DNA from: Armatimonadota bacterium
Lineage (GTDB): Bacteria > Armatimonadota > Zipacnadia > Zipacnadales > UBA5352
Assembly: GCA_034722055.1 (NCBI GenBank)
Contig: JAYENL010000111.1
Coordinates: 1-39,236 of the forward strand
Reading direction: 5' to 3'
DNA: 39,236 bases
Below the pieces are notes generated by a model. That model had not been told where the DNA came from and searched no databases. It saw only the letters and a list, made by a program, of their open reading frames with translations. Positions 1-39,236 of this stretch are shown piece after piece; position 1 is the first letter of the stretch, and each line of letters begins with the position of its first letter. The position numbers and the translations under genes were made by a program.

Positions 1-224
1 CTCCCCCTCTCTCGCCTGCGGCGAAGCCGCCGTCGTTCCGTGGCACGGACACTCCTGTCCGTGCGCCGTGTGCCGTGCGCCGTTCTCCCCCTCTCCGGCC
101 TGCGGCGAAGCCGCCGTCGTTCCGTGGCACGGACACTCCTGTCCGTGCGCCGTGTGCCGTGCGCCGTTCTCCCCCTCTCCGGCCTGCGGCGAAGCCGCCA
201 GGGAGAGGGGGCCGGGGGATGAGG
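1..224. repeat. 84-bp tandem repeat (2 copies plus a partial third) built of REP-like palindromes, 3' of uvrC
   Basis: Units 1-84 and 85-168 are 82/84 identical; a third starts at 169. Each full unit has GCGGC-GAA-GCCGC and a GTGG-led palindrome GCACGGACA-CTCC-TGTCCGTGC (43-64, 127-148). The last unit closes as CCCCCTCTCC...GGAGAGGGGG (171-211). Confidence 0.9.
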
Positions 225-229
225 CGCCG

Positions 230-2140
230 TCAGCCGTCCTCGCCGTACTCCTCAAGCAGCTCATGCACGGCCTCGGCCGCGTTCTGCGTCATCCCCGGCA
301 CCGCTGCCAGCTCCTCCACTGACGCCCGGGCGATGGCATCGATCGAGCCGAAGCTGGTCAGCAGCATGTTCCGCCGCGCGGGGCCGATGCCCGTCGCCTC
401 CTCCAGCACCGACTCCGTCAGCCGCTTCTCCCGCACGCCCCGGTGGTGACTGATGGCGAAGCGGTGCGCCTCGTCGCGCATCCGCTGCAGCAGCATCCGT
501 GCCTCCGGGTAATCGGTCATGTCCACCGGATCGCTCTCCTCGGGGACGAAGACCTCCTCCTCGCGCTTGGCAAGCGACGCCACCGGCACATCGTCGATCT
601 CCCACGCCTTCAGCGCCTGTGCCGCTACGCCGAGCTGCCCCTTCCCCCCGTCCACGACCAGCAGCTCCGGCAGCGGCAGGAACTTCTCGTCGCCCTCGGC
701 CGCGCGCCGCAGCCGTCGCTGCAGCATCTCCTCCATCATCGCGAAGTCGTCAGGCTTGCCCTCCGTCGCCCGCATCCGGAACCGCCGGTAGGAGCTCTTC
801 TCCGGCAGGCCGTCGCCGAACACCACCATCGACCCCGTGCTCTCCCGCCCCTGCGTGGTGGAGATATCGTAGCACTCCATCCGCTGCGGTGGCTCATCCA
901 GACCCAGTGCCTCCGCGAGCTGCGCCAGGGCCTCTCGCGCTCGCTGCTCCTCGGCCGATCCGGCCTCCCGCTTCAGCGCCAGCTCCGCGTTGTGCACGGC
1001 AAGCTCCGCGAGGCGCCTCTTCTCGCCGCGCTGAGGAGTGCTCACCCGCACCTTCAGCCCGCGGACCTGGCTCAGCACCGCCCCCCAGCCCTCCGCATCC
1101 TCGATCCCGTGTCCCAGCAGCACCTCCCGCGGCACATGCGCCTCGCTGTAGTACCGCCCCAGGAACTCCTGCAGCACCTCCCTCGGCTCCCGGCCCCCTA
1201 CATCCGTCAGCGTGTACTGCTCCTTCTCCAGCAGCCGTCCCCGCCGCACCGACAGGATCGCCACGACCGCGCGGCCGTTCTCCACGGCGACGCCAATGGC
1301 ATCCTGCTCCCGCTCCTCGGTGGCCACCATGAGCTGGCTCTCGGTCACCTTCTCGACCGCCTGGAGCCGGTCTCGCAGTTGCGCCGCCCGCTCGAAATCC
1401 AGCTTCCCCGCCGCCTGCTCCATGTCCCGCCGCAGCCGCTCGATCACCTCACCAGACTTGCCGGACAAGAACAGCGCCACCTCATCGCAGATCTCCCCGT
1501 ACTCCTCCGGCGTGACCTCGCCGGTGCACGGTCCCACGCAGCGGTCGATGTAGTAATTCAGGCACGGCCGGCCGCACGGCTCCCCCGTCAGCTTCCGCCG
1601 GCAGCTCCGCAGGCCGAAGAGCTGCTGTACCACTCGCATGGTCTTGCGCATCGACGACGCGCTCGGGAACGGGCCGAACAGCCGGCCCTCCCGCAGACTC
1701 AGCACCTCGTGCTGGTGCGGATCGTGCAGCCCCCGCTTCTGCTCATAGCGGCCCGGCATCTTCACGTGCGCGTCCGGCGGCAGGTCCCGCACCACGATCA
1801 GCCGCGGATACATCTCATCCGTCAGCCTCAGGTACGGGTAGCTCTTGTCATCGGCCAGCTTGATGTTGAACCGGGGCTGATGCTCCTTGATGAGGTTATA
1901 CTCCAGCGTCATCGCTTCGAGGTCCGAGCGCGTGACGATGAAGTCGAAGTCCGCCGCCGTCTGCACCATCCGCGCCGCCCACGGGCTGTGCTTCTCCTCG
2001 TCACGGAACCACTGCTGCAGCCGCTTGCGCAGGGAGGCGGCCTTACCGGCGTAGATGACCTCCCCCACCTCATCCAGCATCGTGTAGGCCCCAGGCTCAT
2101 CGGGAACCGTCTGCAGCTTCTCGCGTATCTTCTCACGCAT
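230..2140 (-). CDS. uvrC: Excinuclease ABC subunit C
   Basis: N-terminal GIY-YIG (PGAY...IYAGKA; LIKEHQPRFNI), Cys cluster, UVR motif (FERAAQLRD), RNase H-like domain (ECYDIS; VDGGKGQL; RDEAHRFAI), C-terminal HhH (GIGPARR). Confidence 0.98.
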   Translation of the reverse strand: MREKIREKLQTVPDEPGAYTMLDEVGEVIYAGKAASLRKRLQQWFRDEEKHSPWAARMVQTAADFDFIVTRSDLEAMTLEYNLIKEHQPRFNIKLADDKSYPYLRLTDEMYPRLIVVRDLPPDAHVKMPGRYEQKRGLHDPHQHEVLSLREGRLFGPFPSASSMRKTMRVVQQLFGLRSCRRKLTGEPCGRPCLNYYIDRCVGPCTGEVTPEEYGEICDEVALFLSGKSGEVIERLRRDMEQAAGKLDFERAAQLRDRLQAVEKVTESQLMVATEEREQDAIGVAVENGRAVVAILSVRRGRLLEKEQYTLTDVGGREPREVLQEFLGRYYSEAHVPREVLLGHGIEDAEGWGAVLSQVRGLKVRVSTPQRGEKRRLAELAVHNAELALKREAGSAEEQRAREALAQLAEALGLDEPPQRMECYDISTTQGRESTGSMVVFGDGLPEKSSYRRFRMRATEGKPDDFAMMEEMLQRRLRRAAEGDEKFLPLPELLVVDGGKGQLGVAAQALKAWEIDDVPVASLAKREEEVFVPEESDPVDMTDYPEARMLLQRMRDEAHRFAISHHRGVREKRLTESVLEEATGIGPARRNMLLTSFGSIDAIARASVEELAAVPGMTQNAAEAVHELLEEYGEDG

Positions 2141-2143
2141 CGT

Positions 2144-4138
2144 CTACTTCTGCGCCGCCGCCTTGGTGCGCAGCTCCTCGATCTCGTCTCGCAGCTCCGC
2201 GGCCCGCTCGAACTCCAGGTCCTCCGCCGCCGACCTCATCTCCTCCTCCAGCGCCTGGATGAGCGCATCCAGGTCAGCCGCCGCCAGCTCTCCGACGACC
2301 TCCTCCGGAACCGTCCGCTCCGCCTCCTCCGCGATCTGCTCATGGAAGCGGATGACGTCCCTCACGGCCTTCTTGATCGTCTCCGGCGTGATTCCGTGCT
2401 CCTCGTTGTAGGCGATCTGCTTCTCCCGCCGGCGCTCGGTCTCGTCGATGGCACGCTGCATGGAGTCCGTGATCTCGTCCGCGTACATGATGACCTTGCC
2501 CTCGACGTTCCTGGCCGCGCGGCCCATCGTCTGGATCAGCGAGGTGTCCGAGCGCAGGAACCCCTCCCGGTCCGCATCCAGTATCGCCACCAGCGAGACC
2601 TCTGGCAGGTCCAGCCCCTCCCGCAGCAGGTTGATCCCCACCAGCACGTCAAAGGTCCCCAGCCGCAGGTCCCGCAGCAGCTCGGTGCGCTCGATGGTCT
2701 CGATGTCCGAGTGCAGGTAGTGCACTCGAATGTCAAGCTCCGCCAGATAATCCGTCAGGTCCTCCGCCATCCGCTTCGTCAGCGTGGTCACCAGCACCCG
2801 CTGGCCCTTCTCGGCCCGCTCCCGAATCTCGCCGATGAGGTCGTCGATCTGCCCCGTCGTGGGCCGCACCTCCACCGCCGGATCCACCAGACCCGTGGGC
2901 CGAATCACCAGCTCCACCACCTGCGAGGCGTGCTCCAACTCATAGTCACCCGGCGTTGCCGAGGTGTAGATGACCTGTCCGACCCGGTCCTCCCACTCCC
3001 CGAAGGTCAGCGGCCGGTTGTCCAGCGCACACGGCAGCCGGAAGCCGTGCCACACCAGGCTCACCTTCCGCGAGCGGTCGCCGTGATACATGGCCTGGAT
3101 CTGCGGGATCGTCTGGTGAGACTCGTCCACGATCAGCAGCTTGTCCTCCGGGAAGTAGTCCATGAGCGTGTAGGGCGCCTCCCCGGGCTTCCGGCCGTCG
3201 AAGTGCCGGGAGTAGTTCTCGATCCCCGTGCAGTAGCCCACCTCCCGGATCATCTCCAGGTCGTACATGGTGCGCTGCTCCAGCCGTTGCGCCTCCAGCA
3301 GCATGTCCTCACGATAGAAGAACTCCAGCCGTTCCTTCAGCTCCCGCTCGATGGCCCGCAGCGCATTCTCGGTCCGCTGCCTCGACGCCACGAAGTGCGT
3401 GGCCGGAAACACCACCGTGCTCTGCTTCTCCTCCACGATCTCCCCCGTAAGCTGGTCGATGACCATGATGCGGTCGATCTCATCGCCCCACATCTCCACT
3501 CGGACGACCTCGTCCTCGTCCATGGGCGTGATCTCGATGACATCTCCTCGCACCCGGAAGGTCCCCCGGCGCGGCTCATAGTCATTGCGCATGAACTGCA
3601 TCTTCACGAGCTGCTCGAGGATGGCGTCGCGGTCAATGCTCTGCCCCACTGTCAGCCGCAGCGTGACCTCCTCGTACTGCTCCGGCGACCCCAGACCGAA
3701 GATGCACGACACCGAGGCCACAACCACCACGTCCCGCCGCTCCATCACCGCCTGCGTCGCCGAGTGCCGCAGCCGATCGATCTCCTCGTTGATCTGCGAG
3801 TCCTTCTCAATGTAGGTATCCGTGCTTGGCAGATACGCCTCCGGCTGGTAGTAGTCGTAGTAGCTCACGAAGAACTCCACCGCGTTGCTCGGGAAGAACT
3901 CCCGGAACTCCGCACACAACTGCGCCGCCAGGGTCTTATTGTGTGCGATCACCAGGGTCGGCTTCTGCACCTCCTCGATCACCTTAGCCATGGTATAGGT
4001 CTTCCCCGACCCGGTGATGCCCTGCAGCACCTGGTGCTCTTCGCCCTTGCGGATGCCCTCCGCAAGCCTCTCGATGGCCTGCGGCTGATCCCCCCGGGGC
4101 TCGAATTCAGACACGACCTCAAGCTTTCGCATCGTCAC
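2144..4138 (-). CDS. uvrB: Excinuclease ABC subunit B
   Basis: GDQPQAI, Walker [18 protein letters not shown], beta-hairpin [37 protein letters not shown]-terminal UVR domain. Start GTG 4138 or ATG 4132. Confidence 0.99.
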
Positions 4139-4194
4139 TCATCCACGACAGCAGTGCCCGCGCCACCGGCCGATGGCGCGCCTGACCTCTCCTC

Positions 4195-4205
4195 ATGATA
4201 GCACA
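4195..4205 (-). promoter_or_regulatory. Putative extended -10 promoter (TGTG-c-TATCAT) for uvrBC
   Basis: Minus strand reads TGTGCTATCAT about 57 nt upstream of the uvrB start; same form as other promoters in the window; no strong -35. Confidence 0.5.
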
Positions 4206-4243
4206 CGCCACGTCTTCAGGGAATCACGTCGCGGCCTACCGTA

Positions 4244-6211
4244 CTAGAACCCCAGGCCCATCGTCTCGCCGAACTCCAGCGAGATCCGCCCCGTGGCCTC
4301 AGACCATCGCAGCCCGATCTCGGTACCGCCAATCTCCCGCGCCACCGTGACCTCGTAGTCGTCGTAGTCCCCCGACTCCACCTGATAGTACGTCGCCGCC
4401 AGGCCCAGTCGCCAGCGGTCGTCAATGAGGTAATCGACCAGCCCGAAGGCGTACAGCTCGTCATCGCTCAGGTCGTAGGTGCCTGTCATGAAGCTGCTCA
4501 GGTTCAGGCCGTGATAGGCTCGCACGTCCAGGTTCAGCAGGTGCTCGTAGCCCTCGGCCTCATCCCCGCTGGTGAACTGCCCCTGGTAGGATAGGCGGAT
4601 CGACTTGTCACTACTGACGACCTGGCGCAGTTGCAGTTCACCCCGCAACGAGTTCCGCTGAAAGCCCCCCGTGTCCCACGTGAACAGGTCGCTGACGGAC
4701 GGCCGGAGGGACGTTCGCTCACCCAGATGCGTCCGCGGGAAATCCACCGCCGAATAGACCTGGTGCTCTCCCACCACTCCGCTGTCGAACGCCGCTACGT
4801 GGCGCAACCCCACCGCCGTCCCCACCCGGTAGCTCGCGTTCCACGAGCCCAGCGGCTGGTTCATCGTCAGCCAGTCGGCGGAGGCGCCCCACGAGATGTC
4901 CTCGCCCCGCGGCCGCTGCAGCGACGCCGTCAGATTCAGCCGCCGATCGCCCCACCACTCGTAAATGTTGGCATCCGCGAAGTAGCTCTCGTGATCGGGC
5001 GAATAGGCCGTGAAGTGCCCATCCCGGCGATCCCCCAGCGCCCGCCGGTCCCGCCATTCGAACCCCCAATCGTCTCGCGGCAATCCCAGCAGGCTGATGT
5101 GCCCTTCGGTCCCACCAGTGTCGTAGGCCTCCTCCAGAGCTAGCGACCAGTCGTCTCGCGCCATCACGCTCCCCGATGTCGCCCCGTTCTGCAGCTTCAC
5201 CGCCCCGGTTCGCGTCTCGGTCACCCGGTAGAAGTAGGGAAAGTCCACCGCTATGTCACCCTCCGAGGTGACGCCCAGCACCCGCGAGTGCGTCGTCCCC
5301 GTGTAGCCCGGCATGGCGATGATCCAGTAGTTGGGGAGATCCACCACCTTCTTCGCGCCCGCGTAGAGCGTCGCATCCCTCAGCACGACCTTCTCATGCG
5401 GATGCACCGACACACCGCCGGCAACCGCCCAGGCCACGGCGTCGGCCGTCGCCAGCGCGAACTCCTGTCCCCGAATCTCCTCCTCGGGCTCCCGCTCCTC
5501 AAGGCTGTAGCAGTCGAAGCAGAAACGCTCCACCCCCGTGTCGCTCATCCTCCTGAGCACGCCCTGCCCACTCATCAGGTCGTAGCTGATCGCGTCGGCC
5601 TCCAGTGACCGGTCGCCCACCTCAATCCGCACGTTGTGGGCCTTCAACGTCAGCCGTCGCACGTCCATCTGCACTACGTCCCGAGCCTTGATGAGCACGC
5701 CGCTGAACTCGATCTCGGCGTTGTCGCGCGCCTCCACCAGTCCAAGATCCAGGGCATAGCCGATCCACGTGTTCGGAGAGCCGGAGCGGATATGCGCCAC
5801 CGCTACCGCACCCAGCAGCGAGCTCCCCTCCTCCACGAACGCCACGGTAGTGCGGTTCTTGCCCTCTCCGGTCGTCAGCTCCGCGTATACCGTCGCGACC
5901 CCAGGCTCGCTGCTGGTCGCATAGACCGTCGCTCCGCCCGCCACAGTGGTCGTCGTGATGACCTGCCGACGCTCATCCCCCTGCAGGCTGAGCTGCCCGC
6001 CCTCCATCCTGAAGACCACCGTCGTCCCGTCTACCACCGGTCGCCCGGTCGCGTCCCGGAACTCCGCGCGGATCGTCGAGGCCGACTTCCCGTCCGCCGG
6101 CACCACTCGCGGCGTGGGCCACAGGCTCACCTGCACCCCGGCGAACCGTGGCGTCTGACCCCAGGCGATGCCGCAACACACCGCGGCGGTCAGCGCAAGC
6201 GTGCGTCTGAT
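4244..6211 (-). CDS. Outer-membrane protein: signal peptide, invasin/intimin-type Ig (Big_1-like) domain, OstA/LptD-like jellyroll and beta-barrel
   Basis: VPADGKSASTIRAEFRDATGRPVVDGTTVVF is Big_1-like; VEARDNAEIEFSG...LEADAISYDL and VSVHPHEKVVLRDATLYAG...LPNY are LptD-like; amphipathic beta-strands follow; ends in Phe (GLGF). The ORF track starts at GTG 6181, but the RBS and signal peptide point to ATC at 6211. Confidence 0.7.
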   Translation of the reverse strand: MRRTLALTAAVCCGIAWGQTPRFAGVQVSLWPTPRVVPADGKSASTIRAEFRDATGRPVVDGTTVVFRMEGGQLSLQGDERRQVITTTTVAGGATVYATSSEPGVATVYAELTTGEGKNRTTVAFVEEGSSLLGAVAVAHIRSGSPNTWIGYALDLGLVEARDNAEIEFSGVLIKARDVVQMDVRRLTLKAHNVRIEVGDRSLEADAISYDLMSGQGVLRRMSDTGVERFCFDCYSLEEREPEEEIRGQEFALATADAVAWAVAGGVSVHPHEKVVLRDATLYAGAKKVVDLPNYWIIAMPGYTGTTHSRVLGVTSEGDIAVDFPYFYRVTETRTGAVKLQNGATSGSVMARDDWSLALEEAYDTGGTEGHISLLGLPRDDWGFEWRDRRALGDRRDGHFTAYSPDHESYFADANIYEWWGDRRLNLTASLQRPRGEDISWGASADWLTMNQPLGSWNASYRVGTAVGLRHVAAFDSGVVGEHQVYSAVDFPRTHLGERTSLRPSVSDLFTWDTGGFQRNSLRGELQLRQVVSSDKSIRLSYQGQFTSGDEAEGYEHLLNLDVRAYHGLNLSSFMTGTYDLSDDELYAFGLVDYLIDDRWRLGLAATYYQVESGDYDDYEVTVAREIGGTEIGLRWSEATGRISLEFGETMGLGF

Positions 6212-6233
6212 AACAGATCCTCCCTTAATCGAT

Positions 6234-6266
6234 GCTGCCCGCGGCTAGGTCTCCGCCGCGGGCAGC
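6234..6266. other. Perfect 12-bp GC stem-loop inside the operon, no U-tract on the coding strand
   Basis: GCTGCCCGCGGC (6234-6245) / GCCGCGGGCAGC (6255-6266), 9-nt loop, directly 5' of the RBS of the barrel gene. Confidence 0.8.
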
Positions 6267-6310
6267 TTGTCTGCTTCAGCTTTGACGGACGAATCCCCGT
6301 CCAGGTTCCG

Positions 6311-7381
6311 CTATCCGGGGAACACCACGGAGTCGAACTCCGCCCACGGCGACGGGCCGGTCGTCGTGAACTGGGCCCGAATCCGGTACCGGTAGCTCAC
6401 ACCCTCATCCACCTCGAAGTCCGCGAAGCTGGTGTCATCCGCCAGCACATTCCCCTGCGACCCGGGCACCGGATTCCAGGTCGCACCGTTGTCCGTGGAC
6501 CGCTGCAGGTCGTAGCTCAGCACCGTCAACGTCGTGTTCGGAGGCTGCCAGAAGAGGCGGATGGCCGCCGGTTCGATCTGCAGGTCGCCCGGTCGTGGCG
6601 GTACCTTCGTGGCCGTCGGGCCCGCCCCACCACCGCCATCATCTCCGGTCGCGATGATCAGGCCCATCACCGCCAGCGCCGCAATCGCCCACCGCCAGCT
6701 CTTATCCTCCTTCTTCGGGCCCTCCTCCGCGGCCAGCTCCTCTGCCGGCATTCCGGCCAGCACGCTGCTGGCCTTTCGCGCCGCGTCCCTCAACGCCTCC
6801 CGCACCAGCGGGGGGACGCTTCCGGTGTACGCCTCACGCTCTCGGCTCGTGCCTGAGACCCCGAACGTCTCGACGGGCTTGGGACTCTCCGCCACTTCCA
6901 TCGTGTCAGGGTCCACATTCCCCCGCACGTCGTAGCACCGCCCGTTCAGCAGCACCTCGGCCCGCAGCGGCTCCTCCAAGATCTCGACCGAATCCACCGT
7001 CGCCAGGCAGACCTCATCCACGTCCAGCGCGTACCCCAGCCGGATCGCGGTCACCGGATCCGTTACCTCCGCCTCAAGATCAACGGACCGGATCTGGCCT
7101 TCCTCGACTGCCCGCAGCACCATCGGTGCCGTCCTCGAGAACTCCGCCACACGCAGGCCAGCCACATCGCTCAGCGCCATCTGCAGATATGAGGTCGCCC
7201 AGGCGCTGAGATCCTCGTACCCGGCCTCGCTCCGGTCCAGGACGGGGTACAGCAGCAGCCTCTTCTGCGCCTGCGCCTCGGCGCGTGACATGACGCTCGT
7301 CGGAACCAGCAGGGCCAGCATCATCCCCGCAAGCACGATGCTTAGCGGTCCGACCAGCTTGCTGGATCTTATCGCCGTCAT
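6311..7381 (-). CDS. Exported protein: CsgG/TolB_N-like alpha/beta domain, internal hydrophobic helix, C-terminal fibronectin type III domain
   Basis: RBS AGGAG; signal peptide ending AEA|Q; RLLLYPVLDRS...AIRLGYALDVDEV; KKEDKSWRWAIAALAVMGLIIATGDDGGGG; Fn3 pattern IRLFWQPP...YDLQRS...YRYRIRA. Confidence 0.65.
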   Translation of the reverse strand: MTAIRSSKLVGPLSIVLAGMMLALLVPTSVMSRAEAQAQKRLLLYPVLDRSEAGYEDLSAWATSYLQMALSDVAGLRVAEFSRTAPMVLRAVEEGQIRSVDLEAEVTDPVTAIRLGYALDVDEVCLATVDSVEILEEPLRAEVLLNGRCYDVRGNVDPDTMEVAESPKPVETFGVSGTSREREAYTGSVPPLVREALRDAARKASSVLAGMPAEELAAEEGPKKEDKSWRWAIAALAVMGLIIATGDDGGGGAGPTATKVPPRPGDLQIEPAAIRLFWQPPNTTLTVLSYDLQRSTDNGATWNPVPGSQGNVLADDTSFADFEVDEGVSYRYRIRAQFTTTGPSPWAEFDSVVFPG

Positions 7382-7448
7382 TGTTGCATTCTCCTATCCT
7401 GTCCGCGTTCGGCCGCCTGGTAGTATTGCAGCGGCGACTCTGGCCCTC

Positions 7449-10259
7449 CTACCGGGCAATCGTCGCCGTCCTGATCACGCTCATCTCTTCGCCCGTCTCG
7501 GGCGAGCGCGCCGTCACTTGCACCAGATACCTTCCCGCCGGAACCACAGTCCCGGAGTCGCTCACACCATTCCACACCAGGCTGTTCTGTCCCTCCATGG
7601 CCTGGCGGTTCTGCGCCACCCGGCGCACCACCCGACCCGCGATGTTCCTCACCTGCACGTCCACCGCCGCCGCGCTATTGAGGGTGTAGACGATCTCCAG
7701 CCCCTGGCCGCCCGCCGGCCGTGCTGCAGCGGTCAGGCCCAGCGTCGCCTCCGCCCGCGGCCGGACCGTGATGCGGAAGTGCCTCTCCCCACCGGTGTGC
7801 GAGTTGTATGTGTACGAGCTGCTCGTTCGCATGTATGTCCGCCGGCCGCCGTCAAGGTCCTCCAGCGTCGCCACCAGGTCCTCCGGCAGCTCGGACGAGA
7901 GGTTCGGCCACCGCAGCGTGACCGGCGCACCCGGCGTCTCAGCGACCACTGTCAGGTCCCACGCCCCGGCGCCAGCCGCCTCCGACCTGGTGTCCATCAC
8001 GTAGCGCAGGCCGCCGTCACCGATGCTGAAGTAGGCGTCCAGCCCCGGCTCCGCCGAGAGTACCTCCGGCGGCGATGGTACGTCGCGCGGATCCACCCCA
8101 TCCTCGGCGCTGGGCGAGACCGCCAGGTAGCGCGGCGCCCGAGTCCGGCCTGCACACGACACCTCTACGCCGACCCGCCAGCCGTCTGACACGGGAGGAC
8201 TCGCCGCCGCAGTAACCTCCGCCGGCGCAAAGAGGCTCGGGGGCGGGAACACCAGAGAGACGTCCCGATACGCCAGCAGCCAGTAGCCCTCGAACGGCAC
8301 CAACGTTGCCCGCTGCAGTGAGCTCTCCCAGGTGTACTCGTTGATCTCCGGATCATACGCGTAGAGCACCGGCAGGATCAGCCCTCGCTGCGTCGCCTCC
8401 TGGATCGTCCACTCCGTGCCCTGAGGCCCCACCACGCCTACCTGATCGAAGCGCATCGGAACCACGTAGGGGTTCCCGATCTGGTTCCAGCCCTGCATGA
8501 GGGGATGTGTGAAGCTCTGCGTGGACGGTGCCTGTGTGGCGGTGCTCGGCAGTATCACCGTCTCTCGGTTCTGGTTCAGCAGCCAGAAGCCCTCGCCCAG
8601 CTCGATGTTTGCCACGAAGGGGTCGGGATAGGTGAAGTACTCACCTCGATCCGGATGCCAGCGCCAGATCCCCACCGGCCCGCCGGGGAAGACCGAGTCG
8701 CTGAGCGACCCCAGCACATTCGAGGCATCCGAGTTGGTGAACTCGTAGGGCACGGACAGCATCTCCAGCCCCGTCGCCGAAACTCGCGCCGGAATGACGG
8801 GAATTGCCGGAATGTTGATCTGCCGCCGCACCACCTTCCCCAACGGCCCCGTGATGCTGATCTCAGCCGTGCCCGGACGCGTCGCCGTGGCCCGCACCGT
8901 CCACTGTGCCATCGGCAGAGGCGACTGGTTCCGCCTCACCATGCCCAGCGCCACCGTCCGCGGCTGCGTCTCCGGATACAGCTCCAGGCCCTCTGGAAGG
9001 CTGATGCGCACGCTCGCATTCGTCAGCGGTGAGGATCCGAAGTTGTCGAGCATCGCCACCACGTCGAAGACCGAGCTGCCGTCCGGGGCGGTCAGGTAGT
9101 ACTCCTCCGTCTCCGGCGTGGCCGGGTCATCGCCCTCTTGCACCTGAAGCTGCGAGGGAGCGTAGGCCGCCAGCGCGTAAGGGGGGTCGTAGTCCACCGC
9201 CGCAGCGCCCAGCCCGTAGTAGGTCACGTACCGCCGGCTCTGCCCTGGCTGCAGCGTCCGCTCCTCCCACTTCACAGCGTAGGCCCAGTCCTCGTCGATC
9301 AGCGCTGCCCGCGGGTTGGGCTGGAAGTCGAATGGCCTCGCGTCGACATTGCGGAACTGCCCGAAGGCGATCTCATCCGGCTCCCCCCCGCTCTCCGAGG
9401 CGATTCCGGCATCCGTGACCTCCGCCCCCACCAGCGTCCCCCTCACGCTCACCAGTGGATTGCTGGGATCGTCGTGCGCCACCCACGTGTCCGGCATGGC
9501 GATCGTCGGATTGTCGGGGTCCGGAATCCGGACCTCGTTGCTGATCACCGTCCCGTCGTCGAGTATGATCGGGCTGCCGTCCCTCGCTGTCGCCCCAAAG
9601 AGCGCGTCGATCATCAGCCGCAGGCCGATGTTGTGCGCCACGCTGTCATCATTGTACACGATGTGATCCAGCATGATCCCGTCGTGCACCAGCATGTAGT
9701 TCACACGCACACGCACGTTGGGGTTGTCTTCCTCGGGCACCTCGGTGAGCAGAGGCACCAGCACCTCACCCACAACATCCCGTGCACCCGCCACCAGGTC
9801 CTGCACCCAGAAGATCGGCACATCCGCCGGGTCCGCCTCCTCTGTCTGGTTGAACATGAGGCTATAGGGGTCGAAGCGCACGCCGTCCACCGAGACTGTG
9901 AGCTTGGAGGTGAACTGCGTCAGGTTCCAGTCCGGCGCCGCGGTCTCCAGGCTCGCGATCGGCCGGTCCTCATCCCCCGCCACCAGCGGGCTGCCGCCCA
10001 CCGCCACATTCGCTCCGGTCCTCAACTGGAACCGGCCGGCGGGTTGGTAGATATACTCCGGATCGTCCGCGTCCCCGACGTTGATGAGTGCCGGTGTGTC
10101 AACCAGCATCCGTGTTAGCCCCGCGGGATGGTTCACGGTGGCCCGCACGTTCTGTGCCGCGCTCTGGCTCCATGCCGTCAGCAGGATACACACCGCGGCC
10201 ATCCACGGCCCGTACCGCCGCAGCCCTGTCAGCATTCGTAGACCACTATGCCGCTGCAC
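7449..10259 (-). CDS. Large secreted protein of unknown function carrying the shared C-terminal tail (FlgD-Ig-like end)
   Basis: AGAGGAG precedes GTG 10259 (ORF track start 10301); signal peptide ending SAA|Q; beta-rich body; tail from GLEMLSVPY (~8772) with GWNQIGNPY, YMRT, NIAGR; ends TIAR. Confidence 0.8.
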   Translation of the reverse strand: MQRHSGLRMLTGLRRYGPWMAAVCILLTAWSQSAAQNVRATVNHPAGLTRMLVDTPALINVGDADDPEYIYQPAGRFQLRTGANVAVGGSPLVAGDEDRPIASLETAAPDWNLTQFTSKLTVSVDGVRFDPYSLMFNQTEEADPADVPIFWVQDLVAGARDVVGEVLVPLLTEVPEEDNPNVRVRVNYMLVHDGIMLDHIVYNDDSVAHNIGLRLMIDALFGATARDGSPIILDDGTVISNEVRIPDPDNPTIAMPDTWVAHDDPSNPLVSVRGTLVGAEVTDAGIASESGGEPDEIAFGQFRNVDARPFDFQPNPRAALIDEDWAYAVKWEERTLQPGQSRRYVTYYGLGAAAVDYDPPYALAAYAPSQLQVQEGDDPATPETEEYYLTAPDGSSVFDVVAMLDNFGSSPLTNASVRISLPEGLELYPETQPRTVALGMVRRNQSPLPMAQWTVRATATRPGTAEISITGPLGKVVRRQINIPAIPVIPARVSATGLEMLSVPYEFTNSDASNVLGSLSDSVFPGGPVGIWRWHPDRGEYFTYPDPFVANIELGEGFWLLNQNRETVILPSTATQAPSTQSFTHPLMQGWNQIGNPYVVPMRFDQVGVVGPQGTEWTIQEATQRGLILPVLYAYDPEINEYTWESSLQRATLVPFEGYWLLAYRDVSLVFPPPSLFAPAEVTAAASPPVSDGWRVGVEVSCAGRTRAPRYLAVSPSAEDGVDPRDVPSPPEVLSAEPGLDAYFSIGDGGLRYVMDTRSEAAGAGAWDLTVVAETPGAPVTLRWPNLSSELPEDLVATLEDLDGGRRTYMRTSSSYTYNSHTGGERHFRITVRPRAEATLGLTAAARPAGGQGLEIVYTLNSAAAVDVQVRNIAGRVVRRVAQNRQAMEGQNSLVWNGVSDSGTVVPAGRYLVQVTARSPETGEEMSVIRTATIAR

Positions 10260-10290
10260 CGAAGGGTCAGCTCCTCTCACCATGAGCCCG

Positions 10291-13200
10291 TCACCGTGCA
10301 ATGCTGAACGGTCGTATTGCCTGCACCGTCTGGCCGTCTGCTGCGAGAGCCGTCAGCCGAACGATATAGCGGCCCGAGGGCACTGCGCTGCCCCGGTCGC
10401 TGATGCCGTTCCAGACCAGCGTCTGCTGCGTCCCACTCTCCACGGCCTGCGCGGCGAACCGCTTCACCAGCCGGCCCGCGATGTTCATGACCTCCACCGT
10501 CACGTCCGCTGGCCTCGTCACCGAGTACGTGATCATCGCGCCGCCCGCGCCAGCGCCCTGCGTCGCCATGCCGTTGACTGCCAGGGCCTCCCCGCCGCCC
10601 ACTTCCGTCACCCGCAGGTGCCTCACGGTTCCGTCCGCCCCGGCCCGGAAGCGATAAGCCGAGGTGGTACGCATGTACACCCGCTCTCCCGTGTCCAGGT
10701 CCTCCAGCATGAGGCGCACACCTCCGGGGACCTCGGCATTCAGCTCAGGCCAGGTGACCTCGACCTCCGCGTCGGGCACCGCACAGCTCACTTCAATGTC
10801 CCACTGGGCCGCCTCGCCCGTCCCGCACACGTCACGCGCGTACTCTCCGCTGTGCTCGCCCCACCCCGGCCGCGACATCGACAACTGGACGCCGTCCACG
10901 ATCGGCGGCGGCTCCGGCACGTCCCACTGCGGATCATACCCCGCGCTCGCGTTGGACTTCACCCCGATGACGTTGCACGGATCCTGATACGCGCCCGCAC
11001 GAGCGCTCAGGGTCAGCAGCCAGCCGTCATCCGACTGCGCCTGCACCGTCTCTTCCTCGTCCGCCATCGATCCGATGTTGGAGCTGTAGACGACGACGCG
11101 CGTGTCCTCATTCACGTGCAGCCAGTAGCCCTTTCCCGCCTCCAGCATTGCCTGAGAGGGGTTCGGGGTGAAGTCGTAGAAGCCCGGTCGCCCGCCCCGG
11201 CCCTGCACATACCTGAACAGCACGCCCTCCGTCACGCCGGAGTTAATGGCCTCCCGCAGGTCCTGGCGCACACCGTTCGTCACGAACTGCACGCTCCCCC
11301 AGCTTACGTCCTCGTCGTAGGGATTGCCGATCAGGTTCCAACCTCGCGGCGGCTGCTGGCCCCGGTACAGGCGGATGTGCGCGCTCGGCACGTCGCGCAG
11401 CGGCTGCCCCTGGATGTCCAGCACCCCACTCCGCGGGATGCTCAGCCAGTAGCCCAGGCCGGCCGGCGGATAGGGCACCGTGCGATCATCCAGATTCGCC
11501 TGCTGCGCGTCCGGCGGGGTCAGACTCGCCCGAGCATCCGGGTAGAAGTGGTACTTGTCGTAGGTCTCGTCCAGAGGCCACCACCGTACCAGCGCCAGGT
11601 CCGACAGCGGCGTCCCCAGAATCACGCTGGGGTCGGTCACCTGCAGATCGGTGTACGGGAAGCTCACCATCGAGATTCCGCCCGGGATGGTCGGCGCCGC
11701 CACCCGGAAGTTCGTCACCGCCGGGTCGGCCTCGTTCCCGGTGTTGTCCTGCACGCCGAGCACCACGGTATGGTCCGTCCGCGCCAACACGTCCTCCACC
11801 GGCCAGGTGAACTGCCCGGTGCGGGCGTCGTAGAACTCCGTGATGTCGTCGGCGTCCGCGCCGTTGAAGACCTGTATCCCATCGAACTCGACGGTGATCG
11901 TCGTCGGGGCCACGCCGCTGCCGTCATCCTGGATGAAGGCGATGATGGTTGGGATCCGCGTCGTGATGGTGGTGCCGTTCTGCGGATAGGCGATCGTGAT
12001 TGTTGGCTTCCGGCTGTCCGCGCCCACCCGCATCCGCAGACGTCCCCACCCGAACTCGTTGTTCGGAACCGGGTCACCCAGCCGCAGCGCCTGCGAGCGC
12101 AGCACCGTCTCCAGCTCGTCGGGCGTCCGCAGCTCGTCCTCGCTCAACAGCAGCGCAGCCGCGCCCGCCACGTGCGGCGCGGCGGCTGACGTCCCCAGGA
12201 ACGGTGAGAACCCCTCCGCTGCTAGACTCGTGCTCACCCCGTCCGGCGCCACCAGATCGGGCTTGATGCGCTCCGGATGCCCCACCACCGGACCGCGGGA
12301 GCTGAACGGCTCCAGCCCATCGATCGGCACCATCGGGGCGGCCGGGTCTGAGACCGTCGCTCCCCGAGTGGCGCCAATGGTATACGCCCCTCGCGCCTCC
12401 GCCGGAATCGGCATGCTCGAGGTCGCCACCTGATGGGTTGCCTCGATGTCCACGTTCGCCGAGAAGAGCTGGAGGAAGTCATCGTGCTCCGCCGGCCCCG
12501 ACACGTACTCAACCTGCAGCGTGTAAACCGCGTCTACGCTGATATGCGCCACCAGCGTATCCGATGGTGGATCGTCGCCGTTCTGGCTGTACCCGGAGCG
12601 GGTAATCTCGTTCCCGCTGGAGTCCAGCAGCACCAGGTCGTAGTCCCTGTTGGTGATCGACCCGGCGGTCTGATACCAGCTCAGGTAGGCCTGGTAGACC
12701 CCGGCCGTCAGCGTCACGTCGATACCCTCGTCGCCGGCGGAGAACTCGTGCAACTGATCCCGATCGCGGTCGCTCCACGCCCCCTCGTAGTGCTGCTGAG
12801 CGCTGTTCCCGGCCGCATTGACCCAGAACACGCCGCGGTCACGAGCGCGGTTCACCTTCTGCGATATAGGATGCGTACCGTTGTAGGGACCGCCAAGCAG
12901 TCCCATCGCCATGCAGCAGACGTCGATCCCCCGGTTCGCGACGAACTCGATGGCGCTTTCCACGGACATCTCGGTGTCAACTGCAATCAGGATGAAATCT
13001 GCGGCAGGAGCCACGTCGGCGGCTATCTCCGCCACCGCTGTGCCGTGGTAGCTTGTGCCCATCGTGCCGTCCGCCCGGAAGGACACTACCCTGTCCGGGT
13101 CAGCGGGATCGATCGGGATCTCCGCGCTGTCGAAGCCGGCGAATCCCAGGTCGATGATCGCGATGGAGATCCCCTGCCCCAGCAGCCCGGCCGTGTGGAA

Positions 13201-13641
13201 CGGAACCGCCCCCACGAGCTGCACGCCCTCGCTTGAGGTCGCACCAAAGCCCTGCATGGGGATGGGATAGTTCGGAGGCCTGACCTGCGCCACCTCAGGG
13301 AGCTGCGCGATCTCCAGCAGCGCGTCCCCCGGCACAAACGCCTCCACTCGGCGGCCGTGCCGGAACCGCACCTGTGCACCGAAGGCCGACAGCGGCTGCG
13401 CGGCCGCCACCTCGCTGCGGAACTCCACCACCACCAGCACGCTGCCGGGAGGACCGACTGCCGATGGCCCCATCTGCGGCAGCTCTCCCCGCTCAGCGCT
13501 GATGGCCATCGCGCGAAGCGGCCCGGCGAGATCCTCCAGCCCTGCCGCGCCCCAGCACGGCACCGAGACCACGGAGGCGAGTACGATTAGCGCGATGATT
13601 GCACCGCACAGGGGGGTCTCGCGATTGCGAAGCCGACTCAC
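10291..13641 (-). CDS. Secreted subtilisin-like S8 serine peptidase with Ig-like domain and the shared C-terminal tail
   Basis: Catalytic motifs IAIIDLG (Asp), YHGTAVA (His), AAGN (oxyanion Asn), GTSAAAPHVAG (Ser); prodomain after the signal peptide; AGGAGGAGGAG RBS before GTG 13641; tail with GWNLIGNPY, YMRT, NIAGR; ends SIAR. Confidence 0.92.
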   Translation of the reverse strand: MSRLRNRETPLCGAIIALIVLASVVSVPCWGAAGLEDLAGPLRAMAISAERGELPQMGPSAVGPPGSVLVVVEFRSEVAAAQPLSAFGAQVRFRHGRRVEAFVPGDALLEIAQLPEVAQVRPPNYPIPMQGFGATSSEGVQLVGAVPFHTAGLLGQGISIAIIDLGFAGFDSAEIPIDPADPDRVVSFRADGTMGTSYHGTAVAEIAADVAPAADFILIAVDTEMSVESAIEFVANRGIDVCCMAMGLLGGPYNGTHPISQKVNRARDRGVFWVNAAGNSAQQHYEGAWSDRDRDQLHEFSAGDEGIDVTLTAGVYQAYLSWYQTAGSITNRDYDLVLLDSSGNEITRSGYSQNGDDPPSDTLVAHISVDAVYTLQVEYVSGPAEHDDFLQLFSANVDIEATHQVATSSMPIPAEARGAYTIGATRGATVSDPAAPMVPIDGLEPFSSRGPVVGHPERIKPDLVAPDGVSTSLAAEGFSPFLGTSAAAPHVAGAAALLLSEDELRTPDELETVLRSQALRLGDPVPNNEFGWGRLRMRVGADSRKPTITIAYPQNGTTITTRIPTIIAFIQDDGSGVAPTTITVEFDGIQVFNGADADDITEFYDARTGQFTWPVEDVLARTDHTVVLGVQDNTGNEADPAVTNFRVAAPTIPGGISMVSFPYTDLQVTDPSVILGTPLSDLALVRWWPLDETYDKYHFYPDARASLTPPDAQQANLDDRTVPYPPAGLGYWLSIPRSGVLDIQGQPLRDVPSAHIRLYRGQQPPRGWNLIGNPYDEDVSWGSVQFVTNGVRQDLREAINSGVTEGVLFRYVQGRGGRPGFYDFTPNPSQAMLEAGKGYWLHVNEDTRVVVYSSNIGSMADEEETVQAQSDDGWLLTLSARAGAYQDPCNVIGVKSNASAGYDPQWDVPEPPPIVDGVQLSMSRPGWGEHSGEYARDVCGTGEAAQWDIEVSCAVPDAEVEVTWPELNAEVPGGVRLMLEDLDTGERVYMRTTSAYRFRAGADGTVRHLRVTEVGGGEALAVNGMATQGAGAGGAMITYSVTRPADVTVEVMNIAGRLVKRFAAQAVESGTQQTLVWNGISDRGSAVPSGRYIVRLTALAADGQTVQAIRPFSIAR

Positions 13642-13736
13642 TTTGACTCCTCCTCCTCCTGGTCGCACCGCCGTGCGTACCAGCTCTGGAGAACGTGCTG
13701 CATCTCTCGCTGCCGTTACCCCCAGCGCAGAGGTGG

Positions 13737-14927
13737 TCAGCCCGCCCCACCCTCCTGCTCTGGGTTGTCCGTCACTCGACCTAGAAGCTGTTCAAGGCGG
13801 CCGCAGTAGCACTCGATCAGCCTGCCCCACCCGCTCGCCGCCCCGAATCCCTCAGCCTGACCCGCGTACCCCGCCGGAACGTCTTCCAGCGCCATCGGCA
13901 TGAGAACCGTCAGCCCACAGCCCAGCCCACCGACCCCCATTGCGCTTAGCCGTTCCGCAGCTCTCTCGGCCTCTTCCAGCGCCCTCCCGTCGCCGTTCGC
14001 CAGCGCCTCGCACAGCCCCTGGACCTCGCACAGCTCCCCGTTGGGGCCGAATCGCTGGGTCTGGCTGCGCGCGGCCGTCACTCCCGGGCACCAGCTCCTC
14101 ATGTCCCCGGACAACGCCGCTGACAGGTCCTTCAACGCCCCTATCGCTCCGTCAAGCGCCGCGAGCCGGACGGCCGCCGCCTTGCACTCGCCGTCCCTGG
14201 GCAACTCTACGCACTGCATGGCGAGCGTCTCTGCCTCGGACAGTCCCTCGACCGGGCGCACCTGCACCCCTGCCCACTGCACTCCCGCCACCGGCGCCCG
14301 GCCGGGCCACCCCACCATGACTTCCGCCGCGTCACGAAGTGACCAGGCCGCCTCCACGCTGGCGCCGTAGCAGCAATCGGCCACAAGTATATCAAGCGGC
14401 CGCTCGGCATCGCCGAATGCCCCAGCCACGGCACGGGCCAGCTCCTGCGGTGTCAGCACGTCGCCGCCTGCCGACGCGTCGAGTGCCAGCCCCTGCGCCT
14501 CGTAGCGGCGATCCCGCTCTGTCGTCCTGCCGCTGGCCGCCACCCCGTGGCCGAACACCACGAAGGCGAGCCGATCACCCACGGCCCGCCCCCGGACCCA
14601 GCGGAGGAAGTCCTCGACGGCCTCCCGCCGACACATGTTGATCTGCCCGCGCCGCCACCACTCAGTCTCCGAACCTTCGGATCCGACGGCCTGGCGCGTG
14701 ACGCCATCAGGGAGGTCCACCTGCGACCTCAGAGCCCATCCATTCGCCGCTGCGGCCACCCGAAGCCCCTCGGCGTACCTCTCCGCCACCCTCGCCAGAT
14801 CCCCGTCGCCGCAGATGTAGGCGGCAACCGTCCAGTTGTCAGCGATCGCGACGTCTCCGGCCAGCGCGCCGCCGAGGGCCAGCGCGGCGCACACGAGCAT
14901 CCGCAGGCGGCCGTACCGCACGCTCAT
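13737..14927 (-). CDS. Secreted clostripain-like cysteine peptidase (family C11, clan CD)
   Basis: Signal peptide; NWTVAAYICGDGDL matches the clostripain N-terminal WTxxxYxxGDNDL pattern; His-Gly motif FVVFGHG; Cys motif LVADCCYGASVE equivalent to FDACxMxxxE. Confidence 0.75.
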   Translation of the reverse strand: MSVRYGRLRMLVCAALALGGALAGDVAIADNWTVAAYICGDGDLARVAERYAEGLRVAAAANGWALRSQVDLPDGVTRQAVGSEGSETEWWRRGQINMCRREAVEDFLRWVRGRAVGDRLAFVVFGHGVAASGRTTERDRRYEAQGLALDASAGGDVLTPQELARAVAGAFGDAERPLDILVADCCYGASVEAAWSLRDAAEVMVGWPGRAPVAGVQWAGVQVRPVEGLSEAETLAMQCVELPRDGECKAAAVRLAALDGAIGALKDLSAALSGDMRSWCPGVTAARSQTQRFGPNGELCEVQGLCEALANGDGRALEEAERAAERLSAMGVGGLGCGLTVLMPMALEDVPAGYAGQAEGFGAASGWGRLIECYCGRLEQLLGRVTDNPEQEGGAG

Positions 14928-14956
14928 AGGCGCGACCTTAGGGCGCAGGCCCTCCT

Positions 14957-16906
14957 CTAGCGAAGCCCCCGGCTCCGCAGTCCGGGCGTCCTGTGTCGGT
15001 ACCGGGGCCCAAAGGTCCCTGAGAACACGCCGCCCGGCCCGAGCCGGTAACTGGCTGAGCTGGTTCCCGGCGGTGGCGGGGGAGCCGCCGCGGTCGTGAA
15101 GCTGCGGATGGCGCTGAACAGCCAGCCCTCCTGGTTCAGGCGCTCGTTCAGGGGCAGTGCCTCACCTGACCGCCGCGCACCCACCCGCCAGTAGAAGCGG
15201 CTGTTTGGTGCGAAGTCTGCATCAATCGTCTGGAACATCGTGCCCGTCTGATCCTGCCGCATCTGCACCTCGTAGTCCGGATTGCGCCGTCCGTCCGGGT
15301 CATCCTCCGGGAAGACCTGCAGCACGTATTCGTTGGCCCCCACGGTCCCGCTCCACGTGAAGGTGATGGAGTTGGTCTGCTGGTTCTGTGCCCCGTCCTC
15401 CGGGGTCTGCAGTACCGGCGGCGTGAAGTATGTCACGCCGGCCGTCGGCTTGCTGCCCTCCGCCTGCGACTCCGGCGGGTCGATCTCCAGGGTCGGCGTC
15501 TCCAGCTCATCCTGCTGCATCGTCCGGACGGAGTCTGTGGTTATCGGCGCGCCGGCGCCCGCCCGCTCTGGCGGTTCCACGACGCGCTGCACTCGGTGGT
15601 AGTAGGTGTGGCCAGCCTGCAGCGGCCAGTGATAGAACAGCAGGTCGATGCTGCCGTCCTCCTCGTCGCCAGCCGCAGTGATGTAGGTGAACTCCTCTTC
15701 GATCTCAAACGGGCCGTCAAAGGCCGAATCGTCGTCCCAGACGTTGTTTGGCAGCCGCTGCTCCAGGATGACATCCACCAGCTTGTTCGCCAGCAGGCTG
15801 AAGTTCTGCCGGCCGTCGCTGCGGTAGAACAGCCACGCGTAGATCTGATCGTCGAGCGGTATCGACTTGTGCGGCACGTGCACCCGAATGACCGCCTCGT
15901 CTCCCGGCGCCTGCTGGAACAGCCGCGACGTCACGCCCGCCGGCGCGTCCGTAGTGCTCGAGCCCGTAGCGGTCTGCATGACGCCGAACAGGGCTGCGAT
16001 GGCAGCGACCACTGTGATCGTCTGCTGGCTGGACTCCTTCCGCCGCTGGGCCTCCACACGTTCCGGGCCTTGGTAGAGCTGGTAGGCCCGGTCCCCCACC
16101 CCCGCTCGGCCCTCTCCCAGTGGCATCATCTTCGAGGTCCGAGCGCCCACCTCGCTGACCGAGTAGCGCCCCACCTTCTGCAAAATGATCTCGCCCAGGT
16201 CCCGCTGATACACGGGACGGAACAGTATCATGGCCATGCCGCTCTTCAGTCTATCGTCCTGCCCCAGGTCAACGGTGGCCACGCCGAACTGGTTGACCGA
16301 CGTCACGAAGCCTTCGGGAATGCGGCTGGTGCGGATCTCCGCCACCGCGTCCTCCGCGATCTCCCGCAGCGCGTCATTGATGACACGCGCGCTCTCGCCC
16401 GTCCAGCCCGGCAGTGCCTTCGTCACCGTGCTCACATTCGCGCCGTTGAGGAACTCACCGGTCGCCAGGTCCAGCACCGCCACGCTCAGGTTCACGCTCA
16501 CCTGCCCTGTCTTCTCGGTCACCCGCAGGTGCCTCACCTGACCGGTGATCACCTTGTCCACCTGCAGACGCTCACCAAGCCGCATCTGCTCGGCCACCGA
16601 CAGCGGTGGCTCCAGTTCAAGCTGCGCCAGCTCACGCACGAGGTCCCGTTTGGAGGTAACGATGAATTCCCTCGAATCCTCAAGCGCCAGCGCCAGCGCG
16701 TCCGTGGCCTGCTCGCTGATGACGGACTCGGTGGACCCCTCGGTGTCCTCTATCGGCAGCACGATCACGCTGGCGCTCTCCACCACCGGCTGTGCCTGCG
16801 CCTCCGCCACCACCGGGAAGCCCATCACTGCGTACGGGACCATCAGCGTTGCCGCTACATACAGCGCGACGTACTTCCAGAGGGGGCTCTCGTGTAGTCG
16901 ATGCAT
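14957..16906 (-). CDS. Exported protein: CsgG/TolB_N-like domain, FlgT_C-like beta domain, hydrophobic helix, Fn3-like domains, Pro/Arg-rich tail
   Basis: GGGAGGAG RBS; signal peptide ending AEA|Q; SVIVLPIED...RLGERLQVDKVITGQV...VLDLATGE; VDLGQDDRLKSG...VGRYSVSEV; ITVVAAIAALFGVM; FTWSGTVGANEYVLQV...FYWRVGAR. Confidence 0.65.
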   Translation of the reverse strand: MHRLHESPLWKYVALYVAATLMVPYAVMGFPVVAEAQAQPVVESASVIVLPIEDTEGSTESVISEQATDALALALEDSREFIVTSKRDLVRELAQLELEPPLSVAEQMRLGERLQVDKVITGQVRHLRVTEKTGQVSVNLSVAVLDLATGEFLNGANVSTVTKALPGWTGESARVINDALREIAEDAVAEIRTSRIPEGFVTSVNQFGVATVDLGQDDRLKSGMAMILFRPVYQRDLGEIILQKVGRYSVSEVGARTSKMMPLGEGRAGVGDRAYQLYQGPERVEAQRRKESSQQTITVVAAIAALFGVMQTATGSSTTDAPAGVTSRLFQQAPGDEAVIRVHVPHKSIPLDDQIYAWLFYRSDGRQNFSLLANKLVDVILEQRLPNNVWDDDSAFDGPFEIEEEFTYITAAGDEEDGSIDLLFYHWPLQAGHTYYHRVQRVVEPPERAGAGAPITTDSVRTMQQDELETPTLEIDPPESQAEGSKPTAGVTYFTPPVLQTPEDGAQNQQTNSITFTWSGTVGANEYVLQVFPEDDPDGRRNPDYEVQMRQDQTGTMFQTIDADFAPNSRFYWRVGARRSGEALPLNERLNQEGWLFSAIRSFTTAAAPPPPPGTSSASYRLGPGGVFSGTFGPRYRHRTPGLRSRGLR

Positions 16907-16988
16907 TATCTCGTTGCTCCTCCCGGCACGCGGCTCACGGCACGATCCGCCCGGATGTTGCGCACGGAAGTCAGTCCTTATCCTGCAA

Positions 16989-17018
16989 GCTCCGCCGTGC
17001 CACGATGCGCGGCGGAGC
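16989..17018. other. Strong intergenic stem-loop just downstream of the largest cluster gene
   Basis: GCTCCGCCGTGC / GCGCGGCGGAGC, 11 of 12 Watson-Crick pairs, 6-nt loop; only TT follows on the coding strand. Confidence 0.7.
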
Positions 17019-17027
17019 GCGCTGCCC

Positions 17028-20000
17028 TCATCGGCCCAGCCTCATCGTCCCCATCGCTTGACTCTTCTGGCCGCTCTCACCCTCAGCGGTCACCACCACC
17101 AGATACGTCCCGTTCGGCGCCCTCGTGCCAGTGCTGGTGCTGCGGTCCCACACGACCCTCTGCACTCCCGCCCTCTGCATCGAGCCGTCGATGACCGTGT
17201 CCACCACCCGGCCGGCGATGTTCAGCACACGCACCTGCACGCTCGCCGCCGCCGACAGCGTGTAGGTGATCTCCGCTCCCGCACCGGCCGCTCGCGCTGA
17301 CGGTGCCGATACCGCCACGCAGCCCCCATCATCGGCCAGCACGATCTCCAGCTCTCGCGCATCCGCCCTGGCAGCCAGCTCATAGCCCTGCACGGTGCGC
17401 ATGTACACCTCGTTACCCGCCGCGGGATCGACCAGCACCGGCCTCACGTCCGCCGGCAGCGATGACAGGTCCGGCCAGCGGACCTCGACCTGCTCACCGG
17501 CTGGCGCCATCACGCTCACCGTCCACGTGGTCCCCGCCGCCTCCGGCCGCACATCAACCGCATAGCTGCCCTCACCTGCAGCGGCGTAGACGCAACTACC
17601 CATCCCCGGAGGCGGGGGCTTGAGCATGTCCATGCCGGCATCAAAGCCCTCCGTGGCGCTGGGAGCACAGCCGATCCACGTCGATGCGTCCCGCATCCCC
17701 GCGCTGCTCACGACCACCGGGATCAGCCAGCCTCCCTCCGGGTTCGTCACTGCGGCCCGGCTGGCCTCCCCGTCATCGGCCAGCGTGTCAGTAAGCCGGT
17801 TGCCGAGGATATCCACGCCCTCGCTCACGTTCAGCCAGTAGCCCACGAAGGGCTCCGCCACCGCCGAGGTCTCGTAGGCCCCCAGCACGTAGGTGAACAG
17901 CGGGCTGCGTACCAGGCCCTCCGCCATCGCCTGCTGCATGGTGTAGACGATGCCGGTGCGGTCACGCACCTCCAGCGAGAAGAAGTCTATGGCGTCGGTG
18001 AAGAAGTCGCCGATCAGGTTCCACCCGGACTGCCCCGAATCCAGCGGCACCTGGTGCTGGTCACCGGCCTCGATGCCCTCCTGCGTCAGCTCCAGCGTCG
18101 CAGTGGGCTTCATCCAGTAGCCGCTCCCCAGTCGGAAGCGGTCCGCCGGCGTGGACGGGTAGATGTGATAGCGCCCGTCCCGCGGCTCCCAGGCCGCCAT
18201 CTTGAAGTTCGCCGCGTCCGCTCCCAGCAGCGCTGCGGGATCCGTGTTCGGGTAGTCGTAGGGCAGGGAGATAAGCTGCAGCCCCGCGGGGAACGTCCGG
18301 ATGCTGCTCACCGAGAAGTTGACCGCATCGGTCTCCTCGCCGCTGGTCACCGTCACGATCCGCCGCTGTGGCGAGACTGTGAAGCCCTGCGGATCCGGCT
18401 CCACCACGATCTGCCCGGTGGGCACGGCGTCGAATCGGTAGTTGTACGGTGCACCGGTCTGGGGTCTCGTCACCTCGGCCTCGCTGACCGCAGCATCAAT
18501 GATCTGCTCGTTGACCAGCAGGTGCACTGTGATGCCGCCCACCGGCTCACCGGTCAGCCCCCGCGAGATGAGCCCCGAGATGCTCCCCGGCGGCTCGCTC
18601 TGCAGCGGGATAGTCACTTCCTGTGTGGCAGCCGCCTCCACCTGCACTGGTTGAGGGTCCGAGCGCTGGAAGCCCGCCGCCGCCGCCTCCACCGAGTAGG
18701 TGCCCGGCTGCACCTCGATCCGCACCTGACCGGAATCGTCGGTCACACCCTGGCCCATCAGCGTGCCATCAGTAAGGATCTCCACCAGCGCGTTGGTGAT
18801 GGGATTGTCCTCGATATCGGTCACCGTGGCGATGACGGTCCCCGGCGCGGCGCCCAGCGCGAAGTCCAGGGTGGTCGTGTTGCCGCTGGTGACGGTCACC
18901 ACGGACTCCTCCGTGTCATACCCGAGGTGGCTCCCATCAGCCACCACGATCACCTCACCGACCGGGATGTCACCCAGCAGGTAGGTCCCGTCGGCGTCCG
19001 TGGTCGTGCAGGCGATCAGCTCACCGCGCTGCGGCCCTTCGTCCTCGTCTCCATCGCCGTTCTGGGCCGGCTCGGCCTGACTCTGCTGACCACCGTCTCC
19101 GTTCTCCTCCTCATCCTCCGGCTCCGGCTGGATCGCCTCGTAGGCGCACACCTCCACCGTCGCCAGCGGCTCACCGGTGGCCAGCGCCGTCACCGTCCCC
19201 CGGATCGCCCCGGGCGCCGCCCGCGTGATGGCGAAGTCGATCACCGGATAGGCGCCGCCCCCGTGCGCCTCCTCGTTATCCTGGTGGTCGATCTCGAACC
19301 CCGGCCGATGCGCCCGCAACGTGTACACGCCCGGTGCCAGCCCGCCCATGACGTAGCGCCCGTCCTCCTCGCACCGGACCGCGGCGATCACGTTCCCACC
19401 CTGTATGGCCTGAACCACCGGCGTGGGGTCGTTGATGGGCTGATTCCCGTCGCTGATGGACAGCACCCGGCCCTGGAAGCCCGCAGTTCGCAGGTGGCAG
19501 AGGCAGTTGTGCATCAGCTTCGACCGGAAGTTCAGACAGACGCCGTACTCCTGGGGGTCAACCACGTCGTAGGTTCGATGTGTCTGCTCGAATCCCCACG
19601 CGAAGTAGATGACCCTGTATCCGCCGCCGGGCTGCTCGTACCGCAGACCCGCGTTCCCCTCCGTCGAGTAGGTGTGTGTCACCGTGGCCCCCCCGACAGG
19701 TTCGATCACATCCGACCACAGCGTGTACTGCGCACAATCCTGTCTCCGGCACTCGTTGCTGATCTCGTGCACGCCAGTCTGCATAGTCAGGGGCGGGTAG
19801 GTGTAGAACGTCCAGCCCGGGTGCCGAGCCACCGGATCGCCGTCTACGCCGTTTACCTCCGGAGGCCAGTAGGCATCCGGCAGGCGGTCGTCCTGACCCA
19901 GGCTGACAACGATGAGGAAGCAGCCTCCGTCGGCTGAATCCTCAACATAGTTGGCGTGCAGGTAGTTCGTGTAGAAGTTGTTCTGCACCGTCCCGTCCAG

Positions 20001-22151
20001 AGTCAGCGCAAAGCCGATGTCCTGGCCCGACATCATGAGGCGCCCGCCCCGATCCAGGAAGGTCGCCAGGGTCGCCTGGGTCGATGCATCCACGAGGCTG
20101 CCGGGACCGGCCCACACATCGCCGGTATGCGGCGCGGCCCATACTACGCACCGGTTCGCCACCAGCACCTCCCGCAGGTCCTGCATGTCCGGCACTGACA
20201 ACTGGACCTCCGTCGCGGGCAGGTAGTAGATGAGGTCGTTCATCGTGATGGGACCGCGGCATATTACCCGCCACAGATCATAGCGCTCCCCCAGCACCCG
20301 CCTCGGCGGCCCGCTGACCCCGTCGATGAACGTGTTGTACGCCTCATTATCCGCCTCCTCTGAATCGCCGGGGTTGGTCGTGTAATAGCTCTCCACAGGG
20401 TAGACGGTCGGGAAGTCGTTGTTCTCCCAGCTGGCGTTCCAGATGAATCCCTGGCCCTCGCAGTAGTCGTCCACCAGCAGGACGTTGTACTGCGGCTGGA
20501 ACATCAGCGTGGTAAAGCCATAAACGTCGTCGTACTCGAAGGCGTTGCCGGCCACGTCCTGAACGACGATGTCGATGATGAAGTCGCTCGGCGACAGCGG
20601 CGTGGTCCACTTGCCGCTGAATATCCCGTCTCCCTCCACCGCATCGCCGTGCTCCGGATCACCATCATCGAACAGCTCGGCCTGCCCCGCCTCCCGGCAG
20701 TCCAGCTCCAACTGCCCGGTGCCCTCCACCGGCTCGATGGACCAGCTTGCGCCCGGGTAGGGGCCGAAGATCTTGTTCTCCCGGCCCTGGCTGTCGTCCA
20801 CCGCCGAATCGGGGTCCTTGAACTGCGCCACCACATGCGCCACGCCGCTGTCGCGGTCGAAGACCTCCACGTGCACGGTGACGTCATTGCCCGGCGTCAC
20901 CAGCCGCCGCCGCGCGTCCACATATGGAAGAGCCATGAGCTGGGGAGGCACCGGGTCGGAGACCTCAAACCGCCAGATGTCCGGCTCAGCGCCGGCTTGG
21001 TCAGGGCGCCACGAGGTGAAGAAGATGCGCACCGGAAGGCGGGGGTCCAATCCGGGGTTGAAGCACGGGTAGCGATCGTCGAAGGTATCCTCGGGATCGA
21101 GGTTGCTGCGAAGCTGCGCGTCTACGGCGTCCTCACCGGCCGGCACCACCGTCCAGATGTTATAGTCCAGGTCCGCGTCCATCGCCTCCGTGCGCCGGTT
21201 GGACGAGAAGGCGATGAGCTGGCCGTTATGCCGCCACGCCGGATCGCGGTCATTCGCCGCCGGGTCGCCGCCCCCGTTGGTCACCTGCTCCTCGTTGCCG
21301 CCATCGGGGTCAACCCGGAAGATCCGGCTTCCCATGCCCGTCCCGCTGCGCGTGAAGAGGATCGGCCCCCTGATGACCCCCACCGACCTCGTCCAGGCCG
21401 GCTGCGTCTCCTCCGCCGGCGTCTGAACTATGGGCTGGGGCGCCTCCGACCCGTCGGAGGGCATCACGAAGATGTCGCGGTTGCGGTTGAGGTCGCCGCT
21501 GAACGCAAACCGCAGACCGTCCGGTGACCATGTCGGATCGTGCTTGTTCCCCGGCCCGCTCGTGATCTGCCGAATAGTCCCCGTCAGCACCTCGACGGTG
21601 TAGATCTGCCAGGTGCCGCTGGAGTTGTTCGAGAACGCCACCAGGCGGCCGCCGGGACCGTACTCCGGATACAGCTCGTCCCCAGGCATCTGCGTCAGTT
21701 GCGTCACCAGCGAGCCGTCCGTACGCAGCAGCCACAGGTTGAAGTCATCGGCGGTAACGCCCGGATCGAACTCCCCATCCCCGTTCTCATCCACGCCGTT
21801 GCTGGAGATGACGATCCGGTTCAGTTCGCCCTGCGGCGCAGAGTTGGGGTACAGCTCCTCGCTCGCCGTGGCCGTCGGGGTCAGTTGCAGGTCCGGAATC
21901 GGTCCGGGGCCCGCCTGCGCCGTCCGCACCTCTCCCATCCGCTCGAATAGCCAGTCCGGCCGGGCCATGCCGATGTACCGCCGGCCACTGGGCAGACGCT
22001 GTCCCGTGGCGGAGTAGTGGTCGGCAATGGTACTGGAACCCGATTGTGTCCCACGTGGGGAGGCGTTGAGGGAGGTGAAACAGGTGCTCAGAATAATTGC
22101 GGCGGAAAAGCAGACGACCAGTGTCAGAAGGATGCGCCCCTTCTGCAACAC
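17028..22151 (-). CDS. Very large secreted multidomain protein: PD40/TolB-like propeller, choice-of-anchor X-like motif, GATase-like alpha/beta domain, ~4 carboxypeptidase-regulatory-like domains, shared C-terminal tail
   Basis: Repeated P-x-W-S-P-D-G-type blades (HDPTWSPDGLRFAFS); LFDDGDPEHGDAVEGDGIFSG; VLLVDDY...LDRGGRLMMSGQDIG; repeated G-x-I-x-G-x-V...DGTY motifs; tail with GWNLIGDFF, YMRT, NIAGR; ends RLGR. Likely start GTG 22151 or TTG 22148 after GGGGAG (ORF track start 22292). Confidence 0.8.
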   Translation of the reverse strand: MLQKGRILLTLVVCFSAAIILSTCFTSLNASPRGTQSGSSTIADHYSATGQRLPSGRRYIGMARPDWLFERMGEVRTAQAGPGPIPDLQLTPTATASEELYPNSAPQGELNRIVISSNGVDENGDGEFDPGVTADDFNLWLLRTDGSLVTQLTQMPGDELYPEYGPGGRLVAFSNNSSGTWQIYTVEVLTGTIRQITSGPGNKHDPTWSPDGLRFAFSGDLNRNRDIFVMPSDGSEAPQPIVQTPAEETQPAWTRSVGVIRGPILFTRSGTGMGSRIFRVDPDGGNEEQVTNGGGDPAANDRDPAWRHNGQLIAFSSNRRTEAMDADLDYNIWTVVPAGEDAVDAQLRSNLDPEDTFDDRYPCFNPGLDPRLPVRIFFTSWRPDQAGAEPDIWRFEVSDPVPPQLMALPYVDARRRLVTPGNDVTVHVEVFDRDSGVAHVVAQFKDPDSAVDDSQGRENKIFGPYPGASWSIEPVEGTGQLELDCREAGQAELFDDGDPEHGDAVEGDGIFSGKWTTPLSPSDFIIDIVVQDVAGNAFEYDDVYGFTTLMFQPQYNVLLVDDYCEGQGFIWNASWENNDFPTVYPVESYYTTNPGDSEEADNEAYNTFIDGVSGPPRRVLGERYDLWRVICRGPITMNDLIYYLPATEVQLSVPDMQDLREVLVANRCVVWAAPHTGDVWAGPGSLVDASTQATLATFLDRGGRLMMSGQDIGFALTLDGTVQNNFYTNYLHANYVEDSADGGCFLIVVSLGQDDRLPDAYWPPEVNGVDGDPVARHPGWTFYTYPPLTMQTGVHEISNECRRQDCAQYTLWSDVIEPVGGATVTHTYSTEGNAGLRYEQPGGGYRVIYFAWGFEQTHRTYDVVDPQEYGVCLNFRSKLMHNCLCHLRTAGFQGRVLSISDGNQPINDPTPVVQAIQGGNVIAAVRCEEDGRYVMGGLAPGVYTLRAHRPGFEIDHQDNEEAHGGGAYPVIDFAITRAAPGAIRGTVTALATGEPLATVEVCAYEAIQPEPEDEEENGDGGQQSQAEPAQNGDGDEDEGPQRGELIACTTTDADGTYLLGDIPVGEVIVVADGSHLGYDTEESVVTVTSGNTTTLDFALGAAPGTVIATVTDIEDNPITNALVEILTDGTLMGQGVTDDSGQVRIEVQPGTYSVEAAAAGFQRSDPQPVQVEAAATQEVTIPLQSEPPGSISGLISRGLTGEPVGGITVHLLVNEQIIDAAVSEAEVTRPQTGAPYNYRFDAVPTGQIVVEPDPQGFTVSPQRRIVTVTSGEETDAVNFSVSSIRTFPAGLQLISLPYDYPNTDPAALLGADAANFKMAAWEPRDGRYHIYPSTPADRFRLGSGYWMKPTATLELTQEGIEAGDQHQVPLDSGQSGWNLIGDFFTDAIDFFSLEVRDRTGIVYTMQQAMAEGLVRSPLFTYVLGAYETSAVAEPFVGYWLNVSEGVDILGNRLTDTLADDGEASRAAVTNPEGGWLIPVVVSSAGMRDASTWIGCAPSATEGFDAGMDMLKPPPPGMGSCVYAAAGEGSYAVDVRPEAAGTTWTVSVMAPAGEQVEVRWPDLSSLPADVRPVLVDPAAGNEVYMRTVQGYELAARADARELEIVLADDGGCVAVSAPSARAAGAGAEITYTLSAAASVQVRVLNIAGRVVDTVIDGSMQRAGVQRVVWDRSTSTGTRAPNGTYLVVVTAEGESGQKSQAMGTMRLGR

Positions 22152-22391
22152 AATCACTCCCCGGGCCTGCGGCTTCGACCCATTGGTAGCGGCAAGTGGT
22201 GCTACGCGCGCCCCGTGAGTATTCGTCTGGCTCCAAGCCTGTCCCGCCACGGCCAGGACCTGATGGCCCTGGCCCGTCCGCCGGCAGCGCACCCGGGGAC
22301 GCCGTCCGCCACGTTAAGGCTCTCGGAGGCGCCTCGTCCGCCTCCGTGTCCCGCGCCCGCATGGCCCGGCGGCAAGTAACGTTCGCGGCGG

Positions 22392-22421
22392 ATTATAGCA
22401 CACCCCACCGCCACAACGCAA
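22392..22421 (-). promoter_or_regulatory. Sigma70-type promoter for the secreted-protein cluster (TTGCGT-N18-TATAAT, TGTG extension)
   Basis: Minus strand reads TTGCGT tgtggcggtggggtgtgc TATAAT, a perfect -10 in GC-rich DNA, ~240 nt upstream of the first cluster gene. Confidence 0.75.
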
Positions 22422-22493
22422 GCTGCCACCGGTTAAGCCCCCGTGACGCCGCCAGCCCCTCCCATCGCCATGAACCCGGAGCCCGAATCCCTC

Positions 22494-23099
22494 TCATTCC
22501 AAGCGCTCAGTAAGCTCCCGCCACAGGCGCTGCGCCGCCCGGCGGGTATCGTCAATGCAGCAGTTCGTCGAGAGAACGTGGTGGGTACAGTGTTCCCCGA
22601 TTCCCATCCGTTCATGCAGCTTCACCAAGGTTTCGGCCCGCTCTCTGCCGATCCCGTCCCGGCGCATCAGGCGTCTGATACGTTCCTCCCGCGGCGCGGT
22701 GACCATCACGGTGACATCCACCAGCGCCAGCGCTCCCATCTCCACCAGGTTCGCGGCCTCGATCACCGTCACAGGCGTCGCGCCCACCCGGCGTATCTCG
22801 TCCACTAGTTCCCCCATTCGCGCCACCATCGCAGGATGGACGATCCACTCCAGTCGCCTCCGTGCCCCATCGTCATCAAGTATCGCTGCCCCCAGCGCCC
22901 GGCGGTCCAGCGATCCATCGGCCTTCAGGAACCCTCCGCCGAACTCCTCAACGACCTCAGCCAGCAGCTCGCTTCCGGGCTGCAGCAGCTCCCGCGACAC
23001 GTCATCGGCGCGGATCACTGCCGCCCCCAGCCGCTCCAGCTCCTCCGCGACCACTGACTTCCCCGAGGCGATCGGGCCGATGATGCCGACAACTACCAC
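22494..23099 (-). CDS. coaE: Dephospho-CoA kinase
   Basis: VVGIIGPIASGKS P-loop, ADDVSR, LDRRALG, LEWIVHP, RLMRRDG; follows polA-rpsA. Confidence 0.93.
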   Translation of the reverse strand: MVVVGIIGPIASGKSVVAEELERLGAAVIRADDVSRELLQPGSELLAEVVEEFGGGFLKADGSLDRRALGAAILDDDGARRRLEWIVHPAMVARMGELVDEIRRVGATPVTVIEAANLVEMGALALVDVTVMVTAPREERIRRLMRRDGIGRERAETLVKLHERMGIGEHCTHHVLSTNCCIDDTRRAAQRLWRELTERLE

Positions 23100-23141
23100 C
23101 GCAAGGCGCCTCCGAGGCCCATCCCCATCGTCGATGATTGC

Positions 23142-24746
23142 CTACTGCTGGTCGCCCTCGGCGTCGTCGGCCTCCGTCTCATCGCCCTCCTCGCCCGCCG
23201 CCTCCTCTGCGACCGACGCCTCTGGCACCCCTTCCTCGTCGCCCTCCTCGACGCCTCCCTCGGACTCCACAGTTTCTGCCTCGTCCGCGGAATCCTGCGC
23301 CGACTCCTCCTCGGATTCCTCAGGCGTCTCGGCAGCCTCAGCTTCGTCGGCAGCTTCAGGCTCGTCCGTGGCCTGGGCCTGGTCGGCGGCTTTGGCCTCT
23401 TCTGCAGCCTCGGCCTCTCCGGCCTCCGCCTCGCTGCCCACGTCCTCATCAAGCTCCGCCGCCACCGCGCCCAGCACGTCGGCGAACTGGTCGCCCAGTG
23501 TCGTTGGCGGCGTCTCCTGGTCGGCCATGTATTTCTGGTACTCCCGCCGCTCCTTCTCCTGGACGGCGGCCACCAGCGACAGAGTCATGCGCCGGGCCTG
23601 CGCCCGCAGCTTCAGAACCTTCAGGTCCAGCTCCTGGCCCTCCTCGATCACCTCTGAGGGGTTCTCAATGCGCCGCTCCGCCAGCTCGCCGACCGGCAGG
23701 AAGCCCTCCACCTCATAGTCGGGAAGCTCCACAAAGGCGCCGGTGCGCACGATCCGGCTGACCCGCCCGCTGACGGTGTTGCCGGGACGCAGCTTCTTGC
23801 CCACCTCTTTCCAGGGGTCGGGCAGAATCTGCCTGCGCCCCAGAGAGATCCGCTCCCGCTCCCGGTCGATGTCCAGAACCACCACCCGGAGCGTGTCACC
23901 GACACTGCACACGTCCGACGGGTGGTCCACACGCCCCCATGCCATCTCCGAGATGTGCAACAGCCCGTCCACGCCACCGAGGTCGATGAAGGCCCCATAC
24001 TCGGTGATATTGCGGACCTTCCCCTCGCAGACCAGACCCTCCTCGAGCTCGGCCATCGTCTCCTGCTTCCGCTTTCTCCGCTCCTCCTCCACCACCTCGC
24101 GGTGCGACAGCACGACCTTCTTGCGGTGGCGATCGGCCTCCAGAACCTTCAGCCGCAGCGAACGTCCCACGAAGCGGTCGAGGTTGCGAACGTTCCGCGT
24201 TGCCACGTGCGAGGCCGGCACGAAGCCCGGGACGCCCAGGTCTACCCGCAGTCCGCCCTTCACCCGGTCGGTGACCATGGCGTCCAGGATCTCCCCCGTC
24301 TCCAGCGCCCGCATCACGCGGTTCCACACCCGCTCGTAGTCCGCGCGCTTCTTCGACAGAACCGTCATCCCGTCATCGTCCCGCAGCTTCGCCACGGCCA
24401 CCTCGATCTCGTCATCTGCCTCAGGCAGCTCCGACCGGTCCAGGAATTCGTAGATGGGCACAACTCCCTCGGCCTTTCCGCCGATGTCCACCAGCACCCC
24501 GTCCTCCCTCACTGCCACCACGATACCGGTGAGGATGTCGCCCGGCCGCAGCTCCGCCGGCCCCACGTCGTCGAGATCCACGTCATCCATCGTCAGGATC
24601 TCGTCCTCGGCCTCAGGCTCCTCGGGCTCCTCTGCCTCCTGCGCCTCTGGGTCCGCCTGCTCCTCGAGTTCCTGCTTCTCGTCGGTCTGCGCCTCTTCGG
24701 ACGCCTGCTCCTCCTGGTCACTGTCCTCGAAATCCCAGGCACACAT
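23142..24746 (-). CDS. rpsA: 30S ribosomal protein S1, four S1 domains, long acidic N- and C-terminal extensions
   Basis: Four S1 repeats (VLVDIGGKAEG; GGLRVDLGVPGFVPASH; YGAFIDLGGVDGLLHISEMAW; TGAFVEL...EGFLP); RBS AAGGAGG. Confidence 0.92.
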   Translation of the reverse strand: MCAWDFEDSDQEEQASEEAQTDEKQELEEQADPEAQEAEEPEEPEAEDEILTMDDVDLDDVGPAELRPGDILTGIVVAVREDGVLVDIGGKAEGVVPIYEFLDRSELPEADDEIEVAVAKLRDDDGMTVLSKKRADYERVWNRVMRALETGEILDAMVTDRVKGGLRVDLGVPGFVPASHVATRNVRNLDRFVGRSLRLKVLEADRHRKKVVLSHREVVEEERRKRKQETMAELEEGLVCEGKVRNITEYGAFIDLGGVDGLLHISEMAWGRVDHPSDVCSVGDTLRVVVLDIDRERERISLGRRQILPDPWKEVGKKLRPGNTVSGRVSRIVRTGAFVELPDYEVEGFLPVGELAERRIENPSEVIEEGQELDLKVLKLRAQARRMTLSLVAAVQEKERREYQKYMADQETPPTTLGDQFADVLGAVAAELDEDVGSEAEAGEAEAAEEAKAADQAQATDEPEAADEAEAAETPEESEEESAQDSADEAETVESEGGVEEGDEEGVPEASVAEEAAGEEGDETEADDAEGDQQ

Positions 24747-24861
24747 CTGTGAGGTCCTCCTTCACGCGCCCCTCCGCGACACCGTCGCATCGGTGCGCGA
24801 GCAGTCCATACCCTGTCATTTCGACGTCATGGTCTCGATCGCGTATCCCGAACGTCCCACG

Positions 24862-27510
24862 TCACAGCTCAGACATGTCACGCCAGTTCGTCCCCGCGGA
24901 AACGTCAACGACCAGAGGCACGTTCAACTCGAATGCTGACTCCATCACCTCCTCGATCAGACCGGCGACCTCCTCCACCTCCCCCTCAGGCACCTCCAGC
25001 ACCAGCTCGTCATGCACCTGCAGCAGCATCCGGCTCTCAGGACTCTCCTCGGCCAGTCGCGGTGCCAGCTCGATCATCGCCAGCTTGATGACATCGGCCG
25101 CCGTCCCCTGGATGGGCATATTCACCGCCGCCCGCTCGGCGTAGGAGCGCGCCCGGCCGTCACTGCTGCTGATCTCCGGCAGCGGCCGCTTGCGGCCCAG
25201 CAGCGTCTCCACGTAGCCCTGCTCCCGCGCCACTGCCACGATGTCGTCGATGTAGCCCCGGACGGCCGGCAGCGCGCGGAAATAGTTCTCTATGAAGGCC
25301 TCCGCCTCCTTCCTGTCGATGTCCAGTTGCTGCCCCAGCGCCGTCGGGCCCTGGCCGTAGAGGACGGCGTAGTTGACCGTTTTCGCCCGGCCCCGCATCT
25401 CGTAGGTACACTCCTCGGCGCTCACCTCGAACAGCGCTGACGCCGTCTCCGTGTGGATGTCCCTCCCGCCCCGGAAGGCCTCCACCAGCCGCGGCTCGCC
25501 GCTGATGTGCGCCAGGATGCGCAGCTCGATCTGCGAGTAGTCGGCGGCCAGCAGGCGGCGGCCCTCCTCGCTCACGAAGCAGCTCCGGATCTTCCGGCCC
25601 CACTCGGTGCGGATGGGGATGTTCTGCAGATTCGGGTTGCGGCTCGACAGCCGACCCGTGGCCGCCACCGTCTGCTCGAAGGTTGTGTGAACTCGCCCGG
25701 TCTCCGGATTCACCTCGGCCAGCAGACCATCCACGTACGTCGAGCGCAGCTTCGCATAGTGCCGATACTCCAGAACAAGCTCCGCGATTCTGAACTCGTC
25801 GGCCAGCTCCTCCAGCACCGCCGCGGACGTGGACCAGCCCGTCTTCGTCCGTCGCCCCTTGGGCAGCTCCATGCGCTCGAAGAGCACCTCGGAGAGCTGC
25901 TGCGGGGAGCCCACGTTGAACTCGCACCCGGCGATCTCGCAGATCTCCTCCTCCAAGCTCGCCGCCATCTCGTCGAGCTGCTCCCCCAGCTCCTCCAGCT
26001 TGCCGGTGTCCACCGCGATTCCGTGCAGCTCCATCTCCGCCAGCACCGGCGCCAGCGGCATCTCCATATCGTCGAAGAGATCCAGCACACCGGCCTGGTC
26101 CAGCAGCCCGCGCATCGGCTCCCGCAGCTTGCGCACTGCAACGGCCTCCGCGCCTGCTCGAAGGGTGGCCGGCTCGATCTCCGCCTGGGCTTCCCCGTCT
26201 GTCTCGGGCAAAGCGTACTCCAGATGCTCTCGCGTCACCAGCTCGATGGAGTGGTTTCGGCGATTCGGCTGCAGCAGGTACGACGCGATCTCGGGGTCGA
26301 ACTCCATCCCCGCCAGCGCCACCCCCTGTGCTGCCAGGCGCCGCGCCAGGCCCTTCACGTCCGCGGCACGCTTAGCGATCTGCGGATCGGCCAAAACTTC
26401 GGCCAGCGCAGACAGGTCCAGAGCCTCGCTGTCGGCGGCGGCGAACAGCGTCCCGGCCTCAGCCTGGCCGGCCAGCGGCACCAGCGCCGCCGCTGCGTCT
26501 CCGGTGGCCACAGCCAGCACCGGCGCATGCTCGCCTTGGCTCAGGGCCAGCTCCATCGCCCCGGCCTCGCCCACCGCTGCCACCAGCTCCTCAAGACCCC
26601 CCTGGCTCTGTACCGGCTGGAGCTGCAGCTCCAGATCCGCCTCCTCCCCCCTCGGCAGACGCTCGAGGAGGCTGGTGAACTCCAGCCGGGTCGCAAGCTC
26701 GCGGAGCTTCTCGACGTGCAGCCCGGCCCAGGCCAGCTCCTCGAGCTCCCGATCGATGGGCGCCTCGGTCTCCAGACGCGCCAGCCGCTTGCTCAGCTCC
26801 GCGGCTTCGGGGGCCTCCTGCAGGCGATTGCGGATACGGGTGGACTCAATCTCATCCATGTTCCCGATGGCGGCCTCCAGCGAGCCGAACTGCTGCAGGA
26901 GGGTCAGGGCGCTCTTATCGCCGATCCCCGGCACCCCGGGGATATTGTCGGAGCTATCGCCCGATAGTGCCTTGAGGTCGGTAAGCTGCCGCGGGGACAG
27001 GCCGTACTCCTCCTCTACCGCCTCCACGTCGTAGCGCTTAGTCTCCTTGATGCCCCGCAGCGTCGCCACGACCTCAATGCTGTCATCCACAAGCTGCAGC
27101 AGGTCCTTATCGCCGGTGACGATGGTGACCTGCTTGCCGGCCGCCGCGGCCTGGCGCGCCAGCGTTCCGATCACGTCGTCAGCCTCGAAGCCCTCCACTC
27201 CCATGGCCTGCACGCCCAACGCCTCGATCACGTCCTCGAGCAGGGGAGCCTGCTCCTTCAGGGCCTCGTCCGTCGGGGGGCGGTGTCCCTTGTACTCCTC
27301 GTAGATCTCATCCCGGAAGGTTGGGCCTGGCACATCCAGCGCCACCAGGGCGTAGTCCGGCTCTTGCTCCTCCAGGAGTGGCAGTACCATCTGCAGGAAG
27401 CCGTACAGGGCGTTTGTGGGCTGACCCTCGCTGGTGGTCAGGGGTGGTAGCGCGTGGAACGCCCGGTGGAAAAGGCTATGTCCGTCAATCAACAGCACTT
27501 TCTCGGCCAT
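24862..27510 (-). CDS. polA: DNA polymerase I
   Basis: 5'-3' exonuclease (LLIDGHS, EADDVIGT, GDSSDNIPGVPGIG); polymerase motifs TGRLSSRNPNLQNIP, ADYSQIELR, AKTVNYAVLYG, QVHDEL; the 3'-5' exonuclease region looks degenerate. Start ATG 27510 or GTG 27522. Confidence 0.99.
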   Translation of the reverse strand: MAEKVLLIDGHSLFHRAFHALPPLTTSEGQPTNALYGFLQMVLPLLEEQEPDYALVALDVPGPTFRDEIYEEYKGHRPPTDEALKEQAPLLEDVIEALGVQAMGVEGFEADDVIGTLARQAAAAGKQVTIVTGDKDLLQLVDDSIEVVATLRGIKETKRYDVEAVEEEYGLSPRQLTDLKALSGDSSDNIPGVPGIGDKSALTLLQQFGSLEAAIGNMDEIESTRIRNRLQEAPEAAELSKRLARLETEAPIDRELEELAWAGLHVEKLRELATRLEFTSLLERLPRGEEADLELQLQPVQSQGGLEELVAAVGEAGAMELALSQGEHAPVLAVATGDAAAALVPLAGQAEAGTLFAAADSEALDLSALAEVLADPQIAKRAADVKGLARRLAAQGVALAGMEFDPEIASYLLQPNRRNHSIELVTREHLEYALPETDGEAQAEIEPATLRAGAEAVAVRKLREPMRGLLDQAGVLDLFDDMEMPLAPVLAEMELHGIAVDTGKLEELGEQLDEMAASLEEEICEIAGCEFNVGSPQQLSEVLFERMELPKGRRTKTGWSTSAAVLEELADEFRIAELVLEYRHYAKLRSTYVDGLLAEVNPETGRVHTTFEQTVAATGRLSSRNPNLQNIPIRTEWGRKIRSCFVSEEGRRLLAADYSQIELRILAHISGEPRLVEAFRGGRDIHTETASALFEVSAEECTYEMRGRAKTVNYAVLYGQGPTALGQQLDIDRKEAEAFIENYFRALPAVRGYIDDIVAVAREQGYVETLLGRKRPLPEISSSDGRARSYAERAAVNMPIQGTAADVIKLAMIELAPRLAEESPESRMLLQVHDELVLEVPEGEVEEVAGLIEEVMESAFELNVPLVVDVSAGTNWRDMSEL

Positions 27511-27600
27511 GTCGTCCAGCACCCCAACGCATACATGATTTCGTGGGCAGAACCGCGCCGTGTGCCTTTCTCTGCAGAAGCCGCCGCAGCGCGGCGTAGC

Positions 27601-27840
27601 CGTCTGCCGTTCTCTACCGTTGCCTGATGGTATCTGGCGTTATCTGATGTTGTCTGCCGTTGTCTGCCGTTGTCTGCCGTTGTCTGACGTTGTCTGATGT
27701 TATCTGCCGTTGTCTGACGTTGCCTGATGTTATCTGCCGTTGTCTGGCGTTGTCTGATGTTATCTGCCGTTGTCTGGCGTTATCTGATGTTATCTGATGT
27801 TATCTGCGGTTGTCTGACGTTATCTGCCATTCTCTGTCGT
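27601..27840. repeat. Tandem array of 24 x 10-bp units, consensus TRTCTGNYGT
   Basis: Units such as TGTCTGCCGT, TATCTGATGT, TGTCTGACGT and TGTCTGGCGT stay in exact 10-nt register from 27601 to 27840, abutting the sppA stop codon. Confidence 0.95.
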
Positions 27841-28893
27841 TTACTGCACTATCTTCATCATACTCTCTACGTGAGCGAGTCGCTCGTCATAGAGCATGTA
27901 CTCAACGGCCATCCGCCGGCCAAGCTGTTCCACCTTCGCGCTCACCCACGGGAAAATGCCGGCGCCGCCGCCCATGTTCTTGAGCTTTGGCTCCCCCTCT
28001 ATCCCGCCCAAGTCGCCCGCCAGCTCCACAGCGCGGTAGAAGTTCCCGGTCTCGTCAATCAGCCCGTGCTCCAGCGCCTCCTCCCCGGTATAGATGCGGC
28101 CGTCAGCCAGCTCGCGGACCTCCTCAACATCCATGTTGCGGCCCTCGGCCACTGCCTCGATGAACTGTTCGAGCATGTCGTCGATGAGATTCTGCAGCAG
28201 CTCCTTCTCGTCAGGGCGCATCTCCCGCCACGGCGAGCCGGTGTCCTTGTAGCGACCGGTAGTGAGGTTCCCGCCCTCAACACCGATCTCGTCCATCAGC
28301 TCATAGTACTCCAGGAAGGGCGAGCGCACGCCGATCGAGCCGGTCACCGTTGAGCGGTTGGCCACGATGCGGTCGGCAGCCGCGGCGATATAGTACCCCC
28401 CGGACGCAGCGACGTCGGCCATGGAGACCACCACCGGCTTCTCCTCCGAGAGCTTCTTAACCTCCTCGTAGATCTCCTGAGACGCCGCCGGACTGCCTCC
28501 CGGGCTGTTGATGCGCAGAACCACAGCCTTTACGCTGCTATCGTCACCCGCATCGCGAAGCTGCTTCATCGTCTGTCGGGCGCCGCCCAGAGGCGGCCCG
28601 AAGAGCGGCTGTTCGCCTGCGGCGGTGATCATCCCCGAGACTGTCACCACACCCACGCGCTCGCCGAAGGCGCCGAGCGGCTCGCGGCCCCCCGACGCCA
28701 GTGTAAGCACCGCCACGATCACCAGCACCATCCCCCCCAGCAGCAGCAAGGCCGCCACCGACACGGCGATCACCACCGCCCAGTTGGTTCTCCTCTTCTT
28801 CTGTGGCGGGGGCGGCGGTGGCCCGGGAGGCTCCTGCTCCCGGCTCGATCCCGGCCGGTCCCCCTGCCAACCTCCTGTCTGTCCGCTGACCAA
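27841..28893 (-). CDS. sppA: Signal peptide peptidase SppA (S49, short single-domain type) with N-terminal membrane anchor
   Basis: LRINSPGGS, KPVVVSMADVAASGGYYIA, TGSIGV, GRYKD, ADGRIYTGEEALEHGLID; TTG start after GAGGTGAGG. Confidence 0.93.
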   Translation of the reverse strand: MVSGQTGGWQGDRPGSSREQEPPGPPPPPPQKKRRTNWAVVIAVSVAALLLLGGMVLVIVAVLTLASGGREPLGAFGERVGVVTVSGMITAAGEQPLFGPPLGGARQTMKQLRDAGDDSSVKAVVLRINSPGGSPAASQEIYEEVKKLSEEKPVVVSMADVAASGGYYIAAAADRIVANRSTVTGSIGVRSPFLEYYELMDEIGVEGGNLTTGRYKDTGSPWREMRPDEKELLQNLIDDMLEQFIEAVAEGRNMDVEEVRELADGRIYTGEEALEHGLIDETGNFYRAVELAGDLGGIEGEPKLKNMGGGAGIFPWVSAKVEQLGRRMAVEYMLYDERLAHVESMMKIVQ

Positions 28894-28932
28894 TTCCGCC
28901 TCACCTCACTATCCGTCCAGGCGTCGCCGTCC

Positions 28933-29099
28933 GGAGCGGCGGCGTCTTCAAGAAGCTGCAAGCTACAAGCCTCAAGCCTCCAGCTCGCGACTACCGACTG
29001 TGCCACAGCAAACTCGCCCACCGTTTGTCGTGAGCCGTTGCTGTCCGCAGCGGCGGCGTCTTCAGACCCGCCGGCCGTTTGTCGTCGGCCGTTGCCGTT
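28933..29099. repeat. Composite intergenic repeat: two GCGGCGGCGTCTTCA cores, CCGTTTGTCGT units and a CAAGCYW heptamer run
   Basis: Cores at 28936 and 29050; caagcta-caagcct-caagcct-ccagct run between them; 29050-29099 matches 37564-37613 at 42/50. Confidence 0.75.
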
Positions 29100-29167
29100 A
29101 TCCTCCGGCGCCTCCGCCCGCGCATTCCACCGACACCTGGGAACTCGCACCCGACGTCGCTCCACCG

Positions 29168-29196
29168 TTGACAATCCGTGGTGCCGCTGGTACACT
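29168..29196 (+). promoter_or_regulatory. Consensus sigma70 promoter of tRNA-Leu (TTGACA-N17-TACACT)
   Basis: TTGACA 29168-29173, 17-nt spacer ending TGg, TACACT 29191-29196, 10 nt before the tRNA. Confidence 0.85.
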
Positions 29197-29206
29197 TCTG
29201 GTGGGT

Positions 29207-29296
29207 GCCGGAGTGGCGGAACTGGTAGACGCACCAGACTCAAAATCTGGCGGTGGTCAACCCACTGTGCGGGTTCGAATCCCGCCTCCGGCACCA
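29207..29296 (+). tRNA. tRNA-Leu (anticodon CAA), CCA encoded
   Basis: Acceptor GCCGGAG/CTCCGGC + A + CCA; D arm GGCGGAACTGGTAGACGC; anticodon arm CCAGA-CTCAAAA-TCTGG; long variable arm; T arm GCGGG-TTCGAAT-CCCGC. Confidence 0.98.
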
Positions 29297-29304
29297 CCTT
29301 CAGC

Positions 29305-31020
29305 TCAGTGTTGATCCTCCCCTGGACCCTCCGGCCGCCCCATCTGCCGGAACTTCTCGTAGCGCAGGTCCGGAAGCTGCTCCCAGTCCATCTCCTCCAA
29401 CTCGTCCAGCACCCGGTTCAGCCCCCGCCGCAGCAGTTGCGCAGCGGCCTTCTTGTCCGCGTGCGCGCCCCCCTCCGGCTCGCCGATGATACCATCGACG
29501 ATCCCCAGCCGCAGGGCATCCTCGGCGGTCAGCTTCAGGGCGTCGGCCGCCTCCTCCTTGAGCGACCGGTCGCGCCACAGGATGGCCGCGCACGACTCCG
29601 GCGCGATCACCGAGTAGTAGGAGTTCTCCATCATCAGCACCCGGTCCCCGACCCCGATGCCGATGGCCCCTCCGCTGCCGCCCTCCCCGATGACTGCCGG
29701 CACCACCGGCACCCGCAGCGCGAACATGTCTCGCTGGTTGGAGGCGATGGCCTCGGAGATTCCCCGGGCTTCCGCATCGTCGAGGCAGTGCGCGCCCGGC
29801 GTGTCGATCAACGTCACGATCGGCCGCCCTATCTTGTCGGCAAGCCGCATGATCCGCATGGCCTTTCGGTAGCCCTCCGGCCTCGCCATGGCGAAGTTGC
29901 GCCGCGACCGCTCCCTGGCCTGCCGTCCCTTCTGGTGGCCGATGACCGCGATGGGCCGCCCATCCAGCCACCCCACCCCGCCCACGATGGCCCCATCGTC
30001 CGCGAAGCGCCGGTCGCCGTGCAGCTCCACGAAGCCGGTGATGATCTCGCCGATATAGTCCAGCGAGTAGGGCCGGTCGGGGTGCCGCGCCAACTCCACC
30101 TTCCGCCAGGCGTCGGTGGCCTCGTGAGGCGCGTCGTAGTCGGGCTCGGTGCGCAGCGCGGCGCCGTCAGACGGGGCGTCCTCATCTCTCTGGGACTCCC
30201 CCACGCACCAGGCCACCAGCGTCGCCAGCGTCTGCCGCAGCTCGGAGCGCGGCACCAGCAGGTCCAGCATGCCGTGCTGCCGCTGATACTCCGCCGTCTG
30301 CACCCCCTCGCCGATGGGCATGCCGGTCACGTCGATCACCCGCGGCCCCGCGAAGCCCATGGCCGCTCCCGGCTCGGCGATGATGATGTCCCCCAGGAAG
30401 GCGTAGCTGGCCATGACGCCCCCGTAGGTGGGGTCGGTCAGCACGCTGATGTAGGGCATCCCCGCCTCCGCCAGCTTCGCCGTCGCACCGGAGGTCTTGG
30501 CCATCTGCATCAGCGCCACCAGGCTCTCCTGCATCCGCGCCCCGCCCGACGCGCTGATGATGATCAGTGGCAGCCTCTCCTCCGTCGCCCGCTCGATCAG
30601 CCGCGTAATGCGCTCCCCGACCACGTACCCCATGCTCCCGCCACGGAACCCGGGCTCCATCACCCCGATCGCCACGTCCATCCCCGCGATCTGGGCCCTC
30701 CCCGTCACCACCGCGTCCTGCAGTCCGGTCTTCTCCCGGGTGCTCTCCAGCTTCTCTCGATACTCCGGGAAGCCCAAAGGATCGCACAGGGGCAGATCGG
30801 CGTCCCACTCCTCGAAGCTGCCGGCGTCCACCGTGATGCTCATCCGTTGGTGCGCCGACAGCCGGAAGTGGTGCCCGCACTTGGTGCATACCCACAGGTG
30901 CTGCTGCAGCTCCTTCGTGTACAGGAGCTGGTGGCACTGCGGGCACTCCTCCCACATGTCCTCCGGGATGTCGTCGTCGAACCGGTTCCGTATCTCTCCG
31001 CTGCTGATTGCCGCGGTCAA
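29305..31020 (-). CDS. accDA: Acetyl-CoA carboxylase carboxyltransferase, fused beta (AccD) + alpha (AccA)
   Basis: Zn finger CPQC...CTKC, GGSMG, SASGGARMQE, PTYGGV, FAGPRVI (AccD); ARHPDRP, ELHGDR, EGYRKA, IDTPGA, GEGGSGGA, YSVIAPE (AccA). GGGGAGGT RBS favours TTG 31020 over GTG 31074. Confidence 0.95.
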   Translation of the reverse strand: MTAAISSGEIRNRFDDDIPEDMWEECPQCHQLLYTKELQQHLWVCTKCGHHFRLSAHQRMSITVDAGSFEEWDADLPLCDPLGFPEYREKLESTREKTGLQDAVVTGRAQIAGMDVAIGVMEPGFRGGSMGYVVGERITRLIERATEERLPLIIISASGGARMQESLVALMQMAKTSGATAKLAEAGMPYISVLTDPTYGGVMASYAFLGDIIIAEPGAAMGFAGPRVIDVTGMPIGEGVQTAEYQRQHGMLDLLVPRSELRQTLATLVAWCVGESQRDEDAPSDGAALRTEPDYDAPHEATDAWRKVELARHPDRPYSLDYIGEIITGFVELHGDRRFADDGAIVGGVGWLDGRPIAVIGHQKGRQARERSRRNFAMARPEGYRKAMRIMRLADKIGRPIVTLIDTPGAHCLDDAEARGISEAIASNQRDMFALRVPVVPAVIGEGGSGGAIGIGVGDRVLMMENSYYSVIAPESCAAILWRDRSLKEEAADALKLTAEDALRLGIVDGIIGEPEGGAHADKKAAAQLLRRGLNRVLDELEEMDWEQLPDLRYEKFRQMGRPEGPGEDQH

Positions 31021-31080
31021 GCCTGCACCTCCCCGGGCTGACTTCCCTGTGCCCGGACGGAAGTCCTTTTCCACGATGCG

Positions 31081-32358
31081 TCATGCCGCGCCATCGTTGT
31101 CCTTGCCGCCCACCCGCGCATCTCTTCGTGCCTCACAAGCCCCGGAACCGCAGTGCTCCCAGTTGAGGCCGAAAAGCATGAAGATGGGCAGCCAGTCGAT
31201 CCGGCTGCCAATGCCCGCCCGCACCATCCAGCCCGCCAGCACCGCCAGGCAGGCCCCTACCAGCGCCACGTGCGTCGGCCGCACCCAGTGCTCGTGCTCC
31301 CCTCGGAGCGTGAGCCAGGCCCGGCGGACCACCGCCGCGGCCACGATCAGCATGGCCAGCGCCGCCAGTAGCCCCCCGTCCAGCCACGCATCCAGCCATG
31401 CGTTGTGCGCCCGCTTGAACCCGCCGTGCTGGTGGTAGCGGAGCTGCGCCCCGCCCCACCCCACGACCGGCCTGCGCTGGATCAGCTCGCCTGCCACCGA
31501 CCAGATAAGCATCCGCCGCTGCAGGCTCCGCGTGCCCGTACCCGACCCCACCAGCCCCTGCTGGAACCGCACCAGCGATGGCGGGCCCTCCAGCGTCCCG
31601 GTCGAAAGCAGCACCGAGATGCCGATGACGACGGCCCCGGTCAGCCCCAGCAGCCACCAGCGCCGCAACGCAGTAGCCACCACAACAGTGGTCACCACCG
31701 CAGTCACCAGCGCCGCCCGCGAGCCGGACAGCAGCATCCCCGTCAGGATGACCGCCAGCCCCAGCAGCCACGCCGCCCGCCGCCGCGCGCCGCGCTCGGT
31801 CAGCGCCGGCGTCACGGCCAGGGGAAAGCCCACGATCAGCATGCCCGCGAAGATGCCCGGATTCTCATACAGGGACTGATACCGGCCCTCGTAGGTCATG
31901 GCGGCCCGCCCCACGGCGCTTCGCGTCAGGGCCCCGCCGGTGAACAGGTCCCCCACCGCCAGCCCCGCGAAGCCCGCAACGAAGACTGCGGCGGCTCTCG
32001 CGAAGAGCGCACATCGCCCTGGCCTGTCACAGATGGCGCGCGTCACCGGGGCGTAGACCAGCCACACGAAGCTCCAGCGCAGAAAGTCCTTACCTGCCAG
32101 GCCCAGCTCGTGTGCGTTCGGCATCGACGCGGCCAGGCCTCCGAGAAACAGCAGCCCCGCCGCCATCATCGGGCTGGACGTCCACCACCGCTGGATGAAG
32201 TCTCGGGGGCCGCGAACAAGCGCAAGGTAGACCAGAACCATCAGGCACAATGCAAGCGGCGCGTACGCCAGCGACTGCGCGTTCACCCCGAAGATAGCGT
32301 CGGTGAACAGCGTGATCAGCAGCAGCGCGACCAGGTAGAGGCCGGTAGCCACGACCAT
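31081..32358 (-). CDS. O-antigen ligase / Wzy_C-family polytopic membrane protein
   Basis: Many hydrophobic helices; ENPGIFA, LSGSRAA, RMLIW...RPVVGWG, AHNAWL...GL motifs. Start uncertain (ATG 32358; ORF track 32430). Confidence 0.85.
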   Translation of the reverse strand: MVVATGLYLVALLLITLFTDAIFGVNAQSLAYAPLALCLMVLVYLALVRGPRDFIQRWWTSSPMMAAGLLFLGGLAASMPNAHELGLAGKDFLRWSFVWLVYAPVTRAICDRPGRCALFARAAAVFVAGFAGLAVGDLFTGGALTRSAVGRAAMTYEGRYQSLYENPGIFAGMLIVGFPLAVTPALTERGARRRAAWLLGLAVILTGMLLSGSRAALVTAVVTTVVVATALRRWWLLGLTGAVVIGISVLLSTGTLEGPPSLVRFQQGLVGSGTGTRSLQRRMLIWSVAGELIQRRPVVGWGGAQLRYHQHGGFKRAHNAWLDAWLDGGLLAALAMLIVAAAVVRRAWLTLRGEHEHWVRPTHVALVGACLAVLAGWMVRAGIGSRIDWLPIFMLFGLNWEHCGSGACEARRDARVGGKDNDGAA

Positions 32359-32466
32359 CGCAGATCCGCCCGCCTGACCATGTGACCTCTCTCGCCCCTT
32401 CTCCGCCTCCCACCCGTCCGCCTGCCCCACCGCCTCCCGAACTGCTCGTCCTCACCGCCACCGCTG

Positions 32467-32496
32467 TTGCCGTCTCCGCTGCAGTTATGCTATTCT
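32467..32496 (+). promoter_or_regulatory. Putative promoter for pheA (TTGCCG-N18-TATTCT, TATG extension)
   Basis: TTGCCG tctccgctgcagttatgc TATTCT, followed by RBS AGGGAGG and ATG 32533. Confidence 0.55.
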
Positions 32497-32532
32497 CTGC
32501 GCAACATCCCATTAGGGAGGCTCTCACCCGCA

Positions 32533-33597
32533 ATGTCCCTGGACGATCTCCGCCGCCGCATCGACGAGCTCGACGCTCGCATCCTGGAGCTGCTCCTCGA
32601 GCGCGGGCGACTTGCCAGCACGGTCGGCGAGCTCAAGGCCGAGGGCGATGCCCCGGTCTACGCCCCCGACCGCGAGGCCGAGCTGATGCGCGATCTCCTC
32701 GATCGCCATCTGGAGCCCCTCGACGAGGAGGCCGTGTCGGCGGTGTTTCGGGAGATCGTCTCCGCCTGCCGCGGCCTGCAGCGGCTGCCGCGCGTCGCCT
32801 ACCTGGGCCCGGAGCACACCTTCACGCACCTGGCCGCCCGCCAGCGGTTCGGTCATCGCGCCGACTTCCTCCCCGAGGACTCCATCTTCGACATCTTCGA
32901 CGCCGCCGAGCGCGGTCAGGCCGACTTCGGCGTGGTCCCGATCCAGAACTCCATCGAGGGTGTCGTGGGCCAGACGCTCGACAGCCTCCTCGAGACACCG
33001 CTGCGCATCTGCGCCGAGGTCTACGTGCAGATCAATCACTACCTGGCGGCCCTCGACGACATCCCGGCCGTCACGCGCGTCTGTTCCCATCCGCAGGTGC
33101 TGGCGCAGTGTCGCGTGTGGCTGCGCGAGAACCTTCCGGGCGTGGAGCAGGTGCCGAGCTCCTCCTCCGGAGCCGCCGCGGCCGACGCGGCAGAGGATCC
33201 CGCTGTCGCCGCCATCTGCACGCGCGAGGCGGCGGAGGCCAACGGCCTGCGGGTGCTGGCCGAGAAGATCGAGGATGTTGCCGACAACCGCACCCGCTTC
33301 TTCATCATCGGCGACCTCGACGTCAGCCCTACCGGCCGCGACAAGACCTCCCTGGTCTTCAGCACCCCCCATCGTGCCGGTGCCCTCCACCGAGCCCTGG
33401 GCGCCTTCGCACAGCACACCATCAACCTCACCATGATCCAGTCCCGCCCGGCCCGGGCCAAGCTCTGGGAGTATGTCTTCTTCGTGGACTTCGAGGGCCA
33501 CCGGCAGGACCCCGGCCCTACCGCGGCCCTTGACCAGCTCAGCGAGTGGTGTCTCCTGCTGAAGGTTCTGGGCAGCTATCCGGCGGAGCCCGCATAG
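32533..33597 (+). CDS. pheA: Bifunctional chorismate mutase / prephenate dehydratase (P-protein)
   Basis: AroQ domain LDDLRRRIDELD...RE; PDT motifs YLGPEHTFT, VPIQNSIEG, SHPQVLAQC, NRTRF; ACT domain with IQSRP; ends LGSYP. Confidence 0.96.
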   Translation: MSLDDLRRRIDELDARILELLLERGRLASTVGELKAEGDAPVYAPDREAELMRDLLDRHLEPLDEEAVSAVFREIVSACRGLQRLPRVAYLGPEHTFTHLAARQRFGHRADFLPEDSIFDIFDAAERGQADFGVVPIQNSIEGVVGQTLDSLLETPLRICAEVYVQINHYLAALDDIPAVTRVCSHPQVLAQCRVWLRENLPGVEQVPSSSSGAAAADAAEDPAVAAICTREAAEANGLRVLAEKIEDVADNRTRFFIIGDLDVSPTGRDKTSLVFSTPHRAGALHRALGAFAQHTINLTMIQSRPARAKLWEYVFFVDFEGHRQDPGPTAALDQLSEWCLLLKVLGSYPAEPA

Positions 33598-33736
33598 CCC
33601 CGCTATGCGTGCAAGTGGCCCTGCGCCTGAGAGTGTGTCTCAGGCGCAGAAGAAGGCTTCCATCTCGGCAGTTGACGGACACCGCAGTCTGGCGCTCGAC
33701 GTGAATCGAAGGGCAGGCGCCGGCCGGCGCCTGCCC
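33591..33736. terminator. Three hairpins between convergent pheA and the M48-like gene; probable terminators or 3' protectors without U-tracts
   Basis: CGCATAGC/GCTATGCG (33591-33609); CTGCGCCTGAGA/TCTCAGGCGCAG (33621-33649); perfect 26-bp palindrome GGGCAGGCGCCGGCCGGCGCCTGCCC (33711-33736). Confidence 0.6.
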
Positions 33737-33761
33737 ACACGCACTGGTTCCGTCGCCGGCC

Positions 33762-34748
33762 TCAGGCCAGCTTCTGCTTCATCTCCGTCATCTTCTGCAT
33801 GGCCTGCTGGCCCTCTTCGGTCCTCAGGAAGCCCGTGACCTCCTCGATCCGTTCCCGCAGATGCGGCTGCTTGGTCAGGAACTGGCCCATCATGTAGTGC
33901 CGTTCGATCTGCGCCGCGTCCGTGCTGATGTCCGTGGCCGACTCCAGGAAGGCGTCCAGGTCCTCCTGGCTGATCTCCGCCTCCCGGTCGGCCGCTACCG
34001 CCAGCTTCACCAGAGCCGCGTTGACCAGCGCCGGCCTCCCCGTGACCAGCAACGCCACCCGGTCCGCCGTCACCTCGATCAGGTCCAGCCACCCCCGCAG
34101 GAACAGCGCTATCATCCTCACCGGGAAAAGCAGCACCTGTGCCACCACGTTCGCGCGCCGAATGAAGCGGGTCACAAAGGCCATCCGCACGTGGTGGGAC
34201 TTGATGTGCCCCATCTCCCGCGCGATCAGCGCCGCCATCTCCTCATCGCTCATGGCACCCACCACCGGGTCGGTGGTCACGATGGTCCCGTTCCTGCCGG
34301 GCATGCTGAAGATATAGGGGGTGTCATCGTCGATGACGTACATCTCCGGCTCATCCATCACCAGCAGCTTGGCCTGCTCGCCGAGGATCGACTTCAGCTT
34401 GGGGTAGGTCTTGTTCAGCACCCGGCGGTTCATCCCCGCCTCCTTGAGCTGTCGGCGCCGGGGCCGAACCGCCAGCCAGTTGGCGATGAGCCAAGCAAGA
34501 GCCAGGTATACGATAAGCCCGATGGGCAACCAGTAGTCATGATACAGAGGGGCATCCGGCTTGACTTTGGCATTCAAGACTCCCACCAAGAAGTACGCGA
34601 TGTCCCAAGTTATGAACAGCCATATTCCCACGAGGCCACCGACGCCCTCCCAGTACACCCGCTTCTCCCCGGCGAACTGGTAGTCGTCAAGCGTCAGCGC
34701 CGCCTCTGGCACCTTCTTCTTTCTTCGCTTGCGTACTCTCCGAGCCAT
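33762..34748 (-). CDS. M48 (HtpX/Ste24-like) membrane metallopeptidase homologue with degenerate zinc motif
   Basis: Two N-terminal TM helices, PEMYVI, EEMAALIAREMGHIKSHH (RExxH instead of HExxH), EVTADR, ALVKL, QPHLRERI. Confidence 0.8.
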   Translation of the reverse strand: MARRVRKRRKKKVPEAALTLDDYQFAGEKRVYWEGVGGLVGIWLFITWDIAYFLVGVLNAKVKPDAPLYHDYWLPIGLIVYLALAWLIANWLAVRPRRRQLKEAGMNRRVLNKTYPKLKSILGEQAKLLVMDEPEMYVIDDDTPYIFSMPGRNGTIVTTDPVVGAMSDEEMAALIAREMGHIKSHHVRMAFVTRFIRRANVVAQVLLFPVRMIALFLRGWLDLIEVTADRVALLVTGRPALVNAALVKLAVAADREAEISQEDLDAFLESATDISTDAAQIERHYMMGQFLTKQPHLRERIEEVTGFLRTEEGQQAMQKMTEMKQKLA

Positions 34749-34750
34749 GG

Positions 34751-36025
34751 CTACTCAGCCTCCTGGGGGGTCGGCGCGATGACCCGCAAGCGATCCACAT
34801 GCTGATCGTTGCTCTCCACCACCACGAACGTCACCTCCCCCGCCGTCAGCACTTCCCCCTCCTGCGGCACGCGACCTGCCATGCCCGTGAGGAATCCGCT
34901 GACCGTGTCATGGGCCTCGGTAGAGATCTCCGTCCCAAGCTCCGCGTTCAGGTCCTCGATGCGCGCCTTCCCCTGGATCAGGGCCTCCCCGGCCCCGGTT
35001 ACCAGGATCTCCGGCTCCGGCAGGTCGTGCTCATCCTCGATCTCCCCCACCAGCTCCTCGAGGATGTCCTCGATCGTCACCAGGCCCTCCGTGCCCCCAA
35101 ACTCGTCGATAACGATCGCGATGTGCACCTTCTGCTGCCGGAGCTCCGAGAGCATCTCGTCCAGCCGCTTGCTCTCCGGCGCCAGGATCGGCGTGCGTGC
35201 CACCGCGGCGAGCCGAATGTGCCGCGGGGCGTCGGCAAGCTGCATCAGAATGTCGTTGACGTAGACGATGCCGGTGATGTGGTCGATGCTCTCGGCGTAG
35301 ATGGGGATGCGCGAGAAGCCAGACTCCACCGCCACCTCCATCAGTTGCTCGACGGTGGCATCAGCCGACAGCGCCACCATGTCCACCCGCGGCACCATGA
35401 TGTCCTTCACCGTGCGCTCGCGCAGCTCGATGACGCTGTCCAGCATCTCCCCCTCCTCCGGCTCCACCGTCCCCTCCTCCTCCCCAAGGTCCGCCGCCGC
35501 CATGATCTCCTCTGCCGTGACGAAGTGCCGGTGGTGGCGGGGACTGATTCCGAAGATGCGCATGACCGCGTTGCTGATCCAGGTCATCAGCATAACCATC
35601 GGCGTCAGCACCCAGATCAGCTTCGACATAACCCCCGCTACCGCCCGCGCCGACATCTCAGAGCGCAGCGACCCGTAGGTCTTCGGCCACAGCTCCGCAA
35701 TGGCCAGGATCGACACCAGCATCGCGATGTGGGCCACGCTCTGGGCCACCGCGGCGTCCTCGCCGTAGAAGTGGTGCACCAGGTGCGTCATGCGGTTGGA
35801 GATGATCAGCACCAAGGTGTTGACGCCGACGATGACCACGCTCAGGAAGTCCGCTCGATCCGTGATCTCGATGACGAGCTGCGCCGCCCTGTCACCCCGC
35901 CGAGCCGCCCGCCGCATGTCCGCCGGACTCACCGACAGCAGCGACGCCTCCGCCAGCGACAGGATGAACACGCCGGCGAAGCACACGCCGATGACGAGCA
36001 TCCACAGGAAGATCATGGCGCTCAT
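34751..36025 (-). CDS. CNNM/hemolysin-family protein (DUF21 - CBS pair - CorC_HlyC), paralogue 2
   Basis: SLAEASL, AELWPKT, IMVPRVDM, SGFSRIPIY, IVIDEFGGTEGLVTIEDILEELVGEIEDEHD, TVSGF. Confidence 0.93.
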   Translation of the reverse strand: MSAMIFLWMLVIGVCFAGVFILSLAEASLLSVSPADMRRAARRGDRAAQLVIEITDRADFLSVVIVGVNTLVLIISNRMTHLVHHFYGEDAAVAQSVAHIAMLVSILAIAELWPKTYGSLRSEMSARAVAGVMSKLIWVLTPMVMLMTWISNAVMRIFGISPRHHRHFVTAEEIMAAADLGEEEGTVEPEEGEMLDSVIELRERTVKDIMVPRVDMVALSADATVEQLMEVAVESGFSRIPIYAESIDHITGIVYVNDILMQLADAPRHIRLAAVARTPILAPESKRLDEMLSELRQQKVHIAIVIDEFGGTEGLVTIEDILEELVGEIEDEHDLPEPEILVTGAGEALIQGKARIEDLNAELGTEISTEAHDTVSGFLTGMAGRVPQEGEVLTAGEVTFVVVESNDQHVDRLRVIAPTPQEAE

Positions 36026-37347
36026 GCCGCGCCGCCACCCTCGCTGGACTCACCGTCAGCCTGCTCGTCCTCATCAATGGGCCGCTCCGTCACACGCACT
36101 CTGGCGATGCGCGGACCGTCCATCCGTTCCACTGTCAGCGTCAGACTCCCCCACCGGAAGCTCTCGCCCGACTCCGGGATGCGTCCGGCAAGCTCCAGCA
36201 CTACCCCGCCCAGGCTGTCATACTGCTCCGTCGGCAGGGCCTCGCCGACCAGGTTATCCAGCTCGTGCAGGCCAATCGAGGCGTCGCACAGCAGGCAGGT
36301 GTCCTGTCGCACGATCTCCGGCTGCTCGATGTCGTACTCGTCCTGGATGTCCCCCACAATCTCCTCCAGCAGATCCTCCACGGTCACCAGCCCGGCCGTG
36401 CCCCCGAACTCATCGTAGACGATCGCCATCGTGCGCCTCCCCACCCGAAGCTGCCGCAGCAGCTCGTCGGCGGACAGGCTCTCGGGGACGAAGTGCGGTG
36501 GCCGCGCCACCGTCCGCACCGGGGTATCCATCTCGTCCAGCCGCACGTATGGCAGCAGGTCCTTGACGTAGAGAATCCCTGTGATGTGATCCCTGTCCTC
36601 GGCGTATACCGGCAGCCGGGAGTGCTTGCTCTCCATGGCCACGGCCAGCGCCTCGGCGATGGAGGCCGTCTCGTCCACACACTTCATGTCCGGGCGCGGG
36701 GTCATCACCTGCGCTGCCGTCTGGTCACCGAAGTCCAGCGCCCCGTGCAGCATCCGTCCCGTGCCCAACGCCAGCGCCCCCTGCGACTGGCCCTCCTCTA
36801 TCATGGCCTTGAGCTGGTCCTCCGTGACGCTGGGCAGCATCGTCTGCGCCCCTGCGCCGCTGAGGTACATCAGACCGCGCACGAGCAGACCCAGCACGCT
36901 CACGACGGGATACAGCAGCACACTGAAGAGGGCCACGATGGGGGCGGAGTAGGTCGCAACGCGCTTGACGTTGCGCGCGGCGAACTGCATGGGGGTGGCC
37001 TCGGCGAATATGAGCACAACCACCGTCAGCCCCACCAGAGCCACGGTGGAGGCCACCGCGGCGCCCAAGGTCGGCCCGAGCCAGTCCAGGCACAGCACCA
37101 CTGCTATGTGCTCGGCCACGTAGTAGCTGCCCGTGATGCCGACCAGCATGGTCGCCAGGACGATGGCGCGGCGCTCCTGCAGGGTCAGTAGCAGCCGGCC
37201 CAGCTTCGATCCGGACTCAGCCGTCTGCCTCACCCAGGTGCGGGGGACGCCGAGGAACGCGACTTCGGAGCCGGCGAAGAACGCTGCCAGGCACACCAAC
37301 CCCACCAGCAGCGCTGCCTCACCGGCCTGCGCTGACGATGATTCCAA
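36022..37347 (-). CDS. CNNM/hemolysin-family protein (DUF21 - CBS pair - CorC_HlyC), paralogue 1
   Basis: FFAGSEVAF, FAEATP, VMTPRPDM, HSRLPVY, YDEFGGTAGLVTVEDLLEEIVGDIQDEYD, YDSLGG; ATGA overlap with paralogue 2. AGGAGG favours TTG 37347 (ORF track 37371). Confidence 0.93.
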   Translation of the reverse strand: MESSSAQAGEAALLVGLVCLAAFFAGSEVAFLGVPRTWVRQTAESGSKLGRLLLTLQERRAIVLATMLVGITGSYYVAEHIAVVLCLDWLGPTLGAAVASTVALVGLTVVVLIFAEATPMQFAARNVKRVATYSAPIVALFSVLLYPVVSVLGLLVRGLMYLSGAGAQTMLPSVTEDQLKAMIEEGQSQGALALGTGRMLHGALDFGDQTAAQVMTPRPDMKCVDETASIAEALAVAMESKHSRLPVYAEDRDHITGILYVKDLLPYVRLDEMDTPVRTVARPPHFVPESLSADELLRQLRVGRRTMAIVYDEFGGTAGLVTVEDLLEEIVGDIQDEYDIEQPEIVRQDTCLLCDASIGLHELDNLVGEALPTEQYDSLGGVVLELAGRIPESGESFRWGSLTLTVERMDGPRIARVRVTERPIDEDEQADGESSEGGGAA

Positions 37348-37398
37348 GACCGGCCTTTCCTCCTGGCTCAATGATGAGCCACTTTGCGCATCACATCA

Positions 37399-37428
37399 AC
37401 TATAGCACAGTCACCTCCCCCAACGCAA
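37399..37428 (-). promoter_or_regulatory. Putative promoter for the CNNM-CNNM-M48 operon (TTGCGT-N18-TATAGT, TGTG extension)
   Basis: Minus strand reads TTGCGT tgggggaggtgactgtgc TATAGT, the same architecture as the promoter at 22392-22421. Confidence 0.7.
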
Positions 37429-37560
37429 ACGCTTCAGCCGCCGAGGCTGCCTCTCTGGATTGTCGATTACGCGGACCTCAATCCAGCTCAGCACCGGGGC
37501 ACGGGGCGGGGTGTGACTTTGCAGAGAGGCCGCCACGGGCCCCCGCAGCCGTCGTCGGGC

Positions 37561-37637
37561 GGAGCGGCGGTGTCTTTGGACCCGCCGGTCGTTAGTCGTC
37601 GGTCGTTGTCGTCCCGAGCGCCGGTGTCTTTGGCCCC
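37561..37637. repeat. Second locus of the ~50-bp dispersed repeat, with a 54-bp tandem period
   Basis: GCG(G/C)CGGTGTCTTTGG at 37564 and 37618; 37564-37613 aligns without gaps to 29050-29099. Confidence 0.75.
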
Positions 37638-37721
37638 ACACTCGCCCGGGCAGGTCCTTTGGCATGATGAGCGAAATGACAATCGGAGATAAGTCCTGCT
37701 CCACCCGGGAGGATGGACCTT

Positions 37722-38900
37722 ATGAGGGTTGACCGCAGGCGGCTTGTAATGGTGGCGAGCGCAGTCCTGACGCTCGCGATCGCCACGACGGCGGCGGCGG
37801 GTACGCTGCTCAGCTCTTCGCTGCCCGGCGCCTTCGGCGTCCGCTATCTGCCGGATCGCGCAGTCGTCACCTACACCGTCGCCGAGCCCGGCGAGCGTGG
37901 CGTCGCCGAGACGTTCAGACTCAGCGTTCATCTCCCCGAACCTGTGAGGTGGGGCTTCCTGGACCGCGAGCCGATTGCTGAGACCGACCTGCGATGGCAC
38001 GCCGAGGACGGTCAGGCCGTGCTCGCCCTGCCCTTCGGCTCTCATCGCCTGCACCTGGGCTGGACCGGCCGGCCGAGCCTGCCCCCCGAGAGCGCCGTGG
38101 TGCCGGTGGCGGCGGGCGGTGAAGTGGTCGGGCGGCTGCAGGCCCGCTTCCAGCTCGATGGCATGGAGGCCACCGGCGATGCCCGGGTCGGTCCCGGGAT
38201 CGCCTCCCTGCGCCTGGACACACAGGGGCAACTCGAGCCGGAAAGAGTCGCGTTCTCCGCCGGCAGCACCATCGTCAAACAGTGGGTGCGCCAGGATGGC
38301 TCCCTCGTGTCCGACGAGCGTCTGCTGATAGACGAGAGCCCCGGCCTGAGCCTGCACGTGAGCGGCTACACGCTCGAGGGCAGCCCTGTCCGTCGCGTCG
38401 TCTTCTCCGACATCACCCCGCCAACGCAGGTGCAGAAGCTGACAGATGAGGTGCCATCCGGCGCCATCCTCGTGGAGGCCGAGGACTTCGTGGACGGCGG
38501 CGGCACCGAGGTCAGCGTTGACCCCGGCTCGCACGTCGATACCCACGGTGAGGCCTGCGTCTTCAGCTTCGTCGGCGATGGAAGCTGGCTGCAGTGGACG
38601 CTCGATGTCCCCGATGAGGGTCGCTACGACCTCTATGCTCGCATCTCCTGTGGCGACGTGGGATCCTTCAGAACCATCGCGGTCGATGGCGAGACTCCGC
38701 AGGGTTTGGAGCTGGTCGAGTTCCCAGGCACCGGCGGCTGGGGCCACGCCGACGGTGAGTGGTGGCTGGTCCGCATCACCGGCGCCGAGGGCCAGGCTCC
38801 TCCCCTTCAGCTTTCGGCCGGCGAGCACACCCTGCGGGTGACCGGCGTGCTGCAGCGGCATCTCAACTTCGACTATCTCGCGCTCGTTCCGCACCCGTGA
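37722..38900 (+). CDS. Secreted protein with C-terminal CBM6/CBM35-like carbohydrate-binding domain
   Basis: GGGAGG RBS 9 nt before ATG 37722; signal peptide; VEAEDF...WLQWTLDVPDEGRYDLYAR...FPGTGGWG...LSAGEHTLRV...NFDYLAL. Confidence 0.75.
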   Translation: MRVDRRRLVMVASAVLTLAIATTAAAGTLLSSSLPGAFGVRYLPDRAVVTYTVAEPGERGVAETFRLSVHLPEPVRWGFLDREPIAETDLRWHAEDGQAVLALPFGSHRLHLGWTGRPSLPPESAVVPVAAGGEVVGRLQARFQLDGMEATGDARVGPGIASLRLDTQGQLEPERVAFSAGSTIVKQWVRQDGSLVSDERLLIDESPGLSLHVSGYTLEGSPVRRVVFSDITPPTQVQKLTDEVPSGAILVEAEDFVDGGGTEVSVDPGSHVDTHGEACVFSFVGDGSWLQWTLDVPDEGRYDLYARISCGDVGSFRTIAVDGETPQGLELVEFPGTGGWGHADGEWWLVRITGAEGQAPPLQLSAGEHTLRVTGVLQRHLNFDYLALVPHP

Positions 38901-39236
38901 TGGCGCCGGCCCGCGCCTCGTCCGGCGGCGGTGGCCTCAGATTGTCGGTTGCAGGCGAGGGCGCCTGCAGCCCAGCAAGAATGGCTGTGCAGTGCTGGGT
39001 GGCCGCCCCCACGCTACGTACGGATGGGCCCGCGCAGTTGCGGCGCTGCGGGTCAGTGTCGTACGGAGGGCTGGCCGGGCGAGGCCGGCCGTCGCGCGAA
39101 GCGCGACTGTCGTTCGAGCGCACCCTCAACGGCACGGCATCTTGGGCCGGCCTCCTCCGGGTGCTTCGCACCCATCGTCGCGCGGCCCCTCCAACGGCAA
39201 CGGCTGCGGGGCGTCGGCCCGCGTCGGGCGTAGGCA

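Follow-up and report, generated by a model that had tools for sequence, protein, structure and literature searches.

Seven co-oriented open reading frames (ORFs) lie on the minus strand at positions 4244 to 22292 of the window (the whole 39,236-nucleotide stretch of Armatimonadota DNA analyzed here). Signal-peptide-like N termini were judged by eye to be present on 7/7 of the encoded proteins, in agreement with the initial annotation, which had described seven co-oriented genes, all with signal peptides. Once starts were corrected, the gaps between operon genes measured 29 to 121 bp, and a scan of the window found no minus-strand terminator-like site inside the operon. Likely starts were predicted at 22157 for G1, 13641 for G4, and 10235 for G5; the likely start predicted for G7 is a non-canonical ATC at 6211, preceded by GGAGG. 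The features of the locus are as follows.

22392..22421, minus strand: predicted sigma-70-type promoter (TTGCGT, N18 spacer, extended -10 TGcTATAAT), from sequence and conservation
17028..22157, minus strand: G1, signal peptide, TolB-like PD40 propeller, CarboxypepD_reg repeats, and A+B+CTD tail; predicted cargo (longest ORF begins at 22292)
17031..18338, minus strand: G1 tail, domains A+B+CTD; FlgD_ig match at 17079-17279
14957..16906, minus strand: G2, signal peptide, CsgG/LpoB-fold domain, FlgT_C-like domain, hydrophobic segment (aa ~297-315), and FN3-like C-terminal part; pan-phylum envelope protein
13737..14927, minus strand: G3, clostripain-family (C11, clan CD) protease with His/Cys dyad; fills a variable "protease slot" after G2
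10291..13641, minus strand: G4, signal peptide, S8 subtilase with Asp/His/Ser motifs, Ig domain, and A+B+CTD tail; predicted cargo
10294..11706, minus strand: G4 tail as modeled by AlphaFold (pLDDT 93), with A at residues 1-207, B at 229-369, and a CTD beta-sandwich at 377-469 (window ~10294-10584)
7449..10235, minus strand: G5, signal peptide, passenger of no Pfam family, and A+B+CTD tail (7452-8828); predicted cargo
6311..7381, minus strand: G6, signal peptide, CsgG/LpoB/LptE-clan-like domain (G2 paralogue), hydrophobic segment, and FN3
4244..6211, minus strand: G7, Big_1, OstA-like jellyroll, and beta-barrel with Phe as its last residue; most likely the LptD-type protein of the phylum

A consensus promoter scan of the window did not pick up TTGCGT-N18-TGcTATAAT. 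The motif TGnTATAAT occurs once in the window, at the predicted operon promoter, and 39 times genome-wide; 10/13 related loci have a similar extended -10 upstream of the operon. Gene order is also conserved in Armatimonadota (coaE, G1, G2, the protease slot, G5, G6, the LptD-like G7, a PorV-like gene at some loci, and uvrB). The expected clustering of the operon genes in relatives was thus borne out by synteny kept across the phylum, and the operon is a conserved envelope locus of Armatimonadota.

Bacteroidota's type IX secretion system (T9SS) consists of the SprA/Sov translocon, the PorV carrier, the type A C-terminal domain (CTD) of the cargo, the PorU sortase, and the GldKLMN motor. The unrelated passengers of G1, G4, and G5 are followed by a common C-terminal region of ~440 aa (30 to 32% identity; E 1e-43 to 1e-47), which terminates in a FlgD_ig domain (PF13860). 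The common tail first noticed on these three proteins is therefore a real homology; it is, however, not a short tail but a module of three domains, A, B, and CTD. A Chondrinema T9SS cargo protein aligned with the whole A+B+CTD module (hhalign probability 99.4%; E 2.3e-21; 396 columns) and itself scores above the TIGR04183 cut-off; the tail also aligned with other cargo that have YPNP-type CTDs at their ends. The window's own tails scored 16 to 20 bits in the type A CTD test, under the 23-bit cut-off. In structure comparison, the PorU CTD came second of 48,161 for the G4 CTD model (Z 11.2; rmsd 2.3), with Vpr ranked first in the CTD fold search and the PorU CTD tied with generic Ig/FN3 domains. 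Judged from these comparisons, the terminal Ig-fold CTD is homologous to the T9SS type A CTD, a 7-stranded sandwich, and the proteins combine it with a signal peptide. The terminal CTD residue is Arg in 43/48 aligned tails. This genome encodes 14 tail-bearing proteins with very different passengers, including subtilases, an M6 protease, PKD proteins, and propeller proteins; the operon's large proteins, together with about a dozen more elsewhere in the genome, appear to be cargo of a reduced T9SS.

The exporter had been placed inside the operon. The likely exporter is instead encoded outside it, on another contig of the same genome.

G000:C298:4494-7838: compact SprA homologue, single-copy, ~900 residues

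Members of this barrel family are ~850 to 1100 aa long, and 17/22 aligned members matched the SprA model TIGR04189 (best 2e-21), with scores far under its 200-bit cut-off. Among 28 long matches, the barrel profile recovered 22 SprA proteins bearing PF14349, of which 20/22 aligned in two colinear segments, the N-terminal barrel strands and an Ig-like insert. Direct hhalign comparison of the barrel with SprA gave one 119-column segment only, and SprA was not retrieved when PDB sequences were searched with the barrel profile. The barrel model (pLDDT 85.7) contains about 34 to 36 candidate barrel strands, counted from the DSSP list; SprA is a 36-stranded barrel. Its top structural match was SprA (6h3i; Z 19.4; 649 residues; chain 132-2401), with MtrB within 1 Z (Z 18.5, but rmsd 14.8 and 477 aligned); in the Foldseek order, SlpA and MtrB stood above SprA. 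By profile and modeled fold, we regard the barrel as a genuine but reduced SprA/Sov homologue, reduced because it scores under the equivalog cut-off and is less than half the length of SprA.

The barrel gene usually has csaB-like and K1 membrane-protein genes upstream and lipoprotein genes and lptC/lptA downstream. A tail protein lies no more than 2 genes downstream in 9/22 loci with the barrel called (24 examined), and scanning genomes with a single barrel homologue turned up 2 close loci. A cluster search returned 343 clusters at E <= 1e-30; of 10 looked up, 2 had taxon names, both Armatimonadota. Two groups were left out of all barrel counts: proteins of ~2,070 aa with weak barrel-profile matches (family f10), which are DUF11/SdrD-repeat proteins without an SprA model match, and barrels of 570 to 800 aa with one SprA-type Ig insert, which form a separate family.

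Across 201 genomes, barrel and full tail were found together in 124 and were both lacking in 73, with 3 tail-only and 1 barrel-only genomes; this 197/201 concordance was obtained from genomes related to each other, with profiles built from positive lineages and a tail threshold (1e-36) chosen after the data were seen, within a narrow gap (2e-38 to 2e-33). Presence of the two was concordant in 40/41 families, and the barrel occurred in about 60% of the sampled Armatimonadota genomes. Among the exceptions, G059 has a full tail without a barrel and G010 a barrel without a full tail. At the level of single proteins, the CTD was kept in 0/33 tail proteins of 27 barrel-negative loci versus 59/61 of 25 barrel-positive loci. 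The A+B forms in barrel-negative lineages have a stop codon immediately after B, and the same operon passengers are kept there without the CTD; export is therefore not needed for their function in those lineages. For the most part, a family is positive or negative as a whole; within family f11, barrel and tail are both missing from G178 and both present in its family mates G004 and G195. Negative genomes also contain the FlgD_ig domain at N-terminal or internal positions.

The co-occurrence that had been proposed as a check on the operon genes was found for the full tail and the SprA homologue outside the operon; G7 and G2 are not tied to the tail. Both are near-universal (G7 in 194/201 genomes and G2 in 197/201, including lineages without the tail) and persist where no CTD exists, and they therefore do not explain it. 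In several negative genomes, G2 and G7 are adjacent without a tail protein. G7 is single-copy and, as described at the outset, is an Ig (Big_1) plus OstA/LptD-like barrel protein ending in Phe. Its OstA jellyroll followed by a C-terminal barrel is the arrangement by which LptD-family proteins are assigned. Its nearest language-model (atlas feature) clusters are LptD_N/OstA/DUF3769 proteins of diderm Terrabacteria (scores of 0.95 to 0.97), and 3/10 homologues weakly match LptA/LptC models. G7 itself did not match the Pfam LptD families PF04453 and PF19838 (LptD and LptD_2), a PDB sequence search with it returned invasin Ig domains only, and the genome was searched for a further LptD without a match. 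These comparisons indicate that G7 is most likely the phylum's LptD-type protein and not the cargo pore, for which it was rejected. The label CsgG-like given to two operon proteins also stands: 4/16 G2 homologues matched CsgG and 2/13 G6 homologues matched LpoB, all weakly, and no Pfam match was found for the N-domain of G2 or G6 themselves. A metagenome scan with G2 found nothing.

The clan CD Cys protease recognized early in the operon is a Peptidase_C11 (PF03415; E 1.7e-13; 51.3 bits versus a cut-off of 25.8), with the His and Cys of its dyad invariant in 6/6 aligned orthologues. C11 proteases track the positive genomes (121/128 versus 9/73 negative genomes), as the protease's proposed tie to the system would predict, and 3 loci encode a C11 fused to the tail. 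The branches leading to G3 among C11 proteases are long, and C11s of the same type also occur in negative genomes. PorU was found above the cut-off in 0/40 genomes (partial PorU-like matches were seen in 3, long in 2 of them and shorter in the third); the C25 match in this genome was rejected as PorU, being a short match in an unrelated protein.

In 16 genomes, a compact PorV-family barrel is encoded immediately after the last gene of the operon, and 16/25 full-length PorV-family barrels lie <=1.5 kb downstream of a G7 match. Their profile matches Flavobacterium johnsoniae PorV (6h3i_F; E 4e-11), and PorV/PorQ-family matches, under the cut-off, occur in 26/40 positive genomes. The compact form is patchy: several positive families have only weak, longer FadL-type matches, and 5 negative genomes possess it. 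This genome has one weak candidate.

G000:C103:32719-33522: weak PorV-like candidate (E 6e-4), not recovered in the compact-form survey

A 275-aa protein at C233:4242 was rejected as PorV, with no family match. In the 92.7%-complete genome, SprA_N, PorP/SprF, and PorV (Pfam) had no match; GldM and GldN had none and GldL an E 0.02 fragment only, in searches in which no T9SS-positive control gave a signal, those for GldN and SprA_N included. No GldL/M/N motor was detected, and the energy source would therefore differ or be absent.

Taken together, these data are best explained if the large operon proteins serve as cargo for a reduced T9SS, apparently one without a motor, in a phylum of the Terrabacteria; we assign this reading a probability of roughly 0.7. 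Cargo would leave the cytoplasm by Sec through their N-terminal signal peptides. The CTD would then be recognized by the compact SprA homologue, a binding step suggested by homology, fold, and co-occurrence, and a compact PorV/PorQ-family barrel may carry cargo from the pore, as its relatives do in Bacteroidota. Weakest is the final step, in which the C11 clan CD protease might replace PorU and remove the CTD; we consider this possible but rather doubtful. G7 would assemble LPS, G2 and G6 would be general envelope proteins, and none of the three would be the cargo pore.

Much of the initial annotation survives in this reading: a C-terminal-signal export system most likely exists, the operon genes cluster across the phylum, and C11 proteases track the system. 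Its containment within the operon did not hold up, given the SprA homologue elsewhere and the persistence of G7 and G2 without the CTD. Nor are the parts drawn from families unrelated to T9SS: because of the tail homology to T9SS cargo, the SprA homologue, and the PorV-family barrels in relatives' operons, the system is better described as T9SS-derived than as T9SS-analogous. A canonical T9SS elsewhere in the genome probably does not account for the tails; its SprA_N, PorP/SprF, PorV (Pfam), GldM, and GldN models were not matched in the 92.7%-complete genome, and a reduced SprA homologue was found.

It is unlikely that the SprA homologue binds the CTD but exports no cargo and serves instead, in the outer membrane, as a site for docking or as a plug. 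In that role it would anchor a scaffold of G1/G4/G5-type proteins in the periplasm, with links to LPS transport and to the pyruvylation of cell-wall polymers. The setting of the barrel gene behind csaB-like and K1 genes and ahead of lipoprotein and lptC/lptA genes would suit such a role, as would the undetected motor and the passengers that survive without the CTD in negative lineages; yet the tail is found on 14 proteins with very different passengers, as expected of secretion cargo, its homologues are T9SS substrates, and PorV-family carriers are linked to the operon. We consider very improbable the earlier model of a self-contained system whose pore is G7 or a CsgG-like G2/G6 ring, with G3 as sortase and with families unrelated to T9SS. 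Against the proximity of G7 to LptD/OstA clusters with no second LptD detected, the G2-G7 pairs that lack a tail protein, and a CTD that follows the SprA homologue and not G7 or G2, this model can set the tight synteny that joins cargo to G2, G6, and G7 throughout the phylum, the CsgG-clan fold and mid-chain hydrophobic segment of G2/G6, and proteins ending in domain A alone that persist with G2/G7, such that A could signal a G2/G7 route. Least probable is that the FlgD_ig domain is a plain structural Ig domain and that it matches the barrel through a common history of lineages and not through function. Domain-precise loss in orthologous proteins across many families, the contrast within f11, the independent homology of CTD and barrel to T9SS partners, and the physical linkage of tail and barrel genes all argue against it, although states that mostly follow families and N-terminal or internal copies of the domain in negative genomes are what it would predict.

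If the reduced-T9SS reading is correct, T9SS extends to a Terrabacteria phylum, with an SprA homologue under half length, matching CTD cargo, and no detectable motor. The system is described as restricted to one phylum in parts of a 2026 review (PMC13721041) and of a 2018 preprint (10.1101/483123), and a section of another source (PMC10994853) infers the Gld motor to be required for the release of substrates. The Armatimonadota version would offer a minimal translocon for asking what the SprA inserts and the motor do, with paired losses of tag and pore as natural controls; it would also assign a function to a "hypothetical protein" found throughout the phylum and mark many proteins annotated as "FlgD Ig-like" as probable surface or secreted proteins. 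More tentatively, and at somewhat less than even odds, most Armatimonadota may have a minimal T9SS with no motor (a bare SprA barrel of ~900 residues, a compact carrier of the PorV family, and C11 for PorU) that exports folded CTD-tagged proteins without GldKLMN, either as an ancestral translocon state predating the Bacteroidota machine or by ancient transfer into Terrabacteria, and that was repeatedly lost with the tag.

Among known systems, G3 resembles clostripain family C11 (PF03415) in its Pfam match and dyad but belongs to a fast-evolving clade within its own order, and most homologues in the phylum are stand-alone lipoproteins, with some others fused to the tail. G2/G6 homologues weakly match CsgG, LpoB, FlgT_M, FlgT_C, or LptE; unlike that clan, G2 and G6 lack a lipobox (by eye) and have a mid-chain hydrophobic segment and FN3-like C termini; their locus contains no curli genes, and the link seen to CsgG (T8SS) is one of fold clan only. 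G7 resembles DUF3769-type LptD/OstA proteins in its clusters, weak LptA/LptC matches, and near-universal single-copy presence but adds an N-terminal Big_1 and lacks an LptD or LptD_2 match. From T9SS, the Armatimonadota system differs in its host, its barrel (~850 to 1100 aa versus 2000 to 2500 aa, without large inserts), a CTD that ends in Arg and lacks a YPNP start, a C11 instead of a C25 protease, and the undetected PorU/C25, PorP/SprF, GldL, GldM, and GldN in this genome. It resembles T9SS in having an SprA-homologous giant barrel, patchily distributed PorV/PorQ-family barrels, a clan CD protease able to carry the CTD itself, and cargo in which a signal peptide is combined with a beta-sandwich at the C terminus, homologous to the type A CTD, and with the two domains before it.

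Between coaE and uvrB, the window holds seven minus-strand ORFs, whose starts were chosen from ribosome-binding sites and from signal-peptide-like N-termini judged by eye.

ORFs of the operon (window positions)
17028-22157, minus strand: ORF G1, predicted cargo with the C-terminal tail
14957-16906, minus strand: ORF G2
13737-14927, minus strand: ORF G3, C11 protease
10291-13641, minus strand: ORF G4, predicted cargo with the tail
7449-10235, minus strand: ORF G5, predicted cargo with the tail
6311-7381, minus strand: ORF G6
4244-6211, minus strand: ORF G7

G7 apparently begins at a noncanonical ATC (6209-6211, minus strand), 7 nt past GGAGG; the next usual start codon would cut into the signal peptide. 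The promoter predicted from sequence at 22421-22392, TTGCGT-N18-TGcTATAAT, was not picked up by a consensus scan; TGnTATAAT occurs once in the window (39 times genome-wide), and 10 of 13 related loci have a comparable extended -10 upstream. Housekeeping genes occupy the flanks at 230-4138, 22494-27522, and 27841-37371 (uvrC, uvrB, coaE, rpsA, polA, sppA, an O-antigen-ligase-like gene, an M48 peptidase, and two CNNM genes). The genome (92.7% complete) was assigned to Armatimonadota via named homologues, and the coaE/rpsA/polA and uvrB neighbors are kept across that phylum. The initial annotation had expected the operon genes to cluster in relatives, and indeed the order coaE-G1-G2-(protease)-G5-G6-G7-uvrB was found again in different classes.

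About 440 C-terminal residues are common to G1, G4, and G5 (30 to 32% identity). This tail was found in full in 14 proteins of the genome, with its last domain alone in one further protein, and the passengers of tail proteins are diverse (subtilases, M6 protease, propellers, PKD domains, and beta-helices). AlphaFold modeled the G4 tail in three parts (pLDDT 93; 48 sequences).

G4 tail in the AlphaFold model
Residues 1-207: domain A, two GWN-type repeats
Residues 229-369: domain B
Residues 377-469: terminal sandwich (CTD), Pfam FlgD_ig

The terminal domain matched the PorU CTD (6za2, 1054-1157) at rank 2 of 48,161 (Z of 11.2; rmsd of 2.3 over 95 residues); because this match was level with generic Ig/FN3 domains and below Vpr (Z of 12.4), little can be concluded from fold alone. 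For kinship with type IX secretion systems (T9SS), the sequence is more telling. The G4 tail retrieved a protein of Chondrinema litorale (Bacteroidota) that scores above the cutoff of the T9SS type A model (26.9 versus 23 bits) and to which the tail profile aligned over A, B, and CTD (396 columns; probability 99.4%; E = 2.3e-21). The A+B+CTD module also occurs in further proteins with YPNP-type CTD ends; the window's own tails match TIGR04183 below cutoff only, and Arg is the last residue in 43 of 48 aligned tails. Five close paralogues with a shortened domain A (L013 and L016-L019, on C233, C179, C228, C129, and C149), several adjoining mobile-looking genes, are a recent expansion of the predicted cargo.

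The lead to a pore was a weak SprA match (E = 0.004) elsewhere in the genome, at G000:C298:4494-7838, which encodes a 1,114-aa product with a signal peptide directly upstream of a tail-protein gene and of lipoproteins, lptC, and lptA. TIGR04189 was matched by 17 of 22 aligned homologues (best 2e-21; all below the 200-bit cutoff). Searching with the family profile brought up 28 proteins of at least about 2,000 aa; 22 of them carry SprA_N, and 20 of these 22 were matched in two colinear segments, N-terminal barrel strands and then, some 300 residues on, an Ig-like insert. hhalign against SprA recovered the second segment and not the first, and a PDB sequence search did not retrieve SprA. The model (pLDDT 85.7; 79 sequences) is a large barrel with two Ig-like inserts and about 34 to 36 candidate strands, counted by hand from the DSSP list. 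VIA-align ranked SprA first (6h3i, chain 132-2401; Z of 19.4, rmsd of 7.7, 649 residues); MtrB was less than 1 Z unit behind, but over 477 residues at an rmsd of 14.8. By Foldseek E-value SlpA and MtrB ranked above SprA, and by query TM-score SprA was highest (0.33 to 0.34).

The barrel gene usually lies behind a gene that we take, from its sequence, to be csaB-like, and a tail-protein gene lies at most two genes downstream in 9 of the 22 loci with the barrel called (24 examined). Compact SprA is usually found in a second envelope cluster (L011 in this genome, on C298; L148-L167) ordered as rhomboid-like gene, ~640-aa membrane protein, csaB-like gene, barrel, CarboxypepD_reg lipoprotein, tail protein, lipoproteins, lptC, and lptA. 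A distinct family of 570- to 800-aa barrels with a single SprA-type Ig insert occurs in barrel-negative genomes (L077-L084), with anti-sigma/ECF-like neighbors in several loci; a profile search found none in this genome. Paired DUF11/SdrD proteins of ~2,070 and ~2,200 aa (family f10; L105:2286-15357 and L106:2608-15734), the first with a C-terminal barrel-like region weakly similar to compact SprA, possibly represent a different export route.

PorV/PorQ-family matches, all below cutoff, were found in 26 of 40 barrel-positive genomes. Compact forms (~270 aa) match NF033709 (best 3e-20) and Flavobacterium johnsoniae PorV (4e-11), and of the 25 full-length matches, 16 are inside the operon, no more than 1.5 kb downstream of the G7 match. 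Several barrel-positive families have longer FadL-type matches only, five barrel-negative genomes also carry the compact form, and the candidate in this genome (C103:32719-33522) is a weak match.

C11 homologues were present in 121 of the 128 genomes positive for barrel or tail, versus 9 of 73 negative ones. In its own order G3 lies inside the operon; the slot after G2 holds S8 plus tail, C11 followed by S8 plus tail, or, in three loci, C11 fused to a full tail. Sampled C11s of the phylum are mostly stand-alone lipoproteins, and the C11 tree is poorly resolved, with G3 on long branches. PorU above cutoff was found in 0 of 40 genomes. Long PorU-like (C25) matches without the C-terminal third of the model occur in two barrel-positive genomes (G082:C447:3037-5163 and G001:C172:21426-23561). 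No Gld motor was detected in this genome, in a search whose controls were weak.

We scored barrel (E < 1e-10, single query) and tail (E < 1e-36, B+CTD profile; this cutoff was placed in a narrow gap after the fact) in 201 phylum genomes at least 80% complete: 124 had both, 73 neither, 3 the tail only, and 1 the barrel only. The tail-only genomes are fragmented assemblies from positive families, and when 77 genomes with negative or weak results were re-searched with a profile, alongside 3 positive controls, only G010 was added. Barrel and tail agreed in 40 of 41 families, which are not independent and were searched with profiles derived from positive lineages; we therefore inspected the genes directly. 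At 27 barrel-negative G2/G7 loci, 26 of the 33 tail proteins stop after A and 7 after A+B, with CTD in 0 of 33; at 25 barrel-positive loci, all three domains are present in 59 of 61. The A+B forms have a stop codon immediately past B, and most A-only forms continue for no more than 75 residues past A (one extends 163). G178 (100% complete) has neither barrel nor CTD, and G004 and G195, which belong to the same family, carry both. Exceptions were G059, with one full tail outside the operon and no barrel, and G010, with the barrel and no strong tail. That the pairing of tail and barrel is mere lineage history seems to us the remotest of the readings. The main rival, a barrel that docks the CTD without exporting, is favored by the missing motor and by the survival of CTD-less passengers in barrel-negative lineages; we consider it unlikely.

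The initial annotation had proposed a self-contained system, with the operon's own barrel or a CsgG-like ring as pore and parts from non-T9SS families. We rejected G7 as cargo pore, and this reading is now very improbable. Homologues of G7 and G2 occur in 194 (some weak matches may be Big_1 only) and 197 of the 201 genomes, respectively; the Atlas clusters nearest G7 are LptD/OstA/DUF3769 proteins (scores of 0.95 to 0.97), 3 of 10 G7 homologues have a weak LptA or LptC match, and no LptD other than G7 was detected in this genome. Since G2, G6, and G7 stand together without any tail protein in several genomes, they have a tail-independent role. The non-T9SS origin gave way to the tail alignment with Bacteroidota cargo and to the SprA homologue on C298. 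G2 and G6 may loosely be placed in the CsgG/LpoB clan (matched by 4 of 16 members for G2 and 2 of 13 for G6). Many of their homologues, and lipoproteins adjoining tail genes, terminate with a short run of prolines (window 14957-16906 and 6311-7381; L012:5587-6615; L014:4930-5295; L011:12174-12680) that may serve as another motif for sorting or binding. At other sites the genome also encodes a second copy of the G2 C-terminal half and two more CsgG/FlgT_C-like proteins (L021, G000:C106:23391-24620; L022, C272:5217-5954; L012:385-1368).

The homologies, folds, and synteny were observed, as was the joint presence of tag and pore, and the locus is real, beyond chance. It is best filed as a reduced T9SS variant, to which the operon contributes cargo as well as general envelope proteins, and the C298 SprA homologue is likely the exporter of tail proteins. 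We give export of tail-bearing cargo by a reduced T9SS a probability of roughly 0.7. Cargo would leave via Sec, its CTD would be captured in compact SprA, and it would be handed to a PorV-family carrier and released at the surface; removal of the CTD by C11 is a tentative addition. PorU is a clan CD protease carrying its own CTD, consistent with 6za2, and the tail-fused C11s have the same architecture; they could be PorU-like or, equally, just another secreted protease.

Judged by title or abstract, none of the papers listed by full-text searches covering few subscription journals describes a T9SS in Armatimonadota or a SprA homologue there, and genome-survey supplements might list some; passages of PMC12204202 and PMC8857248 do not mention either there. 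Portions of PMC13721041 give one phylum as the sole home of T9SS, and an excerpt of 10.1101/483123 describes non-Bacteroidetes without CTD. In part of PMC10994853, SprA and PorV bind the CTD, and the motor is inferred to be necessary for release. Among our family-profile matches, full-size SprA beyond Bacteroidota proper came from "Candidatus Eisenbacteria" and Chlorobi. Set against these systems, what is new here is the apparent absence of motor and PorU, a host phylum within the Terrabacteria, and the compact barrel itself.

Follow-up and report, generated by a model that had tools for sequence, protein, structure and literature searches.

In sections of two papers, the secretion system known as type IX (T9SS) is described as restricted to the Bacteroidetes or to the FCB group (PMC4793230; PMC10994853). 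According to one section of a third paper, its type A C-terminal domains (CTDs) have as hallmarks the glycine of motif B, the GxY of motif D, and a basic amino acid within motif E (PMC11969387). In a literature search that mainly covered main texts available without subscription, we found no description of a T9SS, a SprA relative, or the tail reported below in Armatimonadota, and we found no report of a type IX-like export route outside Bacteroidota-related phyla. Here, we describe Armatimonadota proteins that end in a domain, C, that resembles the T9SS signal and is lost together with a relative of SprA. Because of these two properties, it is likely that Armatimonadota run a stripped-down type IX-like export route.

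The window, by which we mean the entire 39,236-nucleotide stretch of Armatimonadota DNA that was analyzed, contains three minus-strand ORFs, at 7449-10301, 10291-13668, and 17028-22292, whose products (T1, T2, and T3) have a common C-terminal tail of 430-470 amino acids (pairwise identity 30-32%, E about 1e-50). A first-pass annotation of the sequence had placed such a tail at nearly these positions, and the alignments bear it out. It had also called the N-terminal parts unrelated, and they are. In T1 (950 aa), an uncharacterized conserved N-terminal region that matched no family precedes the tail; T2 (1125 aa) carries an S8 subtilase and a Big_7 domain; and T3 (1754 aa) has a signal-like N terminus, a PD40/TolB-like propeller, and CarboxypepD_reg Ig repeats.

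The tail, previously divided into three parts, has four, as its first part consists of two tandem repeats, A1 and A2, that align with each other using hhalign (probability 97.2, E 3.6e-11). The order A1-A2-B-C is the same in all three proteins, at 8535-8789, 8238-8519, 7755-8189, and 7452-7730 in T1; 11398-11691, 11086-11349, 10606-11031, and 10294-10569 in T2; and 18072-18302, 17808-18056 (together the tandem pair 17808-18302), 17328-17735, and 17031-17300 in T3, all on the minus strand. Domain B of T3 is an all-beta domain of about 140 amino acids with GW..G..D..PP and (Y/D)xR motifs. Domain C of T3 is an FlgD_ig/T9SS-CTD-like beta-sandwich whose final residue is Arg and is the proposed export tag.

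The motifs and the TIAR, SIAR, and RLGR endings that were noted earlier are present in T1, T2, and T3. YMRT, NIAGR, and the terminal Arg had all been called invariant, which holds for these three proteins but not beyond them to the same extent. YMRT occurs in only 4 of the 14 full tails encoded in this genome, 38 of 136 database tails, and 29 of 92 non-FCB alignment rows, where only its Arg is conserved (0.91). NIAGR is present in all 14 tails of the genome but in only 67 of 136 database tails and 35 of 92 non-FCB rows. The terminal Arg fares best (13 of 14, 122 of 136, and 84 of 92, respectively), with a conservation of 85-90%; the lone full tail of this genome that lacks it, encoded on contig C129, ends in Pro.

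Of the 14 proteins with full A1-A2-B-C tails in this genome, 11 are encoded on contigs outside the window, and matches to the tail were found in 144 of 151 Armatimonadota genomes. That three copies lie within 11 kb could suggest a recent duplication confined to this locus, but the 30-32% identity, the 11 additional full copies, and the orthologous loci across the phylum led us to reject this idea, which we consider extremely improbable. The matches are terminal rather than internal: every one of the genome's 14 full tails ends within 6 residues of the C terminus, and the same is true of each of the 136 full tails that occur among the 150 best database representatives. In a crude scan, 13 of 15 tail proteins had a hydrophobic stretch at the N terminus. 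The passengers are mutually unrelated and include S8 and M6-like peptidases, pectate-lyase-like proteins, and propellers; tail-bearing enzymes are very diverse and lineage specific, with up to 46 tail matches per genome. One protein, encoded on contig C316, carries domain C alone. Since the parts of the tail also occur independently of one another, the suggestion of the first-pass annotation that parts A and B are separate domains is upheld, and its reading of the whole tail as a sorting or anchoring signal is partly supported, in the form of a sorting part, C, plus separate parts A and B. A profile of the whole tail matched 3,305 protein clusters at E<=1e-30, FlgD_ig repeat proteins included. 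In an atlas search, the clusters matched were unnamed and the named neighbors fell below 0.9.

Domain C is predicted to form an Ig-like beta-sandwich at the extreme C terminus (pLDDT 93.9), and the model aligns with the CTD of PorU (Z 11.2, rmsd 2.3, 94 residues aligned) and with Omp28 (Z 9.9). The residues of the type A CTD motifs are present in the 92 non-FCB rows: G370 (1.00) in motif B, G404 (0.98) and Y406 (1.00) in motif D, and the terminal basic residue R430 (0.85). The two groups also share what lies upstream. An A1-A2-B profile built from Armatimonadota recovers all 32 FCB-type rows (E<=6e-29), and the same A1-A2-B tail is found on T9SS cargo of Bacteroidota and other FCB members, where it precedes a canonical type A CTD as it precedes domain C in Armatimonadota. 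In all five FCB genomes with such tails, SprA scores over its cut-off. However, domain C differs from a true type A CTD in its host, which is outside the FCB group, and in several features. T1, T2, and T3 fall below the TIGR04183 cut-off of 23 bits (19.6, 18.4, and 16.2), none of 14 other Armatimonadota tails was listed at E<=0.001, and all 17 Armatimonadota tails tested miss the cut-off, which is reached by 14 of 15 FCB tails tested. The YPNP start motif and the near-terminal Lys, which are strongly conserved in FCB rows (P342-N343-P344 1.00; K425 0.91), are absent from the columns conserved at >=0.7 in non-FCB rows, and the Armatimonadota domain is Arg-ended.

Two other relatives must be considered. 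Domain C of all three window proteins passes the Pfam cut-off for FlgD_ig (PF13860), and FlgD structures align with the model (Z 9.6); in other proteins, FlgD_ig repeats are found at internal positions as well. Unlike FlgD, which forms the flagellar hook cap, domain C is found once, at the terminus of large exported enzymes. We rejected the hook cap itself as an identity for the tail proteins, as only PF13860 matches and the FlgD N-terminal domain does not, the proteins are 950-1754 aa long versus about 230 aa, and equivalog scores are 28-35 versus 230.

The best fold match of the domain C model is not a CTD but residues 701-802 of Bacillus Vpr (PDB 8jmw; Z 13.4, rmsd 2.2, 97 aligned), which, as in T2, form the last domain of an S8 peptidase. 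Vpr differs from the tail proteins in that its host is monoderm and A1-A2-B is absent from the aligned range. According to part of the paper on its structure, Vpr is a fibril-forming peptidase in which two assembly domains mediate subunit contacts (PMC10657474); judged by position, 701-802 would be one of the two. This match is the one structural hint of polymerization, and it concerns C rather than parts A and B, for which the first-pass annotation had suggested S-layer-like polymerization. One explanation, then, is that C is an assembly or docking domain and that tail proteins stay on the SprA-like barrel described below or polymerize through C, as Vpr does, into fibrils or a surface layer; the joint loss of C and the barrel would then be the loss of one envelope complex. 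Consistent with this, no PorU that could cleave C was found in four genomes, and the three tail genes of the window lie in a conserved housekeeping operon, as would subunits rather than interchangeable cargo. We nevertheless consider it unlikely, given the diversity and number of the enzymes that carry C, the protein that has C and no other part of the tail, and the canonical CTD that fills the equivalent slot in FCB genomes.

We searched for T9SS components. Full-length Sov/SprA (TIGR04189, at least 200 bits) was found in none of 151 Armatimonadota genomes and in all five FCB genomes used as a positive control. A canonical T9SS in the genome under study was rejected: SprA and PorV family searches were empty, and the single match to the C25 family (PF01364), a candidate sortase, is CHAT-like by inspection. 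The PorV candidates of this genome score 18.8 and 20.2 bits against a cut-off of 90. Across the 151 genomes, the PorV model gave a match of any kind in 65 and exceeded its cut-off in one, which belongs to the tail-less family f30. No clear PorV orthologue emerged from these matches, as the PorV/TraF/FadL-like barrels are heterogeneous and patchy, occur in f30 as well, and include no family that tracks the tail. In the four Armatimonadota genomes searched for them, GldM/PorM was not found and PorU was not found, the only PorU matches being to its CTD region in three genomes, with none in the fourth; the control genome (G171) gave both. The Armatimonadota system thus differs from T9SS in the absence of PorU and GldM from these four genomes and in having no clear PorV orthologue.

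The genome does encode a relative of SprA, in an unannotated gene outside the window (contig C298, 4335-7835). A profile of these SprA-like proteins matches 4 of 4 FCB SprA proteins (whole-sequence E 3e-22 to 3e-10), and hhalign identifies two collinear stretches (probability 97; SprA 154-302 and 680-775). The homology, which takes in the N-terminal strands and an inserted domain, is confined to about 240 residues within the N-terminal half, and the C-terminal half is unalignable. The SprA-like barrels of Armatimonadota are about 870-1200 aa long, versus 2100-2480 aa for the three complete FCB SprA proteins examined, and have an invariant C-terminal Phe. They score 13-44 bits with TIGR04189, and their profile matched no PDB sequence. 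Since channel and tag both fall below the cut-offs, standard models miss the Armatimonadota system. A paralogue of SprA in the Bacteroidota genus Flexithrix (locus L126), which has no NCBIfam name, is similar in size (about 1200 aa) and matches the N-terminal region of the barrel at 47.8 bits. On C298, the SprA-like gene is located directly upstream of a gene for a tail protein, and lptC- and lptA-like genes belong to the same run; tail genes adjoin the SprA-like gene in 8 of 13 other loci fetched; in family f4, the tail gene next to the barrel stops at A2. A second barrel family, which has only the inserted domain in common, is present in family f28, which is negative for the SprA-like barrel.

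The distributions of tail and barrel coincide. With profiles built mainly from barrel-positive lineages and a B-C threshold chosen after the scores had been seen (gap 4e-40 to 1e-34), 91 of 151 genomes have both B-C tails and the SprA-like barrel, 56 have neither, three have only the tail, and one has only the barrel. By family, the numbers are 23 with both, 15 with neither, and one with the barrel only. On an RpoB tree of 39 genomes, the joint state changes eight times, and these changes include the well-supported sister pairs G055/G136 (0.999) and G034/G165 (0.982). Most tails of barrel-negative genomes extend no further than A2 or B. We inspected 18 of the 24 weak genomes, and in 11 of the 18 barrel-negative genomes examined a stop comes no more than 12 residues after the best B match. 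The orthologues of T1, T2, and T3 stop at A2 in G136 and G165. Exceptions are G086 and G048, which keep a C that is degenerate and lacks the terminal Arg although the barrel is absent; G083, G112, and G167, which have full tails and in which no barrel was found; G040, which has a barrel without B-C; and the f4 tail gene mentioned above, which stops at A2 beside a barrel.

The window itself contains a second candidate exporter. Minus-strand genes around the tail genes encode N2 (14957-16906; 649 aa), with a CsgG/LpoB-like N-terminal domain, an internal hydrophobic helix, and an FN3-like C-terminal half; a clostripain-family (C11) peptidase with His-Gly and Asp-x-Cys motifs (13737-14927); N1 (6311-7381; 356 aa), a paralogue of the N2 N-terminal domain with a hydrophobic helix and a weak FN3 match; and an outer-membrane barrel with Big_1 and LptD-like regions (4244-6181). 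The profile of this barrel matches the LptD structure 7omm (E 6.3e-6), although PF04453 matches nothing in the genome, and another LptD-like gene, on contig C91, adjoins an lptF/G-like gene. These genes could export the tail proteins, with the LptD-like protein as channel, N2 and N1 as CsgG-like components, and clostripain as sortase. Operon genes flank tail genes across the phylum (in the one f18 locus examined, L099, T1 is the sole tail gene between N2 and the barrel), the barrel is the product of a second LptD-like gene, and N2 has a CsgG-like domain. However, N2 is a conserved operon member that, like the LptD-like barrel, is kept where tails are absent: both persist in nearly all genomes tested that are negative for the SprA-like barrel, and they are adjacent, with no tail gene, in family f30 and in G147 (one of the searches without a positive control). 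Their persistence without tails weakens this reading, as does the failure of C loss to follow these genes, and it seems to us very unlikely. As a sortase, clostripain is doubtful: in this operon the C11 peptidase was seen only in the window and in the Armatimonadia loci L019, L021, and L023.

The A1-A2 pair has a wider distribution than the rest of the tail. The repeats nearly always occur as a pair, at either end of exported proteins, in bacteria and archaea. The pair is found alone at the ends of archaeal, CPR, and Chloroflexi proteins, in clusters named Methanoculleus, Methanomethylicia, and Torokbacteria and in one named Chloroflexi protein. Some of the bacterial hosts of such proteins lack an outer membrane. 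SLH and CWB2 are terminal wall-anchoring repeats, and A1-A2 resembles them in its paired, terminal occurrence on exported proteins, but its members have no Pfam family in common (among 62 scanned, no family was matched by more than two; best E 0.013) and its predicted fold is all-beta. Foldseek returned no match for A1-A2 at E<=0.001 and only low-TM matches for the whole tail. Comparison of the A1-A2 model with 48,161 chains gave a best Z of 2.8 and no solved fold match, which is not proof of a new fold. As the model is confident and lacks a solved match, A1-A2 is a candidate new surface-anchoring fold.

These observations could also be explained if the tail proteins are periplasmic or exported by another route, with A1-A2 as a wall anchor, C as an ordinary FlgD-type Ig domain, and the joint loss as part of a general simplification of the envelope. 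The orthologues of T1, T2, and T3 that persist without C and without the SprA-like barrel, the occurrence of A1-A2 in organisms lacking an outer membrane, and the promiscuity of the FlgD_ig domain all fit this explanation. Yet almost every barrel-negative genome tested retains N2 and the LptD-like barrel, and therefore the loss is specific to C; together with the eight changes on the RpoB tree and the position of the SprA-like barrel beside tail genes, this makes the explanation improbable in our judgment.

We favor, as probable though far from certain, a model in which a reduced T9SS-like channel exports proteins tagged by C, and in which A1-A2, with or without B, is retained by the protein and anchors it to the surface. 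Tail proteins would leave the cytoplasm by Sec, using the N-terminal signal peptides suggested by the hydrophobicity scan. As the predicted model and its fold matches suggest, domain C would then fold as a T9SS-CTD-like sandwich ending in Arg. The SprA-like barrel would recognize C and pass the protein to the cell surface, as homology, gene adjacency, and repeated joint loss suggest. The system would work without PorU or GldM, neither of which was found in the four genomes searched. Finally, A1-A2, often with B, would remain part of the mature protein and bind it to the wall or surface; an anchoring role is suggested because the pair lies at protein ends in archaea and in bacteria without an outer membrane. 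More tentatively, and with rather less than even confidence, we propose that most Armatimonadota have a minimal type IX-like route, with a half-size SprA, an Arg-ended CTD tag, and no Gld motor or PorU. This route would have been retained or discarded as a whole on many occasions and may represent the ancestral core from which the complete T9SS was assembled, and A1-A2 would be a new-fold anchor of bacteria and archaea.

Whatever their role, A1-A2 and B are unnamed domains present on thousands of protein clusters. If the export model is correct, it would provide a predictable cargo list, 15 proteins in this genome, and a half-size SprA that operates with neither motor nor sortase would be a test of which type IX components are essential and would bear on the origin of the translocon. 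It would also be the first specific route of protein export in a diderm phylum that has received little study.

Three minus-strand genes of the window, T1 (7449-10301), T2 (10291-13668) and T3 (17028-22292), encode proteins that share a tail where the first-pass annotation placed it (pairwise identity 30-32%, E ~1e-50). That annotation divided the tail into three parts. B and C held up as parts and part A proved to be two repeats (probability 97.2), so the tail consists of four domains, A1-A2-B-C. FlgD_ig, at C, was the sole tail part matched by Pfam in T1, T2 and T3; checked against TIGR04183, the window tails scored 16-20 bits (cut-off 23). An AlphaFold2 model from 124 sequences predicts an all-beta tail (pLDDT 93.9, pTM 0.82). 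YMRT and NIAGR, both described as invariant, are local features, present in only 38 and 67 of 136 database tails, while the terminal Arg, also called invariant, is common (122/136) and absent from the remainder.

Genome-wide, the source genome, G000 (6.14 Mb, 92.7% complete), encodes 15 tail proteins, of which 14 have the full tail and one carries only C, in every case at the C-terminus; contig C120 has two weak internal C matches. The passengers are unrelated to one another. In a crude hydrophobicity scan, 13 of the 15 proteins had a hydrophobic stretch near the N-terminus; T1 fell under the threshold and a protein on contig C91 has no start. One protein (C179:3827-5779), a natural minimal construct, consists of a signal-like stretch and an A1-A2-B-C tail with little else. 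The closest named relatives belong to Armatimonadia, Zipacnadia and WS1, which places G000 in Armatimonadota. Tails are present in all 31 close relatives of G000 and in 144 of 151 Armatimonadota genomes; with 14 full copies in G000, the tail is not confined to this locus and is a real, phylum-wide module. Database representatives P0001, P0007, P0012, P0013 and others carry 8-15 tandem internal FlgD_ig repeats without A or B, and several are S8-peptidase-like.

The earlier suggestion that A and B are separate from C was borne out, as the domains occur independently across taxa. Full A1-A2-B-C tails also occur in Ignavibacteria, Cytophagales, Rhodothermia, Calditrichota, Marinisomatota and Krumholzibacteriota. 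Of such tails of the Bacteroidota-related (FCB) type, 15 were tested and 14 had a C at or above the TIGR04183 cut-off; SprA was present in 5/5 genomes that carry them. The Armatimonadota A1-A2-B profile matched 32/32 FCB-type rows (E<=6e-29), five of them titled just "bacterium" and assigned by C-terminal motif. The anatomy and terminal position of the tail and its homology to FCB cargo tails are established; the folds of the tail and its domains are predicted. A1-A2 stands alone at the end, sometimes the start, of exported-looking proteins in Capsulimonadaceae and one named Chloroflexi protein, and likewise in clusters named Methanoculleus, Methanomethylicia and Torokbacteria. Searches of Pfam and PDB gave A1-A2 no family and no clear sequence match, respectively; its predicted model (pLDDT 94.5) matched nothing above Z 2.8 among 48,161 chains. 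In two genomes without the SprA-like barrel described below, a C-terminal repeat, dockerin-like by eye, replaces C after domain B (G090, L162:295-2229; G065, L163:1270-2232). The labels SLH, CWB2, CHAT, TraF/FadL, M6-like, pectate-lyase-like and lptF/G are likewise presumptive.

The predicted model of domain C matched Vpr 701-802 (Z 13.4), the PorU CTD (Z 11.2), Omp28 (9.9) and FlgD (9.6). Because Vpr assembly domains build fibrils (PMC10657474), an assembly role remains the main rival explanation for C. In T9SS proper, what is recognised within the SprA pore is the fold of the CTD, and a Lys close to the C-terminus matters for function (PMC10994853); the last two CTD strands are enough for export (PMC4804311) and motif E of the CTD has a conserved Lys or Arg (PMC11969387). 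By analogy, the terminal Arg of domain C may fill the basic-residue role of motif E.

SprA and PorV family searches of G000 were empty, and none of the 151 Armatimonadota genomes reached the SprA cut-off. One stretch of the SprA model was weakly matched in 82/151 genomes, mostly by ORFs of ~900-1200 aa; these make up one barrel family that lacks annotation and always ends in Phe. The profile of this family matched 4/4 FCB SprA proteins in two collinear stretches (probability 97); its C-half gave no alignment to SprA, and the profile found no PDB sequence. The likeness to SprA is demonstrable for the N-terminal half of the barrel only. In G000, the barrel gene (C298:4335-7835) comes immediately upstream of a tail gene, in a one-strand run (C298:4335-14293) that continues with two lipoprotein-like genes and then lptC- and lptA-like genes, which links the proposed export route to LPS transport genes. 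Of 13 other loci of this barrel family that were fetched, eight have the barrel next to a tail gene; in family f4, the neighboring tail gene stops at A2. A second barrel family (L125:6768-10259, L135:8235-11417; ~1060-1200 aa) has only the SprA-type inserted domain in common and is present in f28, a family without the main barrel. Flexithrix encodes a 1212-aa unnamed SprA paralogue (L126:5507-9142) whose match in the Armatimonadota barrel is to the N-terminal region, and three further FCB genomes gave similar-sized weak matches. PorV-like barrels are patchy and of mixed families, some directly after the LptD-like gene of the window operon; at L115, L116, L127, L128 and L129, a ~300-aa PorV/FadL-like gene directly follows that gene or lies <=3 kb from it. 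Searches of four Armatimonadota genomes turned up neither GldM nor PorU, and the positive control was detected.

Barrel and B-C tail were scored in the same 151 genomes. Barrel-positive genomes numbered 92 (95 at E<=1e-15, minus three with only a short stretch at ~5e-16) and strong B-C genomes 94 (118 at E<=1e-12, minus 24 weak, 1e-34 or worse); 91 had both, 56 neither, three the tail only and one the barrel only. By family, the counts were 23, 15, 0 and 1. Since the threshold was set after the scores were seen, we looked at 18 of the 24 weak genomes individually: in 11 the protein stops within 12 residues of B, in four it runs from B into other domains, one has internal C only, and two (G086 and G048) have a degenerate C missing the terminal Arg. 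Scoring these two as tails brings tail-only genomes to five. In a tree of 39 genomes built from RpoB as the single marker (G113, with a fragmentary RpoB, was excluded), the joint state changes eight times and well-supported sister pairs are in opposite states, so absence is not a single clade-wide loss. Partial barrel homology, adjacency to tail genes and joint presence or absence are established.

By contrast, other genes of the window operon are retained. Its order, polA-rpsA-coaE-(T3)-N2-(C11)-(T2)-(T1)-N1-LptD-like barrel-uvrB, recurs phylum-wide with the parenthesized genes variable (C11, clostripain-family peptidase); N2 is kept in 45 and the LptD-like barrel in 43 of 46 genomes tested, tail-less family f30 included. 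T1-T3 orthologues persist without C or the SprA-like barrel, and there would be either periplasmic or exported another way. The LptD-like gene (4244-6181), fused to Big_1, keeps its place next to N2/N1 in almost every Armatimonadota genome tested; a second (C91:7616-10504) adjoins an lptF/G-like gene. N2 (14957-16906) and N1 (6311-7381) both start with a signal-like stretch and contain a CsgG/LpoB-like domain, a hydrophobic helix in the interior and FN3-like domains. Because the N2 halves also exist as separate genes (C272:5106-5951; C106:23394-24620, lipoprotein-like), the N2 helix may span the outer membrane. Elsewhere in the window (28770-29297), ORF translations show a tRNA-Leu-like sequence at ~29200-29290.

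A survey places T9SS in Bacteroidetes only, its accessible text leaving Armatimonadetes unmentioned (PMC4793230), and the accessible text of two other papers adds nothing further on Armatimonadota export (PMC11611037, PMC12204202). Our search of the accessible literature found no description of such a system in this phylum. In sequences and models, the putative Armatimonadota route resembles T9SS in its type A signal and translocon; SprA length, TIGR04183 score, PorU and GldM set it apart. On balance, the tail probably marks cargo for a reduced T9SS-like route and also comprises an unnamed anchor: tail proteins would be exported by Sec, domain C would be recognised by the SprA-like barrel, and the cargo would pass across the outer membrane and then be retained via A1-A2(-B).
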